Virus record (IMG/VR): IMGVR_UViG_3300042351_000704
Coordinates: 32,001 to 96,000 of that record
Reading direction: 5' to 3' (one strand)
From: a virus
DNA length: 64,000 nt
The position numbers were made by a program, and so were the translations under genes. Below, piece after piece: positions 1 to 64,000 of this stretch. The number at the start of each line of letters is the position of its first letter. The first letter of the stretch is position 1. Under the pieces are notes generated by a model. That model had not been told where the DNA came from. It was given only the letters and a program-made list of their open reading frames with translations, and did not search any database.

Positions 1-179
1 AGATTGGTGTGATTGCACAAGAAACACTGGTTGTTGTACCGGAAGTAGTTAACCAGGACAACACAGGTATGTACAACGTATCTTATGGTAACCTTGCCGG
101 ACTTTTTATTGAAGCCATCAAAGAACAGCAGAAACAGATTGAAGACCTTAAATCAAAGCTAGATGCCCTTACAAAGTAG
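1..179 (+). CDS. C-terminus of tail fibre/spike protein with intramolecular chaperone (peptidase S74-type) domain; 5'-truncated
   Basis: Frame from position 3 reads IGVIAQETLVVVPEVV...VSYGNLAGLFIEAIKEQQKQIEDLKSKLDALTK* (TAG 177-179). GxIAQE..PE.V...Y..L...LIEAIKE plus a coiled coil is the S74 chaperone signature. Confidence 0.85.
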   Translation, partial: IGVIAQETLVVVPEVVNQDNTGMYNVSYGNLAGLFIEAIKEQQKQIEDLKSKLDALTK

Positions 180-618
180 TGGTGCCATAAGTATGTCCCA
201 AATCAATACTGAGTTGGGAAGATCATCTACTGCTGCTATCAGCTTAGATACTGCTGAGAACGGTGGGTATGCTGCTATTAACACGTGCGGATCACCATAC
301 CCTTCTTCTAGCAACCCAGCTAGTATGAGTGAGTGGTATAGTTATAACCATTCGGCAGCTTGTTGTCCAGCCTATGGAACATATCAATATGCTTATTGTA
401 GCGGTTGTGATCAGTATGCTGTATACGCAAACGGAGCTTGTGGAACATACCAAACTTTCTTAGGATATAATCCATCAGCTTGTGGTTGTTGTGATCTATA
501 TGGTACATTCTTAGGCTCGGAGTGTAGTGGTTGTGATGTATATTATATTTATGCAAATGGTAATTGTGGTACTTACTCTGGATATGCTTACACCGACTGC
601 GGAGAGTGTTTTACTTAA
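163..618 (+). CDS. Small fibre-associated protein with two Cys/Tyr/Gly-rich tandem repeats
   Basis: The N-terminus MPLQSSGAISMSQINTELG is of a type common after phage fibre genes. The C-terminus has two copies of C..YGT....CSGCD.Y..YANG.CGTY. Overlaps the upstream stop. Confidence 0.7.
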   Translation: MPLQSSGAISMSQINTELGRSSTAAISLDTAENGGYAAINTCGSPYPSSSNPASMSEWYSYNHSAACCPAYGTYQYAYCSGCDQYAVYANGACGTYQTFLGYNPSACGCCDLYGTFLGSECSGCDVYYIYANGNCGTYSGYAYTDCGECFT

Positions 619-637
619 TAATCTATAAATAAACCTT

Positions 638-859
638 ATGACGTATTTTAACAAAGGTGAGAACCTTTACTACAAAATTGATGCTGAGACCTTTACTGTC
701 TACGAAGTTTTTGGATCTGACAGTCAGAAACGTATTATGCTTAACACAGGTGAAAGATTTTACACCGATGTAATGGAGCGTATAGAAAGAGACTCTTTTA
801 CAGAGACAGATGAAGCTGCATTTACTACCTTTTTAAACCAGGTTAAAGCTAGTTTATAA
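638..859 (+). CDS. Hypothetical protein (73 aa)
   Basis: ATG ORF in operon orientation with an AT-rich leader. Confidence 0.65.
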   Translation: MTYFNKGENLYYKIDAETFTVYEVFGSDSQKRIMLNTGERFYTDVMERIERDSFTETDEAAFTTFLNQVKASL

Positions 860-878
860 ACAAGATATTGACATAGTG

Positions 879-910
879 GTGTACATATTGTAGACCTTTA
901 TATCTTTGTA
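879..910 (+). promoter_or_regulatory. Putative promoter: ATATTGTAGA element plus Bacteroidota -7 box TATCTTTG (901-908)
   Basis: TAnnTTTG match upstream of the ORF at 933. TGTAGA motif is shared with other intergenic sites. Confidence 0.55.
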
Positions 911-932
911 GTAGATTAATCTAATAACTCCT

Positions 933-1451
933 ATGGACAAAATTACCCTCAAACTTTATGAGTTCTACAACCTAGAAGCTGAACTCAATGGTGTAACCAA
1001 CCAACAAACCGGTGAGAAACTAGTAGCCGGCCTTTTACAAGAGAAACTGTCTTTGACTACCAAGTACTGGCTGACCAAGCTAGCTAAGAAGGTGGGCGAA
1101 GAAAAAGCTATTGTGGAAGAACTTAAAAACGAGCTGATCAAGAAGTACGGCAAAGAAGACGAGAATGGTGGCGTATCCATCCCGATGTCTATTGACGAGC
1201 TGGACGAAGATGGTCAACCTAAAAAAGACCTTGACAAAGATGGTAACTGGTTTACCAAGAAGGTGTTGAACCCGGATTTTAAACAGTTTGAAACAGAGTT
1301 TAACGCCCTGCTTCAGACCGACAAAGAGCTGGAATACAAGCCTTTTAGTCTGGAAGACTTTGAAAAACTAGAGACTTCTGAGAACTACGCTACGTTTTTT
1401 CAGCTGATCAAAGCTGACGATGTACCGGTAGTTCCTATGGCTGCCAAGTAA
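933..1451 (+). CDS. Hypothetical acidic helical protein (possible fibre assembly chaperone)
   Basis: 172-aa ORF with its own promoter and a downstream terminator. Function inferred only from context. Confidence 0.65.
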   Translation: MDKITLKLYEFYNLEAELNGVTNQQTGEKLVAGLLQEKLSLTTKYWLTKLAKKVGEEKAIVEELKNELIKKYGKEDENGGVSIPMSIDELDEDGQPKKDLDKDGNWFTKKVLNPDFKQFETEFNALLQTDKELEYKPFSLEDFEKLETSENYATFFQLIKADDVPVVPMAAK

Positions 1452-1478
1452 GTCGCTTTCCCTTTTTATATATTCTGC

Positions 1479-1518
1479 AAAAACCACCTCTCTAACCCGG
1501 GGTGGTTTTTTGTTTTTC
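1479..1518 (+). terminator. Rho-independent terminator
   Basis: AAAAACCACC(1479-1488)...GGTGGTTTTT(1501-1510) hairpin followed by a T-run. Confidence 0.75.
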
Positions 1519-1529
1519 TTGTAGAAATT

Positions 1530-1548
1530 TAGTATATTATATTGTAGA
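1530..1548 (+). promoter_or_regulatory. Putative phage late promoter TAGTATATTATATTGTAGA
   Basis: Identical 19-mer at 63436-63454. Both copies precede + strand structural-type genes. Confidence 0.65.
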
Positions 1549-1577
1549 CCTATACACAATCTAAACTCACTATAACT

Positions 1578-2093
1578 ATGGCCCTTAAGATCACAACCCA
1601 AATCGGGACAGACAAAGGAATTACTTCAGAAGCATACGTACGTATTGCTGACTATCAACTATCTAAATACGGTTCTGCTAACTTCCGTATAGAGATCTTC
1701 CAATCTCAGGAAGATGTTCCTGTACCTGGTGGTTATCCTATGGCAGGTTCCCCAACAGGTGGAGCTGCTAAGAACCAGCAAATTGGTGAAAGCCTGTATG
1801 TTGCTTTAACCAAGCAAGTGGAAGAAACTATTACGGTTAAGCGTATGAATCCGGTACAAGTGGAAGAAGAAGTTACTGCACCTGGTCCTATAGACGAAGA
1901 AGGTAACCCAACTACTGTGACTAGCACTGTTACCCGCACTGAAATGCAGGAGCAGGACGTAGAAGAAACCATTACCAAGACTGTTCCGGATCTGACTAGT
2001 GCAGAAGACGTGGACATATTTGAGTTTGGTTATGGTCACTTAAAGGCTAAGCTTGAAGGTCTATTCGGTGCTGAGCACGTGGTAGATTGCTAA
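1578..2093 (+). CDS. Hypothetical virion-region protein with a Thr/Glu/Val-rich insertion
   Basis: 171-aa ORF after the promoter. VEETIT occurs twice, flanking an extended segment. Confidence 0.7.
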   Translation: MALKITTQIGTDKGITSEAYVRIADYQLSKYGSANFRIEIFQSQEDVPVPGGYPMAGSPTGGAAKNQQIGESLYVALTKQVEETITVKRMNPVQVEEEVTAPGPIDEEGNPTTVTSTVTRTEMQEQDVEETITKTVPDLTSAEDVDIFEFGYGHLKAKLEGLFGAEHVVDC

Positions 2094-2116
2094 TAACTCA
2101 TTGATATCCAATAACT

Positions 2117-3355
2117 ATGTTACCTCTGAAATCTAATACTGCTGAGCAGGGTTGCTCCCCTGTATCCTCTAATTGTGTCATATGGCAGGGTCCTAACCTG
2201 TCATGTATCAACCTTTGCAACGGTGACACTGTTTCTGACGTAGTCTACAAAATAGCCACCAACCTGTGTGCCATCCAGAATGCTCTAGATCTTAAGGATG
2301 TGGACCTCAGTTGCCTGGTGACATTTTGTACATCTTCTAACCCCGCTCCAACTACGAAGACCCTGCCGGCAGTATTGGATTTTATAGTAAAGAAGATATG
2401 CTGTTTAGAAGATCTTATTCCACCAAGCGGTGGAAGTGGAACAACATACACTGAACCTAATTTAACTCTTCCTACCTGTCTTCAGTATAACGATCCTTCA
2501 ACTGGTCAACCAGTAACACAGCTGATACTGAACCAGTATGTGCTTCGCCTGGCAAACCAGTTCTGTGCTTTAAAAGTCACAGTGGATACCCACACTACAC
2601 AGATTACTAGTTTAACAACTCGTGTTACAGCTTTAGAAGCAAGACCGATTCCTATCCCATTACCTACAGTAACACCTAATTGTATACTTACTCCAGGTGT
2701 AGCTACTCCGATGGCTACTGTACTAGATGAACTAGAAGCTCAGTATTGTTTACTTAGAGGCGTGTTGGGCACCAATACACAGATTACAGCTGCAACGGCT
2801 GCACAATGTGCTGGTTTAAGTTCAGCTGCAGCATTAAGTCAACCTGGAGTGATGTCTGGTATTAGTGGTTGGAACAGCTCTGTAACAAATATGGCACAGG
2901 CATTTCAAAACTTATGGATCACTGTATGTGACATGAGAGCTGTAATTGGTGACTTAAAGAATTGTTGTAGTCAGGTAGACTGTACTCAGTTTATTCTGAA
3001 CTATACTGCTTCAGCTAATTCAGATCGTACTCAAATTACTTTAGACTTTAACCCAGGTACTATTATTCCAGCTGGCTTTGCTAACGCTGTGGCAGGTAGT
3101 TCTGTAGTTATTTCTGATGGTACAAATAGTAAAACATTTACACTTAATCTTGTATCTCTAGCGGCTAGTGGAGAGTTCATAGCAACTGTTGCCGGTGGTA
3201 GCGTTGTGGGTGTAGCTCTTAATACTTCTCAGCCTTATACAGTTACAGTTAATGGTAACATTACTAAAGATGGACAAAGCTGTAGTAAAACAGTTAACAA
3301 GACTATTTCTGTACCGTGTCCAATAGTATCTAACGTAGTAGCAACATTATCATAA
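2117..3355 (+). CDS. Cys-rich structural protein (fibre/decoration) with short coiled coil
   Basis: Many Cys, an SNCVIWQGPNL module and a heptad segment ITSLTTRVTALE. Lies in the structural block. Confidence 0.7.
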   Translation: MLPLKSNTAEQGCSPVSSNCVIWQGPNLSCINLCNGDTVSDVVYKIATNLCAIQNALDLKDVDLSCLVTFCTSSNPAPTTKTLPAVLDFIVKKICCLEDLIPPSGGSGTTYTEPNLTLPTCLQYNDPSTGQPVTQLILNQYVLRLANQFCALKVTVDTHTTQITSLTTRVTALEARPIPIPLPTVTPNCILTPGVATPMATVLDELEAQYCLLRGVLGTNTQITAATAAQCAGLSSAAALSQPGVMSGISGWNSSVTNMAQAFQNLWITVCDMRAVIGDLKNCCSQVDCTQFILNYTASANSDRTQITLDFNPGTIIPAGFANAVAGSSVVISDGTNSKTFTLNLVSLAASGEFIATVAGGSVVGVALNTSQPYTVTVNGNITKDGQSCSKTVNKTISVPCPIVSNVVATLS

Positions 3356-3356
3356 G

Positions 3357-3914
3357 ATGAATATAACCTTAACATGGACAGCTGGTGGTGGTGCAACTAG
3401 CCAGAATGTTCAATACAAACAAAGTACATCCGGAACTTGGATTACCCATAGTACGGTAAGTGGAACTACTAACTCAGATACGATTAACGGCTTAACCGAT
3501 AACGTAATATACGATTTTAGAGTGGTGACCAACTGTGCTGGTGGAACACCTGCTCCTAGTGCACCTACTCAACAAATTAATATAACTTGTCCTAGTGTAT
3601 CAACTACACCATCTGATGTCAGCATAGCTTATAGCTTTTCTGATTTAGGTGCTTCGGTAACCGGCTATACTGTAAAACTATTTAGCAACGATGGTACTAC
3701 CGAACTCTCTAGCCAGACACCTTCTGGAACAAGTGTAAAAAGTGGAACATTTACCGGTCTTACCGCATCTACTGGTTATAAAATCAGGGTAATTGTTACA
3801 GCAGGTTCGTTTAGTAAAACAAACTGTGCTTTTACAAGCGTAACCACTACTTCTACACCTGCATGTAATGCTCCAACTGGTGTAACTGCTACTATCACAG
3901 AAGATCTTACATAA
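3357..3914 (+). CDS. Fibronectin type III-like repeat protein (two domains)
   Basis: ITLTW...YK...TINGLTDNVIYDFRV and TFTGLTASTGYKIRV match FN3 L.p.t.Y..rV signatures. Confidence 0.75.
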   Translation: MNITLTWTAGGGATSQNVQYKQSTSGTWITHSTVSGTTNSDTINGLTDNVIYDFRVVTNCAGGTPAPSAPTQQINITCPSVSTTPSDVSIAYSFSDLGASVTGYTVKLFSNDGTTELSSQTPSGTSVKSGTFTGLTASTGYKIRVIVTAGSFSKTNCAFTSVTTTSTPACNAPTGVTATITEDLT

Positions 3915-3930
3915 AATAATATAATACCAT

Positions 3931-4560
3931 ATGTCCTGTAATCCTTGTGCAGAATGTCCTCCAGATTTAAACTACACTCTTCCACCATGTGCGGAAGGTG
4001 AGCCTTGTGAGGAAATATTTCCTACCGACTGTGTCAGCTATAAAGGTCCAAATCTGCCTGCTCTTGGTATTAAAAATACTGACAGGCTTTCTGATATATT
4101 AACCAGTTTACACCAGGTGGTAAATACCCTGATCAACCCGGTGGTTCCAATTGCCAACTTTACAGCTACTAATACTGGTACAGGTGCTAATCCTGCTCCA
4201 ATGGTAGTTACTTACCTGGGTCTGGGTCCGGTGTATAAATCTACTGCAGGCGCTACAGGCGCTGGTACTACTATCACCGTAGGATCTACAACAGGTCTTG
4301 TAGTTGGTATGAGAGTAGAAGTGACTGCAGGCGTTGGTGTATTTGCTGCTAACACTACCGTTACTTCAATCCCTAGTCCTACTACGTTTGTAGTAAGCCA
4401 GGCACCTACCACTGCACTTTCTGGTGGATCTACAACCATTACTGCAACCGGATCTAACCACGACATCTTTACTATATCTGTATTAAAAAATATTCCTCAG
4501 ACCTTTAAAGCTTTTGCAGGCTCTCCTGTAAAACTATCTGGTACAGGTACTATTGTATAA
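3931..4560 (+). CDS. Cys-rich structural protein sharing the CVxxxGPNL module with ORF 2117
   Basis: TDCVSYKGPNLPALGIKNTDRLSDIL resembles SNCVIWQGPNLSCINLCNGDTVSDVV. Thr/Gly beta-rich C-terminus. Confidence 0.7.
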   Translation: MSCNPCAECPPDLNYTLPPCAEGEPCEEIFPTDCVSYKGPNLPALGIKNTDRLSDILTSLHQVVNTLINPVVPIANFTATNTGTGANPAPMVVTYLGLGPVYKSTAGATGAGTTITVGSTTGLVVGMRVEVTAGVGVFAANTTVTSIPSPTTFVVSQAPTTALSGGSTTITATGSNHDIFTISVLKNIPQTFKAFAGSPVKLSGTGTIV

Positions 4561-4570
4561 AACATAACCT

Positions 4571-5002
4571 ATGTCTGTTCTTCCTTGCATATCATACAAA
4601 GTTCTTAATGTAGCTTTTACAGCTCCAACCATTCCTCCGGTTAACGGGTATGTGGTAAAATGGAGAGTTGTAGGAGAAACAGAATGGAACGTGGTATCTA
4701 ACCAGTACAATAATCCTGTACAGATTGCAGGCGTTCCTACTTGTTATGCTATTGAAGGAACTATCCAGGCTGATTGTGGTGGTGGTAACTTAGGTAACCC
4801 AATCAATTTTGCATTAAGTGCACAAGCTTCAAGCTGTTATACATTTACTTTGTTACAGTCAGCTAACTATACTTATGTTTCTTGTGGCGGCACTCAAGTG
4901 TCTACAGTAACAAATAGTGCTAGTCAGCCCACTTCTATATGTGCAATAGATGGATCTGTCAGTGGTGGATCCTTTACCCGTTCTTCATCATGTATTTCCT
5001 AA
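4571..5002 (+). CDS. FN3-like, Cys-containing structural protein
   Basis: PVNGYVVKWR...IEGTIQADCGG resembles the N-terminus of ORF 5011 (PANGYRVKYW...YAGTVEAHCGG). Confidence 0.65.
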   Translation: MSVLPCISYKVLNVAFTAPTIPPVNGYVVKWRVVGETEWNVVSNQYNNPVQIAGVPTCYAIEGTIQADCGGGNLGNPINFALSAQASSCYTFTLLQSANYTYVSCGGTQVSTVTNSASQPTSICAIDGSVSGGSFTRSSSCIS

Positions 5003-5010
5003 ACTGAGAT

Positions 5011-5811
5011 ATGTCTTATTCATTAATTATAAACTGGACAGCTGCAAGCCCTGTACCCGCCAACGGATACCGGGTAAAGTATTGGCCTACCAGCAATCCT
5101 TCTGCTGTTACTACTGTTACACCTAATGTCAGCGGTACAACACATACGATTACAGGTCTAAGTGCAACATCTTATGCAGGTACCGTAGAAGCACATTGTG
5201 GCGGAAGTAACTATTCTACAGCCCAAAGCTTTACGGCTAACTATGATTTTTATTATTATACGTTAAGTAAGTATGATTGCTCTAACAGCTGTGCTCAGGT
5301 AGGAACTACCGGACAGTTTGTGGGTCGTTCTACTACCGCGCTTTCTACAACAAGCGGCACACACTATAAGGTTGGTAACTTTACATATGTAGTCAATACA
5401 TTGGTTACACCAGATCCTTCTACATTTGATGTTGATCTGAATACTGCTACAGCAACAGGATCTACTTGTTCTGCAGCCTGTGGAAGTCCTTCTAACGGAA
5501 CTATCAGTATTTTAAACAATGGAGGATCAGGAGCTGTAATAAGTGATTTTCAACCAACATGGTTTTTCATAGATAATGGTGTAATCCCTGTACAAAATTT
5601 AGGCTCAGCTACTGGCGGACATGGTGGATTTACTGGCAACTTTGGAGTTACTGTAACTGGGGCAATGGGGGGTTGTTTAACTCTTACCGTTAACGGAACC
5701 ATGGTACAAAATCTTGGTATCTCAGCTTCTGGTATTTACACCTTTTTAAGTGTAACTATTCCAAGTAACGCTTCAGTAATAATCTCACTTGATCAAGGAG
5801 CTTGTCAATAA
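5011..5811 (+). CDS. FN3-like N-terminal domain plus beta-rich C-terminal domains (decoration or receptor-binding candidate)
   Basis: INWTAA..P.NGYRVKY...TITGLSATSY is FN3-like. Ser/Thr/Gly-rich. Confidence 0.7.
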   Translation: MSYSLIINWTAASPVPANGYRVKYWPTSNPSAVTTVTPNVSGTTHTITGLSATSYAGTVEAHCGGSNYSTAQSFTANYDFYYYTLSKYDCSNSCAQVGTTGQFVGRSTTALSTTSGTHYKVGNFTYVVNTLVTPDPSTFDVDLNTATATGSTCSAACGSPSNGTISILNNGGSGAVISDFQPTWFFIDNGVIPVQNLGSATGGHGGFTGNFGVTVTGAMGGCLTLTVNGTMVQNLGISASGIYTFLSVTIPSNASVIISLDQGACQ

Positions 5812-5857
5812 CTTATAAAAAAGTCAGTGGTTTAGTTGGTTTTCCACGGACAACTAA

Positions 5858-5896
5858 AGCCTCTGGTATTTCTATACCGGGGGCTAATTTTTTTTT
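5858..5896 (+). terminator. Rho-independent terminator
   Basis: AGCCTCTGGTAT-TTCT-ATACCGGGGGCT hairpin followed by a T9 run. Confidence 0.8.
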
Positions 5897-5913
5897 ACTA
5901 CTGTTGATAAAAG

Positions 5914-5940
5914 GTGTATAATATGTAGAGTAGTTCTACA
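5914..5940 (+). promoter_or_regulatory. Putative promoter with TGTAGA-N5-TCTACA inverted repeat
   Basis: GTGTATAATATGTAGAGTAGTTCTACA upstream of ORF 5983. Confidence 0.5.
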
Positions 5941-5982
5941 ACATGAATCTAACTTCATACACCATATACTAATCCTACCCCT

Positions 5983-7299
5983 ATGAATCTCATCTCGCAG
6001 GTATATGGCTCCATCCGTTGGAAAAAAACGGATGAGTGGTGTGCCGAAAAGTTAGGTATTTCTTTACAAAAATACCAAAACATCAAGCAACAAATTCTAC
6101 AAACCAAGGAACTTCTTCAGGAAGAACTGGATAACAGCCTTATAGACTTGGCTGGTAAAAGAATGCTTGACCTGATCAATGACGAACAGATCAAAAATCA
6201 GTACATCACCCAGCTGGAAGACCAGTTGGAGATTGCCATCAACCAGCAAAAAGAAAAAGTGGTTGAGTTTAAAGAAGACCTGGAAGGGGGCACTGCGGAA
6301 ATCAAAGGTATTGCCTTTGCAGAGCCCAAAAGCCCAGATGAGATTATCCGCATCTTAAAGATTGATACAGAAAAATGGAAGCTGAGTTCTTATTGGAACA
6401 AGCAGCACAAAGACTACTGGCTTATTTCAGCCATGGTGGCTCAGAAGAAAGCAAGCAATGTGGACATGCTGGCTGAGACTATCAAAGATTTCAACCCTGA
6501 TTATACTCCTGTTGCAGAGGTACACATAAACGAACATTACACTTTACCTACGATGGGGATCTTGTCAGTACAGGATCTCCATTTTGGTAAAGAGGGTAAT
6601 GCAGGCGTGATCCAGGACTTCAGAGAAGCAGTCTCTGGCCTGGTGGTAAGAGCCTACCATTCTCACAACCTGGACAGACTGGTGTTTGTATTTGGCGGGG
6701 ACATCCTGAACATGGATACATTTTCCGGGCAAACAACCAAGGGCACCCCTGTAGACAACGATCAGCGTGCCCAGGATGCCTATAAAGATGCTTTTAACAG
6801 CATGTACTGGGCCCTGAACTTCATGAAGCAGTTCTGTAATCAATTAGACGTGGTATACGTGCCCGGAAATCATGACAGGCTATCTTCTTACCATTTGGCT
6901 CATGCCCTCTCTAAATGCTTTGTAAACGCTTCTAATATCACTTTTCACTGTGACTATGCAGAACGCAAGGTGCTCACCTACGGGATGAACTTCTTTGCCT
7001 TTGAGCACGGGGATGTGAATTCCAAGAATACACCCCTGATCTATGCCACCGAGTTTGCTACCCAGTGGGGTGCTACCAAGTACCGCACTTGCTTTACCGG
7101 TCACTGGCATAAGAAAAAGACTACGCAGTATGTTACTGAGAATGAGGAAGCTGGCTTTGCGATCAAGCACATGCCGAGCCTTTCCCGCTCAGATTACTGG
7201 CATTACCATAACAAATTTACAGGAGCCAAACGCCAGGCTATTATGGAACTTCATGATATGCTCAAGGGTAAAGTATGTGAACTGGTACACACCTGTTAA
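5983..7299 (+). CDS. Calcineurin-like metallophosphoesterase (Mre11/SbcD-like fold) with helical N-terminal extension
   Basis: Motifs DLHFG, GGDILN, PGNHD, EHGD and GHWH in the canonical order. Confidence 0.85.
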   Translation: MNLISQVYGSIRWKKTDEWCAEKLGISLQKYQNIKQQILQTKELLQEELDNSLIDLAGKRMLDLINDEQIKNQYITQLEDQLEIAINQQKEKVVEFKEDLEGGTAEIKGIAFAEPKSPDEIIRILKIDTEKWKLSSYWNKQHKDYWLISAMVAQKKASNVDMLAETIKDFNPDYTPVAEVHINEHYTLPTMGILSVQDLHFGKEGNAGVIQDFREAVSGLVVRAYHSHNLDRLVFVFGGDILNMDTFSGQTTKGTPVDNDQRAQDAYKDAFNSMYWALNFMKQFCNQLDVVYVPGNHDRLSSYHLAHALSKCFVNASNITFHCDYAERKVLTYGMNFFAFEHGDVNSKNTPLIYATEFATQWGATKYRTCFTGHWHKKKTTQYVTENEEAGFAIKHMPSLSRSDYWHYHNKFTGAKRQAIMELHDMLKGKVCELVHTC

Positions 7300-7359
7300 A
7301 CTCTCCAAGTTTAATTAGAAAACCTCGTAGATTTTTAGTAAATTATTAATGTAGAACTT
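7297..7359 (+). promoter_or_regulatory. Extended promoter element (TAAAC..GTTTA palindrome, AT box, TGTAGAACTT)
   Basis: Aligns over about 60 nt with 23308-23365. Confidence 0.55.
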
Positions 7360-7947
7360 GTGGCCATAAAGTATAACAAGCCAGACCTCAATGCCCCGCG
7401 ATACAGACCCAAGAAACTGAACCTGACCAACCAGGATGTGTATCAAAAGTTTGTGGATGAAAACCCCAGGTTTGCTTCACTCACCGTCACGCAGTTTAAA
7501 GATGTTATTAAGTCCTTTAACGGCAAGATCTGGAACAAAGTGATCGAAAGCCGTGATGGAGTGGAGCTTCCCGAACAGCTGGGTTACCTGTTTATAGGAT
7601 CCTGTCCTCGTAAACAAAATGATAATCCTGATCGGGTAAAGTCTATTCTCTATGGGATGAAGGTTCAGAATCAAAACTGGGAAAGTGATCAGTACGTAGC
7701 CAAGATCTTCTACACCAACTTTGAAACCAAGTACCGGTTTAAGCACCACGAGATGTGGGGATTCACCGGTGTAAGAGACTTCAAAAGAACAGTGGCCAAA
7801 ACATATCCGCAAGAGTGGAAGAAATATGTACAGGTGGATAACCTGGTAAAAGTGAGCCTGCTGTTCCGCAAGCAAAAGTTCAAAGACTTTAAGAAACAAG
7901 AAACTACAGAGCTCCTCAAAGAGTATGACGAGTTTGACCTAGATTAA
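7360..7947 (+). CDS. IHF/HU-like protein of the crAss-like tail gene block (GTG start)
   Basis: FKDVIKSFNGKIWNKVIE..GVELPEQLGYLFI resembles the HU/IHF helix-strand core. Basic protein. Position before the tail genes matches crAss-like phages. Confidence 0.6.
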   Translation: MAIKYNKPDLNAPRYRPKKLNLTNQDVYQKFVDENPRFASLTVTQFKDVIKSFNGKIWNKVIESRDGVELPEQLGYLFIGSCPRKQNDNPDRVKSILYGMKVQNQNWESDQYVAKIFYTNFETKYRFKHHEMWGFTGVRDFKRTVAKTYPQEWKKYVQVDNLVKVSLLFRKQKFKDFKKQETTELLKEYDEFDLD

Positions 7948-7956
7948 TACCGCCCT

Positions 7957-8628
7957 ATGAAGACAACTATTGGAGATGTAATCTCAAGAATCCGTTCCCA
8001 AGTGAAGGCAGTAAGGCAAGATGCTTTACTGACTGACAGGGTCATATATTCTTTTGTCAACAAGCACGCCAAGTGGTTAATGAAAAGAGAAGACTCTCGT
8101 AATAAGCTGATGGCTTTCTCTGGCGTTATTCAAACACTAGATCTGGTTGAACTTATTGATGTAGACAAGGTGGAAGCCTGCTGCACCGGACTATCTTCTG
8201 ATTGCACTATCAAGCGTACAAAAAAGAAGATGCCCATATTCATGCAAGGATACTGGGGTCCGCTTATTCGTACTGTAGCAAGCCTGGACGGCTCAGAAGA
8301 GTTGCAGCCAACTACACCGAGTCAGTATATTTCGATGAGCAAGAGCAAGAACTTCCGTTTTAATAAGACTAAATATTTCTGGTACCTGGATGATTATATC
8401 TATTTCCCGAACCTGGAGTGGGATGCAGTGCGTATAGAAGGAATTTTTGAAGATGACATCTCCAGCTTTACCTGTGAAGAAGACAGTTGCATGACCCGCT
8501 CTAGCCAGAGTTTCAATGTACCTGATTACCTGCTTGGTGAAATAGAAGCCAAGACTTTCCAGGACCTGGCTGGCATGATGCAAATGCCGGTTGATTTAAC
8601 CAATGATAAACAAAGCGTAGCCCGTTAA
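7957..8628 (+). CDS. Putative tail ring/tubular protein
   Basis: 223 aa between the IHF-like gene and the tail stabilisation gene. Call rests on crAss-like synteny. Confidence 0.55.
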   Translation: MKTTIGDVISRIRSQVKAVRQDALLTDRVIYSFVNKHAKWLMKREDSRNKLMAFSGVIQTLDLVELIDVDKVEACCTGLSSDCTIKRTKKKMPIFMQGYWGPLIRTVASLDGSEELQPTTPSQYISMSKSKNFRFNKTKYFWYLDDYIYFPNLEWDAVRIEGIFEDDISSFTCEEDSCMTRSSQSFNVPDYLLGEIEAKTFQDLAGMMQMPVDLTNDKQSVAR

Positions 8629-8633
8629 TAGCC

Positions 8634-9530
8634 ATGAAGACAGAACCTAAATACCGTACGTTCGATGAGCTGCTCAATGAGGTGGCTACTGACTTTGTAC
8701 AATATAATAACGAAGGGATGATAGAACCTGGCCAGCTGATTAAGGTGGCTCAAAGGGTAAACTATGACCTGGGACTGCGCATACACGGTACTAAAGAAAA
8801 AGTGCTGGATATAGAAAAGAGTAAGACCAGATTACCGGATGATTTTTACGTGTTGAACTATGCTTTCCTCTGTGGTAAGTATACGGTGACACAACCTATT
8901 CTTCAAGGTCGTCACACTGAAAACGTGATACTTGATCCTGAACAGTGTAAAACAGTAAATCCTGAAACGCTGTGTAATAAATGTGGCGAGGTGGATACTA
9001 CTTGTTACTGTGAAAAGACTTACACCGTGGAATGCAAGACCGGAGAAAAGGTGTATGTACAGGTGGTGGAAAAGCGTGGCTTTGAAACAAAGACTTACGA
9101 GACATTTGACCGCATACATATCAGCACTTCTACTGGTAGAAAAGACGCTTTAGACAACAGAGGTAACAACGGCTATATTAAAAATGGTTTTATCTACACC
9201 AACCTGGAGCAGGGTAAACTATACATTTCTTATCAGGGAGCCCTGGAAGATGAAGAAGGTAACCTGCTGGTGCTGGATCACCCAATGATCAACGAGTATT
9301 ATGAATACGCCATTAAGCAACGCTTACTGGAAAACTTATTTATGAACGGGGAAGATGTAGCAGCAAAGATGCAGCTGGTAGAACAGCGTCTTCGTGCTGC
9401 ACGCAACAACGCCCTTACCATTGTAAACACTCCTGACTTTGCAGAGATGAAAGCTCTGTGGGAAATGAACCGCAAGGCACAGTATGGCAAGTACTACGAC
9501 ATGTTTAAATCAACCTCTTATGGTGTCTAA
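8634..9530 (+). CDS. Putative tail ring/tubular protein with Cys-rich insertion
   Basis: Synteny. YIKNGFIYTN...G.LYISY.G...DEEGNLLVLD segment is typical of crAss-like ring proteins. Confidence 0.55.
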   Translation: MKTEPKYRTFDELLNEVATDFVQYNNEGMIEPGQLIKVAQRVNYDLGLRIHGTKEKVLDIEKSKTRLPDDFYVLNYAFLCGKYTVTQPILQGRHTENVILDPEQCKTVNPETLCNKCGEVDTTCYCEKTYTVECKTGEKVYVQVVEKRGFETKTYETFDRIHISTSTGRKDALDNRGNNGYIKNGFIYTNLEQGKLYISYQGALEDEEGNLLVLDHPMINEYYEYAIKQRLLENLFMNGEDVAAKMQLVEQRLRAARNNALTIVNTPDFAEMKALWEMNRKAQYGKYYDMFKSTSYGV

Positions 9531-9894
9531 AACTCCCAAGGTGCAAACCACTGTTCAGCTGCCAATGTATAACTGCAAGGTGGTAATGACAGTAGTGGAA
9601 AATGTCAAGCTTGAAGTAGAAAAACTATACAAGAAACACAAGATAAAAGAAGAGTTTGATGATGAAGCGGAAGGAGCTGTAGTAATGCCTGGTATGGATA
9701 CGTACTATTTACTGCTGGGACAAGCTTACCTCACACATAACACCATTGCACACGAGATATTTCATGCCGCTGTTCGTGTAACAGAAGACAGGGGAATAGT
9801 AGATGAAGAAGCACAGGCCTGGTTAGGCGGACACCTTACCGGACACCTTTACAAATTTTTAGACAAGAAGAAGCTACCAATAAAACATGGCTGA
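9484..9894 (+). CDS. Small zincin-like (HExxH) protein; true start probably near 9520
   Basis: TIAHEIFHAA...DEEAQAW: HExxH plus a downstream Glu. Confidence 0.65.
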   Translation: MASTTTCLNQPLMVSKTPKVQTTVQLPMYNCKVVMTVVENVKLEVEKLYKKHKIKEEFDDEAEGAVVMPGMDTYYLLLGQAYLTHNTIAHEIFHAAVRVTEDRGIVDEEAQAWLGGHLTGHLYKFLDKKKLPIKHG

Positions 9895-12800
9895 ACAATC
9901 ACAGAATCCAGGGGCGGTAACTAATTCCTTTTCTAAAGGAATGGTCAAAGACTTTAATGACACCTTTGTCGGAGAGGGACTGTGGAGCCATGCTCGTAAC
10001 GCAGTGAATAATTCACATGACGGACAGGTAGGTGTAATTGGTAATGAGCCAGCCAACTTGCATTGCGTAACTCTTCCGTATGATCTTATAGGATGCATTC
10101 TGTTAACCGATGACCGCTGGGCCATCTTTACTACCAACGATATAGATTCTGAAATAGGCATCTTTGATGAATCAGCCTGCACGTATACTAAGGCAGTCAA
10201 TGACCGTTGCCTGAACTTTAAACGTTCTAACCTGATTACAGGTATCAGCCGCAGACGCTACGATTGTGAGCGTCCGGTGTATTGGGCAGATGGTCTGAAC
10301 CCGGACCGTTTCATTGACCTGGACAATATTCCATTTAAGTATACTGAAACTCTGGTAGATGGTTGCATACAACGCACCTTTACCAATCAGCTGGATTGTG
10401 AAAAGATCAGACTGGCTGCTTACATCAAGCATCCTTGCCTGGAACTCTCACAAGGAAAGGTGGCAGGTAGTCTGTTAAACGGATCTTACCAGGTAGCGAT
10501 TGCTTACACCATCAACGGATCCAGGGTGACTGATTACCTCGGCCTATCCGAAGTGCAGTCTTTGTTTACCCACGAGAACAACAACTCTTCTTTGGAATTG
10601 AAGGTGCTTTCTGTTGATACCACCTTTGATACGTTTGACCTGGCTCTGATATCAAGAGTTAATGAGCAAACCTTTGTACGTAAGATCGGAGAGTATTCTA
10701 CTTCTCAGGGTACTATCTACATTGACCGTATCGATTTTGAGACTCCTACTATTCCTATACAAAACATCCTGCTGCGTTCAGAGCCTATTGAAAAAAGTGA
10801 TGCCCTGTACAGCGTGAATGATTACGCGTTACGCGTGGGTGTATACAGCAAGTTTAAGTTTAACTACCAGCAGCAGGCTAATAAGATTAAGACCAGCTGG
10901 GTGGCAGTAGAATATCCTAATAACTATTACATCAAAGGAGGAAACAATACCAGTTACTTAAGAGATGAGCAGTATGCGTTCTTTATTCGTTTTATATACA
11001 ACACCGGTGAACGTTCAGAGTCTTACCATATACCAGGAAGAGCAGCTACATCTTTTGATACACAGAATATCACAGGTACAGATGTATACGAAAACCTTGA
11101 CGGCATTCAGCGTCAGCGCTGGCAGGTAGAAAACACTGCATCTGTAAACAGTATTAGCACAGCAGCACTACCAGACGGTGGAAAGGTGGTAGCCAGTGGA
11201 GAGATGGGTTATTGGGAAAGCACCGAGCTTTACCCGGCAGATAAACCCAACATTTGGGGAAACCTTTGTGGTAAACCAATTCGTCACCACAAGATGCCGG
11301 ATGTAACTATTACTGGTGGTGGTGTAGTGAATCACTTTACTACAGACGGTAAGATTGTGCTTTTAGGGGTGCAGTTTGATAACATTATAGCTCCTGTTGA
11401 CAACAACGGTCAGCCGATTGCTTCTATAGTAGGTTACGAGATCCTTCGTGGATCACGCCAGGGTAATAAGTCCATCATGGCAAAAGGTATGTTTAACAAC
11501 ATGCGTGAGTATACCATTCCTGGTAACACTACACTAAAAGGACTTTACCAGAACTACCCATACAATGATCTTCGTCCGGATCTTTATCTGTCTGACAGAA
11601 GAAGAATCAGCGGAGAAGGTGTAGTGAATGTAACAGAGAGTAACTCTCCTACATTAAAGACTTACAAAAAAGATGTCTTTTCTTTTCATAGCCCGGAAGT
11701 AACTTTTACCAATCCGTTCCTGAATGCTGATGAAGTAAAGATTTATGAAGAATTGCATGGTACTGCACGTGGTCAGTTTGAAGTTCCTTTCCGTCATCCG
11801 AAGTTTAAGGTGGCAACCAACTTTACAGCAGCTGTGGCCAGGATCTCCGGACTTATGGATGCAGTGGCTAAAGTGGGCAAGGGTATCAAGATTGCAGCCA
11901 CCGAGAATATTCCGATTGATATGCAGTTTGGTCCGATCGGTAAACCACCTGCATTTCCATCTGCATCAGGTGGAGAAATTACAGGTCCGTTGCAAACAGC
12001 AGCTGCCTGGGCTAAGTATGCCCTTGACCTGATTACCTGGGGTGTAGAGGTAGCAACCATAGTTTCTCTTATAGGAGCTCTTGCAGAAATACAGTCTGAG
12101 AAACTCTTTGAACTTTTCCGTATCCTGATTCCTAAGCGCCAGTATGCTGCACAGTATAACTCGCATGGTTTCTATGATAAGTTTATTATTTCTTTAGTCG
12201 GCAACAGAAGAAGAAAGATTCTTGACGCCAGCTATATGGCCGGATCTAACCTGCAGTATTTTAATGATAAGTATCAGGTGAACAACATTCACCGCAGCTC
12301 AGGACTGGTAATACAAACACATGCAGACATCAGTAATCCTACGGTAGTAGATAACAGCCGTACCACAATTTCTGATTCAGGTAAAGGACTTTACAATACA
12401 TTTAGTACTACCATTTCTTCACACTACGGAGCAGTAAAACTGTTAATGCCATCTCAATATGGTCAGCTTAATTCTATAAAGCAACTGAGCGTATCGGTTT
12501 GCATGCATCCGATGAAAGCAGATACTACAACCAAGCATTCTACAGGTGTGTTGTTTGGTGGAGATACTTACATCAACCGTTTTACAGAAAAGAATAGCAT
12601 GTTCTTTTTTAACAACTGGCTGATGGGTGAGCAGGATGATATCGAGTTTGATTACACCCAGTATATCAATGTGCCTTGGGCCCGTTACTGGTTACATAAT
12701 ACACAATACCACAGTACGTTCTTAAAAGCAGCTGATGATTTCAGAGCACTGGATGACAGGCAGTCTTCTGCATTTCACGTAAACCGTGGTTACTTCTATC

Positions 12801-14458
12801 TCTTTAATTCAGGCGTGCGTGACTTCTATGTAGAATCAGAAGTGAACGTAGCGTACAGAGACTGGGAAGATGACTTTAGCAGACGCCACTATGATCCGTT
12901 ACGTTATACAGATCTTAGCATGCTATTTCGCTCTGATATTATCAAGAGTGGAAACTACTATAAGTATGATTACTCTTTGAGTGTATCTAAGCTGTTCAAC
13001 TCCCAGATTACCTGGGGTGAATTACTACCAAGAGATTATGATCCCGAGGTGGCTGCTACCTGTTACACTTACAGACCTAACCGTGTATTGTATTCTTTAC
13101 AACAACAGGACAACTCTAAAGATGATAACTGGAGAGTATACCTGGCCAATAACTACCGTGACTTCCCTGCCAGGGTAACAGTAATCAAATCAGTGAATTC
13201 TACTGGTGCGTTATTTATGCTCAAAGACAGAAGCCCTCAGCTTTTTAGCGGAGAGGAGCAACTGAAGATGGACGGTACAGGCGCTGTGATCAGTATTGGT
13301 GATGGTAACTTATTTAACCAGCCTGGTCAGTTGAAGTCTATTGTCAATGCAGACCGCTCTTACGAGTATGGCTCTTGCCAGAGCAAGTATGCTCACCTGG
13401 GGAATGTATACGGTGTATTCTGGGTAAGCCAGGACCAGGGTAAAGTGTTCCAGTATGCCGGTGGTATCAATGAGATATCACGCGATGGTATGAAATACTG
13501 GTTTGCCAAATACCTACCAAGTGAATTACTAAAACTATACCCTGAATATCCACTGGCGGATAACCCGCTTGTTGGTGTAGGTGTACAAATGATCTATGAT
13601 AATACCAATGAGATTATCTACATCAGTAAGAAAGATTACAAGCCAAAGGTTAGTAACCTACTTTATGATGATAAAGGATTCTATTCTCTGGTAGGCACTG
13701 TAAAAACTTACCGTCCGTTTACCGATTCAACTGCATGGGAAGACGCCAGCTGGACTGTATCATATGATCCAAAATCAAAGACCTGGATCAGCTACCATGA
13801 CTGGAAACCTACGTTCCTGATACCTGGTAAGAATCATTTTATGAGTGTAAACCGTAACAGCATTTGGAAACACAACATGCGTTGCGATCTGTTCTGTAAC
13901 TACTACGGTGTTGACTATCCGTTTGAAGTGGAGTTTATTTCTTCTACCGGACAGCAAACGACTTCTCTTAGAAACATTGAGTTCCTGCTGGAAGCATACA
14001 AGTATCATAACAGCTGTGCAGATAAGTTCCATGTACTGGATGAAAACTTTGACCAGGCTATTGTCTATAACTCTGAGCAGATCTCCGGACTACTGGAGCT
14101 GAACTTAAAGAGCAAGACTAATCCGGTGTCGATGTTAAACTTCCCGCAAGTGGGACCACAGTCTATCAAGATCCTATACGCAAAAGAAGAACAGAAGTAC
14201 AGGTTTAACCAGTTCTGGGATATTACCAAGAACCGTGGAGAGTTCAGTGCAACAACCAATGTACCAATGTTTAATACCAGGGCTAACGGATATGAGTTCC
14301 CGATTAACCCTCAGTATGTAAACTATCAAAAGTCACCACTTGAGCATAAGAAGTTTCGTCATAACGTGAACCGTGTATTACTCCGTAAACTGAAGAGTGC
14401 AGACGTGAAGCTACTATTCAAACTATCTAACCAGAAAATATTACAATCACCGAGGTAA
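9887..14458 (+). CDS. Tail stabilisation / muzzle protein (crAss-like)
   Basis: 1523-aa beta-rich protein. N-terminal NSFSKGMVKD...ARNA, GGDTYI and WTVSY....W.SYHDW segments. Directly before the cargo genes. Confidence 0.75.
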   Translation: MAEQSQNPGAVTNSFSKGMVKDFNDTFVGEGLWSHARNAVNNSHDGQVGVIGNEPANLHCVTLPYDLIGCILLTDDRWAIFTTNDIDSEIGIFDESACTYTKAVNDRCLNFKRSNLITGISRRRYDCERPVYWADGLNPDRFIDLDNIPFKYTETLVDGCIQRTFTNQLDCEKIRLAAYIKHPCLELSQGKVAGSLLNGSYQVAIAYTINGSRVTDYLGLSEVQSLFTHENNNSSLELKVLSVDTTFDTFDLALISRVNEQTFVRKIGEYSTSQGTIYIDRIDFETPTIPIQNILLRSEPIEKSDALYSVNDYALRVGVYSKFKFNYQQQANKIKTSWVAVEYPNNYYIKGGNNTSYLRDEQYAFFIRFIYNTGERSESYHIPGRAATSFDTQNITGTDVYENLDGIQRQRWQVENTASVNSISTAALPDGGKVVASGEMGYWESTELYPADKPNIWGNLCGKPIRHHKMPDVTITGGGVVNHFTTDGKIVLLGVQFDNIIAPVDNNGQPIASIVGYEILRGSRQGNKSIMAKGMFNNMREYTIPGNTTLKGLYQNYPYNDLRPDLYLSDRRRISGEGVVNVTESNSPTLKTYKKDVFSFHSPEVTFTNPFLNADEVKIYEELHGTARGQFEVPFRHPKFKVATNFTAAVARISGLMDAVAKVGKGIKIAATENIPIDMQFGPIGKPPAFPSASGGEITGPLQTAAAWAKYALDLITWGVEVATIVSLIGALAEIQSEKLFELFRILIPKRQYAAQYNSHGFYDKFIISLVGNRRRKILDASYMAGSNLQYFNDKYQVNNIHRSSGLVIQTHADISNPTVVDNSRTTISDSGKGLYNTFSTTISSHYGAVKLLMPSQYGQLNSIKQLSVSVCMHPMKADTTTKHSTGVLFGGDTYINRFTEKNSMFFFNNWLMGEQDDIEFDYTQYINVPWARYWLHNTQYHSTFLKAADDFRALDDRQSSAFHVNRGYFYLFNSGVRDFYVESEVNVAYRDWEDDFSRRHYDPLRYTDLSMLFRSDIIKSGNYYKYDYSLSVSKLFNSQITWGELLPRDYDPEVAATCYTYRPNRVLYSLQQQDNSKDDNWRVYLANNYRDFPARVTVIKSVNSTGALFMLKDRSPQLFSGEEQLKMDGTGAVISIGDGNLFNQPGQLKSIVNADRSYEYGSCQSKYAHLGNVYGVFWVSQDQGKVFQYAGGINEISRDGMKYWFAKYLPSELLKLYPEYPLADNPLVGVGVQMIYDNTNEIIYISKKDYKPKVSNLLYDDKGFYSLVGTVKTYRPFTDSTAWEDASWTVSYDPKSKTWISYHDWKPTFLIPGKNHFMSVNRNSIWKHNMRCDLFCNYYGVDYPFEVEFISSTGQQTTSLRNIEFLLEAYKYHNSCADKFHVLDENFDQAIVYNSEQISGLLELNLKSKTNPVSMLNFPQVGPQSIKILYAKEEQKYRFNQFWDITKNRGEFSATTNVPMFNTRANGYEFPINPQYVNYQKSPLEHKKFRHNVNRVLLRKLKSADVKLLFKLSNQKILQSPR

Positions 14459-17400
14459 TGAGTCAGTTCCTAAAATATATTACTAAGAAGATGCGTGGTG
14501 GTGGAGACATTGGTTCTTTGCCAGGTGTTCTTTCTTTGTCTGCTATCCAGCAAAAGATCAAGCTTGAAAAGGACATTAAAAATCAGAAGGCTAGAAATGC
14601 TCAGGCTACTATTTCTCAGTACATTCCAAAGCCTGGAGATCAGCAGAGAATGAACAGAGCCAAAGATGCTTACCGTGCAGACCTTGCTAAGCCTTTAAAC
14701 AGGGCAGCAGAGTCTCAGCTGGCAGCCAATGCCTGGAGCAACATTGTAAAGCCTATGCTGGAAATGGAAGGGATTGCATCTGGTGTTAGTGGTGTACGCA
14801 GTATGCTGGCTAAACCAAAGAGAATACCTACCAGTTTTTATTCTGATCCGGTGATTACTAGAGGACCTATTCCTAACCCATGGGATGGTAAAGGAATACG
14901 CGTGGAGATGGAAGGATCTTTAGACGTACCAGAAGGTATGATGCCTTATATAGGTAGGGAAGAGTGGGTTCCGACTACACCTGCAGAAAAGGTGTGGGCA
15001 TCTTTTTTTAACGGAAAGGCAAGACCTATTCCTCCTCCATATAAAAAACAAAAAGGTGGAGCTTATGTAGACTCTGTCTTTAATGCTCCAAATAATAAAC
15101 AACTAGAATGGGTTCAAAGACTCTATCAAAAAAATGGTAAGAGTATTATGGTACCTGGACAAACTGAACCGTCTACACATTATATGGAAAGTGGTGATGG
15201 TCGTGTGTATCCAACTGTAGTAACAATGCCTGACGGTAGTTTAAAATATTTAGGTAAAGGTGCTTATGATTATGCAGACTCTACTAAAACTTACATAAAA
15301 TTTCCAACAGATAATCAAGCCAAGTGGTTTGGTAAGAACTATAAAAAAGGAACTGGTGTACTAGCTAAGAAAAAAGGCGGTCCTATAGTAGACCCTCGTG
15401 GTCAGTGGGCACATCCTGGAAAGGTTACACGTATACCAGGATCTGACATCACTATGCAAGGTGTACCTTATCCTGTATTAGGTGTAGGCTCTAATGGTCA
15501 ACAGCAAATGATGTATCCTGGTGAAAACTATGATTTTGGTGGTGCTGCGTATGTAGATGAGTACCCAATGATGCAGTTTGGTGGTGGAACATTACTTGGT
15601 CCTTCTGGAATGATAATGTCACTAGCTTCTAAAGTTGCTAACTATTTTTCTAAACCAAAAAGTTCGGGAACTAATAAACGCATGACGACATATGGTCAAA
15701 TGAATGATAGTTATGCTAATAGAAATAAAACTTTCTATGATAAGTGGCAAGCTAATGATGCAATAAAGTATGATAGTTCAGTGAACCCTATTAATTTAAC
15801 TTCTGGTCGTTTTAGAGGAGCTAAGGTAGCACCAGGAATGATTAATGATATAGTTAACGCAGCTAAAACTAATAATGTAGATCCATGGTTAATGTTATCT
15901 CTTGTAGGTAGAGAATCTACTTTTGGCGCAGACAAGGAGTATATTGACCACAGAGAAGGTAATAAACAAGACTTAATTTCAGGTTGGAATGTAGCAGAAG
16001 ATTATCAACCATATGAAGTAAATAGATACTTAGCTGATAAAAAAGTACCAGGTATTAAAGTAATTAAAAATAGTGATGGTTGGAGTTATGAAGTAGAAGA
16101 TGAACAAGCTATAGAAAGTTATCTAAAAAGTAATCCCAAACTTATAGATGATTATTATAAAAAATTAGCATCTACACCTGATCTTGGTAAACTAGATAGT
16201 TTTTCTCTTGCTGCTCAAAGGATTAAAAAGAAAGGGGTTAAGAATTACAATCCCGGTGATCCTAGATATTCTTCTATGGTAAATGAAGATATGAATCTTT
16301 TAAAGAATGATGCTGCATTAAAAGCATACATGAAAACTCTAGGATATAGACAAGGTGGAGAATTTGGTGGTGTTGTTAAGATGCAACGTGGTGGTAGATC
16401 TATGTTTGATCCTATATTTAAGGAGGATCCAAAGCTTAATAAAAACAGAGGTGATATAGCATCCTACTTTCCTCAGATACAAAGGATGAAGGATGAACCT
16501 AAGATAAAGGAGGCAATCGTTAAAGCTGATCAGAAAAGACAACAACAAATACTTGCAGAGGCAGTTGCTATAGGTAATAAAAACAGAACCACTGTTAAAC
16601 AAGATAATAGAACATCTAGAGAAAAAGAGATTGCTCAACAACAAGTTGTTAATGCATACTTGAATGAAGCTAAAGGTAAGTCTCCTTTTGCTCAAACATT
16701 AAGTTCTTTCACACCAACAGGATATAATCCAGAGGCTAGTAAGATAGCCGCTGAAAACATAGGACAAATGACTCCTATGATGGGAGCCACTAGATTATTT
16801 AACACTGTAAGAGATCCTGAAAATAACCCTTATGGTATTGGTCAAGGGAATGGATTTCTAGCAAATACATTAGGTACAATAGGATTACTTGGAGATGTTT
16901 TTGATGTAGGTGCTGTAGCTGCTCCTGGTGTAAAAGCTGCAGGTAATTATCTTACCCAACAAACACCTTTAAGAAATGCTCATAAGTTAAATCCTTATGC
17001 TTTAACTGATGATATGTTGTTTAACAAAGAAGGAGTTGTTAACAGACAAATGTTTGGAGATGATGCTTACAACAGTTTTTTAAAATTTGGTCCTACTACT
17101 AGACCAGGTGTTCCAGAAATGGATAAGTTTATGGAATTTATTAAAGCACCTAGATCACAAATAAGATCTGCAAATGATGAGGTGTTTGAGGTTGTAAACA
17201 CTATGGAAGATGGAGTATTTAAATATCCATATTTTCAAGAAGGTAGTCTTTGGTATACAGGACAGCAAAGAAATAATCTTGCTAAGGAATTAGGAAAAGA
17301 AAGAATTATAACAACTCCTAAGTCAGATATTTGGTTTGCACCAGCTGGAGAAGCTACATTAATGGGTGGTGATGATCTTGTTTCAAAAGGTTTAATAGAT

Positions 17401-19722
17401 AGGTACTCAAAAGGAAGAAGAGTGTTGATACCAGGAACTGAGTACGCCAAACCATCTAAGTATTCTGTATTTGAACCACATTGGTGGAAAGGTTATAAAC
17501 AACTACAAAAAGATGGTGGTCAGATTTTAAATGACTATGATATAATGCAATTAGGAGGTCAGTCTGCAAAGAAAAGTCCGTATTTTTTTATGAACTTAAA
17601 TGATGACTTTACTACAATGCTTAAAAATAGAGACTATGTAAAAAGTGAGTATAACAAGGGTATGGATTTTCATACTAAGTGGCTTAACTCGCCTATGTAC
17701 AAGAGTATGATTAATGCATCTGATCCTGTCAATGCAAAAAATATTACTGACCAACGTAAAGATCGTCTTTCTGCTGTGACTATGAAATACGTTGATGACC
17801 CATATAATAAAGCTGGAGCTTCTGCTGATCAATTAGGAAATATAGAAGTATACCCAGAAGGAATTGGTGCTAAAGGTATAGGTGTTCATGAGATCTCTCA
17901 TGTAACAGATACAGGTCCAGGTCAAAATCTTATACCTACTAAAGATAGGATTGATATATCAAGATATAGTCTTGCTTCAGAAAATATCCCAAAGTATAAT
18001 GCTTATAAAGAGTATTTTAATTATGTTACTCGACCTTCAGAAACAAGAGCTAGGTTAAATGAAATACGCCAAGGAGCTTCTGAAAATAAATTATATGATC
18101 CATTTACTGAGAAAGTAAGTCCAGCTATATATAATAAACTTAAAAACTTCAAGTTTAATAGTACACCTGGTAGTGATCCTCTTCAACAATTAAGGTCTGC
18201 TTACAGTGATGAACAGATTTTACAAATGCTTAATAGTGTTTCTAAATTAAGTACTAATAAAAATAATGATATGCAAAACATGATGAATGATGGTGGAGAA
18301 ATGATACGTAGAGCTGATGGCACATACTCTCGTAGAGGTCTATGGGACAACATACGTGCTAACAAAGGATCTGGCAAGAAGCCTACAAACGAAATGCTGG
18401 AACAAGAACGTAAGATCAAAGCTAAAGAAATGAAATACGGTGGTGGCACCAACAATCCTGGCTTTGAAGCTTTGCCTGATTATGTACAGGCTAAGATCCT
18501 TTCTAACATGGGATATGGTGGAATGACCTATCCGTTTATGCAAAAAGGTGGTGAACCTGATGGATCTATGGCTCTTGGTCAAATAGATGCTGCTATGGAT
18601 AAACTACAAAAGCTTCGTCAGTTTATACAACCGGATTCTGATCTCGAACCATGGATAAGTTCTAAACTTACTATGATGGATGACTATGCAGATGCTGTTT
18701 CTGACTACATGATGTATAATCCAGATGCTGAACTAGATGAACTAGACCAAATGAGAAATGGCGGATATGTTGTTACAAGAAGTGATGACCGTAAAGGAAA
18801 GACACATAAAGTGACCGGACCTGATGGTACTGTAAAATACTTTGGTGATTCTAAGCTGGGTCAGCACCCGGGTGATCCCGAAAGAAAAGAAGCATTCTAT
18901 GCACGCCATAAAAAGAATCTGGATGGTAATCCATACTTCAGAGCGTTTGCAAGAGAGACATGGGCAGATGGTGGTGCTCTAGAATATGGTATGGGTGGAA
19001 TGCCTTGCTATGAGTGTGGTGGCGCTATGTATAAAGAAGGTGGAATGTACGACTGTCCTGATCAGGAAAAAGATCCTGTAACAGGTAAATGTAAAGCTGA
19101 GGTTGTTCGTGGTAGAGAAGCAAATGCAGCTAACAAAGCAGCTAATGCAGACATGAACGCATGGGCTAAGCAAGTTGCTGCTATGGATAAAGAAGTTGCT
19201 AAACAGAATGCTGCTCAGTATGCAGGACAAAGAAGTTTTGATTATGACTGGATGCAATCTCCTGTAGATAAAGCAGAGAAGAAAGCAGCCATTGCTCAAT
19301 ACAAACAATTTATTCAGCAGAACCCTAACGTATTTGTAGCAGATGATTCATCCGGGGTTAGCCCAGAACAGAAGTATATCATTGCTTCTAAGCTTAAGCA
19401 AAAGTCAAGCACTCCAATGGGGTCCAAAGCATTTCAGCAAAAGTTTAACCAGGATGCACGCTTACTAGATCTTGGACGTATACAGTCTGACATTGTTCCT
19501 TTAATGGGTGGCTGGAGTGGAATTCAGAACTGGCTTTTTGGTAATAAAAAATTCGGTGGCTACATAGGACAAGACGGAAAACGTCACATGTCTAAAACAC
19601 CTACCTGGTCTGGTAATGCCGGTTATAAACAAGGCGGTCCGGTTATAGGAGAAGAGATGGAAGTAACTCCGGAGCAACTGGAACAACTTCGCGCACAAGG
19701 CTATGAATTTGAAATAATCTAA
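14458..19722 (+). CDS. Modular cargo polyprotein with xxxGG-delimited modules, including SLT-like and HExxH modules
   Basis: About 20 motifs such as MQFGG, MQRGG, MQLGG, MKYGG, MRNGG, YKQGG. DPWLMLSLVGRESTFG at about 15880-15927. HEISH at 17887-17901. Confidence 0.8.
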   Translation: MSQFLKYITKKMRGGGDIGSLPGVLSLSAIQQKIKLEKDIKNQKARNAQATISQYIPKPGDQQRMNRAKDAYRADLAKPLNRAAESQLAANAWSNIVKPMLEMEGIASGVSGVRSMLAKPKRIPTSFYSDPVITRGPIPNPWDGKGIRVEMEGSLDVPEGMMPYIGREEWVPTTPAEKVWASFFNGKARPIPPPYKKQKGGAYVDSVFNAPNNKQLEWVQRLYQKNGKSIMVPGQTEPSTHYMESGDGRVYPTVVTMPDGSLKYLGKGAYDYADSTKTYIKFPTDNQAKWFGKNYKKGTGVLAKKKGGPIVDPRGQWAHPGKVTRIPGSDITMQGVPYPVLGVGSNGQQQMMYPGENYDFGGAAYVDEYPMMQFGGGTLLGPSGMIMSLASKVANYFSKPKSSGTNKRMTTYGQMNDSYANRNKTFYDKWQANDAIKYDSSVNPINLTSGRFRGAKVAPGMINDIVNAAKTNNVDPWLMLSLVGRESTFGADKEYIDHREGNKQDLISGWNVAEDYQPYEVNRYLADKKVPGIKVIKNSDGWSYEVEDEQAIESYLKSNPKLIDDYYKKLASTPDLGKLDSFSLAAQRIKKKGVKNYNPGDPRYSSMVNEDMNLLKNDAALKAYMKTLGYRQGGEFGGVVKMQRGGRSMFDPIFKEDPKLNKNRGDIASYFPQIQRMKDEPKIKEAIVKADQKRQQQILAEAVAIGNKNRTTVKQDNRTSREKEIAQQQVVNAYLNEAKGKSPFAQTLSSFTPTGYNPEASKIAAENIGQMTPMMGATRLFNTVRDPENNPYGIGQGNGFLANTLGTIGLLGDVFDVGAVAAPGVKAAGNYLTQQTPLRNAHKLNPYALTDDMLFNKEGVVNRQMFGDDAYNSFLKFGPTTRPGVPEMDKFMEFIKAPRSQIRSANDEVFEVVNTMEDGVFKYPYFQEGSLWYTGQQRNNLAKELGKERIITTPKSDIWFAPAGEATLMGGDDLVSKGLIDRYSKGRRVLIPGTEYAKPSKYSVFEPHWWKGYKQLQKDGGQILNDYDIMQLGGQSAKKSPYFFMNLNDDFTTMLKNRDYVKSEYNKGMDFHTKWLNSPMYKSMINASDPVNAKNITDQRKDRLSAVTMKYVDDPYNKAGASADQLGNIEVYPEGIGAKGIGVHEISHVTDTGPGQNLIPTKDRIDISRYSLASENIPKYNAYKEYFNYVTRPSETRARLNEIRQGASENKLYDPFTEKVSPAIYNKLKNFKFNSTPGSDPLQQLRSAYSDEQILQMLNSVSKLSTNKNNDMQNMMNDGGEMIRRADGTYSRRGLWDNIRANKGSGKKPTNEMLEQERKIKAKEMKYGGGTNNPGFEALPDYVQAKILSNMGYGGMTYPFMQKGGEPDGSMALGQIDAAMDKLQKLRQFIQPDSDLEPWISSKLTMMDDYADAVSDYMMYNPDAELDELDQMRNGGYVVTRSDDRKGKTHKVTGPDGTVKYFGDSKLGQHPGDPERKEAFYARHKKNLDGNPYFRAFARETWADGGALEYGMGGMPCYECGGAMYKEGGMYDCPDQEKDPVTGKCKAEVVRGREANAANKAANADMNAWAKQVAAMDKEVAKQNAAQYAGQRSFDYDWMQSPVDKAEKKAAIAQYKQFIQQNPNVFVADDSSGVSPEQKYIIASKLKQKSSTPMGSKAFQQKFNQDARLLDLGRIQSDIVPLMGGWSGIQNWLFGNKKFGGYIGQDGKRHMSKTPTWSGNAGYKQGGPVIGEEMEVTPEQLEQLRAQGYEFEII

Positions 19723-19725
19723 ACT

Positions 19726-22700
19726 ATGAGAATACGTATAACAAAGAAAGGGTTAGCTAGTTACCAGGGTGCCATTGGTTCAAGCCAGGTTGGTGATCCA
19801 AATGATGCATGGATTCGTAAGATCCTTGAATATGAAGCACAGAAAGGATCTGCTACAGGTAGTGGTTTGTCTAACTTTGGGTATAATAATTGGCAAAAGC
19901 TAGGTCATAAAAACCCTCCTCGTTCATTAGATGAAGCTGTAGAATTTTATAAACAAGACTTTCTTCCTAAAGTACAGCAGTATCCCATGGGTCTTCGTGA
20001 GCGTATGGGAGACTATATATTTAATACAGGTAGAAATCCTAATGACTTGCTTCTTTATAACGCAGGTAAGATTACACTAGATCAGTTAAATAGTCCAAGT
20101 ACATTTACAAATGAGTGGAATCAGTTTGGTCCTGAGATTGAAAAACAGTATAGTAAGCCTAGCTTTATTAATAGCTTAGATGCTAATAAAGAAAATGTTT
20201 ATAAAACTACAGGAACTTATGATGCCCCTGATCCATTAGATCCTACAAAGAACGTTAAGACTCGCTATTCTTTAGATAATCCTAATCCTGCTTTTACAGC
20301 TACTTGGCAAGGACGTACAAATATGTGGGGAAATTATTTAAACCCTAAAGCTACTACATTACCTACACGTAAACCTGTTACTAATCCTACTGCACCACAA
20401 TCAATTAGTAGCAAAACATCATCTGCTGTTCTTCCACCTACTGCTACTGCTCAAACAATTGCAGGTGGGTTAAACAATGACCAGCTTATGTATGGAGCTA
20501 ATCCATTTGTTGTAACACAAGCTGATACTGATATGGCTGACCTTGCATCAAACAGTGCTGCGTCACCTATAACACCATCTCCTTCACTTCCTGCAATGAA
20601 TATGACAGGGATGAATTATGCATGGACTAACTTTGGTCAGGCTCCTACAGTACCTACACCACGTGTAACTACAGTGTCTCCAAGTGGTGCTAAGACAACT
20701 ACCGGTAATGTTGGTAAACCAACCGTTCAGTATCAAACAAACAATAACGGTACACCGGCTGCTCCTTTTAATGTGGTGCGACCGGGAAAAAAACCATCAA
20801 GATCTCCTTTTGACCTGGTAGACCTGGCTTTGCCTGTTGCCCGTTACTTTAATGCAGAGGCTCAGGTGAAAGACGCACGTATTAAAGAAATGGAATCCCG
20901 TTTCAATACGCTGCAAGGTGCTCCTAAGTTTCGTGGCAACTTTACAATCAACGAAGGTTTATTCAGACCTGATGACAGAGGTGTAAACGAAGGAATGTTT
21001 AGTAATGGATTTTACGCTCCTACCATGCAATATGGTGGAGATATGATAGAAGATACAACAATGAACTCTATGAAAATACGTATAACAGGTGCGCCACAGA
21101 TGGCGTATGGCGGACAATCAAACTATGGTCTTGACTTAGGTCAGCGTAATGTGTATGAGAATATGCAGGACAGTCTTTCAGAAAACAGTTCTGAATCTAT
21201 GTCTGAGCAATCTGAAGCATACGGACCTCATGTACTGGAAGCCGAAGGTGGTGAAACCATCCTGCGTCCGGACGGCACACATTTCAACATCTCAGGAGAC
21301 AGACATCACTCAGGTGGTGTAAAGCTAAACCAGGACCAGGCTCCTTCAGGTTCATTTATATTTTCTGATACCAATAAGATGAAAATAAAAGATCCGGCTA
21401 TACTGGCAAAGTTTGGCGTTGCCTATAAAAAAGGTGGCGTTACTCCGGCACAGATTGCCAAGAAGTTTAAGCTGAATGATTTTAAAGCACGCCTGGAAGA
21501 CCGCACCAGACAAACTGATTCTATCGGTATGAACTCTGATACCCAGATGATGAAAAAGAACATGCGTTCACTGGCTGAACTGGCTATGATACAAGAAGCG
21601 ATGAAAGGAGAACAAGCTCCTATGATCAGCCAGGCTATCCTGGGATCTTCTGAAATGGCATATGGCGGACATGTGATGCCTAAGTTCCAGGGAGCCAAAG
21701 GTTCTTCTACTGTAAAAGGTGGTCTGGGTGAATGGAGCGATGACTATGAAACATTAAAGACATTACTGCAGGATCCTAAGAACGCAGGCCTAAGAAAGTC
21801 TATGTTCCAGAACTACCTGAAAGACTATTCTAAGTCTCCATTAAAGAATGATCCAAAAGGAGAAGACAAGTTTATACAAAACTTCCTGGAAGCTCAGCGT
21901 CAGTTCATGGGTATCCGTGCTTCTTATGCTGATAAACCAGATCAGCTTACTTCAGAAGACTGGGATCGTACAGGTAAAAACAGACGTTACCAGGCAGAAG
22001 CTAAAAAGCTTGGATATACTCCTTTAGCAGAAACAGACATCAAACGTTTTCAGGGTGGTTACCGCGCACTTGCAAAAGCTTCCCGTAATCCTGAGTTCTT
22101 TGAGAACTTCTCTAAATACTTCAAGTTATCACCTATAGGTGTAAAAGATGAGGAGTATTTAGGTCAGCCTATTTCTAAAGATGATTCATGGGTAGGTAAC
22201 ACTACTCTGGGTCAGCTGGCTCAACTGCGTGATGTAAAACCTGGAGAGCAACCAAAGCCTCGTTACATCTGTGATGCTAATGGTAAAATTGTTACCGTAG
22301 CAACAGGTGGTTACGCCACTGCAGATGAAGCACGTAAATATTGTCCTGAAAAGAAAAAACCAGGTTCTAAATATGTATGTATAGACGGACAGGTAATCAC
22401 CACTGAATCAGGTGTAGGTTATGACACTCCGGAAGAAGCAGCACAAAACTGTGGTTCAGAGCAGGGTAAAGTACCTTTTGAATTCCTGGCTCCTGATAAG
22501 ATGAACATGGCCTGGAAGTTTAATCGTGCCGTTCCAAATATCTATTTACCAGAGATGTATCAGTTACCTAGACGTCAGTATCCTCTGGCGCTCGATGATT
22601 GGTTTGCCCGTGTACAAAACAGACAATCCACATACAACACTGCTATGGACACTGCAGCAAGAACTAACCAGTCTCAGGCTGTAGGATCTTTCCTTGCAGG

Positions 22701-23310
22701 ACTGGTAGGCGCACAGGATGCAACTGATATTGCACAAGTAAACTCTGCTAACCTGGATCGTGTAGACAGAAGACAATTAGTAGATATGGAAACAGATTTT
22801 AAAAATGATGTCTTCAACCTGGGTCAACGTCAGGAATACAGCAAAGGACTTGCAATTGCTCAACAGCAATTTGATAATGCACTTAACAAAGGTGTGGGAG
22901 ATGCAATACAATCATTTGCTGATGCGTATGAAAACCGTGGTGATCTTTATGACATCAACATGCGTGATCCGTATTTTTATCGTCATCCGGCTAACTACAA
23001 AACAATCTTCAAAGGTTCTACCGGAAACATTTTTAATGCTGGTACTATTGCTGGTATTGGTACTAATGGAGCTGGTGGGTTTTCAGGTGTTGGTGCTTCT
23101 GCTAATGCTGTTTACAAAGATATATATGATGGCTTGACAGATGTGAAAGATGAAAAAGAGAGATCAGCATTTGCAAAACAGTTAGCAGCTAATTATATGG
23201 CTGGGTCTCGTCAGACTAATACTCGGTCTTACGATGCGTTTGGATTCCCAAGATCATCAAGTCGTAGATCATCTAGCTTAAACTTTTTTAACCAGGATGA
23301 TGACCAGTAA
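19726..23310 (+). CDS. Cargo/ejection protein with N-terminal GH108-like muramidase domain and xxYGG motifs
   Basis: ILEYE...SNFG...LDEAVEFY...DYIFNTG follows the GH108 pattern. Also EAEGGE...G.RH..GGV, MQYGG and MAYGG (twice). Confidence 0.7.
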   Translation: MRIRITKKGLASYQGAIGSSQVGDPNDAWIRKILEYEAQKGSATGSGLSNFGYNNWQKLGHKNPPRSLDEAVEFYKQDFLPKVQQYPMGLRERMGDYIFNTGRNPNDLLLYNAGKITLDQLNSPSTFTNEWNQFGPEIEKQYSKPSFINSLDANKENVYKTTGTYDAPDPLDPTKNVKTRYSLDNPNPAFTATWQGRTNMWGNYLNPKATTLPTRKPVTNPTAPQSISSKTSSAVLPPTATAQTIAGGLNNDQLMYGANPFVVTQADTDMADLASNSAASPITPSPSLPAMNMTGMNYAWTNFGQAPTVPTPRVTTVSPSGAKTTTGNVGKPTVQYQTNNNGTPAAPFNVVRPGKKPSRSPFDLVDLALPVARYFNAEAQVKDARIKEMESRFNTLQGAPKFRGNFTINEGLFRPDDRGVNEGMFSNGFYAPTMQYGGDMIEDTTMNSMKIRITGAPQMAYGGQSNYGLDLGQRNVYENMQDSLSENSSESMSEQSEAYGPHVLEAEGGETILRPDGTHFNISGDRHHSGGVKLNQDQAPSGSFIFSDTNKMKIKDPAILAKFGVAYKKGGVTPAQIAKKFKLNDFKARLEDRTRQTDSIGMNSDTQMMKKNMRSLAELAMIQEAMKGEQAPMISQAILGSSEMAYGGHVMPKFQGAKGSSTVKGGLGEWSDDYETLKTLLQDPKNAGLRKSMFQNYLKDYSKSPLKNDPKGEDKFIQNFLEAQRQFMGIRASYADKPDQLTSEDWDRTGKNRRYQAEAKKLGYTPLAETDIKRFQGGYRALAKASRNPEFFENFSKYFKLSPIGVKDEEYLGQPISKDDSWVGNTTLGQLAQLRDVKPGEQPKPRYICDANGKIVTVATGGYATADEARKYCPEKKKPGSKYVCIDGQVITTESGVGYDTPEEAAQNCGSEQGKVPFEFLAPDKMNMAWKFNRAVPNIYLPEMYQLPRRQYPLALDDWFARVQNRQSTYNTAMDTAARTNQSQAVGSFLAGLVGAQDATDIAQVNSANLDRVDRRQLVDMETDFKNDVFNLGQRQEYSKGLAIAQQQFDNALNKGVGDAIQSFADAYENRGDLYDINMRDPYFYRHPANYKTIFKGSTGNIFNAGTIAGIGTNGAGGFSGVGASANAVYKDIYDGLTDVKDEKERSAFAKQLAANYMAGSRQTNTRSYDAFGFPRSSSRRSSSLNFFNQDDDQ

Positions 23311-23365
23311 ACCTGTTAAGTTTAGTTTTAAACTTACCAGATTTTAGTTTATATTATATATGTAG
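23308..23365 (+). promoter_or_regulatory. Extended promoter element similar to 7297-7355
   Basis: TAAAC-N5-AAGTTTA...AAAC..AGATTTTAGT.TATATTATATATGTAG, 6 nt before ATG 23372. Confidence 0.55.
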
Positions 23366-23371
23366 TATCCT

Positions 23372-24811
23372 ATGGCAACATTTATACAAGGCGTTACTGA
23401 TGTCTTCTCAGACAGGCTAAACTTCAAACCGGATTGGAACCGGGTTGAGCGTGGTCTTATGCTCAGAAGTGCCGCTTATACAGAAGGTGCACGTAAAGTG
23501 AAATCACTGTATGAATCTGTATTCCAGTCAGCAATGATGAGGGAAGGCAATATTCAGAGACGTGATAACTATCTCAAAGAAATATCCCAGGGTTTGAAGA
23601 ATGCTTCTACGCTGGATCTATCTATTCTGCAAAATCAGGAGAACGCTATGCGTTTGTTTGAACCATTACAAAATGACAGACAGATCATTAAAGACATCCT
23701 GTGGACCCGTAACTACGGCAAGCAGATGAGTATGGCTGAAGAGATGAAAACATCCAACGATCCGGAGACCAGACGTAAGTACTGGAACACTGGTATGAAG
23801 TATTTACAATACCAGGCGGAAGACTTTCAAAAAGCAGATGACAACACCGCACTTTCTATGGGAAGTGCACGCTACGTTCCTAACGTGGATCTGGTAACGC
23901 TTGCTAACAAGATGTACAAAGACATGGGTATCAGTGTTGAGCAGGACGTTATGAAAGGTGGTTACATCTGGACCAAGAAGAACGGAGATCTGGCTATACC
24001 ACTCACGCAGTCTATGGTAAATACAATGTTTGCCGGTGATCCTGCTATACAAGATATGTTCCGTGTACAAGCTTATGTACAACGTAAAGACTTTGTAAAA
24101 GAGAACGCTACCAAATACGGCAGTGAAGAAGCAGCAGAAAGATTTTATAACAACGAGATCTTATCTACTGTGGGTGCTGCTCAGAAAGACCAGGTGATTA
24201 ATGATTCTGAAGAAGTAAAAACACTCAGAGCCCGCAAAGCATCATGGGATAAAATAATCACTACCAGAGGTATTATACCGGATAGTGATGAGCATAAAAA
24301 ATACCTGACTGATTTGGAGAAACTAAAAGAAGCTGAAAGAGCTGCTAACATCAGTCGTGGTCAGGCTACAGTACTTACTACAGTGGACCCCAATAACCTA
24401 GACGATTTACGTACAGCTGCTGATGCTGCTGTTGTTATGGCAAGTTATTCTAGCACAGCTAACAAAATTGCTACTATGCTGGCTTATAAAGATGCCAGCG
24501 CCACTGCAAAAGCAGATCCGATTTACATGGCTAAGCTTAACAGCTCTCTTGCTCTAAACCGATCTATGGTGATGGAGAACATTCGTCACATCAATAAGAT
24601 TGCTTTTATGGACGAGCAGTTAAAGAGAGGTATTAAACCAGGTAGTGGTGGTGACAAGGATAAAAAAGAAGACCAGAAAAAACAGATGCTTCAACTGGGT
24701 GAATCACTGTTTGGTAATAGTGGCATCAAACCATCCGGAACCCTGAGTGTTGGTGGTGGTGGTGGCTCACTTGATCAGCAGTTAGATGAATTTTTAGATA
24801 ACGATGATTAA
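23372..24811 (+). CDS. Putative cargo/ejection protein (479 aa, helical, Cys-free)
   Basis: Long ORF in the cargo block. Confidence 0.7.
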   Translation: MATFIQGVTDVFSDRLNFKPDWNRVERGLMLRSAAYTEGARKVKSLYESVFQSAMMREGNIQRRDNYLKEISQGLKNASTLDLSILQNQENAMRLFEPLQNDRQIIKDILWTRNYGKQMSMAEEMKTSNDPETRRKYWNTGMKYLQYQAEDFQKADDNTALSMGSARYVPNVDLVTLANKMYKDMGISVEQDVMKGGYIWTKKNGDLAIPLTQSMVNTMFAGDPAIQDMFRVQAYVQRKDFVKENATKYGSEEAAERFYNNEILSTVGAAQKDQVINDSEEVKTLRARKASWDKIITTRGIIPDSDEHKKYLTDLEKLKEAERAANISRGQATVLTTVDPNNLDDLRTAADAAVVMASYSSTANKIATMLAYKDASATAKADPIYMAKLNSSLALNRSMVMENIRHINKIAFMDEQLKRGIKPGSGGDKDKKEDQKKQMLQLGESLFGNSGIKPSGTLSVGGGGGSLDQQLDEFLDNDD

Positions 24812-24821
24812 TAAATACTAG

Positions 24822-26543
24822 ATGGAACTTATAGAAGAAACACAAACGGGGCCAGGGGATCCTGTCAAAGGAAGCACCAGTACAAAGGTGGACAACACCC
24901 CTTTGTTTCAAGCTAATACCAGCTATCTGCAAGATAAACGCAACGGCTACAATCAGCAGTTGAGTAAGTTTATTACAGAAGCATTCCAAGCTTCTAGAAC
25001 CTTACCAAAGGTAAATGGCAAACCTATTGCCAGTATAGATCAACTTCCAACTCTTATAGATAAATACGGACATGACTTTTATGAACAGGCTAAATCAGTG
25101 CTGAGCAATCCTGACATCTCTGATGAGCAGGCTATGTTTCTCATTGCCCGTCAGAAAAAAGTAGATGATGCTTTTGCCTACACCGCACAGGCGAGTAAGG
25201 TTATGTATGATGATATTAAGAATGCAGCTTCTACTATGGATGCAAAGATGAAAGTGAATGGCTGGCATAGCTTAATACTTAGTCCGAATGGTCAGTTTAA
25301 AGGACCTACTCAGGCTAGAAAAGATATTGAAGCGTTCAAAGCTCAACAGATGAAAGAGCAAATGGAAGCTTGGAGAAAAGCCAATCCTATGCCGGAAAGA
25401 GGACCACTGTATTGGCAACGTACAGATATGCCTAACCCTATGCAAGGTCAAATAGCCTGGGTTGATGGTAAACCAGTTATGCTAGATAGCAGACCAAAAA
25501 TGGCCAACAGTGTGGAAGGTTATCTAGAAAAACAACAATTGCAACAAAGTCAGGTGACAAGACAGCTACAAAACCTGAACTATGATGACATATACAAAAG
25601 AGTGTTGCAAGAATATAACAAGAACCCCAAGACCCGTAAGATCAAAGCTGCTGAAGAAAACATTTTCAACCAGAATGCGGGTGGTGCCAAAGCAACCTTA
25701 CAACAGCAGGAGTACCGTTTTGACGTAGACAACTACGTTGATGAAGATGAGCGTGGTAACATGAAGCTCAAACCAGAAATGGAATACACAGTAGATCTGT
25801 TAAAAAACATTACAAAGGAAAACCCTAAGATATTGTTTGCAAAAGGGTCTATCAATGATAATCCGGTAATTCCTAGTGGATCTGATGTGACATCTATGAA
25901 GATGGTACAGACTATGCTACAGGCTTTACAAGAAGATCTTTTAAATGTTAACCGTACCAAAGGAAGTAAGAAACGCTTTGCTGGTAGCATTTCATTTGTA
26001 CCTGTTGCAGGGGGAGATGAAAACTATCATGCTTATCATATACAACCTAACAGTTCTTTCTTTGATGACTACATAGGTACCAAAGAAAACCCTGGTATTG
26101 CTCGTGGTCAGAACTTTATCAATAGTGGTATTACTGTGTTTGTTCCGGTAGAAGAAAGCGGAAAGATGAAGATAGGAGCTCAGTCAATAAAGGGCACTAA
26201 GATATCTCCTGTAGAAGGTATGATTGGTCTTAGTGAAGACAACAGCTTTTCAAGAAGAGTGGATGACGCCATGGAGTATAAGATCAGCCTGGACAAAAAT
26301 GCTAACCAATATGTTATCAGTGGTAACATGGTAGTATATAATCCGGAGACATCTAAGATGGATACAGTAGATATCAATAAACTTGGTTTACAGAGCCGCT
26401 ATGATCTCACTGTAGATATTGATAATATCGATAAGCAACTATTCAAACTTTCTCTTAACAGGTTTCAGATAAACAGAGACCGTAAAAGAAAGCATTCAGA
26501 AATAAACGGGGTAAGAGATCCTAAACAGTTATCTGGAAATTAA
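24822..26543 (+). CDS. Putative cargo/ejection protein (573 aa) with N-terminal GPGDPVK
   Basis: Long ORF in the cargo block. The motif is shared with the next gene. Confidence 0.7.
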   Translation: MELIEETQTGPGDPVKGSTSTKVDNTPLFQANTSYLQDKRNGYNQQLSKFITEAFQASRTLPKVNGKPIASIDQLPTLIDKYGHDFYEQAKSVLSNPDISDEQAMFLIARQKKVDDAFAYTAQASKVMYDDIKNAASTMDAKMKVNGWHSLILSPNGQFKGPTQARKDIEAFKAQQMKEQMEAWRKANPMPERGPLYWQRTDMPNPMQGQIAWVDGKPVMLDSRPKMANSVEGYLEKQQLQQSQVTRQLQNLNYDDIYKRVLQEYNKNPKTRKIKAAEENIFNQNAGGAKATLQQQEYRFDVDNYVDEDERGNMKLKPEMEYTVDLLKNITKENPKILFAKGSINDNPVIPSGSDVTSMKMVQTMLQALQEDLLNVNRTKGSKKRFAGSISFVPVAGGDENYHAYHIQPNSSFFDDYIGTKENPGIARGQNFINSGITVFVPVEESGKMKIGAQSIKGTKISPVEGMIGLSEDNSFSRRVDDAMEYKISLDKNANQYVISGNMVVYNPETSKMDTVDINKLGLQSRYDLTVDIDNIDKQLFKLSLNRFQINRDRKRKHSEINGVRDPKQLSGN

Positions 26544-26545
26544 TT

Positions 26546-29500
26546 ATGACAGAGCAAGCATTAAATACCGTTGACACTGAGTCAATCAATACTGGTTTTG
26601 ATCTGGAGGGTATTAATGACCCGATGGATGCACTGGGCAACTTTGACCTGGAACAAATGGAACAGGCAGACGGAGGTGGTCCTGGAGATCCTGTAAAGAA
26701 AAAGCCTGTGACTATGGCTGATCTGAAAAAGGATTACCAGATCGATATGCAGCAATCTAAAATGTTAGCAGAGATTGGTATTCCTAAGATGGCTGATGAA
26801 AGCCGTAATAAGTTTCAGGCTGCCAGAGTAGTTGAGTTTGATGCCAAGAAACTAAACGTAGACCGTTACCTCGGTTATGGTAAAGAAACTTTTAATAAGG
26901 TGGGATTCTCTCCCTTTATAGATAACGAAGCAAAGTTTAATCAGAACACTACGATCTGGCAGGACTTCGGTCGTATGAGTAGTGTGTTTGGAGCACTGGC
27001 CTATGAAGGTGGTGTATCAGGCTACCGATCTATTGGTGGCATGTTAAGTGGAGATAGTTTTTTTACTCCTGATGATGAGACAGCAGAAAACTTTGCGCGT
27101 TTGCAAAGTATTGGTATGTCTACCAAAGGAGGTATTAGCGCATTTGCCAACAACTTTGCGTTGAACTCTGCTTATACAGTGGGGATTGGTATGAGCATTA
27201 TAGCAGAAGAAGCTGCTCTTTTTGGTGCTACTGTATTGACAGAAGGTGCTATGGGTGGTCTTGCTGCCATGAGAACATCAGCCAACGCAGCGCGTATGGG
27301 TAGAGCTTTGAAGCAAGCATTCAATACCAACGCTGTACAAAATATAGCCACTGGAGGAATGCAACTGGCTAAATCACTATCTAAAGTGGGTGATGCAAAA
27401 AATTTCTACACTGCTGTAAAAACAGGAGCTACTACATTTGGTAAAGGAACTCTTCAATTTATCAATCCACTCACCCGTACAGTAGATGATCTCACTGACA
27501 TTGCCAGAGGTAGTGCCAGTGTACGTAACATGAGCAACCTGGCAAAAGCCAAACAAACCTTTGGTTCTTTTTATCGTGATGTACGTGATACCAACCTGGC
27601 CCTTTCTGAATCAAAACTTGAGGGTGGTAGTGCAAAAATAGATAAGGTGAACGAACTGCTGGCCCGTTATGAAAACGAAAACGGACGTCCTGCAGAAGGT
27701 AAAGATCTGGAAATGATCTACAAGCAGGCAGACGATACCGGACATGGTGTTACGGCTGTTAACTTTCCTATTATATATATGACCAACCGTGTGGTGCTTG
27801 ATGGTCTGTTTAAGTTCCGTGGATTAAAAACCCTGGATGAAGCAGGTACACTGGCTACCAAAGGAATTGGTTTTAAAAAAGGCGTAGGCTTCTACGATGA
27901 CCTGGGTAAAAGCTGGTTAAAGAATGGTGCCAAAAGCCTGCTTAAGCCGAAAGCTTACATCGGAATGGGTGTAGGTTATATCAGAAGAAACCTGATGGAA
28001 GGTGTGCAGGAAAACTTGCAGAACGTTACATCAGATGCAGTGGGTGCTTACTATGATGGTGTATACAAAGATCGTACGTTAGGTGGATTTGAATATGCAG
28101 CCGGTCATGCATGGAACGCACTGGGTAAAGAAGTCACTTCTCTACGCGGACTGGAAACCTTTGCATCCGGATTTTTAATGGGAGGTTTTATGGGTAAAGC
28201 CCAGAATCTTTTCTTAAAAGACGTACCGGGTATATATTACCGTGTTGGACAGCCTACCAAGTATGCAGAATACAAAGCAAACAAAGCAAAGACTAGACAA
28301 GAAGCAATTGCTGGTCTGAATGAACTATACAACAACCCGATGAAATATTTTAACTCCCGTAACGAAAGTGCGGTAGTACAAAAGCATACATCGGATGTAA
28401 TGAACCAGGCAGAAGTTGAGGGTGACGCCAAGACATTCCAGGATGCTAAAGACTTAAAGATGTTTGATCACATCTTTACTGCCCTGGATAACGGCACCTA
28501 TGATAATTTACTAGGTGCTTACAAGGAACTATCTAAGATGGATTCCAAAGACCTGGCTAATTTCCTGGGTATACCTGAAAGTGAAAAGTCGTCTGAGAAA
28601 CTGCAGGAGATTCTGGGTCGTGCCGAGCAGATTAAAGAACGCTACGAAACTATCAGCTCTCAGTTTAAAAACCCATTCACACCTACCAAACTTAAAAGAG
28701 GCACTCCTGAATTCACCAGGGAAGCTATTGCATTCAGAGCTTTTGAAAGTGCCAAGAAAACAGCAATTGCTTCACAGTACAACTTTGACAGAGCGCTGGA
28801 GAGAATGAATGGCCTGTATGATAACCTGGCTTCTGATCGTCCTATTGCCAAATCATCTGCTTCTGATATCACTACCCTGACAAACATGGGTATTTTAGAT
28901 GATGAGATCAGTTTGCTGGATAAAGAGATTAAGTCTTATGATGGCAGCTCTGATAAAAAACAACAGGAGCTGGTTGATCAAAAGAAAGAAAAGCTGGACA
29001 GGCTGATGGACTACAGAGACAAACTCCGTACGCACCTGGAAAATGCTAGCCAGGCAGAAACAGAAGAGGATGGTCAGATCAAGATTAACTTTGCACAAGA
29101 CACAGTGGATCCGTTAAAGGAAAGTTACAAAGCTTACCTGCGTCATATTGCAAAGGTGAATGAAGACTACATGTTTAACGACAAGGTAGATGATTCATTT
29201 GCTAAACTACTAGACTACTATGGTCTGAATCAGGATGCAGCCAATTACAGCAAGGTGGTAAATACACTGCTGGATCCAACCAATCTATATAAACATGCAG
29301 AACAGTTGAACGCAAGATTTACTGATCTGTTTACCAACAAAGAAGCAGACATCAACGATCGCGTAGAATCTGCACAGCGTATGATGGAAATGTCTGAGTT
29401 GGTAAAAGCTTTAGCTGCTCAGGGTGTCATGCTTGAACCTGCAGAACTCGAAGAGTTTGTAAAATCAGGTAAGAGACCTACTACATTTATTGATGCAGCT

Positions 29501-31438
29501 ACACTAAAAGACCTGGAGCCTGGCAGCCAAAAGTTTATTGCAGCACAGGCTATCATGAATATTGATCAGGAGATTACTACTCCAGATGTTACACCTGCTA
29601 CGGAAACTGCCCCTGCTAGTACAGCAGCTGCACCAACCGCTGCTCCTGTGGAAGCTTCTGCATCCAATATAGATGTAGGCATAGAGCCTGAGTTACAGAT
29701 CAAGCTGGAGGATGCGTTTAACCAGTTCGTAGAAGAGACCGGTTCAGAGATGACTTTTGAGGACTTTGTAAAAGTATCACCAAGAGCAGCGCGTATCAAA
29801 ACAGCATTCAATAAAGGTAAAGCCCCGGCTACCAAAACTACTACTGCTCCTGTTACAGAAACAACGCCTGCAGCTGCAGAGCCTGTAGCCGCTGATACAG
29901 AGGCTGATACACAGTTTGGAGAGAATATGTTAAGTGATTTAAAAAAGCTTAACGATGATTTACAGCAAGGTGATACACAAGAAGAACAACCTGCTTCTAC
30001 ACCAGAAGCTCCTGTAAACTTAAATGCAGAGTTGGTAAAGACGTTAACAGAAGAAAGAGATCAAAAGCTTTCAGATCTAATGCCTCTCTACGCTACAGCT
30101 AGAAAGACTATGATGCAACTAGGGGATGAGGCTTTAGATCCAGAAGACCGTAATATTTTAGCAGATCCTGTTAAGTATTTAGAAGGTCGCATTGCACAAG
30201 GGGAATATAGCTTACAGCTAGATATAGATAAGTTAAAAGCACTTGATACTAATAATCCTGATAATGCTAAGGAAGCTGAAAACTTACAACGTGATATTGA
30301 TACAGAAAAAATTGTTTTAGAAAAGACAAACATTAAACTTGAAAAGATAAAAGCTGTAGTAGCTGAGTATAATGATAAGATGAGTAGAATAGGAGAAACT
30401 TCTGTTGCTACTACACCTACTCAAACAACTTCTGTAGAAATATCTTCTAACGCCAAAGGTTTAGCTGCTGCTCTTACTAACCCAACCGAGCTGGCTAAAA
30501 AGAAAGGAAACTTAACAGCGTCTTATCCTGTAACTGTACGTGGAAAAGAATATGCTGATGCAGAGGCTGCTTACCAGGCGCTGAAAGGAACTGCTACCAA
30601 AGATGATGGTCCGAACAGCACCTACAATCTGATGGTGGAAATCTTGAAAGCTAAGCTAGAGCAACACCCTAGGCTTGTATCAGAAATAGATAAAGCTGGT
30701 GGTGAAAGCTGGTTGTCAAAAGCTACGCACCAACCTACTAATAAAAACACGGTTTGGGAAACAGGCGGTAAGAACTGGTTTATAAAAGCTCTTACAGAGG
30801 CGTATACTAGCACTAAAGAAACTCAGACTGTAGAAACAGCACCAACTGCTGCACAAAAAACTGGTGTCCAAACGGCCCAGGATCTAATAGATTCCGTATC
30901 TTCTATTAGGGACCTTCCTGACCTTAACAGAGCAGACAGCGGACCGGTTACTATTGACCTGATAGAGCTAGTTTCTACCGGCCAAGTGAAGAGCAAGGAC
31001 ATCGTACCAATGCTTGTAAAAAAGCGTGCTGAACTTCTTAAGAACATTTCCCCAAGCGATCTACAAAAAGGTGATATTGTTACATTTGTAGACGGTAGAA
31101 AAGGCTTTGTAAAATCTGTTAGCCCTACAGAAGTCAGCGTAAAAATAGCAGGCTCCCCTTCAGGTGTTGCGGAGGTAATTTCCAGCCAAGCACTATCTTC
31201 TTCTATAGCAAATGTTGAACCCGGCAAAGCAATCTCAATGGAACCAACACCAGACATTGAAGTGACTCCTCAAGACAATACCGAGGTGAAAGCTTCTCAA
31301 GATACAAAGAGTGCCTTTACAGAAAACTCTGCTGCTGTAAAAGAAGCAGGAGACAAAGCTGCTAAGGCCGCAGGTACAGATAACCTGCAGAATCTAAATA
31401 ACCTCATTCAGAACATAGGATGTAAAACAGGTAACTAA
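26546..31438 (+). CDS. Large ejection protein (1630 aa) with Gly/Ala hydrophobic segments and an inserted NADAR-like domain
   Basis: Immediately upstream of the vRNAP. NADAR-like segment at about 30434-30805. Single Cys at residue 1626. Confidence 0.8.
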   Translation: MTEQALNTVDTESINTGFDLEGINDPMDALGNFDLEQMEQADGGGPGDPVKKKPVTMADLKKDYQIDMQQSKMLAEIGIPKMADESRNKFQAARVVEFDAKKLNVDRYLGYGKETFNKVGFSPFIDNEAKFNQNTTIWQDFGRMSSVFGALAYEGGVSGYRSIGGMLSGDSFFTPDDETAENFARLQSIGMSTKGGISAFANNFALNSAYTVGIGMSIIAEEAALFGATVLTEGAMGGLAAMRTSANAARMGRALKQAFNTNAVQNIATGGMQLAKSLSKVGDAKNFYTAVKTGATTFGKGTLQFINPLTRTVDDLTDIARGSASVRNMSNLAKAKQTFGSFYRDVRDTNLALSESKLEGGSAKIDKVNELLARYENENGRPAEGKDLEMIYKQADDTGHGVTAVNFPIIYMTNRVVLDGLFKFRGLKTLDEAGTLATKGIGFKKGVGFYDDLGKSWLKNGAKSLLKPKAYIGMGVGYIRRNLMEGVQENLQNVTSDAVGAYYDGVYKDRTLGGFEYAAGHAWNALGKEVTSLRGLETFASGFLMGGFMGKAQNLFLKDVPGIYYRVGQPTKYAEYKANKAKTRQEAIAGLNELYNNPMKYFNSRNESAVVQKHTSDVMNQAEVEGDAKTFQDAKDLKMFDHIFTALDNGTYDNLLGAYKELSKMDSKDLANFLGIPESEKSSEKLQEILGRAEQIKERYETISSQFKNPFTPTKLKRGTPEFTREAIAFRAFESAKKTAIASQYNFDRALERMNGLYDNLASDRPIAKSSASDITTLTNMGILDDEISLLDKEIKSYDGSSDKKQQELVDQKKEKLDRLMDYRDKLRTHLENASQAETEEDGQIKINFAQDTVDPLKESYKAYLRHIAKVNEDYMFNDKVDDSFAKLLDYYGLNQDAANYSKVVNTLLDPTNLYKHAEQLNARFTDLFTNKEADINDRVESAQRMMEMSELVKALAAQGVMLEPAELEEFVKSGKRPTTFIDAATLKDLEPGSQKFIAAQAIMNIDQEITTPDVTPATETAPASTAAAPTAAPVEASASNIDVGIEPELQIKLEDAFNQFVEETGSEMTFEDFVKVSPRAARIKTAFNKGKAPATKTTTAPVTETTPAAAEPVAADTEADTQFGENMLSDLKKLNDDLQQGDTQEEQPASTPEAPVNLNAELVKTLTEERDQKLSDLMPLYATARKTMMQLGDEALDPEDRNILADPVKYLEGRIAQGEYSLQLDIDKLKALDTNNPDNAKEAENLQRDIDTEKIVLEKTNIKLEKIKAVVAEYNDKMSRIGETSVATTPTQTTSVEISSNAKGLAAALTNPTELAKKKGNLTASYPVTVRGKEYADAEAAYQALKGTATKDDGPNSTYNLMVEILKAKLEQHPRLVSEIDKAGGESWLSKATHQPTNKNTVWETGGKNWFIKALTEAYTSTKETQTVETAPTAAQKTGVQTAQDLIDSVSSIRDLPDLNRADSGPVTIDLIELVSTGQVKSKDIVPMLVKKRAELLKNISPSDLQKGDIVTFVDGRKGFVKSVSPTEVSVKIAGSPSGVAEVISSQALSSSIANVEPGKAISMEPTPDIEVTPQDNTEVKASQDTKSAFTENSAAVKEAGDKAAKAAGTDNLQNLNNLIQNIGCKTGN

Positions 31439-31440
31439 AC

Positions 31441-34400
31441 ATGGCTTGTAGATTATCAGAAGATCAAATATCCGCATTATTCGGAGCTGTTCACGGTGAC
31501 GTGATTGCTTCTAAGAACCGTGACGATAAGTTTAATGCATTACAAGCTATCAGAGACTTGTACAAAAAGTTAGTGGACGCTGGTGCCGAACCAGTAAATG
31601 CCCTAGATTATATCCAGCATATGCCTAGTATGCTATTGCTTAGCTATGCAATGTTTGAAGACAGCAAAGCGCACATGCGTAAAAGCCAGGTGAACCTTTC
31701 TGAGCTGGATCAAATGGATGCAGACTTTACAGCCGATATACAAAACGTTGCCAAGTTCATCATGCCCGCTCAAGCCGGAGCTGAACTGGTAAAAGAGATC
31801 ATAGAAGAAACTAATCCGTCTACCGGTGTACAACCTACCGAGGTGTATACACAAGTAGAAGACCTGGACATACAAAAGAAAAAAGAGTTCTATCAATCAG
31901 AAACTTCTTTTGTGGCAGCTCCTGAAACAGCGCTGGCTGTATTTAACCAGGAAGCTAAAAACTATGATGGTGCTACCGCTGAACAAAACATCCCGGACCC
32001 TGATCCTATCAAGCGTGCTTACTATGCTGTGGTAAGAAAGCTGAACAACCTGATGAGCCAGTACAATCGCGAAACAGCGGACAACCTGACCCTGGGTAAT
32101 GTAACCGGTATTTATTACAGACTGGTACCTGCCAGCAAGGTTGAATTTGAAGACCTGCAGCAATCAGATAAAGATTACTACTCTAAAGACGATAACCCGA
32201 ACGCTCCGTTTGCAAAGACTTCCCAGCAAAAGATGGAAGCCCGCACTACAGGAGATGAAACCTATCTGGTATTCACCGACAAGGAAGGTAACATCCTTCG
32301 CTTCAATGAAGAAGGTGTACCGGTAGATAAGGCAAGTGGTGGTATGGTGGCATACGGTAAACTCCGTAGACCTTACACACCAGCCAGAACCAACGAGGCT
32401 AAAGGCCAGGTGGCCGGTCAACGTATGGTGGGTCGTGTACAAACTGTCAATGACCTTGTTCGTAAAGGACTGGGTACAATGGAAGAGCTTACCAAAGAGC
32501 GTGAGCAGGAAATGGACATCTTACAAAAGTCCAGAGAGTATGTGGTAAACAATCCGGATGAAGTGTTACTGTTCTCTGTTATACCAGGTAAGAACGGTTA
32601 CATAAAAGAAGACTTTTCTGCACCTAATCCTATCAGCTCTATCGAGCTCACTGATGGCTTCAAACCGTTTGTTTCTAACCAGGATGCTGGTACACTGATT
32701 AAAGGTGGCGTATACTTCACTGTTCCTGGCTACGAGTTTCCATTACTGATCCGCAGACCAAAGTTTCAAAACATTCCGAACCTGGTAGATAACCTGGCGG
32801 ATATGCTTTTTGGTTCAGAGGCTTCTAATAATGACAAGATCAAAACCGTTAAGCAGTTTACTTTTTCTAATGATACCAACGTGTATGAAGTAGAAGGCAA
32901 GCTGATGTTCAAACAAAACGGTAAAGAGCTGGAGGTAACACCAGAAAACAAAGAGGCGTTTATCAATACGCTGAATGGTCAAACCATTAACATCAATAAA
33001 GACCTGGTTGGTACAACGATTAACATGCCTGTCAACATGGACGGCAAGGTGACTTTGCAACCAGAGCGTTACAATAACTTTTTATCAGATAACTTCTTTA
33101 CGTTCCTGGCTAAAAACGATGATGGTAAGATTGTTAGCCTGAATGCATATAATGTAATTGCTCCAACCGAGCAAACACAAACCAAGTTATTTGGTGAGGT
33201 GGCAACACCTGAAACCACTGCAAAAGAGTCTGCTTTAGAACAAGCTACTCCTTCTGATAACAGCATTGCTGATTTTAAGAGTTTACTGGAAAGCACAGAC
33301 TTCAGTTTAAAGAAGTCTATGATGCTGGATAGCACCGCTACTCAGGAGCAGATTGATGCTGCAGAGAAATGGTACAACAGTTCTCCTTACAGTAAGGTGG
33401 TGCCGTTTAGCGTTATGTTCAATGTAGTGAACTCAAATGCACTGGCTGAATTCACAGTATCGGGCATTACACTTTACTCCGGATCTAACTTTACAGATCT
33501 TTACCACGAAGCATGGCACGCGTTTTCTCAGATGTTCTTAACCAAGGACCAGAAGAAAGCGTTGTACAACGAAGCACGTAAACTTACCGGCAGCTTCAAA
33601 ACAGTAAGCGGGCAAACAGTTAAATATAGTGCTGCTTCTGACATGCAACTTGAAGAGTTTATGGCAGAAGATGTACGTAAGTATATTCTGTCTGATCGTC
33701 AGAACGTAATCAACGGACGCCCGGTACGTAATACATTATTCAGAAAGATCTTTACTTTTTTAAAGCAACTATTCAGCGGGTATAGTTTAAAAGACATTGC
33801 TGCTGACCGTACGGCTGTAAAAGGCATACAGGAGCTTTATGATAAGTTTTATGTAGGTAATGTCAATGACTATACTCCTTCTATCAGGAACGTACAATTT
33901 GGTATTCTTAACAAAGGGGTAGAAGCGTTAGACACTGCTACAGACCAATCACTGAACTACCAGGATTCTATGACCATGGTAGAAACCATTGACTCATTGA
34001 TGGCATCGATTATCTCTGATGCAGGCAAGAGTGTGGGTTCTATATTTACCCGCCCTGAACTGATGGGTCCTTTATACAAGACCATAAAGAGTAAGTTACA
34101 GGATATAAAAAACAATACACCTGCTGAACAAGCCAATGTAAATCGTATCCTGGACTTTGCTTTAGCTAACTGGGGAGATTTCTCTAAGGTGGCTAATGGC
34201 GAAGAAGCTACTGGTATGATTGCTTTCCATAAGAAGAGAAGCTCTTACTTCACGTTTGAAGACAGGATGGCTGAGATGGATGGCTTTGACCAGAAAGAAA
34301 ATGAGCAGGCTGCAGACCAAAAAGATGCAGACAACCCACTGGCTAAAACCGAGCAGGAGCTTCGTGAAGATTATGGAGCCAATGTATTTGAACGTAAGGG

Positions 34401-37400
34401 TAATGAACTCTCTGTACGTGAACTGGCTTCTAATGAAATAGTATACTTAATCAAGAGTCTGCCTCAGCTGGACAAGCAAGGTAAGCCGGTGCTGAATGCA
34501 CTGGGTGTACCAAAGCTAGTAGACTTCAACAGGACCTGGGGTATTGTGATCAACACCGTAGCCGGTTCTAATACCACTAACCAGATGTATGGTAAGTTAC
34601 TGGACGCAGCAACGCGTTTCCCGGAACTAAAAACATTGGTGGCACGCTTAGGTAATCCAATGGATTATAAAGAGACCAAGCACTGGCCTTATATGAAAAT
34701 GTGGATTAACTTCTTCAGAGACTTCTCTGTATACCGTGTACCGGTGAAAGAGGGACGTTTAATCAACAGCGATGGTAAGTTCCGTTTTGAGTTCAGTGAA
34801 GTGAACCCGCAGTTCCGCCAGGTAGAAAAAACCTTTGGCGCACAGTTTCAGTCACAGACTAACAATCCATATGTAACCAAGTCTGCAGCAGGTAATCAAC
34901 TGAACACTGTAAAGGTGATGCAGGATTTCCCGTACAGTCAGATCTTTGGTAAAGACTATACAATCATCAACCAGGATAAAGCCATGGACTTTTTAAAAGC
35001 CATTGGTCTATACATGACAGATAACGGAGCGATCAGAGAGCAGATTGAAAAGAACTACAGTGCTGTAAGCTATTTACACAAAGCTGTAAAAGACATGGCA
35101 GCAAAAAAGACCATGCCGTCTAATCCGGTGGAAGCTTTACGTAAAGTGGAAGCTACCAGCATCAGACGTTTGCTTACAATAGAAGCTGCCGACAGTGGTA
35201 AGTATTCTAACAATGCGGTGTTGAACGTAAACGGTGATGTAATCTTTGATCTGAGCTTAAATAACTCTATCACTAAACTGCTGAATGATCTGAACGATGC
35301 TTCTAAAGATTATTCTATGATGCAGTTACCACACCTGCAGCACCTGGACTACCGCAGAAACCCGTTTGCTAAATACTCTATCTGGTTAAACTCCATGTTC
35401 AGTATTCCGAGCGGCAAGATGGTAGATCAGAAAAATATCAACCAGCGTATCAAGACAGATACTAACTATGCCAGCGGCATGGTAACGCTTGACATTGTAA
35501 ACCTGGATGGTATTAAAAGTGTACAGGAAAGAATTGCAGGTGGTCAGTCTGTAGAAGCTGGTATTAAAACTACCAACCTGGATCCGGTATCTAAGTTTAT
35601 ACTGGACCTGCACACCATGTTATCTCAAGGTGTGATGGAACTTCCAAGACATGCTTCTAAGTCTACAGCTTATGGAGTGTCTGTTTCCAAGATTAACAGT
35701 CCGTTTAACACAGACAAGACTCGTCATTTATATATCAGTCCTGGTCATTTTGCAGACAAGACCCGTGGTTTAACGTATACAGTAGACCTGATGTTACCAA
35801 AGATCGCTGCTGAAATGGAGCGTATCGCTATGGTAAACCAGGGCGTGGGTGCCAACATTCCAGGCTTTAATCAGCGTGGTAAAGAGTTCATGATGTTTGA
35901 TGACATCTTAAGTGATGCTACCAAGACTGAACTGAAAGGTATGGTAAGTGCAGATGATTCACTTTCTCCAATCAGTACACCTGAGATCAAGCAAAAGATT
36001 ACTGCAGATATCCAAAGCTATTTAAACAAACTGGTTACTGAAAACACCAATCTGTTTAATGAGATGCCTTTCATCTCTGACGAACTGTTACATAGCTCAA
36101 GAGATGGCAAGAGTGATATTGCTTCTTACATCCGTAAAGATCTGGGAATAGCGGTGGGTGATGATCAGCAGGCAATGCTTCGTGATGTAGCTATCAAAGC
36201 TTTCACTGTAAACGCCTTGATACATAACATGGAAACCATCTCTGTACTATACGGAGACCTAGCCATGTATAACCATGATAAAGAAGAGTTCCACAAGCGT
36301 AATGCTGCGATCGGTTCTACCGGTAGAATCTTTGCCAGCGATGAAGCGGTAAACCAGTTTATTGATAACTTGGGTGGCGCGTATGCCCGTAAGATTGGAG
36401 CTAACCAAAGAAGCTTTGATGGTGTGCTTAGAAGCGTGGTGTTCAAAGACAACAACGTTTCTTCCGTATACTACAATGAATACCTGGAAGCACTCACCGG
36501 TAAATATGGTGCAGAGAAAGCAGCCAGCATTCTAAAGCCATACAAGAAGATGACTGAAGGAGATGCACAAGGGTGGATCACCTTTGACTCTTACAGAAAA
36601 CTTTCTTTGTTAGAGGGAGCCTGGTCAGAAAAGCAAAACGAACTTTACAATAAAGTGGTAGCCGGAGAACAGATCGATCCTTCAGAGATCAGTGAGTTTT
36701 TTCCTACCAAGAAGTTTCAGTATGCAGGACCTGTAAAAACAGATAAGCTGCATGTACAGGCGTTTCATAAGTTCTCTTTAGTGCCACTTGTACCAAGCCT
36801 GGTGAAAGGAACCAACATGGAAACCCTTCATGATAACCTGACCAAGCAAGGAGTAGACTACGCCCTGTTTGAATCAGGATCTAAGATGGCCACCCTGACC
36901 GCTAACGGTACACCGGATTCTTTATACGAGAACGATGACTATACAAACAGAAACATCAAACCTTGGAATGAGGGAGATGCTACCTATACACCGAATGATG
37001 TGTTCATTCAGTATTTAAAAGATCAGGTGGATATTCAATCTACTTGGAAGAACAAGACTATCTTTTCTACCCAGCTTCGTAAGCTTATTATCAATGACAC
37101 ATTCAAGCAAGGAATGGCATTGGCAGGTTTTGAAGGCTTGGTAAAAGATTTTGAGGGCTTATTGGACACCCTGCAGGAGAATAAGAAAAAAGAACTTTTG
37201 AAGGAAGTAGGCTGGACAGAAAATGCTTCTGGTGAATTAAGTGGAAGTGTAAAGAACCTAATGGAGTTTGTGATACGTGAAATGGAGCGTCTGGAATTAC
37301 CAGAGCATGACATTGACTACGTACGTGAAGGTGTTCAGAACGGTACGTTTACTGACCTGAGCTTTTCACTAAATGCAGAGATGATCGAGAAGATGCTTAA

Positions 37401-40400
37401 CAACATTGTAGTGAAGCGTCTGGTAAAACAAAAGATGAACGGTGAGCAGTTAGTACAAGTATCTGGTGCTGGTTTTGAAAGGCCAGGTTTTGTAAAAGCT
37501 ACCGAAGAAGATGCTGTAAAGTATGGTACAAACGATTTACCTACATACCGTCCAGGTAAAGGCAAAGATGGTAAGACATCTGCCATGAAAGTAAAGATCT
37601 CTATGAAAGGAGATTACTACAAGCTTCTGAACCTCAAGCATAATGACGGTGAAAAGATTGGAACCAGAGAGCGTCTTAATGAAATGATCAAAGACGATCA
37701 GTGGTTGGATAAAAGCGATCACCGTAAGATGATTACGATGGTGGGGGTACGTATTCCGGTACAGGGATTAAACTCTATGGAGTTTATGGAAGTGTATGAA
37801 TTCCTGCCTGAAGAAGCCGGATCTATTATCATACCACCTGCTGAGATTGTTGCCAAGAGTGGATCTGACTTTGATATTGATAAGCTCACTATATTCCAAC
37901 CGAACATCAAGACGGCTAAAGACGGTGTGCCTTCATTCATTAGTGCCAACAACACCAAGGGTACAGAAAACAAGATCATTGAAAAGATCCGTGAGATTCT
38001 GGAGCACCCAGATAACTTTGATGCCCTCATTCGTCCAAACGATACTGACCTGGTAAAAGGTGTGGCAGATGAACTGGCTGGTGAAAACATCCAAGGCTAT
38101 GATCCACTAGCTGTAAAGACCGGTGAGAAACGCAGTGGTAAGGGGAAACAAGTAATTTCCCCGACACGTGTACTGGAGCCAAGATATAATCTATATAAAC
38201 ACGAAAGTAATAACGTAGGTAAAAAGACTTTAGGTATTGGTGCGGTGGATAATGCTTACTCTTCTATATTTAAAAGAGTTGGTGCACGCCTTGAGAAGTC
38301 ATACACTCATTATAAGAGAGAAGATGGACAGATCAACTTTGAAAAAGAACCACAGATCCGTCCTATTAATATTCGCATGGATCATAACACCATGACAGAA
38401 TCAGGTAAAGAGTACATCTCTTTATCAGATATCAATACTGTTACCATGGATAAGGTGAGTGACCTGATTGGTCAGCTCATGAACGGATGGGTGGATATTG
38501 AAAAAGATGCCTGGATCTTTAACATCAACGGTAACAACGTTGCCGGACCGGTGCTGTTATTCTTACTCGAAACTGGTGTAGACTTTAAGACCGCTGCTTA
38601 TTTTGTATCACAGCCTTTAGTGGTTGACTACATTAAAGAAATCTACAAGGTGGAAAGCCCGTTTTATAATGCGGCTAATCCTTCCAGTCCGGTGGATTCA
38701 GAAAAAGGTCTGAGGAAGTTCAACGTAAAGAAAGATTTCTATATCAAATATCAGATGGGTGCCCTGACTAAAAAGGGTAACCTAAACAATGAATTGTTGT
38801 ATGGTGCTATAGAAGACTATAACAAAAACCGTACGTACGATGTAGCATCTTTACAAAAAGTAATCAAGTCTAAAGACAGGGACAGTGATGACGCGATTGC
38901 CGGACTCCTGCACTTTATAGAACTAGAAGAGCTTACTAAGCAGTTGACTAATATCAAGCTTACCGTGAACGTAGATACAGCTCCTTCTAAGAGTCTGTTT
39001 GCTGCTACTGAGCGTTTGGATAAGATTGAAGGACTAGAGTATGTTGATGCCGTACCGAAGAGTACGATCAATAATATCCTGACAGATTCTCCAATTAGTT
39101 CATTCCTGGTACAAAAGTTCCAGCTGGCTATCTTAAAGCCACTGATGAAGCTCAGAGGAGATGTAGAGGTAAATGCATTCTTGTTAAGAAAGATACAGGC
39201 CCGTAACTATACCAGAGCGTTTGCAACTGCAGAGAAGTTTGTAGCTGCTTTCCACAACGACCTTCCGTTATACATGATGCAGAACTACCTGAAAAGTGTA
39301 GATCTTAAAAACTTAAAAGAGTACAAAGGACTTGCTATTGAGCAGGCTGTACCAGTGAAGGGAGTTACACTCAGACAAGGTGCTTTTGTAAGAGACGGAG
39401 TGATGTATGTAGATATGGCTCAGATTGAAGATGATTTTGAAAACAATCATTACACTGGTCCTGTATACAAATCACAAGGACTGGCTACGCTGGACCCGGG
39501 AACATTTAGCATGGGTACCAAATTCCAGAACCTGCAGGAGTATGCACACTTTGTAATAGAGCGTGAGTATCTAAGATCTGTTACTCCGGTGGGTAATGCA
39601 TCCAGGGAAGTGTATGAGCAAAAGATCGCTAATCGTTCTTTAGAGCGTACGTTTAACTTTTATCACATGTTAAAAGCACCGGGTGTAAGTATTGCTGACC
39701 AGTTCCTGGACATCAAAACTAAATACGGTAAAGAGCTGACTGACCAGTACATGATTTTCTCAGAACTTGGATATGTCAACGAAGGTGCTAAAGTAGATGA
39801 AGAAGGTAATGTATCTCAGGGTAACAACAAAAAGCTCAGAACTTTAAAGCTGAACTCTGCCCGCCTGGATACAGATTTGATCAATGTACTGCATGAAAAC
39901 CTGGTGCGTCTGGCAGATCCTATGACCGTAAAGGTGGACAACCCTGCACAAAATGCGGAGATTAGTAAGTTCTTTAACCGCATGATCATAGCAGAATATT
40001 TAAGAGCAGGTATCACCAAGAGTGGAGACAACCTGGCTAAGATCCTGCCAAAAGAAACTTTACTGAAGCTGATGGCAGAGCCGTTACAAGAGCTGTCAAA
40101 CAAGCAAAATAAAACAGAGCTGCTCGATCAGTACTATGATCAGTTCATAAGTCTTTGGGATTCAAAGAATTCTAGCACTCGTTTAAAGTATCGTAACTAC
40201 CTGAAGCGTTCTGATATGGAAGGAACCTCACCGGCAACAGTGCGTACACTGGAAGATGTGGTAGAAGGAGAAGGTCTGAACGTAAATGCACAAGACCTGA
40301 TGGTGTATCCTGCATTACCAGGAGGAGCTAGTGCTACTAAGATGCTGGCTAATAATAACAACATCATGTTTGTATATCCAAACTTCAAGGATACTATGGG

Positions 40401-40779
40401 TATCTCTGCTAAGATGGATAAGGCAGACAACACGATCGCTTTCCCGCTGACTACAGATGGCAAGACTGCACTTACAGATGAGAACTTTGAAGAGAATGCC
40501 AAGAAGATTAATGACGCTATTACAGCCATAGAAACTCAGTTTGAAAATGGCAACGAGGTAGCGTTTCCAGAAGCAGGTATTACCATGGTAAATGGCAAAG
40601 ATCTGCTGGAAAATGCACCACGTACCAAGAGTTATATGGCTACTGAATTATACAAAAGATTAAACTACCTCACTCCAGGTATGCAGTATGACGCTAATGT
40701 GCGTACTGAACTGCAGAAGAACCAGGAAATCACCGATGAACAGGTGGAGGAGTTTATGAGAAAATGCTTTGGAGAATAA
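31441..40779 (+). CDS. Virion-encapsidated single-chain RNA polymerase (phi14:2 gp66-like) with zincin domain
   Basis: Catalytic GSDFDIDK (DFDID at 37867-37881) preceded by RIPVQG. HEAWH (33505-33519) with EEFMAE downstream. 3112 aa. Confidence 0.92.
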   Translation: MACRLSEDQISALFGAVHGDVIASKNRDDKFNALQAIRDLYKKLVDAGAEPVNALDYIQHMPSMLLLSYAMFEDSKAHMRKSQVNLSELDQMDADFTADIQNVAKFIMPAQAGAELVKEIIEETNPSTGVQPTEVYTQVEDLDIQKKKEFYQSETSFVAAPETALAVFNQEAKNYDGATAEQNIPDPDPIKRAYYAVVRKLNNLMSQYNRETADNLTLGNVTGIYYRLVPASKVEFEDLQQSDKDYYSKDDNPNAPFAKTSQQKMEARTTGDETYLVFTDKEGNILRFNEEGVPVDKASGGMVAYGKLRRPYTPARTNEAKGQVAGQRMVGRVQTVNDLVRKGLGTMEELTKEREQEMDILQKSREYVVNNPDEVLLFSVIPGKNGYIKEDFSAPNPISSIELTDGFKPFVSNQDAGTLIKGGVYFTVPGYEFPLLIRRPKFQNIPNLVDNLADMLFGSEASNNDKIKTVKQFTFSNDTNVYEVEGKLMFKQNGKELEVTPENKEAFINTLNGQTININKDLVGTTINMPVNMDGKVTLQPERYNNFLSDNFFTFLAKNDDGKIVSLNAYNVIAPTEQTQTKLFGEVATPETTAKESALEQATPSDNSIADFKSLLESTDFSLKKSMMLDSTATQEQIDAAEKWYNSSPYSKVVPFSVMFNVVNSNALAEFTVSGITLYSGSNFTDLYHEAWHAFSQMFLTKDQKKALYNEARKLTGSFKTVSGQTVKYSAASDMQLEEFMAEDVRKYILSDRQNVINGRPVRNTLFRKIFTFLKQLFSGYSLKDIAADRTAVKGIQELYDKFYVGNVNDYTPSIRNVQFGILNKGVEALDTATDQSLNYQDSMTMVETIDSLMASIISDAGKSVGSIFTRPELMGPLYKTIKSKLQDIKNNTPAEQANVNRILDFALANWGDFSKVANGEEATGMIAFHKKRSSYFTFEDRMAEMDGFDQKENEQAADQKDADNPLAKTEQELREDYGANVFERKGNELSVRELASNEIVYLIKSLPQLDKQGKPVLNALGVPKLVDFNRTWGIVINTVAGSNTTNQMYGKLLDAATRFPELKTLVARLGNPMDYKETKHWPYMKMWINFFRDFSVYRVPVKEGRLINSDGKFRFEFSEVNPQFRQVEKTFGAQFQSQTNNPYVTKSAAGNQLNTVKVMQDFPYSQIFGKDYTIINQDKAMDFLKAIGLYMTDNGAIREQIEKNYSAVSYLHKAVKDMAAKKTMPSNPVEALRKVEATSIRRLLTIEAADSGKYSNNAVLNVNGDVIFDLSLNNSITKLLNDLNDASKDYSMMQLPHLQHLDYRRNPFAKYSIWLNSMFSIPSGKMVDQKNINQRIKTDTNYASGMVTLDIVNLDGIKSVQERIAGGQSVEAGIKTTNLDPVSKFILDLHTMLSQGVMELPRHASKSTAYGVSVSKINSPFNTDKTRHLYISPGHFADKTRGLTYTVDLMLPKIAAEMERIAMVNQGVGANIPGFNQRGKEFMMFDDILSDATKTELKGMVSADDSLSPISTPEIKQKITADIQSYLNKLVTENTNLFNEMPFISDELLHSSRDGKSDIASYIRKDLGIAVGDDQQAMLRDVAIKAFTVNALIHNMETISVLYGDLAMYNHDKEEFHKRNAAIGSTGRIFASDEAVNQFIDNLGGAYARKIGANQRSFDGVLRSVVFKDNNVSSVYYNEYLEALTGKYGAEKAASILKPYKKMTEGDAQGWITFDSYRKLSLLEGAWSEKQNELYNKVVAGEQIDPSEISEFFPTKKFQYAGPVKTDKLHVQAFHKFSLVPLVPSLVKGTNMETLHDNLTKQGVDYALFESGSKMATLTANGTPDSLYENDDYTNRNIKPWNEGDATYTPNDVFIQYLKDQVDIQSTWKNKTIFSTQLRKLIINDTFKQGMALAGFEGLVKDFEGLLDTLQENKKKELLKEVGWTENASGELSGSVKNLMEFVIREMERLELPEHDIDYVREGVQNGTFTDLSFSLNAEMIEKMLNNIVVKRLVKQKMNGEQLVQVSGAGFERPGFVKATEEDAVKYGTNDLPTYRPGKGKDGKTSAMKVKISMKGDYYKLLNLKHNDGEKIGTRERLNEMIKDDQWLDKSDHRKMITMVGVRIPVQGLNSMEFMEVYEFLPEEAGSIIIPPAEIVAKSGSDFDIDKLTIFQPNIKTAKDGVPSFISANNTKGTENKIIEKIREILEHPDNFDALIRPNDTDLVKGVADELAGENIQGYDPLAVKTGEKRSGKGKQVISPTRVLEPRYNLYKHESNNVGKKTLGIGAVDNAYSSIFKRVGARLEKSYTHYKREDGQINFEKEPQIRPINIRMDHNTMTESGKEYISLSDINTVTMDKVSDLIGQLMNGWVDIEKDAWIFNINGNNVAGPVLLFLLETGVDFKTAAYFVSQPLVVDYIKEIYKVESPFYNAANPSSPVDSEKGLRKFNVKKDFYIKYQMGALTKKGNLNNELLYGAIEDYNKNRTYDVASLQKVIKSKDRDSDDAIAGLLHFIELEELTKQLTNIKLTVNVDTAPSKSLFAATERLDKIEGLEYVDAVPKSTINNILTDSPISSFLVQKFQLAILKPLMKLRGDVEVNAFLLRKIQARNYTRAFATAEKFVAAFHNDLPLYMMQNYLKSVDLKNLKEYKGLAIEQAVPVKGVTLRQGAFVRDGVMYVDMAQIEDDFENNHYTGPVYKSQGLATLDPGTFSMGTKFQNLQEYAHFVIEREYLRSVTPVGNASREVYEQKIANRSLERTFNFYHMLKAPGVSIADQFLDIKTKYGKELTDQYMIFSELGYVNEGAKVDEEGNVSQGNNKKLRTLKLNSARLDTDLINVLHENLVRLADPMTVKVDNPAQNAEISKFFNRMIIAEYLRAGITKSGDNLAKILPKETLLKLMAEPLQELSNKQNKTELLDQYYDQFISLWDSKNSSTRLKYRNYLKRSDMEGTSPATVRTLEDVVEGEGLNVNAQDLMVYPALPGGASATKMLANNNNIMFVYPNFKDTMGISAKMDKADNTIAFPLTTDGKTALTDENFEENAKKINDAITAIETQFENGNEVAFPEAGITMVNGKDLLENAPRTKSYMATELYKRLNYLTPGMQYDANVRTELQKNQEITDEQVEEFMRKCFGE

Positions 40780-40795
40780 ATAAAGAACATACCCT

Positions 40796-43700
40796 ATGTT
40801 AACATGCCCTAACAAAAGCTCGGCAGAGTGGAAACTATTAGTCAATGAAGTGGGAGAAAGAGAAGCTTTCAGAGCCTATCTCGCTAAAGGAGATGGATCG
40901 ATTCCTACTGTCCCTATGATGGAAATACCTACCGAGCAGGAACAAAAGACCCAGATAGGTCAGAACATTGCGCGTGCTATGGCAGATACTATAGCGCAGA
41001 ACATGGGTATTCCCTATAGCCTGGTAACACCTGTACAGGCAGCTGATTTAACCAAAGACTCTACCAATCCGTGGAAAGGAGAAAAAGCATTCTTCTTTAA
41101 CGGCAAGGTGTATTTTACAGAAGGTGGTTTTACTACAGAAAATGTGCTGCATGAATATGCTCACCCGATGGTTGCAGCGGTGGCTATCCAAAACCCTACG
41201 TTGTTTAATAACTTATACAAGCAATTAGAATCTACACCAGAAGGTGCTAGCATTATACAAGAAGTAAAAGATTTATACCCGGAGGCGGAAACTACACCTG
41301 GTAAGATACAGGAAGAAGCGCTGGTAAGAGCCTTAAGTGCACAGGCACAAAATAAGATCAATGGTGTAAAGAGCTCTACAGGCTTTACTGATTTTTTAAA
41401 TAAGCTGGTGTTTGCATTTAAGCAACTGTTACGTAAAGTGTTTGGTACAACCGTAAAGGTGGAGAAGCTTTCTACAGATACAACACTGAGCGAGCTGGCA
41501 GAAATGCTTAGAGGAGATAAGTTTGATATTCCTACAGATATTATTTCAGAGCAGGACTATGTAGATTACCTGCGTGACATCAGCAACTTTACCAAAGAAC
41601 TAAACAATGTGGAGTTTAGTGGCATTTCTTCTTCTGTAAGACGTTTCTATGATGTAGTAACTAACCATATCAGGCGTATACAGGAAAACAAGAACTACAC
41701 AGAAGCCCGTAAGTTCCTGGTAGATGAAACAGGACGCGGTCAGTTACAGGAATTAAAAGCTACACTCTCTAACTCAGAGATCGATCAGCGTTTGGCTGAG
41801 ATCTTTGACCAGGTAACCCTGGATGCTAAAACTACACAAAGCTTTGTACACTCTATTCTGCGTTTACAAAAGCTGACTGATAGTATATTCAATCATACCA
41901 AAGAGCTGGCTAAGCAAGGCTCCTCTAAAGAGGTGATCGGTAATATATTTTATTACGACATGTTGGTGCGTAACTGGAACAAGTACATCAGTGAGACTGT
42001 GGATCACCTGAGTGACAAAGGTCTTAACCCGAACTCGGAGTTTGGTCGTGTGCTTTCCGGTATTCAAAACACTATCGCTCAAACAGACCGTACGATCTCT
42101 AAGATTTATGCAGACAATGTCAATGATGTGATATATGAATCACTGGAGCCGCTTGCAAAAGACATAGACCGTTACTTTAGTGAATACATTACACAACTGG
42201 AAGCCAAGAATGCAGATCCTAAAAAGATTGCTGAAGTGAAAGACCAGTATGAAAAAATGAAAATTACCAAGGATAAGCTCAAAGACATGATCAGTGGTAA
42301 GCTAGGTGATACTAACCAGTACTCTGCTTTACTTGAAGCTTACACCAACTCTCCCGATCCGGTGATTGGTGGTTTTGCTATGTTTATTAAGAATGCGTAC
42401 AATGATGTAGACACACAGGCTCAGCGTAACATGAATGACTTTGCCCGTGACCTGGAGCCGTTACTAATGGCAGCAGGATACAGCCGTACTAATTATAGTA
42501 AGCTGATGTCAAAGCTTGTCACTACAGAGAAAGTACCTTATATAGATGAGAAAGGAAACTTTGCTACCCGTGAAGTGTTTGCCTTTAAAGATAAGTTTAA
42601 TGACTTCACTTCAGAGAGTGCCGAGTTAAAGCATAAGCTTGACCTGGCAATTGATAATGGAGACACTGCACTGGCAGATCAACTGCTTCGTGATATGCGT
42701 AAGTTGCGCAGGGACTACTTCCACCAGGAATATGTACCGGCTTACTACGAGCGTGAGAAGATCTATGACTCTGAAATCGGTCGTGAAACGTTTAGGCGTA
42801 AGCAAACAATCTTAAACAAAGTGGCTGAACTGGATGCACAGAGTTATGATGATGATTCCCTGGATGAGATTGCAGAAGAGAAAAAACTTTTATGGAGAGA
42901 GTATGCTCAGCTTGCTAGTCTCACTGACCTGAATGGTAATCAAAAGCAGGGTCGTGAACTGGAGATAGCCAAGACAGAAAAAGAATATAGAAAAGCCAGC
43001 CGTGAGTTTTTTGAATGGGTGCCTATTAAGGGTTTATTTGAATCTAACCTCAGACGTTTTGAACAAGGACTGGTAGATAATAATATTGATCCTGCTTCTG
43101 ATGAATACAAAGAGAAGCGTGATAAGTGGATCAAGAATAACACCGTGATTGCTTATACACAAGAGTTCTTTGAAGAGCGTAACCAGGTGCTGGAAGACCT
43201 GAAAGAACTAATGAGCGGACTGAGCGATCAGATCCGTAGTGCTGTGGATTCTTCTGAAGAAATGGAAGCAATGCTGGATATTGCTACAGGATTTCGTGAC
43301 CAGGATGGTCAGGTGATTGGTACCGATATATCAGAAACTAGTAAAGAAAAAGTAAGAAAGCTGCAGAAAGCTACTATTGATAAGCGTAACTCAATGGCAG
43401 GCTTTAGTGGTCTGACCAGGGAAGAGATGGATGAACTCAGCGGTTATTTCCAAAAGATTGTAGCCAGGGAAAAACTTACAGCCGAAGAGCGTAACCGTAT
43501 GGATGAGTTGATGGAGCGTAAAAGTAACCTAGGTGTAGATAAATTTACCAAAACAGAAATGCAGGCATTGTATGCCAAGCTGGGTGGTTTACAAAGTAAG
43601 GAAGCAACAGACTACTATGTAGATATTGTAAACAACTACATGGAAAAGATTGGTCAGCCGTTAATAGATAATGAATCAGCTGGTAATCTTTTACAGCCAG

Positions 43701-46081
43701 AACTATATGTCAAGCTGTTTAGTGAAAGTCCGGAGTTTGAGCAGTGGTTTAAAGAAAACCATATTGCCAAAGAAGTATATGATAGCGCTAAGGGTACAAC
43801 AAAAATGACGTATGAGCGTCTGTTTATCTGGAACCGTACGCGTCCTAATAACGAAGATCATTATGAAAAGATCACACTCTCTGATGGAGAAGTGGTGATG
43901 GGTAAACCAAACAATTCTTACTTCTACCGTTCTGTAAAAAAAGAACACCGTACCGAGCGTAAGGTGGGGGTTACTGTAGACAACCGTGGTAACTGGTTAC
44001 CAAAAACACTTGAAGAAGGAGCGGTAGATGATAAATATTACAACCAGGATTATGAAAAGCTACGCAGGGAAGACCCGGCTGCTTTTGCTGTACTGGAGAA
44101 GATGAAAGAATACCACCTGAAGTTCCAGGAAGGGTTTGCTAAAGAGAGTAAACTGTACATGCAGATACCTCGTTACCGTAAACCTTCTTTAGAAACACTA
44201 AAGAGTGGTGGAGTGACAAGTAAATGGGAAGAGTGGTCTACGCGTGTCAAGCAATTCTTTACTAAAGCACCCGATGATGTACAGGATGGATTAAACTTCA
44301 AGCCTGAGCAGCTGATATATGCTGACATGTTTGATGAAGAGATCAACAAGGTTCCTATAACAGGACTTTATGCGCTGGACCAAAGTCAGGTGAGTATGAA
44401 CATTGCTGACAGTATGTTGCGTTATATGCACTCTGGTCTGAAGCAGCGTAAACTAATTGAGCTAAATCCGATGGCACAAGCTTTAAAGAAAGCAGTGAGC
44501 AGCCCGGACAGTGCGATTAAGGACATGACCAAGATTAACAAGTGGCAGTATCAGAACACAGGTATAAAGAGTCATCTTACCAAAAAAGGTATGAGCGTAA
44601 GAGCAAAAGCTATCAATAATTTATACGAGCGTGAATTTGAGGGCAAGGCCCTAGCAGGTATGTTCAGTGACTCTCCTGGAATTCAGAAGTTCATTAGCGG
44701 TCTTTTAAAAATGTCAAGCAGTGCTATGTTCGCGTTGAACATTTTACCGAGTGCTGTTAAGAACCGCCAGTCTGCTATTGTGCAGTTACAGAATGAAGCA
44801 ACTGCAGGCAGATATATAAACTGGAATTCATACCTGCGTGGTAAAGGTCGTGCTGTATCTATGATGGCGGCTTACTCGTTCCAGTTATATAAGACAGGTA
44901 ACCGCAGCATGGATGTACAACTTTTGCAGGTATTTGATCCTACACAGGATATATTAAAGTCAACCTTTGGTGATGCACACGCCAGCGATATGGGTGGCCA
45001 GTTTGGTCGCTCGGTAGCTGCAGATGCGGCAAGCCTTGGGTTTTTAATGTCTACTCGTAAGTTCTTAGAAGTAGAATCAGTAGTGGAACTCTTTAGTGGT
45101 ATGATGCATCACGTAAAAGTGGAGCAAACTATTAACGATGAGACTAACGAGATCCGTTATATTGATGCGTTTGAAGTAGTCAATGGCCAGCTGGAACTCA
45201 AAGCTGGTATTGATAAAGAGTGGGCACCAGGTGGTGCAAAATTCAACGAGTTTAAAAATCGTGTACATGAACTGGGCAACCGTCTGTATGGTACCTATGC
45301 ACGTATGGATCAGCCGGAAGCGCAGCGTTACGTTGCATTCAAAGTGGCCTCTTTCTTGAAGCGTTTCTTTACCTCTATGTTAATGAACCGTCTGGGCGCT
45401 ACCCGTGGTAGTGCAGCTTTAGGTGGTGTAAGCACTGGTTATTACAGATCGGTATTACAAGTAGCTAAAGGCTTTGCTAAGTACGGGGTGAAGAACTACT
45501 ACTGGATGAGTGATGAACAACGTTCGAATCTGCTAAAGTTCACTTCTGACATGGCTCACCAGATGGCGCTGTTGTTTATACTGACTGCTGTGTTTGGATA
45601 CAACGACAGTGATCCGGACCGTTTTGAAAAAATGAGACAGCGTAGTGGAGCACTAAATGAAGAAGACTTTAACCTGCAAGGTTGGTTATTCAACCATGGA
45701 CTGGTGGCAACACTGGGTACACTAACGGAAACAGAAACCTTTGGTAGCTGGAGTCCGGTGACTATGGGTGCTGATGGTGATCTAGATGTTGCAATCCTGG
45801 GACGTAACTGGAAAACACTAAAGAATACAGCCGGCCAGATGCTTGATCCTAGAACACTGTATGCTACAACGATTAAAAGACAACTGGAACTCTTAGGTCA
45901 CGTGAGTCAGTTTATTGATGATGATCCTGCAGGCTTTTACAAGAAAGATGCTGGTCCTTACTGGTTCCAGAAAGAAGGATCTCCTAAGTTCTTAAATGAT
46001 GCGGGTGGTATTTTAGGCTTCACCGGATCGCAAGTGGATCCAGTGAAGGCACTAAAAGGTATGGAATTGGGCCGTAGATAA
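40796..46081 (+). CDS. Large ejection protein (1761 aa) with N-terminal zincin domain
   Basis: MLTCPN...EWKLLV..VGE.EA start. HEYAH (41150-41164) with EEALV downstream. Third giant gene, after the vRNAP. Confidence 0.8.
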   Translation: MLTCPNKSSAEWKLLVNEVGEREAFRAYLAKGDGSIPTVPMMEIPTEQEQKTQIGQNIARAMADTIAQNMGIPYSLVTPVQAADLTKDSTNPWKGEKAFFFNGKVYFTEGGFTTENVLHEYAHPMVAAVAIQNPTLFNNLYKQLESTPEGASIIQEVKDLYPEAETTPGKIQEEALVRALSAQAQNKINGVKSSTGFTDFLNKLVFAFKQLLRKVFGTTVKVEKLSTDTTLSELAEMLRGDKFDIPTDIISEQDYVDYLRDISNFTKELNNVEFSGISSSVRRFYDVVTNHIRRIQENKNYTEARKFLVDETGRGQLQELKATLSNSEIDQRLAEIFDQVTLDAKTTQSFVHSILRLQKLTDSIFNHTKELAKQGSSKEVIGNIFYYDMLVRNWNKYISETVDHLSDKGLNPNSEFGRVLSGIQNTIAQTDRTISKIYADNVNDVIYESLEPLAKDIDRYFSEYITQLEAKNADPKKIAEVKDQYEKMKITKDKLKDMISGKLGDTNQYSALLEAYTNSPDPVIGGFAMFIKNAYNDVDTQAQRNMNDFARDLEPLLMAAGYSRTNYSKLMSKLVTTEKVPYIDEKGNFATREVFAFKDKFNDFTSESAELKHKLDLAIDNGDTALADQLLRDMRKLRRDYFHQEYVPAYYEREKIYDSEIGRETFRRKQTILNKVAELDAQSYDDDSLDEIAEEKKLLWREYAQLASLTDLNGNQKQGRELEIAKTEKEYRKASREFFEWVPIKGLFESNLRRFEQGLVDNNIDPASDEYKEKRDKWIKNNTVIAYTQEFFEERNQVLEDLKELMSGLSDQIRSAVDSSEEMEAMLDIATGFRDQDGQVIGTDISETSKEKVRKLQKATIDKRNSMAGFSGLTREEMDELSGYFQKIVAREKLTAEERNRMDELMERKSNLGVDKFTKTEMQALYAKLGGLQSKEATDYYVDIVNNYMEKIGQPLIDNESAGNLLQPELYVKLFSESPEFEQWFKENHIAKEVYDSAKGTTKMTYERLFIWNRTRPNNEDHYEKITLSDGEVVMGKPNNSYFYRSVKKEHRTERKVGVTVDNRGNWLPKTLEEGAVDDKYYNQDYEKLRREDPAAFAVLEKMKEYHLKFQEGFAKESKLYMQIPRYRKPSLETLKSGGVTSKWEEWSTRVKQFFTKAPDDVQDGLNFKPEQLIYADMFDEEINKVPITGLYALDQSQVSMNIADSMLRYMHSGLKQRKLIELNPMAQALKKAVSSPDSAIKDMTKINKWQYQNTGIKSHLTKKGMSVRAKAINNLYEREFEGKALAGMFSDSPGIQKFISGLLKMSSSAMFALNILPSAVKNRQSAIVQLQNEATAGRYINWNSYLRGKGRAVSMMAAYSFQLYKTGNRSMDVQLLQVFDPTQDILKSTFGDAHASDMGGQFGRSVAADAASLGFLMSTRKFLEVESVVELFSGMMHHVKVEQTINDETNEIRYIDAFEVVNGQLELKAGIDKEWAPGGAKFNEFKNRVHELGNRLYGTYARMDQPEAQRYVAFKVASFLKRFFTSMLMNRLGATRGSAALGGVSTGYYRSVLQVAKGFAKYGVKNYYWMSDEQRSNLLKFTSDMAHQMALLFILTAVFGYNDSDPDRFEKMRQRSGALNEEDFNLQGWLFNHGLVATLGTLTETETFGSWSPVTMGADGDLDVAILGRNWKTLKNTAGQMLDPRTLYATTIKRQLELLGHVSQFIDDDPAGFYKKDAGPYWFQKEGSPKFLNDAGGILGFTGSQVDPVKALKGMELGRR

Positions 46082-46288
46082 TTATGGTTTACTGATATGG
46101 GTTAAGTCCAGGGTGATGAATATCAATCCCAGGCGTAACCTGGTAAAAGGTAACCATGTGTTTTTCTTTACTTCTACTTCTCCAGTGTCTACCATGACAC
46201 CAAACAATACTTCTGATTTACTAATCAGGGTTAACTTGAATTCAAACATAGAGGGATTATTTATCAGTGGTGAAGGGATGTTTGCCAA
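46082..46288 (-). CDS. Small hypothetical protein (start may be the later Met, MFEFK)
   Basis: Last gene of the minus-strand operon. Its stop abuts the stop of ORF 40796. Confidence 0.5.
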   Translation of the reverse strand: MANIPSPLINNPSMFEFKLTLISKSEVLFGVMVDTGEVEVKKNTWLPFTRLRLGLIFITLDLTHISKP

Positions 46289-46724
46289 TATAGCAATCTT
46301 CGTCCCAGCCCATGTGTTTTTTAAAACCGTTTATAAAACTGTGAATGTTAGCTGCACCCACTGGGTTATGGCTATGCACTGAAACTCTTTTCAACACCAG
46401 ATTGTTTTTCTGGATATGATCTACTAAGAACCGGGCCGAGTCGAGTCCGGTTTTTTCTTTATAAGACTCGTAGTCCGGGATCTGATACCCCTTCTGTGCA
46501 AGCTGGTTGAAGTAATCATCTACGTGTTCTTTTCCCAGGTCGTGATCAAACGAGATGAGATCCGGGATAGAGTTTTGCGTAATGTAATCAACGAACTCCT
46601 GATGGTTACGTACAACCACCCAAGGATCGTATCCCGGAATAGTGTCCGTAGGTGTACGTACATCGTCAAGGTAAAGCGCTGTTTTCATGGTTTTTGTTTT
46701 AGTTGAGAGATCTCGTTCATACAA
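46257..46724 (-). CDS. Cyclic-phosphate-processing receiver-like domain protein (likely start 46688)
   Basis: LYLDDVRTP...ISFDHDLG...TG.D...VHSHNPVG motif set. Confidence 0.75.
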   Translation of the reverse strand: MYERDLSTKTKTMKTALYLDDVRTPTDTIPGYDPWVVVRNHQEFVDYITQNSIPDLISFDHDLGKEHVDDYFNQLAQKGYQIPDYESYKEKTGLDSARFLVDHIQKNNLVLKRVSVHSHNPVGAANIHSFINGFKKHMGWDEDCYIGKHPFTTDK

Positions 46725-47095
46725 GCAGACAGTTCTGTTTGCATAAAAGAAATCTTGTTAACAAGACTGGCAATCAGCTGCTCTTGTTGTTCTCTATGTT
46801 CTAAAAGTTTATAAAACACTTCAATATTAGCCATCATAGATACAGTGCTGCCATGCTTTCCTGTAATGGGCTGACCTCCTATATAAACAGTTGTTTCTGT
46901 AGTTACACCACCAATAAGCTGGTTATAAATATTTATTTTTTGAAGTCCGTTTACTAGAGAATAATCTGTAACATGATGAGGTACCAGTACGCTACGTACT
47001 TCCAGGTTATCTGAAAGCCATGCAGTCATTTCATCATGCAGGAAGAACCGGGGCTTCTGATCCGCTGTCCGGTCTTTGAGTATTTCTGTTATCAT
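46685..47095 (-). CDS. Hypothetical protein (136 aa)
   Basis: Coupled ORF in the operon. Confidence 0.6.
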   Translation of the reverse strand: MITEILKDRTADQKPRFFLHDEMTAWLSDNLEVRSVLVPHHVTDYSLVNGLQKINIYNQLIGGVTTETTVYIGGQPITGKHGSTVSMMANIEVFYKLLEHREQQEQLIASLVNKISFMQTELSACMNEISQLKQKP

Positions 47096-47303
47096 AGGTT
47101 GGATTTAAAATAGTGTTACCGTGTGTAGCACGCGGTTCATAGGGACAGTGTCTGCAGCCATTGCCACAGCAGCTGCCCCTGTTAATATGAAACTCCGGTG
47201 TGAAGATCACCCGGTCACCGTCTATATAATAGTCTTTGTTAAGCTCAATTGGTTTCATCTGAAGGAATTTCTGCCCCAAGCCAGATCTGGATGAGACGTT
47301 CAC
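47034..47303 (-). CDS. DUF5522-like Cys-rich small protein (likely start 47258)
   Basis: YYIDG..VIFT..FH..RGSCCGNGCRHCPY. Confidence 0.7.
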   Translation of the reverse strand: MNVSSRSGLGQKFLQMKPIELNKDYYIDGDRVIFTPEFHINRGSCCGNGCRHCPYEPRATHGNTILNPTYDNRNTQRPDSGSEAPVLPA

Positions 47304-47706
47304 ACTTTTGTTTCCATGAGTTGCTTTCTACCTGAATCATAGGTACTGAACAATCGTTGGTTTTGGCGTGAGAAAACTCTTCAGGGTTGTCATCAAGATG
47401 CCAGGTAAACTTTGTTCCTTTTAGGTAAGTCCACTTCCAGTCCATACACGTAAAACGTACATGGTGCTTAGGTATACCTAGCTTTTCTGCCACACCCCAT
47501 ACATTGAAGTTGGGGTCTCCGTCATGACGGTCATAGATTTCTGCCCACTCTGCATCAGGAAACTTGTGGATCCACTTATGCATGTGGTTTGCATCGTAAC
47601 GTGTGGTGACGATCCACACTTCTATACCTCGTTTGATGAGTTCTTTAGCGTACTCCTGGACATGTTCGTGTTCCAGGGTGCCGTCAAAATCGAATGATAC
47701 TTTCAT
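47245..47706 (-). CDS. HAD-superfamily phosphatase-like protein
   Basis: VSFDFDGTL (motif I), IVTTR (motif II), HLDDN (motif IV). Confidence 0.75.
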   Translation of the reverse strand: MKVSFDFDGTLEHEHVQEYAKELIKRGIEVWIVTTRYDANHMHKWIHKFPDAEWAEIYDRHDGDPNFNVWGVAEKLGIPKHHVRFTCMDWKWTYLKGTKFTWHLDDNPEEFSHAKTNDCSVPMIQVESNSWKQKCERLIQIWLGAEIPSDETN

Positions 47707-47807
47707 AGGTTATCGGATATAAGATTAAGCAACCACCTCCATAAGCAGTAAGTGATTGTAAAGATGAGTGTCCAGGTCAGGATAAAGGACCAGTTATACT
47801 TTTTCAT
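47703..47807 (-). CDS. Small membrane peptide (34 aa), absent from the ORF track
   Basis: MKKYNWSFILTWTLIFTITYCLWRWLLNLISDNL*. ATGA overlap with the HAD gene start, and it overlaps the upstream stop. Confidence 0.55.
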   Translation of the reverse strand: MKKYNWSFILTWTLIFTITYCLWRWLLNLISDNL

Positions 47808-48138
47808 CTTGGGTAAGGGTTAATTTCTTGTTACAGTGAGCAATTTGTTTACGCTCAGTCTCTCCTAAAGCGCCAATGCGTGGGGCTATTTCTATTTGTA
47901 GCAACTTAGAAAAGGTCCTTCCTCTTCTTGCACAGGCGTGTTGCATAGCAGCAGGCGTTACTCCGAGTTTCACGCCTGCTCTTTTAAAGTTTTCAAATAC
48001 GGCTATTAGCTTTTGTTGAGAGGGGTCGTAGATCTTTATACATGTGTCATCATAGACCTGGTTAACACTGATCTTTTGCAGCATAGTTTCAATAGGATTT
48101 GGAAAAAGTAAAGATATACAACTTGTAGAACTTGGCAA
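47794..48138 (-). CDS. NUMOD1/HTH-like DNA-binding protein (likely start 48084)
   Basis: IKIYD...KLIAVFENFKRAGVKLGVTPAAMQHAC fits the NUMOD1-like pattern. Confidence 0.55.
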   Translation of the reverse strand: MPSSTSCISLLFPNPIETMLQKISVNQVYDDTCIKIYDPSQQKLIAVFENFKRAGVKLGVTPAAMQHACARRGRTFSKLLQIEIAPRIGALGETERKQIAHCNKKLTLTQDEKV

Positions 48139-48143
48139 AAATA
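48124..48143 (-). promoter_or_regulatory. Bacteroidota -7 box TATTTTTG followed by the AAGTTCTACA box
   Basis: Minus strand reads TATTTTTG-CC-AAGTTCTACA. Confidence 0.55.
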
Positions 48144-48152
48144 CTGGAGAGC

Positions 48153-48398
48153 TTATTTCTCCAGACTTTCGTAATAAAGCTTTCGCACTTTGATGCCGAG
48201 CTCCATGTCATTGGGAGTGGATCTTACTGTGTACATAGGTACCAGAAAGTGGGAAAGATGATCGAGCTCACCACTGGTAAGTCTATAACAGTTAATACAT
48301 AACTGTCCGGCACCTTCAATGTAACCCACACGCAAATCAATGTGGGTTGTTTCATCATACGCAGTTTCAGCTGCGCACCTGATACATTTGTCTTTCAT
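48153..48398 (-). CDS. Small CxxC...CxxC zinc-binding protein
   Basis: CIRC...GYIEGAGQLCINC...TPNDMELG. Confidence 0.65.
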   Translation of the reverse strand: MKDKCIRCAAETAYDETTHIDLRVGYIEGAGQLCINCYRLTSGELDHLSHFLVPMYTVRSTPNDMELGIKVRKLYYESLEK

Positions 48399-48412
48399 AG
48401 GGGTATTGTTGG

Positions 48413-48673
48413 TTATTGGTTTCTATATCTTTGCTTTAGGTCTTCCCAGTATCCATCTTCAAAGTTGTAGCGGTTACATACGTCAACCAGTTCAGGGTAG
48501 CCCAGTGCAATCTTTTCACGGTTCTTAGTGTCTAGTTTGAATATTGTGTTTATAAGTGCGGACATACCGCTGCCAGCCATGCCTAGTTTATAGTGCATAA
48601 ATGTTTCTTCTGCTGCTGTAAGTGTTTCTGTTGTCATAATGTTATAAGTTAAATTTGTTACCATAGGATACAA
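48413..48673 (-). CDS. Hypothetical protein
   Basis: Operon-coupled ORF. Start probably at MTTET. Confidence 0.6.
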   Translation of the reverse strand: MYPMVTNLTYNIMTTETLTAAEETFMHYKLGMAGSGMSALINTIFKLDTKNREKIALGYPELVDVCNRYNFEDGYWEDLKQRYRNQ

Positions 48674-49334
48674 GTCCTAAATCAAAGCGACCATCAAATA
48701 CGCAGGCTGCGTTAGAGAAAGCCGTGTTAGTGTGCGCAAACCGGGATATACCCTGGTTGGTTTCTATAGTGTCCATGTTATGGATGTGTCCAAAGCATAC
48801 AAGCTTCAGGTTGTCTTTTAGCTGCATGCATCTTTTATACAGTGATACATCTCCGCAGAACTCCAGCTGACCGTGCCTGTCATAAGAAAGATCACGGATG
48901 GTCTTTGGCGGACCATGTACTACCAGTACGTCTGTGTCATCTGGTACAGCTTGCCATACCTGGTGCATTTTGTCCCTGGCTTTCATAAAAGCCCACTGAC
49001 CAAATGTTGGTGTAATAGGAGATCCGTAGAACTTGACACCTTCAATAGTAGCAGCTGCATTTTCCAGGTAGGTAATACCACGCTGGGCAAAGTCAGCAGG
49101 TGTAACTCTTCTTCTTTCTATAGAAGTGTCATGGTTACCGGCTACATAGATCTTGTGCTTCACAGGAATCTGTTCATACCAGTTCATGAAGTTGATCACT
49201 TCCTGTTCGTTACGGATAACATCGTAGTAGTTGGAGCAGTCACCACTGTGTACCACAACATCTACATCTTTGAACCTTTCTGGTTGTAAGTCATTGTGAA
49301 ACCCGTGGGTGTCGGATAGGTGCAGGATTTTCAT
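48642..49334 (-). CDS. Metallophosphoesterase (MPPED/239FB-like)
   Basis: SDTHG, HSGD, AGNHD, HGPP, FGHIH. Confidence 0.85.
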   Translation of the reverse strand: MKILHLSDTHGFHNDLQPERFKDVDVVVHSGDCSNYYDVIRNEQEVINFMNWYEQIPVKHKIYVAGNHDTSIERRRVTPADFAQRGITYLENAAATIEGVKFYGSPITPTFGQWAFMKARDKMHQVWQAVPDDTDVLVVHGPPKTIRDLSYDRHGQLEFCGDVSLYKRCMQLKDNLKLVCFGHIHNMDTIETNQGISRFAHTNTAFSNAACVFDGRFDLGLVSYGNKFNL

Positions 49335-49342
49335 AGGTTGTG

Positions 49343-50197
49343 TTAGAATATATACCGGATACCAGCCGGGTTAAAGAATTCACTGTACAGGTTGGTGAAT
49401 TCCTGTATCATTTGTTTTTTCAGCTGCCACTGGTAACGTATATTATCCGGTGCATACTGAGAGTCTTTAGCTTCTTGTATCTCAGGACGCCATAATAGCT
49501 CTTGCACTTCAGCACTGTTGCGCTCGTGCTGCTGAATGTTGTGGGTCAAGAAGATGCACTCGCTTTTGGTTTCTATATCTGCAGCTTTAAGTTGTTCAAA
49601 GAGTTTGCGATATTCATCTAACCATCCTTCTGTATAGATAATAGGTGAGAAATTAATATGCACTTCCATATACTGCTGCAGTCTTGGTATGCTTGCTATA
49701 CGGTCTGCTATGCTGTCTGTACCTGGTTCTAATACATCAGAGTATATTTGAGGCATCAGGCTTACACGTATGCGGTGCTTGTCCGGATGTATTATAAATT
49801 TTTCAGTAGGACGGAACATTGTGGGATACTTAGTAGCAAAGGTGCTCTTGGCCATCTTGTGAGAATCAAACCAGTTAAATACCAGTTCCCAGTTATAGTG
49901 TTTACTCATCAGCGCTACATCGGTACTGCAGCCAATATCTATAGTGTAATACTGCTCGTCACATTGATTGGGTACTTTAGGCCAGGGTTTATCTACCAGC
50001 CAGTTATAGACCGATGATAAAATATCAATTGTGTTTTCATTGACATACACCTTGTCGTGGTTGTATCTTCCTACATAGCAGTAGGATTTCATACAACCAC
50101 CCAGGCACCCGTATATAAAGTTTGGACTGATAGCATCTGCTGATCGTCCGTTATCACGCGTAATGAGCGTTTTAGTTTTTTGTTTGATGATCTGCAT
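49343..50197 (-). CDS. splB: Spore photoproduct lyase-like radical SAM enzyme
   Basis: GCLGGCMKSYCY (50078-50107), DIGCSTD, FATK, RIRVSL, EPGTDSIADRI, FSPII, GWLDEY and terminal IRYIF parallel SplB motifs. Confidence 0.8.
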   Translation of the reverse strand: MQIIKQKTKTLITRDNGRSADAISPNFIYGCLGGCMKSYCYVGRYNHDKVYVNENTIDILSSVYNWLVDKPWPKVPNQCDEQYYTIDIGCSTDVALMSKHYNWELVFNWFDSHKMAKSTFATKYPTMFRPTEKFIIHPDKHRIRVSLMPQIYSDVLEPGTDSIADRIASIPRLQQYMEVHINFSPIIYTEGWLDEYRKLFEQLKAADIETKSECIFLTHNIQQHERNSAEVQELLWRPEIQEAKDSQYAPDNIRYQWQLKKQMIQEFTNLYSEFFNPAGIRYIF

Positions 50198-50924
50198 GTG
50201 CTTCAGTTTGTAGTAAGCCCTCTTTTAACAGTATTTGTTTTACATCTTTAGTGAGCTTACTGATATCACCATCATTAATAATTGTGTAATCAAACATCCA
50301 GTGATCAAGTGCGGTTTCAGAAGGATGAGCGTTTACAGCTGTAACACCCGGACGCCCTACACGTATCGTGATACCATTGGCATTCTTAACTGCATTTGCT
50401 TCATTAGGAAAACGTGTATCTGTAATGATCCAGTTTGAACAGTCCCATCCATTAGGAGCACGATCTGCAGGAACACAGTTGTAGTCAGCCATAAGAGCAT
50501 TGACCCAAGTGTTAGTGTGAAGACCTTCACGCAGGCCATCAGTACCTAGTTTCTGTAAGAAGTCTCTTACTATCATAGGAACAGATTCCATGTCTACTTT
50601 CTTTGGAAAGATTCCATCTTGGCGTTTACCCGGTTTCATCTTCAGGACGTTCCACTCAGGACCCAGATTGGTCTTCTTGAATTCTTGGTCTTCAAACTTT
50701 TCTACAGGAATTCCTGTAAGTAAAGAGGCTATAGTCTTGAGCTTCCCTGCCCATTTTTTTATGGCCCAGCCAGACTGTGCTTCTATCCACCACTGGTGAT
50801 GAACATGGTCTTCTATAGTTTCTTCAAAGGTTATGCTTCCTGTGTTGTAACAGTTCAGCAGTTGTATAATCTTTCCTACTGTGTCTTTACCAGACCCAGC
50901 GTATCCGGATACAGATATAATCAT
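50172..50924 (-). CDS. Deoxynucleoside monophosphate kinase (T4 gp1-like)
   Basis: SGYAGSGKDT P-loop, RDFLQKLGTD, ITDTRFPNE, HPSETALD. Confidence 0.85.
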   Translation of the reverse strand: MIISVSGYAGSGKDTVGKIIQLLNCYNTGSITFEETIEDHVHHQWWIEAQSGWAIKKWAGKLKTIASLLTGIPVEKFEDQEFKKTNLGPEWNVLKMKPGKRQDGIFPKKVDMESVPMIVRDFLQKLGTDGLREGLHTNTWVNALMADYNCVPADRAPNGWDCSNWIITDTRFPNEANAVKNANGITIRVGRPGVTAVNAHPSETALDHWMFDYTIINDGDISKLTKDVKQILLKEGLLQTEAHADHQTKN

Positions 50925-51235
50925 AAGTTAGGGTTTATACCTTCTTTCAGGCAGTTAACAATACGTTCGTGACCGGCTTTGGCTTCGTTCCATGTAGTAT
51001 AGCGCCACATGTCGTTATCATACTCGCCACCAAAGATCATAGTCTCAAATAGCAAGGGCTGTCCATCCGGATCCCAGTTGTGATCTAGTTGTATAAACAC
51101 GGTTGATACTCTGATATCGTTTACAGTGTTATCACCGACTCTTCTGTTTTCATCTGTGCAGTCTTCATAGCTGGGGTAAGTGCCTTCAGGCAGTTGTTCT
51201 GTGGTTTTATCATCGTTAATTTTATACCAGTTCAT
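50921..51235 (-). CDS. Conserved phage hypothetical protein
   Basis: VSTVFIQLDH...PLLFETMIFGG...RY.TW.EA.AGH is a common phage small-protein pattern. Confidence 0.7.
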   Translation of the reverse strand: MNWYKINDDKTTEQLPEGTYPSYEDCTDENRRVGDNTVNDIRVSTVFIQLDHNWDPDGQPLLFETMIFGGEYDNDMWRYTTWNEAKAGHERIVNCLKEGINPNL

Positions 51236-51591
51236 TGGTCATTGGTTTTTTCATTAGGAAAAGGAAGCCCATTGGCTTTCCAGGCTGCGGCTTGTTCTTT
51301 AGTCAGTACAAGACCTTCAGTGGATCTTATGCGTTGTAGGTGTTGTTTTTCTATAGTGAGCTGTGAAATGGCAGTTGAACTACTGGTCAGATGGTATCCT
51401 TTACAGAGCTTACAGTAATAGTGTCTGCACTGGTCAGGCTTCCCGCTGCGTCTTTTGATACGCTTGAGAGTGGTGCTTTCATAAGCGTTTTTCTTATACT
51501 TGATTCTAAGAATGGCTTGTCTTGCATCACCGGGAGTTTGATACCTTGTCTTACCAGATGCATTGCATTTACTAATCGGTAGCGGGTCCAT
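51232..51591 (-). CDS. Basic zinc-binding hypothetical protein
   Basis: C..SGK.RY...A...Y.C..C.GYHLTS. Confidence 0.65.
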   Translation of the reverse strand: MDPLPISKCNASGKTRYQTPGDARQAILRIKYKKNAYESTTLKRIKRRSGKPDQCRHYYCKLCKGYHLTSSSTAISQLTIEKQHLQRIRSTEGLVLTKEQAAAWKANGLPFPNEKTNDQ

Positions 51592-51925
51592 ACTTGTTAT
51601 TGATATGTGTTTCGATCATGTCTGTTACTTCCTGCAGGTCTTCTTCAGGTAGTGCGTAAAGCTGTTCTGTTATTACCATCAGGTAAACCAAGTCAGTTTT
51701 ATCCAATGCCTTCTTAACATCCAGTACCATTTGACTGTCACCAAGCAGACCACAGATGTGATCGATTGCTACTTTTACTTTTAACAGGGCGTTGTTTATG
51801 GCATACTTCTGTTTTTGTGTGGTGGCAGCTCTGGCATAGTCAAGTCTTACTTCCATGCATTTCATGTGCTGCAGCAGGTTCATAAACAATTCACCTATGG
51901 TGTCTTTGCTTAGTTCTTGGGACAT
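51572..51925 (-). CDS. Hypothetical helical protein (117 aa)
   Basis: Operon ORF. Confidence 0.65.
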   Translation of the reverse strand: MSQELSKDTIGELFMNLLQHMKCMEVRLDYARAATTQKQKYAINNALLKVKVAIDHICGLLGDSQMVLDVKKALDKTDLVYLMVITEQLYALPEEDLQEVTDMIETHINNKYGPATD

Positions 51926-51936
51926 ATGAGAATATT

Positions 51937-51962
51937 AAAGGGGAAGCTGTTACACTTCCCCT
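51937..51962 (-). terminator. Weak hairpin/terminator
   Basis: AGGGGAAG-N8-CTTCCCCT with only a short U-run on the minus strand. Confidence 0.45.
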
Positions 51963-51970
51963 GATAATGA

Positions 51971-52804
51971 TTATAAGAAGGTCACTCCAAATGCATTCAT
52001 TGGAGCTTCCACTTCTTCTTCTATAAAGAGAGCTTCTGTTTCTACTATCACTTCTTCTTCCTGCTCTTCTTCCTGTACAGGCGTAATCAGCTGACCATAT
52101 TCATTGATAAAGAAATCATGAACATGCTCGTGATCCTGCAAGAAACTGGAAGGGTGTGATTCTTTTAGAGCAAGGGTAATGTGATTGTACATGGCCCATG
52201 CACTGTCGGGGTGACAGTTGTACTGGTGAGACGGTTTATCTAACTCACGCTTTACAATACCCACTTGTGTAAGAGTAAGGATCTCCTGTTCTGCAAACAA
52301 GCGTCCCAGAATAGTTCCTTTTTCTTTGGTTGTTAAGTGAACATTCTTAAGCAGGGTTTTATCTTCTACCAGTCTGTTGAAATACTGCTTTGCATTTCCA
52401 ATCTGTTCCTGGATAGAGATCTCAGCATCGTACAAAGCTGAACCGGTGTGTTTACGCACGAAACTTCCCATGTCACCTCTTACCACTCCGTTCATGCATA
52501 CAAATACATGACCGCCAACAGCACACTTGAAACGCATGCTTTTGTTGTAAGAGTTGGACCAGGCAAACATGAGCCCCATGTCGGGATCATTACCAAAGTC
52601 GAGGTGATAAATACCTTGTGCAATCTGACCGTCCATGCTGCACTTGTATAACTCGGTCTTCACTTGAAAACCGGATGCTACTAATTCTTTCTTAGTAGCG
52701 TCTATAACATGCCCGTGAGGGATAACTGTATATGTCTTCCCGTGTTGGGGAAGCGCTGTCTGCCTGATATGCTGTTCGGTAACAAATGATGTTTTAACTG
52801 GCAT
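51971..52804 (-). CDS. DUF932/DUF945-like protein with acidic tail
   Basis: Y.VIPHG...NSYNKS......G..VFVC.NG.......RKHTG...W..YN..T...K. Confidence 0.7.
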   Translation of the reverse strand: MPVKTSFVTEQHIRQTALPQHGKTYTVIPHGHVIDATKKELVASGFQVKTELYKCSMDGQIAQGIYHLDFGNDPDMGLMFAWSNSYNKSMRFKCAVGGHVFVCMNGVVRGDMGSFVRKHTGSALYDAEISIQEQIGNAKQYFNRLVEDKTLLKNVHLTTKEKGTILGRLFAEQEILTLTQVGIVKRELDKPSHQYNCHPDSAWAMYNHITLALKESHPSSFLQDHEHVHDFFINEYGQLITPVQEEEQEEEVIVETEALFIEEEVEAPMNAFGVTFL

Positions 52805-52813
52805 ATGATTGGT

Positions 52814-54793
52814 TTAAAAAAGTAATAATTGTGTAAAGGATTTGGGTCTGATTTTCTCAATACCCTCTATCTGCTTGTTGATCTCTTCCAGATAGTAAGT
52901 GAAGTTGATGTCGTACTGATCAATAGGGATTGCAGGATCCAGTTTGTTGACCACGGTTTGTAACCACTGGCCACTCTCTACCTGGATCTCCCGTCCATCC
53001 GGATGACGCTTGACAATCTTGCCGCCACTGTTAGATATGAAGTAGCGTACAATCTTTTGCAAACGGGTAAGATTAAACACACCTTCATTTAGTTCAGCGT
53101 TGTAAAGCTTCCATTCTCCTTTAGACTTGACACCGGCACAATAATCATGTACATCTGTGTTGTCTCTGAGAAAGTCTTCCGGTTCCACTCCGTTTACAAA
53201 GTAGGCGTAGATGGCTTTTGGAATAATCAGAAAGCTCTTGTTCTTATGGAACATGGCTACTTTCTTTTTCTCCAGGTCTTCCCATTCGAAAGCACCTTTG
53301 CACTTTACCTTGTCTTTTTTGGAGATGGCTATGTAGTTGTTGACATCACGAATGATCATTTTCTTATACTCATCATGCTCCAGGGATAGCTTGGTAAGCT
53401 TCTCCCAGTCAGAACATATCTTCATATAAGTATCTACACACTCTGATGGAATCATCATCTCCAGGCCGTCCGTGTTCTGCATCAGCGGTACTGCTGCAGG
53501 GATGGCCAGGGTGAGCATTTCATAGAGCATAGTCAGTAACAGTTGTCCGTTTACAGTGATCTGCATGGTCATCTTTGGATCATACAGAAAACTATTCTCG
53601 TCACCTGTCAAACCATAGGTAGAGTTTAGAATGATCTTGTATACGTAGTTCTTAGGATCGGTCTTAGGTATCTTCTTTCTTTCTTCAAAGAACCACTCGT
53701 ACAGTTCCAGGAACTCTTTTTGTGGAAGATGTTCCGGGGCAAAGCCGTTCTTGATAGCCAGGTTAGGGTAGAAGCTGGTAACGTCAGAGGTCATAATAGT
53801 CCATCCTGGTTTTGCTTCATACACACCGGCTTCACGGGCTCCGTGAATACCACCTAGTCCGTAGTCTGTTTTGACACCCCTGTAATCAACGCGGTACTTG
53901 AATCCATCTTTAGTGGATGTAATTACGGTTTTACGGAAGTAGTCGATCATTTTCTGAAACTCCGGTGTCTGGAACTGGACATAATCCAGGATGCAGTCAC
54001 CCAGCACAATGTGTGTACGAGGGGTACGCAAACGTTTGAGTTCTGCTTTTTCTATACCAGTCTTTTGTTCCAGGAAATAAAGGAACAGTTCTTTAGATAT
54101 CCTGGGCTCTGATGCAGAGTAGAGGTCAATGCCGTATTCTTTGGTAAGCACCTGACGAAGACGGATCTGTTCTTTGCTATGCTCCAGGATCTGCTTGGTG
54201 CTCATGACGTCATTGATACAATAACTGATCACGTCACGCAGGTCCTGCGGGTTTTGGATGGGTTCAAAGTGGGGATGTGGCATCTCTTCCACGTTTTCCC
54301 AATCCATGGCATACTGTACCCATTTAAGAGAGCTGCTCTTGGCTTTGTTATCCCAGTGATTCATCCTAAACAGATCAATCTGCCGGATCCACAACTTGTA
54401 GGGAGCATAGTCCAGGAACTCACCTCTGTTCTTTTTAGAGATGACCTCTTGAGCATAGGCATAGATCTTCTCCGCGATCAGTTCACCAGACATCTTTACC
54501 AACACAGGTTGGTTCTTCATTACATGCTGGGTGATCTGCGCGTCAAAGTCCAGACCGTTATAAGAAATGTGCCATTGATTCTTGGCTCTGCATTCAGCCA
54601 GAAAACTGCAGAAGGCTACGATGTCATTCTGATCCTTGTTGATCACAAAGACCCGTTTGACGTTATCATCTTTGTAATGGACAAACACCGCAACAAACGT
54701 GTTGCAGATAGTTTCATAATCCATTACCCAGTGAATTGGTGGCTGTGCTGTCATAATGTACGTGTTCAGTTTAGCTGTTCCCCCTTGGTTCAA
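52814..54793 (-). CDS. polB: Family B DNA polymerase (likely start 54754)
   Basis: Exonuclease motifs DYE, YNGLDFD, YCINDV. Polymerase motifs DVTSFYP, KIILNSTYG, NTDG. Confidence 0.92.
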   Translation of the reverse strand: MNQGGTAKLNTYIMTAQPPIHWVMDYETICNTFVAVFVHYKDDNVKRVFVINKDQNDIVAFCSFLAECRAKNQWHISYNGLDFDAQITQHVMKNQPVLVKMSGELIAEKIYAYAQEVISKKNRGEFLDYAPYKLWIRQIDLFRMNHWDNKAKSSSLKWVQYAMDWENVEEMPHPHFEPIQNPQDLRDVISYCINDVMSTKQILEHSKEQIRLRQVLTKEYGIDLYSASEPRISKELFLYFLEQKTGIEKAELKRLRTPRTHIVLGDCILDYVQFQTPEFQKMIDYFRKTVITSTKDGFKYRVDYRGVKTDYGLGGIHGAREAGVYEAKPGWTIMTSDVTSFYPNLAIKNGFAPEHLPQKEFLELYEWFFEERKKIPKTDPKNYVYKIILNSTYGLTGDENSFLYDPKMTMQITVNGQLLLTMLYEMLTLAIPAAVPLMQNTDGLEMMIPSECVDTYMKICSDWEKLTKLSLEHDEYKKMIIRDVNNYIAISKKDKVKCKGAFEWEDLEKKKVAMFHKNKSFLIIPKAIYAYFVNGVEPEDFLRDNTDVHDYCAGVKSKGEWKLYNAELNEGVFNLTRLQKIVRYFISNSGGKIVKRHPDGREIQVESGQWLQTVVNKLDPAIPIDQYDINFTYYLEEINKQIEGIEKIRPKSFTQLLLF

Positions 54794-54796
54794 GAG

Positions 54797-54824
54797 AAAA
54801 AAAAAGGCAGCGTAAACTGCCTTT
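54797..54824 (-). terminator. Rho-independent terminator just upstream of polB
   Basis: Minus strand reads AAAGGCAG-TTTACG-CTGCC followed by T9. Confidence 0.75.
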
Positions 54825-54852
54825 CTTAGTTGGTTTTCATAGAATCGGTTGA

Positions 54853-55260
54853 TTAAACCGTGATAATCTTGCCAGCAGTAGTGTCAATAACATTACTTGC
54901 TGACAGGTATTGGTTGTAGTCAAATGTATCTGCGTTGATAGCAAGTACATCTATAACCGCTTTGATCTCTTCTGGAAGATCCAGGTAGTACTCATAGTAA
55001 GTCTCTAAGATTTTACGCTCTTCTGCGTAATCTTTACCGTTAGTACGTTTACCGACCTTCATCGGTTTTACATCACCAAAGTCGTCCAGCTTGGCAACCA
55101 TATGCATACTCTGCTTCTTTTCCTTACCGATAAGTGCAAGTACTTTAGAATCAGGGTCGTATATAGCTTCGTTATATGGACTCTCAGGCGTTACCGGGAT
55201 GAGCTTGAAAGTCTTTTTCTGACCCCAGCTACCGGTGATTAACATCATTGTTTTTGTCAT
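54853..55260 (-). CDS. Hypothetical protein (135 aa)
   Basis: Has its own TAACTTTG promoter box and a terminator. Confidence 0.7.
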   Translation of the reverse strand: MTKTMMLITGSWGQKKTFKLIPVTPESPYNEAIYDPDSKVLALIGKEKKQSMHMVAKLDDFGDVKPMKVGKRTNGKDYAEERKILETYYEYYLDLPEEIKAVIDVLAINADTFDYNQYLSASNVIDTTAGKIITV

Positions 55261-55274
55261 GGGTTTGTTGGATT

Positions 55275-55290
55275 GAGTTCTACAAAGTTA
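55275..55290 (-). promoter_or_regulatory. Bacteroidota -7 box TAACTTTG overlapping TGTAGAACTC
   Basis: Minus strand reads TAACTTTGTAGAACTC. Confidence 0.55.
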
Positions 55291-55848
55291 GAGAACTTTC
55301 TTCAAGTTCTCCAAATGTTCTACAGGTATTTTTAAAGTTTCTTTCTCCAGGTCACAGGGATCGCACAGTTCTCCTACCTGTGTAAGCAGTTCAGGTTCTA
55401 TACCAAGGAGCTTGGCATAAACATCTACATACTTTTCCGGGTATAAATAAGAGTCGATGTACTTGTACTCTGAGCTCTGCTCTCCGTAATACTGCTTGAT
55501 AGCACGCTTCAGGGGATTAGTAAACTTGGAGTAGTGACCCATGATAAAGTTGAACCAGTCATTCTGGTATCCTGAATAATCGAAGGTGTATACACTGTAA
55601 TCTTCTACATGCACGATCTTTTCAAACAACGGGTTGGTTATCAACAGTTGTTGTTCAAAGCTTCTGAATCCTTCTGAGTTGTCTTCTTTAAATGTGCAAA
55701 CCAGTTTCATATCCTCGGGGTTGATCAGCCCCTCCAGCGCGATGTACGTGCCGGAAGGAGCATGGACCGAAGTCCGCTTGATCCCCAGTGCCGGATATAG
55801 AAACGATCTTGATTTCTGAAAGTACTTCGTATACAAACTATCTATCAT
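55288..55848 (-). CDS. Hypothetical protein (186 aa)
   Basis: Operon ORF in the replication block. Confidence 0.7.
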   Translation of the reverse strand: MIDSLYTKYFQKSRSFLYPALGIKRTSVHAPSGTYIALEGLINPEDMKLVCTFKEDNSEGFRSFEQQLLITNPLFEKIVHVEDYSVYTFDYSGYQNDWFNFIMGHYSKFTNPLKRAIKQYYGEQSSEYKYIDSYLYPEKYVDVYAKLLGIEPELLTQVGELCDPCDLEKETLKIPVEHLENLKKVL

Positions 55849-55859
55849 TGATTACCATT

Positions 55860-56903
55860 TTATAGAGCAGCCAGACCTTTTGCAAATTGGTAAGGCAGCT
55901 CAAAGCTTCTATTAGTGTAATGCCAATCGGCAATGTCTAGTGTTTCTTTAAATCGTTCCATCCAGCTGTTAAGCGTACTCTCCTTTACAGGATAAGCATA
56001 CGTCTGGAAGAAACGGTCAATTACTACAAAGTGAAACTTGTAGTTGTATCCATTTTTGAGCAGATCACCATACTGAAGAGCAACCAGGATTGAGTATACG
56101 GCTGCCTGCATCCAGTAAGAGTAATACTCTACTGATTCTGCAAAGTCCTTCAGATCTTTAGAAGTTGTCTTGATATCATTTACGTAGATGATTTTGTTGT
56201 CATGATCTATTACGATGTTATCAATGATGCCTTTTAATCCAAAGGAACGGTTAGCCAGATCACTCTGGAAGAAACATTCGTTGATTACTTCCAGGTTGTC
56301 AAACTCGGTGCTGTTAGTACCAATGAGCTGGCAGATCTGCTTGTTAGTCTTGATCAGGTCCACTGCGTTCTTACAGAACTCAAATGTTTCCTGGTCAATA
56401 AGTACCTTGGATCCTTTGCTCTTCAAGAACTGAAAGCAGTTCTCGGTTTCTGTAGACAGCACTTTGTCCAGGCGCTGCTGGTCAGTCTTTAAACTTTGGT
56501 GGTAGTTGATCTCTTTCATCACGTCCAGGATTTCGTCCTGTAGATCTGAGAGTTTTTCTACACCAAGAGCATCATAAGATGCACGGTTGTTTTGAAACTG
56601 TGCGTGCACCTTGTCAATCACTGTACGCAGCGTACCGGTAGGAAGGTTAGCCGGAGAGACCACGAACTGGTCTTTGAACTTTTCTTCTTCCAGTAACAAA
56701 GCATGAATGATTTTGCCCTGCACCAGGTGGGTGTCCAGGCGTTCTTCCTTCATACCCATTACATAGAGCTGATAAAATACAGCCGGGCTATACAGCAGCT
56801 TGTTTAAAGAGCTGTAACTGAAATAGAACTTCTTATCATAGAAGTCCTTTTCTATAAACTTGACTGACTCTTCCATCAGTTCTTCAAATAATACTTCACT
56901 CAT
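55860..56903 (-). CDS. PD-(D/E)XK nuclease (RecE/Exo VIII-like)
   Basis: SYSSL, G...H..LL, LKGIID, NDIKT, Y.MQAAVY. Confidence 0.8.
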   Translation of the reverse strand: MSEVLFEELMEESVKFIEKDFYDKKFYFSYSSLNKLLYSPAVFYQLYVMGMKEERLDTHLVQGKIIHALLLEEEKFKDQFVVSPANLPTGTLRTVIDKVHAQFQNNRASYDALGVEKLSDLQDEILDVMKEINYHQSLKTDQQRLDKVLSTETENCFQFLKSKGSKVLIDQETFEFCKNAVDLIKTNKQICQLIGTNSTEFDNLEVINECFFQSDLANRSFGLKGIIDNIVIDHDNKIIYVNDIKTTSKDLKDFAESVEYYSYWMQAAVYSILVALQYGDLLKNGYNYKFHFVVIDRFFQTYAYPVKESTLNSWMERFKETLDIADWHYTNRSFELPYQFAKGLAAL

Positions 56904-56906
56904 GTT

Positions 56907-57152
56907 TTAGGATTTTGGTTTCCACACACCTTCCAGGGTAAGAAAGTGCTGGATGCGTTTGGCCGTAGCCTGGTCGTATGTAAGGGCTTCTGTCATTTCT
57001 ATAAAGTGATAGAGCTCTTCTATTTTTTCCTTGTCATCCGCTGCTGTGTTTTTTTCCATAGCGTTTGCTACTCTTTCAAGCTGACGTGCTATTTCAGGCA
57101 GCGTATGTTGTATAAGTTTTTGACCCATTACGGTCTCATGTAGTTCCGGCAT
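56907..57152 (-). CDS. Hypothetical protein (81 aa)
   Basis: Operon ORF. Confidence 0.6.
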   Translation of the reverse strand: MPELHETVMGQKLIQHTLPEIARQLERVANAMEKNTAADDKEKIEELYHFIEMTEALTYDQATAKRIQHFLTLEGVWKPKS

Positions 57153-57155
57153 GTG

Positions 57156-57422
57156 TTATGGATTTAGCGGGTTAGTACCATCTTCATTGAGTGGCAGTTC
57201 TTCTATGTCATCGTACCAGATCTGGAGAGAGCCCAGTTCTTGTTCACATAGCTCTGCATCAAAAGTCTCTATAATAACACCAAGACCATCATCGGTCTGC
57301 TTGATTTCTACATCAAGTTTACCAACTCTGACCCACAGTGTACCGGTGTCGGGTTTTAGTGATAGAGTAAAGTCTGGACCACCTTCGTTATACTCTGTTA
57401 TTTTAAAGGGTAAGTACTCCAT
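57156..57422 (-). CDS. Hypothetical acidic protein (start MEYLPF)
   Basis: ORF track gives 57156-57527. The internal ATG at 57422 reduces the overlap with the HNH gene to 20 nt. Confidence 0.55.
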   Translation of the reverse strand: MEYLPFKITEYNEGGPDFTLSLKPDTGTLWVRVGKLDVEIKQTDDGLGVIIETFDAELCEQELGSLQIWYDDIEELPLNEDGTNPLNP

Positions 57423-57807
57423 TTTTTTCTGCTTTTGTTTTCTTGTCATGGCAGGTGCAGCATAACACCTGCAGGTTGTCTTGCTCACAGAAAAGTCGTT
57501 CAATAAAACCGGGTAAATCATTTGCACAGTTCAGAGAACCGGCTGGTATGATGTGGTCTACGTTGATCTTCTTTTCCGGGAAATATGCTTTACATTCAGC
57601 ACAGAGATACTCGTACTGTTGTCTCTTATTAGGACCTTTATATTTTCTGCGTGCGGCCATCTTTGCCTGCGTGATAGGTTTCCACCAGCGGGACTTCTGG
57701 CGCAGTGCAGACCGGATAAAACTCCAGAAAGCAGACTCGGTCATAGTGCCTGCGTTACGGGTTTTGGCAACTCTGGGTTTCTTGGGAGCGGTAGTTTTCC
57801 TAGGCAT
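57403..57807 (-). CDS. HNH endonuclease
   Basis: CAEC...VDHIIP...NLQVLC..CH..KT. Confidence 0.85.
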   Translation of the reverse strand: MPRKTTAPKKPRVAKTRNAGTMTESAFWSFIRSALRQKSRWWKPITQAKMAARRKYKGPNKRQQYEYLCAECKAYFPEKKINVDHIIPAGSLNCANDLPGFIERLFCEQDNLQVLCCTCHDKKTKAEKNGVLTL

Positions 57808-57809
57808 AT

Positions 57810-57844
57810 TGTAGATTAAGGTCTACAAATATACTGTAGAACTT
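57810..57844 (-). promoter_or_regulatory. Bacteroidota -7 box TATATTTG flanked by three TGTAGA/TCTACA boxes
   Basis: TGTAGA 57810-57815, TCTACA 57822-57827, TGTAGAACTT 57835-57844, CAAATATA 57826-57833. Confidence 0.6.
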
Positions 57845-58829
57845 ATGAGTTCTCTAACTTTTTATTCAACAAGGGTACCAGGCGCAGGAATACCTGCTTG
57901 GCACCAAAGTCTTTAATAGAGTCAGATGGATCTTTACTCATAGGTAATACACAGGTTTCTACATCGGGATAGGTTTCCCTGTACTTTTCCATGGCTTTGA
58001 TACCGGGCTCATCGTAGTCAAACAGGATCACCACCTTTTGATAGTCTTTGATGTACTGCTGCATGAGCTCTTTACGAATGACAGAGTTTTCTGAGTCCGG
58101 GGCTATAACATCCATAGAAAGCTTTAGGCTTTTTAGTGCCATGATGTCTTTTAGGGATGATGTGATAACCAGGAACTTATGACCTTTAAGCTGTTCAGAA
58201 CCTTGTACATAGTCGCTGATCTTCAGGAACTTTTTGTCTACGGTCTTGGGCTGATAGATCTTATAGAGCGTCCCATCCTTTTTAAAATAGCCATATAGGT
58301 AGTTACCGGTGATGGTCAGTGAATTGACTTTACCATCCACGTCCTTTTCGAGGGTGTAATTCTCTAATGGACGGACATTGTACTCGTCCAGTAAACGAGA
58401 CCCGATGTTAAACTGGGTCCAGAAGTACTGATCTTTAGTATTCCAGGATCGGAACACGTACTGTGATATCTTATACTTGCTAGCTTGTTTGAATTCCTGC
58501 ACATCATACCCGCCATTGTTATGTAGTACATAGTCGTTATACTTTTCTATAACCGTATTACAAGTTTTGTGATACGGCATTTGAGTAATCTCTTTGACCA
58601 GGTCAATGGCAGAGCCCTGTTTACCAGACGAGAAGTCTTTATACTTATAAGTATTCTTGCTTGCGTCATAGTAGATGCACATAGATGGGGTACGTTCCTT
58701 TGCGTTGAACATACTCTTGATCTTGACATCCTGACCGCTCAGCTTTTCTTTAAGTTTACAATAGTGTTCAAAGATCCAGGAGACAGGAACATCCTTGACA
58801 TCGTGCACCAGATTTTTAGTTGTAAACAT
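57843..58829 (-). CDS. DnaG-type primase (TOPRIM) with degenerate zinc-binding domain
   Basis: ERTPSM..Y, YKDF..G..G, ITSSLKD, LFDYDEPG, KDPSD. Confidence 0.8.
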   Translation of the reverse strand: MFTTKNLVHDVKDVPVSWIFEHYCKLKEKLSGQDVKIKSMFNAKERTPSMCIYYDASKNTYKYKDFSSGKQGSAIDLVKEITQMPYHKTCNTVIEKYNDYVLHNNGGYDVQEFKQASKYKISQYVFRSWNTKDQYFWTQFNIGSRLLDEYNVRPLENYTLEKDVDGKVNSLTITGNYLYGYFKKDGTLYKIYQPKTVDKKFLKISDYVQGSEQLKGHKFLVITSSLKDIMALKSLKLSMDVIAPDSENSVIRKELMQQYIKDYQKVVILFDYDEPGIKAMEKYRETYPDVETCVLPMSKDPSDSIKDFGAKQVFLRLVPLLNKKLENS

Positions 58830-58849
58830 GATCTACGGGTTAAGTGTGT

Positions 58850-58880
58850 AAAAAAATGGGGGAGAGTAGAAACCCTCCCC
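58850..58880 (-). terminator. Rho-independent terminator downstream of SSB
   Basis: Minus strand reads GGGGAGGGT-TTCT-ACTCTCCCC-CA-T7. Confidence 0.75.
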
Positions 58881-58921
58881 GCTATTCTCATTTTTTACAG
58901 ATCTACTTGTAAAAGAGTTTC

Positions 58922-59536
58922 TTACATGTCAAAGTCATTGTTGACAGGCTCAAAGCTTCCCACCGGCTTTGCAGATGCAAGCGGCTTAAAGTGGTAAGGA
59001 TTGTTTTTGTCAAACTTTTCAAGCTTGGCTTCATCAACAGAGCAGAACTTGTACTTCGGTAGCGCCAGCTTTAAGATGGTCTTACCGTTGTATTCTTCTT
59101 CCTTACCGTTTAAGAACCAGTAAGCATCGTGACCTTTTAACAGGTTCACTGCCTGAGCAACCCAGTCTTCCAGTGAAGAAGCCTGTATGTTGTCTACAGC
59201 GTCACGAAGACCGATCTCTTGTGCGATCACCAGGATCTTGTACATGATCTCGTTCTTAGTAGCATTGGTTTCTGCGTGCTGATCTGTCCAGATCGTTGCA
59301 GTTACACGGGCGGACAAGCCTTTGAACTTTGGACCATCCTGGTCATTTTTGTCTATACTCCATCCTTCAAAATCAGGAATAGCCGGGCCTTCTAATACAA
59401 GCTCCAAACTCTTCTTGTCTCCATTCTTGGATGTTCTTACTTGCCCGCTGAAGATGTGGGCATACACTACACCTGGTTGGAATGATTTTTGATTTCCACC
59501 ACCAGTTTTTACTTCTTGTCCTTTTGTACTGAACAT
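58922..59536 (-). CDS. Putative single-stranded DNA-binding protein
   Basis: Between the AAA ATPase and primase. Beta-rich, with acidic/aromatic tail NNDFDM. Confidence 0.55.
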   Translation of the reverse strand: MFSTKGQEVKTGGGNQKSFQPGVVYAHIFSGQVRTSKNGDKKSLELVLEGPAIPDFEGWSIDKNDQDGPKFKGLSARVTATIWTDQHAETNATKNEIMYKILVIAQEIGLRDAVDNIQASSLEDWVAQAVNLLKGHDAYWFLNGKEEEYNGKTILKLALPKYKFCSVDEAKLEKFDKNNPYHFKPLASAKPVGSFEPVNNDFDM

Positions 59537-59568
59537 AGGTTGTTATTTAAAAATTAATATGTGAGGGG

Positions 59569-60252
59569 TTAGTTTTCGTAAGCAAGGATTGATTGTCTTA
59601 CCAGCTCCAGATCGTTGACAATCTCGAAGTCAGGGAACATATCCTTGGGTGCCTTGCAGGTGTTTTCACCATTGTTGCGGGTTTCAAAAACGTGGCGGAT
59701 GTTACCGTCCTTGTCTTTTTTCACTTTGCCAAATAATACCACGGAGAACAAGCCTTCTAGTGTGAGCTTTTCGTCCACCATTTTACCGATGGTTTTAGCT
59801 TTGAACTTGCGCTTGCCTTCCATGTCAGTGGATTCTTCTGCATGGGTTAAAAAGAATACCATCAGATCATCTCTGAGGTCTTTAGGCATACGAGCGATGC
59901 GGGCCAGATGGGCACCGATCTGCGTAAACTTCTCATAGCCTTTCTCGTCTACACGGTCAAAGAACTCAAAAGAGCTCATATACTGAAAGTCATCAATAAT
60001 GAGGTTCTTGATCTCTTTGCGTTTTTCATTTACATACTTAATGCATGCCTCTATATTCTGAGGAGAGTTTCCATAGTACATATTACCCTGGGGATTGTCT
60101 TTACCCCAGATTGTATACTTCTTCTTCCATCCCTTGAAGGGGAGGGCTTTATTAGCTACATTGATAATGAATGTTTCTGCCGGATTCAGGTTTTCAATTG
60201 CTGTGGATTTACCTGCACCGGATTCTGCGATCACGAGGATTCCGTTTGCCAT
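59569..60252 (-). CDS. AAA_24 / Sak4-like ATPase
   Basis: Walker A AESGAGKST, Walker B IIDD, KTIGKMVD. Confidence 0.8.
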   Translation of the reverse strand: MANGILVIAESGAGKSTAIENLNPAETFIINVANKALPFKGWKKKYTIWGKDNPQGNMYYGNSPQNIEACIKYVNEKRKEIKNLIIDDFQYMSSFEFFDRVDEKGYEKFTQIGAHLARIARMPKDLRDDLMVFFLTHAEESTDMEGKRKFKAKTIGKMVDEKLTLEGLFSVVLFGKVKKDKDGNIRHVFETRNNGENTCKAPKDMFPDFEIVNDLELVRQSILAYEN

Positions 60253-60254
60253 AG

Positions 60255-60887
60255 TTAAAATGGAGGTTTATTGTTCTGGGTAACGAGTCTGTTAACCCAG
60301 TCTTTTGAACTGACAGGCTGCCTGGTCTGAATCGCGATGTAGTCTCTAAGGGTCATTTCTGAATAGGGTACATCAGGCTCAGCTACCGGGGCCTGTGGTT
60401 TAGAAGTAAAGAGCTGCTGAGGTTTTGGTTCAACCGGTGCTGTATTCTTAGAAAAGAATCGGTCGTTGCTGAGAACGGCTGAGTCTTTAGAGATAGCTAC
60501 CGATTGCGCGTTAACAAGCCTGAGCTCGTCTACGGGAACTAGATAGGATGTTCCTTTCTCGTTCATCTCATACTCTTCTTCAAAGTTGTCGTTACGGGCA
60601 ATCCGATACACTTTGCGGTCGTTTTCCATTGGATCTAAATCCCTGGTGACCAGTTCAAAGAAAAATCCTTTGTCCTTCTTGAACTCTGAAGCAAACACTC
60701 CTACGACATAGCGTCCATGACGGTCGTAGAAAGCCATCTTCATGTTGAAGTCCAACGGTGAAATACCCAGGTCACCGATCAGCGGCATATGGTATGCACG
60801 GATCTGATCAAGCTTCTGTTTCTTCCATTCTTTGGGGTTGCCGTACCTGTCTACTTCGGGTTGTTGTAGTACGTTTTCGTTTGACAT
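60255..60887 (-). CDS. Hypothetical protein (start MSNENV)
   Basis: ORF track gives 60255-60992. The ATG at 60887 avoids overlap with the helicase. Confidence 0.65.
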   Translation of the reverse strand: MSNENVLQQPEVDRYGNPKEWKKQKLDQIRAYHMPLIGDLGISPLDFNMKMAFYDRHGRYVVGVFASEFKKDKGFFFELVTRDLDPMENDRKVYRIARNDNFEEEYEMNEKGTSYLVPVDELRLVNAQSVAISKDSAVLSNDRFFSKNTAPVEPKPQQLFTSKPQAPVAEPDVPYSEMTLRDYIAIQTRQPVSSKDWVNRLVTQNNKPPF

Positions 60888-60900
60888 TGTACGTTGATTT

Positions 60901-61974
60901 TTAAAGTTCTTCTCCAACATCAGCCGATATAGGTCTGCGTCCTCCGTTACCGGAAGGATTACCAGATGCACGGCTTTGATTAAATGGCACATAGTTGGAG
61001 CCTCCTTGTGCCATCTGTGGTTCTACGGTCTCAATCATGCGCTGCCTGTTAAACTCCGCATCAAAGAACAGGACGTTGTCGTCACTGCCTCCGTTACGGG
61101 CTTTTAAGATGTGCAGGAAGATCTGGTTCTTGTGCGTGATCCATTTCTTGGGACCGTAAAGATTGATGTTAGCTCTGAAGGGACGGTTAACAGCGACCAC
61201 CATGTCTGAAGATTGCATCAGGGCGTCACCGCCAAAGATGTCACCGGACGTGGGATAGTTTGCCACCTGACCCGGATGGGTGCGGGAAGCTTCTTCCATA
61301 GTGCGGTTCATCTGTGTAATCATCAGTACGATGATAGGTAGTTCGTTCTTAAGCTGCATCAGCATTTCCGCTGTGTTGTATAAGACATCAAACTTGTCCT
61401 TGTCACCGGTTCCTTTCTTGATCAGCCAGCTGTGATCAATCGTTACCACCATGGGTTTTGCTCCCATAGCTTCGTAGTAATACCGGATGGCCTTTTCTAT
61501 TTCCGGTACAGGGATAGGCTTCTTAATAAGCTTACGCTGCACACCGGTCTTTTCCAGGGCCACTGTATCTGCCAGATGTTTTTGCATTTGTCCGTATACA
61601 AAATCATCCAGTTGTTTATAAGAGCTGAGGACATGGTTGTAATCCATGGCCACTTCAGCTGCAAACTGACGCGCTGCATACTGTTTGTCACCCATCTCAA
61701 ACTGGAACTCCAGGATAGAAAAATCCTGGTCAGGATTGTGAAGGCGTGACTCCCTCAGTATCTGGGAGACTATCATGGTCTTACCGGAACCAGGTCTAGC
61801 TCCAATAGTGAGCATCGATCCCCATTCCAGTCCACCTATACCGGCATAATTCAGCCCGGTCCAGGGAGTCTTGAAAGACTTTACCCGGCCTGTTCTGCGG
61901 TCGTCTATATAACGGAGACCTTCTGCAAGGACCTCCGACATGTTTTTTGCCCCATAGGGCATAGTTGTACTCAT
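60901..61974 (-). CDS. dnaB: DnaB-family replicative helicase (C-terminal ATPase domain only)
   Basis: GARPGSGKT, FEM, IDH, QMNR, ALMQSSD, KARNG. Confidence 0.88.
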   Translation of the reverse strand: MSTTMPYGAKNMSEVLAEGLRYIDDRRTGRVKSFKTPWTGLNYAGIGGLEWGSMLTIGARPGSGKTMIVSQILRESRLHNPDQDFSILEFQFEMGDKQYAARQFAAEVAMDYNHVLSSYKQLDDFVYGQMQKHLADTVALEKTGVQRKLIKKPIPVPEIEKAIRYYYEAMGAKPMVVTIDHSWLIKKGTGDKDKFDVLYNTAEMLMQLKNELPIIVLMITQMNRTMEEASRTHPGQVANYPTSGDIFGGDALMQSSDMVVAVNRPFRANINLYGPKKWITHKNQIFLHILKARNGGSDDNVLFFDAEFNRQRMIETVEPQMAQGGSNYVPFNQSRASGNPSGNGGRRPISADVGEEL

Positions 61975-62177
61975 AGCTCTCGGTTAAAAACCTTCTCTAT
62001 AATAGTCTCTGCCGAGGCGATGCTTTCCTGGCAGCCCATATAGTAGGCCTTGTTCATCATTTGTTCTATCGCTTGTGAAAAACCGTTCAGCTTTATGATC
62101 CGTAGATCATCGCTGCCGGGTAGAGCTACGGTCACCTGTTCAAACAAATCTTTAACGTCCTGTTCGTGAAGGGTCAT
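61971..62177 (-). CDS. Hypothetical protein (68 aa)
   Basis: ATGA-coupled to the helicase. Confidence 0.6.
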   Translation of the reverse strand: MTLHEQDVKDLFEQVTVALPGSDDLRIIKLNGFSQAIEQMMNKAYYMGCQESIASAETIIEKVFNREL

Positions 62178-62358
62178 CTAGTCTCAATTTTTGGATTGTA
62201 AATATAGAGAACTTCATGCATAAAACAACAGTAAGTTCTATAAAAATATATCTTACAGCTGATACCTCTACAATTAAGTTATCTATAATAACCCAGGTTA
62301 CCAAAGAAAATAGCAGGCTGATGATTAGCCGGTGTATACCTTTTTCTGTACGTGACAT
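62152..62358 (-). CDS. Small membrane protein (two hydrophobic segments)
   Basis: LIISLLFSLVTWVII and YIFIELTVVLCMKF. Confidence 0.55.
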   Translation of the reverse strand: MSRTEKGIHRLIISLLFSLVTWVIIDNLIVEVSAVRYIFIELTVVLCMKFSIFTIQKLRLDDPSRTGR

Positions 62359-62361
62359 TCA

Positions 62362-62955
62362 TTACGGGTTAAAAGGTTGTTCTTTAAAGACGATATCTGG
62401 ATCGTCCTGAAGCAGCTGACAGTAATCTGCCAGGGTAGACTTTACAGTCTTGGTTTTAGGGTCGGTCTTTTGTATAAAGTAAGAGCTGGTGGCCATAAAC
62501 TTAAGGTTATCCTTAAGCTTGATAAACTTGTAATAGTTAGTGGCTTCATGGATCAGGGGCCAGTCAAAGTTTGGATAGGCTTTAAAGAACCAGATAAACT
62601 TGATCTTGAGCTCCTCGATGTTCTGGCGCGCCACTTCACCTGTAGGCAGTAACCCTGTAGGGAAGATGTCACGGTAAGTCTTTATCTGTTGTAAGAAATC
62701 ATCACCGAGTACATCAGTAGTCACTTTCTTCTTAGTCTTAACCAGGAAGGTTTCAAAATCATCCAGTACTGTGAGTGCCTGCTCGGTAACAATACCTTCC
62801 GGACTCAACAGTCCCAGGGATTTAGCCAGTGCTCGCTCTGCATCTATGTCTATAATGGGGGAAGGAGCTATACGGTTCCTGGTGCAATCAAGAAAGTAAA
62901 GCATGTTGGGACTCATCTGGTACTTGATAAGCGACTTCCAAAGCTGGTGACTCAT
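62362..62955 (-). CDS. Hypothetical replication-block protein (possible initiator or helicase-loader partner)
   Basis: 197-aa ORF between the DnaA-IV protein and DnaB. Function inferred from position only. Confidence 0.6.
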   Translation of the reverse strand: MSHQLWKSLIKYQMSPNMLYFLDCTRNRIAPSPIIDIDAERALAKSLGLLSPEGIVTEQALTVLDDFETFLVKTKKKVTTDVLGDDFLQQIKTYRDIFPTGLLPTGEVARQNIEELKIKFIWFFKAYPNFDWPLIHEATNYYKFIKLKDNLKFMATSSYFIQKTDPKTKTVKSTLADYCQLLQDDPDIVFKEQPFNP

Positions 62956-63385
62956 GGTTTTGTTTTATATAGGTGAGGATACTGTAATACTTCTCGCGGA
63001 AGCTGTCTGATGTTTCCATCAGGATACCAAACATGTGGATGTTGTGCACGATTGTGGTGTGATCCCGGCCACCTAAGAATTCACCTACTCTTTCACAAGT
63101 GTACTTCATGGTGCGGGCAATGTACACGAACATCATACGCAGTTCTACCAAATCCCTTTTCCGTGACTTGCTGCCCAAAGGGACTTTTTTGCCAAACCGG
63201 ACGGGTAAAAAGGAGTCAAAGTATGACTCTAAAGTCTCAAGACTCATCAGTGGAATTCCATACTCATCCACCGTAATCTTGGTTAACACAATGGGGTCAT
63301 AGCCCATTTTTAGCCTGAACTTGTTCTTAAACTCAACGATGAGCTTCTTTTCCAAGGTCGAGGCATAGATTGCGGATTCTATCAT
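62888..63385 (-). CDS. Stand-alone DnaA domain IV (Bac_DnaA_C) helix-turn-helix protein
   Basis: SKSRKRDLVELRMMFVYIAR...VGEFLGGRDHTTIVH matches the DnaA pattern R....RQ.AMYL...IG..FGGRDHTTV.H. No AAA+ domain. Confidence 0.85.
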   Translation of the reverse strand: MIESAIYASTLEKKLIVEFKNKFRLKMGYDPIVLTKITVDEYGIPLMSLETLESYFDSFLPVRFGKKVPLGSKSRKRDLVELRMMFVYIARTMKYTCERVGEFLGGRDHTTIVHNIHMFGILMETSDSFREKYYSILTYIKQNHESPALEVAYQVPDESQHALLS

Positions 63386-63408
63386 ATACCTGAGATTATT
63401 TACTTGTG

Positions 63409-63472
63409 CAAATGTATTGAAAGTTCTACAAAAAGTAGTATATTATATTGTAGAGTGTTTAGAAGTTCTACA
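63409..63472. promoter_or_regulatory. Divergent promoter region: leftward TACATTTG (-7 box), rightward late-type 19-mer, two AAGTTCTACA boxes
   Basis: CAAATGTA 63409-63416, AAGTTCTACA 63421-63430 and 63463-63472, TAGTATATTATATTGTAGA 63436-63454. Confidence 0.65.
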
Positions 63473-63507
63473 GTATTTTTTCTTTATATATCCTAACCTT
63501 ACTTGCC

Positions 63508-64000
63508 ATGGCAAAAAAGTTTTACGCCCAGACAGACGCCCTAGGTTTCCCTATTCCGGGTACCATGATGTCACATATAGAAGTTCCTGTAGTTGATAAC
63601 ATATTGGAAATCACTACAAATATGCATCTTCCAGCTCATCCTGGGGGTCTTAGATACTACATACGCCTGGACGAGAAAGGGGCTATTTTACCTAATAGCC
63701 TGTTTATTCACTTTGATGTGATTGATCAGTCAGATGTAGTTAGCCTGCAACAACCAAATGTAGTAATCTACACAGTTGGCCAGTCAGCATTGGGTGGTGT
63801 AATAGCCTACATTTTACAGCCAGGTGATGCTGGATATGATCCTAATGTACAGCACGGTTTGGTAACTACCAGTGGGAATGTGGATACCGGAGCTATATGG
63901 GGTTGTGTTGGAACTGCTATTCCTGGCGCTGCTGGTACAGCTATAGGAACTGGTTACCAAAATACACTGGACATAGTAGCTGGATGTAATTTTCCTTTTA
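63508..64000 (+). CDS. Structural-type protein with the start of a DUF1566/C-type-lectin-like domain; 3'-truncated, not in the ORF track
   Basis: Open frame MAKKFYAQTDALGFPIPGTM...YTVGQSALGGVIAYILQPGDAGYDPNVQHGL...WG...TAIGTGYQNTLDIVAGC to the end of the window. Confidence 0.7.
   Translation, partial: MAKKFYAQTDALGFPIPGTMMSHIEVPVVDNILEITTNMHLPAHPGGLRYYIRLDEKGAILPNSLFIHFDVIDQSDVVSLQQPNVVIYTVGQSALGGVIAYILQPGDAGYDPNVQHGLVTTSGNVDTGAIWGCVGTAIPGAAGTAIGTGYQNTLDIVAGCNFPF

Follow-up and report, generated by a model that had tools for sequence, protein, structure and literature searches.

The window is a stretch of 64,000 nt, positions 32,001-96,000 of IMGVR_UViG_3300042351_000704, a genome record of 109.5 kb that is about 85% complete. 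It contains a block of virion genes in which P0001, a protein of modules joined by short peptides ending in Gly-Gly (hereafter seams), starts on the last base of the stop codon of the muzzle gene. The features of the block and of P0001 are as follows (positions in the window).

7957..14458, + strand: ring protein 2, ring protein 1 and muzzle-like virion protein (Pfam, PHROGs)
9484..9894, + strand: small HExxH protein of 136 aa, encoded after ring protein 1 and before the muzzle gene
14458..19722, + strand: modular cargo (ejection) protein P0001, 1754 aa (ORF list, translation, synteny)
14458..14502, + strand: N-terminal leader of P0001, 15 residues, basic helix ending in MRGG, the first seam
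14503..15060, + strand: module of residues 16-201, helical in its N part, rare (5/239 relatives)
15061..15381, + strand: module of residues 202-308, GC 0.35
15382..15585, + strand: module of residues 309-376 (DPRGQWAHPG signature) with a 14-residue junction peptide ending in MQFGG
15586..16395, + strand: lysozyme-like or lytic-transglycosylase-like module, residues 377-646 (AF2, VIA)
16396..17520, + strand: module of residues 647-1021, long helices and a Gly/Ala-rich hydrophobic stretch at about 790-830 (16/239 relatives)
17560..18297, + strand: HExxH module, residues 1035-1280, predicted zincin-like fold (AF2, VIA)
18298..18765, + strand: three small modules (residues 1281-1329, 1330-1365 and 1366-1436), each closed by a seam
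18766..18975, + strand: Tlr6F-like module (Pfam DUF5754, PF19058), residues 1437-1506
18976..19092, + strand: tandem seams around the only four cysteines of P0001 (CxxC...C...C)
19093..19638, + strand: helical module ending at residue 1685, then two short peptides bounded by seams
19639..19719, + strand: conserved C-terminal peptide, 27 residues after the last seam, ending in EFEII
19726..23310, + strand: next cargo gene, P0002, 1194 aa, 4 seams (ORF translation)

The source phage is identified as crAss-like from its ring and muzzle genes. Pfam CrAss_Ring_2 (E = 4e-21) and CrAss_Ring_1 (E = 2e-12) were matched, and the muzzle-like protein (1523 aa) matched the virion structural protein family phrog_37948 (E = 6e-61). 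The order ring 2, ring 1, muzzle, P0001, P0002 and giant proteins was the same as in crAss001 (gp44-gp45-gp46-gp47), and P0001 occupied the slot of cargo protein C1, directly 3' of the muzzle gene in a ring-muzzle-cargo-polymerase block. In genome coordinates, the portal gene lies at 9385-12135 and that of the major capsid protein at 13601-15220, preceded by a gene for a 433-aa protein. P0001 of this uncultured phage is probably carried in the virion and injected. An earlier note on this DNA had read the gene as a cargo polyprotein that would yield small virion-borne effectors: a modular, cargo-type gene of a crAss-like phage was borne out, the protease site and the small free effectors were not.

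HExxH occurred four times in the cargo block (P0001, the 136-aa ORF, and giant proteins of 3112 and 1761 aa). The 136-aa protein matched phrog_1365 (E = 6e-10), had the same position in 3 close loci and was missing from more distant loci; it is regarded as a candidate zincin and, only loosely, as a possible protease. P0002 reads as two fused units with an internal MKIRIT...GG header retained at residues 446-463. Its second unit was an ORF of its own in the related locus L006, with residue 1 aligned to P0002 residue 446, and the header was kept both in the fused P0002 and in its counterpart in L002. The idea that two neighboring cargo genes each carry half of a DUF5872 domain, to be reassembled, was considered and rejected, as the halves were never adjacent and Pfam covers just one.

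All 19 xxxGG pentapeptides listed in the earlier note were found in the P0001 translation, at residues 12, 197, 304, 372, 630, 642, 1017, 1030, 1276, 1325, 1351, 1361, 1432, 1502, 1510, 1518, 1525, 1697 and 1723, and those listed for the next gene (MQYGG, and MAYGG twice) at residues 434, 459 and 644 of 19726-23310. The proposed rule (M/Y/K)xxGG held for most of them and failed for QKDGG and WADGG, which are without M, Y or K at -3. The list missed YDFGG (residue 358) and EFGG (residue 634). YECGG, given as a separator, is probably not one and forms the knuckle of the only Cys cluster of P0001 (residues 1517-1545). Two LMGG (residues 967 and 1681) lay inside modules and were not seams.

Gly-Gly by itself was only mildly enriched in P0001 (23 runs vs. 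about 16 expected from 9.5% Gly). Met or Tyr stood at -3 in 14/23 GG runs of P0001, against 10/172 in the genome's 99 other ORFs (Fisher p = 1.2e-9; binomial p = 1.3e-9), and in 4/11 runs of P0002 (p = 0.005). Two upstream Gly-rich, fibre-like proteins with 31 and 24 GG had 0 and 2 such motifs, respectively. In a logo of 1982 GG sites from 120 proteins, Met was enriched 6.7-fold and Tyr 3.3-fold at -3, and Gln 3.6-fold at -2; the six commonest residues at -3 included neither Leu, Ile nor Val. Glu, Tyr and Gln were favored after GG, Lys and Arg made up less than 2%, and Pro followed 4.7% of the seams, two of these in P0001. In the resulting consensus, Met/Tyr/Phe is followed by Gln/Ala/Lys/Glu, one residue of any kind and Gly-Gly, and an aromatic-Pro/Asp-Glu-Met stretch often comes before it. 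The same hydrophobic-x-x-G-G peptide recurred in 239 relatives, and it also closed the N-terminal leader and preceded the C-terminal tail. Tandem seams 6-14 residues apart were frequent, 897 of 2212 inter-seam segments were shorter than 30 residues, and the extended upstream pattern was kept in the short inter-seam peptides. The idea that Met at -3 marks an internal start codon was rejected because Tyr, Lys and Phe take the same position.

The modules named in the earlier note were all present: the SLT-like module with GRES, the HExxH module with its motif at residue 1144, and three short signature modules at residues 312, 1291 and 1460. The leader was modeled by AF2 as a helix at residues 2-13 followed by GG, and similar GG-ending leaders occurred in crAss001 gp45 and in relatives. 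The DPRGQWAHPG module was the most widespread (191/239 relatives); an Atlas search with residues 305-380 returned no named cluster (best score 0.80). In locus L002, the module corresponding to residues 202-308 follows that of 309-376 instead of preceding it. Module 377-646, at whose end three seams fall within 17 residues, was modeled at a pLDDT of 80-97 over residues 410-633 with a lysozyme-like fold: the 14 best VIA matches (model residues about 445-635) were all peptidoglycan or chitin glycosidases of the lysozyme fold, at moderate scores (Z = 5.0-6.8; 94-145 residues aligned), among them MltF (6.8), FlgJ (6.3), Slt70 (6.1) and EtgA (5.9). A Glu-Ser pair is present in GRES (residues 484-487), its Glu a candidate catalytic residue. 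No Pfam match to this module, SLT included, was found even at E ≤ 1.

The HExxH module was modeled at a pLDDT of 80-94 and was present in 27/239 relatives. Its best VIA matches were five M13 zinc peptidases (Z = 5.4-5.8; 174-185 residues aligned; rmsd 4.4-7.5), so that the modeled fold appears zincin-like and metallopeptidase activity is putative. Module 1437-1506 scored below the cut-off of 27.4 bits against PF19058 (12.3 bits; E = 0.18), and the aligned modules of homologues P0007 and P0067 scored above it (27.9 and 35.8 bits, respectively); DUF5754 is Tlr6F (PMC12220804). The Cys4 cluster is a probable zinc knuckle; AF2 confidence was low there, and two homologues were labeled ribosomal protein S27E by JGI. 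The C-terminal peptide had near-invariant columns L723, G727, Y728 and I732 in a 26-sequence alignment and a weak match to DUF7210 (E = 0.0018), and similar tails end many relatives and neighboring cargo genes.

Whole P0001 had no match in Pfam or PHROGs, ten of its modules searched singly against Pfam gave sub-threshold rows only, and P0001 had no tblastn or megablast match among 50,697 phage records. The lysozyme-like and HExxH modules had no phmmer match to PDB sequences, and Foldseek of both AF2 models against the PDB returned no row at E ≤ 0.001, with nothing below E = 0.3 for the HExxH module.

Mosaic homologues were numerous (505 + 357), and modules were gained, lost and permuted among the 239 relatives in the presence/absence matrix and in module order. 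Breakpoints of module gain and loss coincided with the motif, so that the modular reading survived a refuting condition set in the earlier note: BLAST blocks ended exactly on the second Gly in 106/357 cases, and 67-72% of block ends fell within 10 residues of a GG, vs. 22% of positions. P0001 was represented by two ORFs, split at a seam, in L002, L004 and L006, and GC content stepped at seams (0.32-0.35 vs. 0.42-0.46). The only invariant or near-invariant columns of the 26-sequence alignment were the seam glycines, one seam Met, the C-terminal peptide, and P1309, P1340 and Q1344, which are conserved residues inside modules. Seams corresponded to low-confidence AlphaFold linkers between folded modules; in the C-terminal half, 11 of 12 seam GGs were in stretches with pLDDT < 50 (38% of residues), the twelfth was at the edge of such a stretch, and one non-seam GG sat in a folded domain. 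P0001 is thus a string of interchangeable modules, and the seam peptide that links them is under selection. Among relatives, the units that it delimits have been swapped, duplicated, reordered, fused and split, and it is more strongly constrained than the modules. Self-contained modules with the motif at their boundaries, as read in the earlier note, were supported.

A passive joint, in which the seam would be a helix stop and flexible hinge that keeps modules apart so that they refold independently once extruded, and would recur through common descent of linkers and in-frame recombination with no partner to recognize it, accounts for the location of all seams in low-confidence linkers at which modules are swapped. 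Hydrophobic-x-x-Gly is a common helix C-cap pattern, and about 7-8 seams lie directly at the end of a predicted helix. Variation is tolerated in a plain hinge, yet the GG columns were the most conserved of the family; position -3 favored Met and Tyr and not Leu, Ile or Val, unlike capping motifs; Lys and Arg were avoided after GG; and the extended upstream pattern was conserved in short inter-seam peptides. Seam DNA was not conserved beyond Gly codon bias and was no recombination hot spot as such. The passive joint is quite unlikely on this evidence. A pure helix-cap origin was rejected from the residues at -3, and the seam as a DNA recombination hot spot was rejected because codons varied and only a GGT bias was common.

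Structures exist for the crAss001 counterpart, gp45 (PDB 7QOG, 7QOI, 7QOJ, 7QOL and 8CKB; Bayfield et al. 2023, PMC10172136), which has the same slot as P0001 directly 3' of the muzzle gene. It is also rich in Gly-Gly (20 GG in 842 aa), with a basic N-terminal leader ending in GG and five A-(F/Y/E)-G-G seams (G210, G264, G333, G428 and G563) that bracket two cryo-EM pieces. Blocks of tblastn matches to its relatives in gut crAss phages started or stopped at seams (264-329/343, 425/427 onward, 368-372 onward), and seams were also present in the counterparts in DAC15, crAss002 and p-crAssphage. No homology between gp45 and P0001 was detectable (BLAST E > 3; hhalign probability 0.5% with the N-terminal half of P0001), and the sole, weak hhalign match (E = 0.13) fell on the Gly-rich stretch of module 647-1021. 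Searched at E ≤ 10, no protein of the entire genome matched Pfam crAss_CARG1 (PF25725, portal-binding). P0001 was twice as long as gp45 and had enzyme modules that gp45 lacks, and the aromatic residue was at -1 or -2 in gp45 seams and at -3 in P0001.

Twelve portal-bound gp45 segments sit on the dodecameric crAss001 portal, and gp45 was modeled as one chain from capsid to tail (PMC10172136). The solved portal-bound piece (residues 425-552) starts at the A of an AFGG seam and continues through GG428 into W429. This continuity across a seam argues for an uncut peptide. The structure would also fit cutting just upstream of the seam, since zincin cleavage ahead of a hydrophobic residue would give an AFGG N-terminus, exactly where the crAss001 model starts.

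Peptide masses of the published crAss001 gel (MALDI fingerprints of bands 1-10; Shkoporov et al. 2018) were re-analyzed. Protein gp45 (90.7 kDa) did not exceed the decoys in any re-analyzed band of 70 kDa or more, where the 93-kDa portal was found. A few gp45 mass matches in bands 5-6 fell among what we take to be common keratin masses. The missing full-length gp45 is in the direction expected from cleavage, at the low weight of MALDI fingerprints of bands 1-10 with keratin peaks in band 5.

Cutting of the seams by a phage protease, most plausibly a zincin of the cargo block, in the capsid or after ejection, would make P0001 a true polyprotein from which the leader, the tail and the inter-module peptides are removed and the modules freed as small virion-borne proteins. 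Seams have features of protease sites, being disordered and strictly conserved with preferences on both sides of GG; GG-ending leaders and post-GG tails look like propeptides; and fused and split gene versions were interchangeable at seams. The four HExxH motifs of the cargo block, one of them in the module modeled as zincin-like, favor cutting and stand against an uncut peptide. Precedents exist in the G-G-X cleavage of adenovirus and African swine fever virus precursors and in the trimming of ejected proteins by T4 and phiKZ-type prohead proteases, and cutting would spare twelve gp45 chains from passing the crAss001 portal together. Processing by zincins has been predicted for polyvalent proteins and for crAss polymerase-block proteins (Iyer et al. 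2017, PMC5512222; Drobysheva et al. 2020). Besides the continuous crAss001 model across GG428-W429, cutting is opposed by the tandem seams, which would give many 6-14-residue peptides, by Pro after some seams, and by the listed site inside the Cys4 knuckle. Peptidase_C48, C39, M23, Prok-JAB, S78 and MPTase-PolyVal had no match at E ≤ 1 in the approximately 85%-complete genome, in which, among recognized families, neither a Gly-Gly-specific nor a prohead protease was found. Neither the 136-aa zincin nor the HExxH module was retained as a universal protease, as the former was restricted to close relatives and the latter to 27/239. On balance, cutting of the seams is a possibility at less than even odds; the broader proposition, that a virion-packed phage protease cuts the seams and that crAss-like cargo genes are true polyproteins, each supplying the host with a variable set of a dozen or more free mini-proteins, is doubtful.

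Polyvalent proteins, known from phages and conjugative elements (Iyer, Burroughs, Anand, de Souza and Aravind 2017, PMC5512222), likewise have many unrelated domains in one polypeptide in a virion-gene context, with presumed delivery with DNA, extreme mosaicism and a zincin domain predicted to process the chain. P0001 had several disparate domains (lysozyme-like, zincin-like, Tlr6F-like and others) beside virion genes, and its homologues carried ART-PolyVal (P0011; E = 2e-13), ADP-ribosyltransferase, YkuD, amidase and glucosaminidase domains. None of the polyvalent signature domains (MPTase-PolyVal, ART-PolyVal and others) was found in P0001 or the genome, and P0001 differed from polyvalent proteins in the lack of any Pfam match and in that many of its modules were of only 25-70 residues. 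No junction motif is named for polyvalent proteins, and "glycine" and "linker" are absent from the text that describes them (PMC5512222).

Double-glycine leaders of the C39 type need hydrophobic residues at -4, -7 and -12; the P0001 hydrophobic residue was at -5 from a cut after GG, and the genome had no Peptidase_C39 match. Clan CE proteases process virion precursors at Gly-Gly-X, as the adenovirus protease does and as African swine fever virus pS273R does on pp220 and pp62. Substrates of this type resemble P0001 in a hydrophobic residue a few positions before G-G and in several sites per precursor, and their products are packed in the particle, as P0001 probably is. P0001 seams departed from the clan CE consensus (M/I/L)-x-G-G-x: the hydrophobic residue was one position further (P5, vs. 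P4 in adenovirus) and was M/Y/F rather than L/I. The Ulp1-like Peptidase_C48 was among the families with no match, and the P0001 phage is tailed and of the HK97 lineage, unlike either of these viruses.

Encapsulin cargo-loading peptides and the T4 capsid-targeting sequence are short terminal peptides on flexible Gly-rich linkers that load cargo into an HK97-fold shell. The preferred reading of the seam, an uncut docking handle, is modeled on these tags, which differ in being present once or a few times per cargo and in other sequences; in P0001 there are about 20 copies, which are found between modules as well. Tandem seams 6-14 residues apart and short inter-seam segments suit a multivalent tag better than cutting sites, and Pro after some seams, two of them in P0001, points the same way as the gp45 piece. 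The earlier note had offered a cleavage or a packaging signal, and packaging fits at least as well as a protease site. The uncut docking handle is given a probability of about 0.4 and is rated only slightly above cleavage.

The architecture of P0001, which is strongly supported, is that of beads on a string, with about 16 autonomous modules (a putative peptidoglycan-cleaving lysozyme-like module, a zincin-like module, a Tlr6F-like mini-domain and several modules of 25-70 residues) separated by disordered linkers that each bear a selected peptide. Under the docking-handle reading, this peptide would serve for recognition; the cargo chain would stay uncut in the particle, at least at most seams, and the repeated seam would be both multivalent handle and hinge. 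Through the handle, the cargo would attach to some virion component as the particle assembles, as encapsulin cargo-loading peptides do on the HK97-fold shell, and the hinge would let the chain thread out module by module.

Searches of the literature on crAss cargo proteolysis, Crassvirales polyproteins and crAss polyvalent proteins found no description of the motif; the seam pattern is real, widespread and apparently undescribed. It offers a rule by which unannotated cargo proteins, in their thousands, can be divided into functional modules, a prediction of the cutting or docking points in C1-type proteins, and exact residues to mutate in the cultured phages crAss001, DAC15 and crAss002. The storage and ejection of megadaltons of protein is a question raised by the crAss001 structure, on which the seam peptide gives a handle. 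If seams are cut, the crAss001 model of twelve chains through the portal would have to be revised, cargo genes of phages would act as cassettes of mini-proteins that are injected free, and a new protease specificity would await finding, a parallel to the Gly-Gly cuts of adenovirus and African swine fever virus that would have arisen in tailed phages with a different enzyme. If seams are uncut, they would represent a novel type of multivalent tag for loading an HK97-type capsid.

The gene of the 1754-aa cargo protein P0001 lay directly behind the ring and muzzle-like genes in window coordinates:

7957-8628, + strand: ring protein 2 (Pfam CrAss_Ring_2, E 4e-21)
8634-9530, + strand: ring protein 1 (Pfam CrAss_Ring_1, E 2e-12)
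9484-9894, + strand: 136-aa HExxH ORF (AHEIFHA) between ring protein 1 and the muzzle gene; phrog_1365, function unknown
9887-14458, + strand: muzzle-like virion structural protein, 1523 aa (phrog_37948, E 6e-61)
14458-19722, + strand: P0001, 1754 aa, its start overlapping the last base of the 1523-aa gene
31441-40779: 3112-aa giant of the polymerase block, HExxH at residue 689
40796-46081: 1761-aa giant of the polymerase block, HExxH at residue 119

Terminase, portal and major capsid protein were located farther upstream in the source record, an IMG/VR virus of 109,551 bp and about 85% completeness (tblastn with crAss001 proteins). Downstream of P0001 came the next cargo gene P0002 (1194 aa) and then two ORFs of intermediate size, followed by three giants (1630, 3112 and 1761 aa). 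This is the gene order of crAss001 (muzzle gp44, cargo C1 gp45, cargo C2 gp46, polymerase block; PMC10172136), and P0001 therefore occupies the C1 slot of a crAss-like phage. Whole P0001 matched no family in Pfam or PHROGs, and no relatives were found by tblastn and megablast among 50,697 deposited phage genomes. Two Gly-rich proteins, probably fibres, were encoded upstream (whole-genome positions 22316-27895, 1859 aa, and 27902-32179, 1425 aa; the latter ends at window position 179).

All pentapeptides in the earlier note's list of Gly-Gly separators were present in the translations of P0001 and P0002. Its (M/Y/K)xxGG formula held for most items, two having none of these residues at position -3 (counted upstream of GG), and YECGG, the knuckle of the only four cysteines in P0001, is probably not a separator. 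The two LMGG of P0001 sat within modules. Runs of GG were only mildly enriched in P0001 (23 vs. about 16 expected); their context was highly non-random, with Met or Tyr at -3 in 14 of 23 runs (Fisher p = 1.2e-9 against the genome's 99 other ORFs, where 10 of 172 runs had them) and in 4 of 11 runs of P0002 (p = 0.005). As an internal control, the two fibre-like proteins had 31 and 24 GG runs, only 0 and 2 of them in this context, which excludes the motif as a by-product of glycine richness.

The four cysteines (window 19006-19092, residues 1517-1545; CxxC...C...C with two of the Gly-Gly peptides between) probably form a zinc knuckle, in a stretch of low AlphaFold2 confidence. Short peptides ending in CYECGG recurred in about 40 relatives, and two homologues carried the JGI label ribosomal protein S27E.

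Relatives of P0001 in a large protein database (505 of similar length and 357 shorter) were all mosaic, the best local alignment spanning 4-52% of the query. Internal BLAST block ends between P0001 and 119 relatives fell exactly at the second Gly in 106 of 357 cases, and 67-72% of all block ends were within 10 residues of a GG, vs. 22% of positions. Module breakpoints in homologues thus coincided with the motif, a point that the earlier note had left to be checked. Modules combined freely in a presence/absence matrix of 239 relatives: module 309-376 occurred in 191 of them, the lysozyme-like module in 60 and the HExxH module in 27, and modules 647-1021 and 16-201 were present in 16 and 5. Short relatives of full length (385-600 aa, on contigs >100 kb) consisted entirely of 25-70-residue modules strung together, with such a peptide, or seam, at the end of each. 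In three viral contigs that share the ring-muzzle context (L002, L004 and L006), two adjacent ORFs stood in place of P0001, and L002 had two modules in reversed order. GC content stepped at seams, from 0.32-0.35 in module 202-308 (window 15061-15381) and the lysozyme-like, middle and HExxH modules (15586-18297) to 0.42-0.46 in the remaining modules and the genome, as expected of cassettes of different origin.

P0002 (window 19726-23310) appears to be two cargo units joined in one gene, with the junction at residues 430-470. Its second unit was a separate ORF in L006, whose residue 1 aligned with P0002 residue 446. P0002 and the L002 counterpart, 45% identical to it, both retained the upstream GG-plus-short-tail and the downstream MKIRIT...GG header at the junction, so these peptides are maintained even when internal. 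The same header form opened P0002 itself and the C2-slot genes of related loci. The upstream cargo ORFs of L002 (7604-11512), L004 (8375-10774) and L006 (623-4975) ended in a DUF5872-type module (GG, LDRWF..., ending NHKRNK), the commonest C-terminus among homologues and absent from the fused gene of the window.

Across 1982 GG sites in 120 relatives, M (6.7x), Y (3.3x), K and F were favoured at -3, and Q (3.6x), A, K and E at -2. After GG, E, Y and Q were favoured, and K and R made up <2% despite abundant Lys. Short inter-seam peptides extended the motif upstream with an aromatic residue, Pro/Asp/Asn, Glu and Met-Met. Of the 3920 columns in a 26-sequence alignment, none was invariant or near-invariant except those of the seam glycines 1279-80, 1354-55, 1505-06 and 1726-27, one seam's Met, three residues within modules (P1309, P1340 and Q1344), G1731 and C-terminal peptide residues. 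The encoding DNA was not conserved past the GGT bias of the gene, so selection acts at the peptide level. That the seam is a passive joint is improbable, since a hinge alone leaves this conservation unexplained. No published description of the motif was found in the literature searched on crAss-like cargo and polyvalent proteins.

Cultured crAss-like phages had similar seams. crAss001 gp45 had 20 GG in 842 residues, among them five A-(F/Y/E)-G-G seams (209, 263, 332, 427 and 562); its leader was basic and closed with GG at residue 21. The seams bracketed both segments seen by cryo-EM, 214-245 within the tail barrel and 425-552 at the portal (PMC10172136), and when gp45 was compared by tblastn with other gut crAss phages, the aligned blocks started or stopped at them. 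Similar seams were present in the C1-slot proteins of DAC15, crAss002 and p-crAssphage; that of DAC15 (gene 59, L014 1925-4423) had a tandem-duplicated module of about 55 residues with x-x-x-G-G on both sides and a YCGG...C pair. Homology between P0001 and gp45 was not detectable by BLAST, hhalign or Pfam crAss_CARG1 across the genome.

The uncut reading, in which the seam would be a multivalent handle and hinge in the cargo chain, is given a probability of about 0.4. Cutting after GG is opposed by the gp45 model 425-552, whose first residue is the A of AFGG and whose chain runs on past GG to W429 (numbering checked against the PDB sequence), by seams often in tandem 6-14 residues apart, by Pro after 4.7% of seams, and by the lack of matches to Peptidase_C48, C39, M23, Prok-JAB, S78 and MPTase-PolyVal in the about 85%-complete genome. 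Cleavage at or beside seams is nevertheless a distinct possibility: formally, the seam shows all the properties of a protease site, leaders and tails resemble propeptides, fused genes and split genes can stand in for each other, and a zincin cutting before the hydrophobic residue would yield the exact N-terminus where the gp45 model starts. Zincin-mediated processing of such proteins has been predicted (Iyer et al. 2017, PMC5512222; Drobysheva et al. 2020), and HExxH motifs were present in P0001, the 136-aa ORF and the 3112- and 1761-aa giants, with a similar one at residue 2157 of crAss001 gp47. The two giants matched no zincin family in Pfam. A 119-aa counterpart of the 136-aa ORF had the same place in L002, L004 and L011 and was missing from more distant relatives.

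MALDI peak lists of crAss001 gel bands 1-10 (Source Data of Shkoporov et al. 2018) were fingerprinted against crAss001 proteins and shuffled decoys. Recovered were gp44 with gp34 and gp40 (bands 1-2), gp47 and gp50 (band 3), gp49 and gp44 (band 4), portal gp20 (band 5), and gp22, gp26, gp25 and gp23 (bands 6-9). gp45 (90.7 kDa), of which twelve segments are bound to the dodecameric portal (PMC10172136), never rose above decoy level, and gp46 was not clearly found either; with insensitive fingerprints of bands 1-10 only, the failure to find gp45 is no more than a hint of cutting. The mixture in the two top bands (>270 kDa) fits the disulfide-linked tail assemblies listed in an extended-data table of the structure paper (PMC10172136).

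AlphaFold2 models were made of residues 1-1034 and 1022-1754 of P0001. In the second, the HExxH domain was confident (pLDDT 80-94) and small modules moderately so; of 12 seam GGs, 11 lay in stretches of pLDDT <50, which made up 38% of residues, and the remaining one bordered such a stretch; the non-seam GG at 1684 was inside a folded domain. The first had a single confident domain (410-633). Against 48,161 PDB chains (VIA-align), the top rows were five M13 zinc peptidases for the HExxH domain (Z 5.4-5.8, 174-185 residues) and fourteen lysozyme-fold peptidoglycan/chitin hydrolases for residues 445-635 (MltF Z 6.8, FlgJ 6.3, Slt70 6.1, EtgA 5.9). Foldseek found nothing significant in the PDB with either model; given this and the moderate Z, the predicted domains are called lysozyme-like and zincin-like folds and not family members. 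A Gly/Ala-rich hydrophobic stretch (window 16830-16950, residues about 790-830), weakly like the Gly-rich N-terminal region of gp45 (hhalign E 0.13), may be a membrane-inserting segment; no evidence was found for an ADP-ribosyltransferase-like reading of the domain after it.

By sequence, the KYFGD...FYARH module is Tlr6F-like: homologous modules in proteins P0007 and P0067 passed Pfam DUF5754, or Tlr6F, which is conserved in polinton-like viruses, giant viruses and phages (PMC12220804). Other relatives carried ADP-ribosyltransferase, YkuD, amidase and glucosaminidase domains, and this repertoire, with the lysozyme-like, zincin-like and Tlr6F-like modules, would place the family among the polyvalent proteins (Iyer et al. 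2017, PMC5512222). The architecture is settled: P0001 is a modular cargo protein, and a selected seam peptide marks off its units.

Follow-up and report, generated by a model that had tools for sequence, protein, structure and literature searches.

Why would three giant proteins, which a lake crAss-like phage most likely packs and injects and which total 6,503 aa, contain no cysteine except one at each end that faces the next protein? The question arises from a 64,000-nt stretch of DNA (positions 32,001 to 96,000 of the IMG/VR record IMGVR_UViG_3300042351_000704, hereafter the window), in which a virion RNA polymerase (vRNAP) is flanked by an upstream protein, P1, and a downstream protein, P3 (Table 1). 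The sequence-only reading had listed four Cys in these translations, none at the two outer termini and none in the two smaller cargo proteins encoded upstream. It had inferred that each C-terminal Cys pairs with the N-terminal Cys of the next protein, by disulfide or shared metal, to form one ordered chain that is threaded through the tail in gene order and uncoupled in the reducing cytoplasm, a mechanism of which it knew no description.

Table 1. Positions in the window of the cargo genes, the cysteine codons of the two junctions and the marker motifs.
Position	Strand	Feature	Remarks
23372..24811	+	Cargo protein, 479 aa	Cys-free, as are its homologues in the related loci L001-L004; not part of the chain; sits where crAss001 gp45/gp46-type cargo sits (PMC10172136)
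24822..26543	+	Cargo protein, 573 aa	Cys-free; no C-terminal Cys facing P1
26546..31438	+	P1, first giant protein, 1630 aa	Single Cys, C1626, five residues from the C-terminus
31421..31423	+	Codon of P1 C1626	TGT; upstream half of junction 1
31441..40779	+	vRNAP, 3112 aa, middle link	Cys only at 3 and 3109
31447..31449	+	Codon of vRNAP C3	TGT; downstream half of junction 1
33505..33519	+	HExxH motif of vRNAP (residues 689-693)	Zincin-like domain Z1 in the N-terminal region; H689, E690 and H693 invariant in the homologues aligned
37867..37881	+	Catalytic DFDID motif of vRNAP (residues 2143-2147)	Invariant in 32 homologues
40336..40641	+	DUF7831 domain of vRNAP (residues 2966-3067)	Just before the conserved C-terminal peptide ending FMRKCFGE
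40765..40767	+	Codon of vRNAP C3109	TGC; upstream half of junction 2; TGT in L003-L005
40796..46081	+	P3, last giant protein, 1761 aa	Single Cys, C4, in the conserved N-terminal peptide MLxCPNK
40805..40807	+	Codon of P3 C4	TGC; downstream half of junction 2; TGT in L003-L006
41150..41164	+	HExxH(P) motif of P3 (residues 119-124)	Invariant; zincin-like domain Z2

Translation of the open reading frames confirmed the observation exactly, and no further internal Cys was found. Forty-three other ORFs of the window hold 1.41% Cys, so that about 107 Cys would be expected in the 7,555 aa of the five cargo proteins, against the 4 that are seen (Poisson P about 2e-40). The probability that four Cys fall by chance one each within 5 residues of the four inner termini is about 8e-12; among 162 other ORFs of the window and related loci, 9% have a Cys at residues 2-7 and 11% in the last 9 residues.

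The middle protein is a crAss-type virion RNA polymerase of the phi14:2 gp66 family, as it matches the solved enzyme (PDB 6VR4) at E 1.8e-24 over query residues 1485-2197 and chain residues 773-1429, matches the phi14:2 protein by BLASTP at E 1e-27, and carries the DFDxD catalytic motif. Its packaging in the virion and delivery into the host are inferred from the proteomics of phi14:2 and crAss001. A megablast search of the vRNAP gene against phages found nothing, and PHROGs and Pfam gave no family for P1, P3 or the two smaller cargo proteins; in particular, Pfam did not support a NADAR-like domain that had been noted in P1 on first reading.

Homologue surveys revealed that the pattern is conserved very deeply. 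Six IMG/VR relatives with 42-72% vRNAP identity show the same arrangement. Of 65 vRNAP homologues, down to 21% identity, 64 have a Cys in the last 6 residues and 52 an N-terminal Cys, with an internal Cys density of 0.02%; C3 is invariant in the alignment A3. For P3, 57 of 59 homologues have an N-terminal Cys, C4 is invariant in 43 homologues, and 103 of 111 full-length representatives of 50%-identity clusters have a Cys at residues 2-8, whereas none has one at the C-terminus and 80 of the 111 have exactly one Cys. Of 41 homologues of the C-terminal region of P1, 38 have a Cys in the last 9 residues, which is mostly their only Cys. Since the homologues are phylogenetically related, these raw counts overstate the number of independent events. 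Cultured or classified Crassvirales obey the rule, namely phi14:2, the crAss001-like PhiCrAssBcn14, DAC15, cr126_1, crAss002, a p-crAssphage-like genome, ctbg_1, cr8_1, cr1_1 and cr108_1, as does Flavobacterium phage Fpv1. The block corresponds to gp67-gp66-gp65 of phi14:2 (GenBank gp078-077-076) and to gp47, gp50 and gp49 of crAss001, in which the vRNAP occupies the same position at the end of the structural module, the proteins are virion-borne and the Cys pattern is identical, although the papers on these phages that we read mention neither the terminal cysteines nor any covalent link.

Evidence for pairing comes from genomes in which the proteins are split differently. In 19 genomes, all 29 separate junctions carry both Cys, while the outer termini and 8 fused junctions carry none. 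Fusions of P1 with the vRNAP (Fpv1, cr1_1, cr108_1 and the related locus L016) have no N-terminal Cys and their upstream neighbour has no C-terminal Cys, and fusions of the vRNAP with P3 (Intestiviridae) have no C-terminal Cys. Of the 13 vRNAP homologues without an N-terminal Cys, 11 have the catalytic motif shifted to 2920-3620, as expected for fusions. A negative control is provided by cr108_1, in which the polymerase ORF is interrupted inside the GSD|FDID motif by about 290 nt, and this pseudo-junction has no Cys. The homologue P0063 appears to break 188 aa after the catalytic motif and ends with a Cys at -2, but no locus was found for it among the viral contigs searched. An alternative in which each terminal Cys acts on its own, as an attachment or modification site or as a bond to another virion protein, is not excluded by sequence alone, and T7 gp14 and its P-SSP7 counterpart also start with a Cys at residue 2; however, it is improbable, since it does not explain why the two Cys are always present or absent together, why outer termini never carry one (0 of 111 P3 C-termini) or why fusion removes both. 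An intramolecular C3-C3109 bond in the vRNAP was likewise rejected, because single-Cys fused partners make junction pairing the only scheme that fits all architectures.

The pair also follows the break point when it moves. Domain Z1 lies about 690 aa inside the vRNAP here but 130-330 aa before the C-terminus of P1 in crAss001-like and Intestiviridae phages, and it is also homologous to internal parts of fused proteins; junction 1 thus lies at non-homologous positions in two lineages, about 800-900 residues earlier in that of the window than in phi14:2 and crAss001, and both kinds of break carry the pair. A profile of vRNAP residues 560-950 reached only cr108_1 directly, and the link to crAss001-type P1 rests on pairwise BLAST, with bridging hits of E 1e-11 to 1e-12 against a small database. 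At junction 2, both sides change together: in the related loci L004 and L005, the Cys sits in a 6-residue C-terminal extension of the vRNAP, and P3 starts MACSIIRN instead of MLxCPNK.

Selection acts on the protein rather than on the nucleotide sequence. The genes abut, with spacers of 2 and 16 nt in the window, which might suggest that the Cys codons are a by-product of translational coupling, RNA structure or chance. However, the codons of C3109 and P3 C4 switch synonymously between TGT and TGC, the spacers vary from 0 to 17 nt, and P1 is encoded on the opposite strand in crAss001-like phages and DAC15, yet keeps its C-terminal Cys; the codon switches and the opposite-strand P1 refute this reading.

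Other known roles of terminal cysteines were considered and rejected. A split intein would require an N-intein of about 100 aa starting with Cys at the upstream C-terminus and a C-intein ending in Asn followed by Cys at the downstream N-terminus; the Cys lie 1-9 residues from the termini, leaving no room for intein halves, and the terminal Asn is not conserved. A bacterial lipobox would require a signal peptide of about 20 aa followed by L-x-x-C, whereas the Cys is at residues 2-6 with no preceding hydrophobic signal. A cysteine switch, in which P3 C4 or vRNAP C3109 caps the zinc of the zincin-like domain of P3 until delivery, is suggested by the invariant HExxHP motif 115 residues after C4 and by an AlphaFold2 model with pLDDT 80-93 over residues 50-250, in which Cys4 is predicted to lie in an unstructured, flexible tail (residues 1-9). 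However, P3 homologues without any HExxH keep the N-terminal Cys (crAss001-like g31, Fpv1 and cr108_1), and junction 1 has the same pair with no HExxH motif within about 680 residues of it in this lineage, making a switch very unlikely. A Foldseek search with P3 residues 1-400 gave only non-significant matches, though zinc peptidases were among the top ones.

A metal ion shared by the facing thiols (a zinc-clasp-like bridge), or a non-covalent interaction, is also improbable. Two proteins can be bridged by a shared Zn site, and acidic residues lie near both termini; however, each junction offers only two Cys, with no conserved His, Asp or Cys partner across lineages, and fused architectures leave exactly two Cys in the whole cargo set (Fpv1), which excludes a single Cys4 site. 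The precedent in phage A4 (below) is, moreover, a disulfide. Complex prediction with P3 residues 1-600, Zn and vRNAP residues 2880-3112 returned ipSAE values of 0.07 and 0.08, which count neither for nor against binding.

The closest precedent is found in cyanopodophage A4 (Anabaena phage A-4L), in which cryo-EM of the pre-ejectosome (PNAS 2025, PMC12002296) shows a disulfide between gp27 Cys1715 and gp26 Cys5. We confirmed that these are the only Cys of the two proteins, the upstream giant protein (1717 aa) carrying its Cys three residues from the C-terminus and the product of the next gene (1114 aa) carrying its Cys at residue 5. However, A4 has one junction, not a chain with a polymerase in the middle, its proteins form an ordered pentameric core, and the paper states no comparative rule linking splits and fusions. 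As BLAST and hhalign (probability below 1%) detected no homology to P1, the vRNAP or P3, the precedent is an analogy. Cysteine suppression is published for the ejection proteins of Schitoviridae (N4 gp50/51/52 and DEV gp71/72/73; PMC11445570), which are giant injected proteins nearly or wholly free of Cys; we confirmed 0 Cys in 4,294 aa of N4 gp50-52, and 0 in T7 gp15 and gp16. Those proteins have no terminal Cys pair at all. The Schitoviridae polymerase belongs to a different family. We found no paper describing such a tether in crAss-like phages.

The best explanation, to which we assign a probability of about 0.6, is that the three giant proteins are joined head to tail inside the assembled virion by one interchain disulfide per junction, P1 C1626 to vRNAP C3 and vRNAP C3109 to P3 C4. 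In this view, all other cysteines have been purged, as in ejection proteins of other podophages, and the only thiols left would be those that substitute for the peptide bond wherever the ancestral or alternative polyprotein is broken into separate genes. What the analysis demonstrates is the Cys pattern, its depth of conservation, its absence at fused junctions, its movement with the break point and selection at the protein level; that the two facing thiols bond to each other is inferred, most likely as a disulfide formed after release from the reducing host cytoplasm and locking a pre-existing docking of conserved terminal peptides. No test here, and no experiment or structure in any crAss-like phage, shows the bond itself. 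Assembly happens in a reducing cytoplasm and gut crassviruses live in an anaerobic habitat, so oxidation would have to occur after release. Moreover, the residues around the Cys are only moderately conserved across families, so that a specific docking interface is not demonstrated. The virions of crAss001 do contain disulfides, in the tail (PMC10172136), but that study, which ran reduced and unreduced virion samples, reports nothing on the cargo proteins, and its supplements held nothing on gp47, gp49 or gp50.

The disulfides could alternatively have a static role, stabilizing an ordered internal core (pre-ejectosome) on the portal rather than making a thread that is pulled through the tail in order, as in A4, where the bond locks the gp27 C-terminal helix into a cleft of gp26 within a pentameric ring; the terminal peptides here are also conserved segments. 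This reading is considered unlikely, since the crAss001 reconstructions showed no ordered density for gp47, gp49 or gp50, and the loss of the pair on fusion shows that a plain peptide bond can replace it, which fits a linear tether better than a specific lock.

The interpretation of the sequence-only reading is therefore supported in part. Pairing of facing termini is strongly supported by comparison, but the bond is not shown chemically, gene order is not required, given the opposite-strand P1, and the mechanism is not wholly undescribed, given A4 and the Schitoviridae. It is more speculative that the tether serves a presumed 1:1:1 co-packaging and the ordered N-to-C exit of one thread of about 6,500 residues through the tail, and that it is opened by reduction in the next host. 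A broader reading is possible but tentative: across Crassvirales and related Bacteroidota phages, any break of the giant cargo polyprotein into separate genes would be repaired after translation by a terminal Cys-Cys bond, so that two to four separately encoded proteins, the RNA polymerase among them, would travel as one covalent thread of up to about 7,000 residues, pulled through the tail in a fixed N-to-C order and cut into active parts by the reducing cytoplasm of the next host, a redox-gated, gene-fission-tolerant delivery chain.

As a practical by-product, the rule predicts true start codons and distinguishes real protein junctions from intron-type interruptions in metagenomic annotations. 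crAss-like phages are the most abundant viruses of the human gut, and how they deliver megadaltons of protein cargo is an open question (PMC10172136). A conserved covalent tether would give a concrete, cheaply testable mechanism for stoichiometric packaging and ordered ejection of the polymerase and its partners, and it would also explain why this gene block splits and fuses freely during evolution.

The sequence-only reading had placed four Cys at the facing ends of three giant proteins, with none at the outer termini or in two smaller cargo proteins, and its observation holds in full, every coordinate that it gave being correct. The five ORFs concerned abut one another at the end of the structural module, with the first giant protein (P1), the virion RNA polymerase (vRNAP) and the last giant protein (P3) following the two small cargo proteins. 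The other 43 ORFs of the window hold 1.41% Cys; therefore, about 107 Cys would be expected in these 7,555 residues, whereas 4 are seen (P about 2e-40). The chance that four Cys fall one each within five residues of the four inner termini is about 8e-12, and among 162 other ORFs of the window and related loci, only 9% have a Cys at residues 2-7 and 11% have one in the last nine residues. A structural protein encoded just before this block also contains exactly four Cys (spacing 24, 12, 24), and its homologue in L002, one of the IMG/VR relatives (L001-L006), keeps the same spacing; these may form a small metal or disulfide knot.

Coordinates of the cargo ORFs and of other features in the window and in related or compared genomes
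Feature	Genome	Coordinates	Strand	Length	Cys
Structural protein	window	19726-23310	+	1194 aa	849, 873, 885 and 909
Small cargo protein	window	23372-24811	+	479 aa	none
Small cargo protein	window	24822-26543	+	573 aa	none
P1	window	26546-31438	+	1630 aa	C1626 only
Middle protein (vRNAP)	window	31441-40779	+	3112 aa	C3 and C3109 only
P3	window	40796-46081	+	1761 aa	C4 only
cREC_REC domain protein and spore-photoproduct-lyase-like protein	window	46257-46724 and 49343-50197	-		
Longer P3 homologue	L001 (IMG/VR relative)	19618-27132			
Longer P3 homologue	L002 (IMG/VR relative)	19598-27163			
Interruption of the polymerase ORF	cr108_1 (L011, NC_055878)	19825-20114		about 290 nt	none at the ORF ends
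Start of the fused polymerase protein	crAss002 (L020)	13945-14050			
Start of the fused polymerase protein	CrAssphage C0526BW15 (L010)	11774-11850			
gp13-like protein and next protein	P-SSP7 (L023)	532-1558			
gp14	T7 (L022)	929-1519			

The middle protein is a crAss-type virion RNA polymerase, which matches PDB 6VR4 (phi14:2 gp66) at E 1.8e-24 and contains a DFDID motif at residues 2143-2147 that is invariant in 32 homologues. The window is a phage, in which virion structural families lie upstream on the + strand, while DNA polymerase, helicase and exonucleases lie downstream on the - strand. The first genes downstream on the opposite strand include a cREC_REC (cyclic-phosphate processing receiver) domain protein (PF20274, E 1e-19) and a spore-photoproduct-lyase-like protein (PF20903, E 2e-11). 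P3 carries an invariant HExxHP motif at residues 119-124, and the vRNAP carries a second invariant HExxH at residues 689-693. By position and by the phi14:2 and crAss001 literature, the block corresponds to the virion-borne polymerase-associated cargo proteins. P3 is about 750 aa longer in close relatives (about 2500 aa; homologues P0069-P0073 and those of L001 and L002), in which the extra part carries PF13589 (HATPase_c_3), while more distant vRNAP homologues (P0042-P0048) carry helicase-type and DUF1768 domains.

Six IMG/VR relatives with 42-72% vRNAP identity show the same four Cys and almost no others. Of 65 vRNAP homologues, down to 21% identity, 64 have a Cys in the last six residues, 52 have one at residues 3-6, and 45 have no internal Cys at all. 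Of 59 P3 homologues, 57 have a Cys at residues 2-6 and none has one at the C-terminus. Furthermore, a profile of P3 residues 1-400 searched against 1.84 billion representatives returned 111 full-length proteins from clusters at 50% identity, of which 103 have a Cys at residues 2-8, two more have it at residue 9, none has a C-terminal Cys, and 80 contain exactly one Cys. These counts of homologues are not phylogenetically independent, although the clusters at 50% identity span many lineages. Of 41 homologues of the P1 C-terminal region, 38 end with a Cys within nine residues; nine also have an N-terminal Cys, which suggests extra middle links in some phages. Two homologues of this region (P0154 and P0155) start like P3 (MAFCPN...) and end ...NMACSI, the same peptide that opens P3 in the lineage whose P3 starts MACSIIRN, which may be a recombination scar at a junction.

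The same arrangement is observed in known phages. In phi14:2, gp078 has one Cys as its last residue, gp077 (the solved polymerase) has Cys only at positions 3 and -2, and gp076 has Cys only at position 3. In crAss001-like PhiCrAssBcn14, DAC15 and cr126_1, the P1 homologue has a single Cys at -3, the polymerase protein has Cys 5 plus a Cys at -1 or -9, and the next protein has Cys 4 or 5. In the crAss001-like group, the P1 gene lies on the opposite strand, convergent with the other two; the pattern therefore does not depend on gene adjacency. Gut crassvirus cargo proteins of the Intestiviridae (loci L010, L012 and L013) tolerate more internal Cys, with 8-15 in the fused polymerase proteins, than the environmental relatives, i.e., the window and L001-L006, with 0-1, yet they keep the terminal pair, and several of these gut genomes encode thioredoxin nearby.

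Gene fusions lack the pair at the fused junction. In Fpv1 (4401 aa), cr1_1 (4551 aa), the locus L016 (4711 aa) and cr108_1, in which P1 is fused to the polymerase, the fused protein has no N-terminal Cys and the upstream neighbour has no C-terminal Cys, while junction 2, between polymerase and P3, still carries its pair. In the Intestiviridae ctbg_1, cr8_1, crAss002 and a p-crAssphage-like genome, the polymerase is fused to P3; the fused protein has no C-terminal Cys, while junction 1, between P1 and the polymerase, still carries its pair. Of the 13 vRNAP homologues without an N-terminal Cys, 11 have the catalytic motif displaced to 2920-3620, as a fusion predicts. Across 19 genomes, all 29 separate junctions have both Cys, whereas the 8 fused junctions carry no such pair, with at most a single internal Cys (cr108_1 C1534, ctbg_1 C2921) within about 30 residues of an inferred fusion point, and the outer termini have none. 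As a negative control, the polymerase ORF of cr108_1 is interrupted inside the GSD|FDID motif, probably by an intron, such that it ends ...AKAGSD and the next ORF starts at ..YDIDK, and the two ORF ends there have no Cys. Additionally, the annotated starts of the fused polymerase proteins of crAss002 and the p-crAssphage-like genome (CrAssphage C0526BW15) look too early, and in-frame starts reading MSC..., 32 and 21 codons downstream, respectively, fit the rule.

The zincin-like domain Z1 of the polymerase in the window (residues 667-755) is homologous to residues 2135-2210 of the 2341-aa crAss001-type P1, to positions about 1525 of the fused cr108_1 protein and to positions about 2001 of the fused cr1_1 protein, with bridging BLAST hits from E 1e-11 to 1e-12. 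Junction 1 thus lies about 670 residues before Z1 in this lineage, but 130-330 residues after Z1 in Steigviridae and Intestiviridae, and both kinds of break carry the Cys pair. The pair is therefore a property of the break, not an inherited residue. With regard to the level of selection, the Cys codons switch between TGC and TGT at C3109 and at P3 C4 across relatives, and the intergenic spacers vary from 0 to 17 nt. In L004 and L005, the column homologous to C3109 holds Phe or Val and the Cys sits in a six-residue C-terminal extension, while in the same loci P3 starts MACSIIRN instead of MLxCPNK, which is a coordinated change of both sides of junction 2.

The comparative data fit only one pairing scheme in all architectures, in which the C-terminal Cys of one protein pairs with the N-terminal Cys of the next. 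An intramolecular C3-C3109 bond cannot be general, because fused partners hold a single Cys each, and one Cys4 metal site cannot be general for the same reason. The sequence-only reading, in which each C-terminal Cys was proposed to pair with the next N-terminal Cys through a disulfide or a shared metal, is supported only in part: the pattern of the Cys and its behaviour at fusions and breaks are established by the comparison, whereas the chemistry of the bond and its purpose are inferred. A disulfide is the most likely bond, since cryo-EM of cyanopodophage A4 shows exactly such a bond between gp27 Cys1715 and gp26 Cys5, crAss001 virions hold disulfides in the tail, and no conserved metal ligands accompany the Cys. 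We confirmed on KF356198 that these two are the only Cys of a 1717-aa and an 1114-aa protein encoded in tandem; however, the A4 proteins are not detectably homologous to those of the window, and the resemblance is thus analogous. A similar terminal pair could exist in T7-like cyanopodophages, as the P-SSP7 gp13-like protein ends ...RSGC and the next protein starts VCLGAAA, while T7 gp14 starts MCWAAA. An AlphaFold2 model of P3 residues 1-400 places Cys4 in a predicted unstructured N-terminal tail ahead of two short helices, which is compatible with an exposed thiol.

Full-text literature searches found no paper that mentions terminal cysteines or a covalent link of crAss cargo proteins. However, one junction of this type has a precedent in the unrelated phage A4, and general Cys avoidance in injected proteins is already documented for Schitoviridae, which we confirmed for N4 (0 Cys in 4,294 aa) and for T7 gp15 and gp16. 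The role of the putative tether remains an inference, for which the candidates are co-packaging of the cargo proteins in fixed proportion, their ordered exit, or a static core as in A4.
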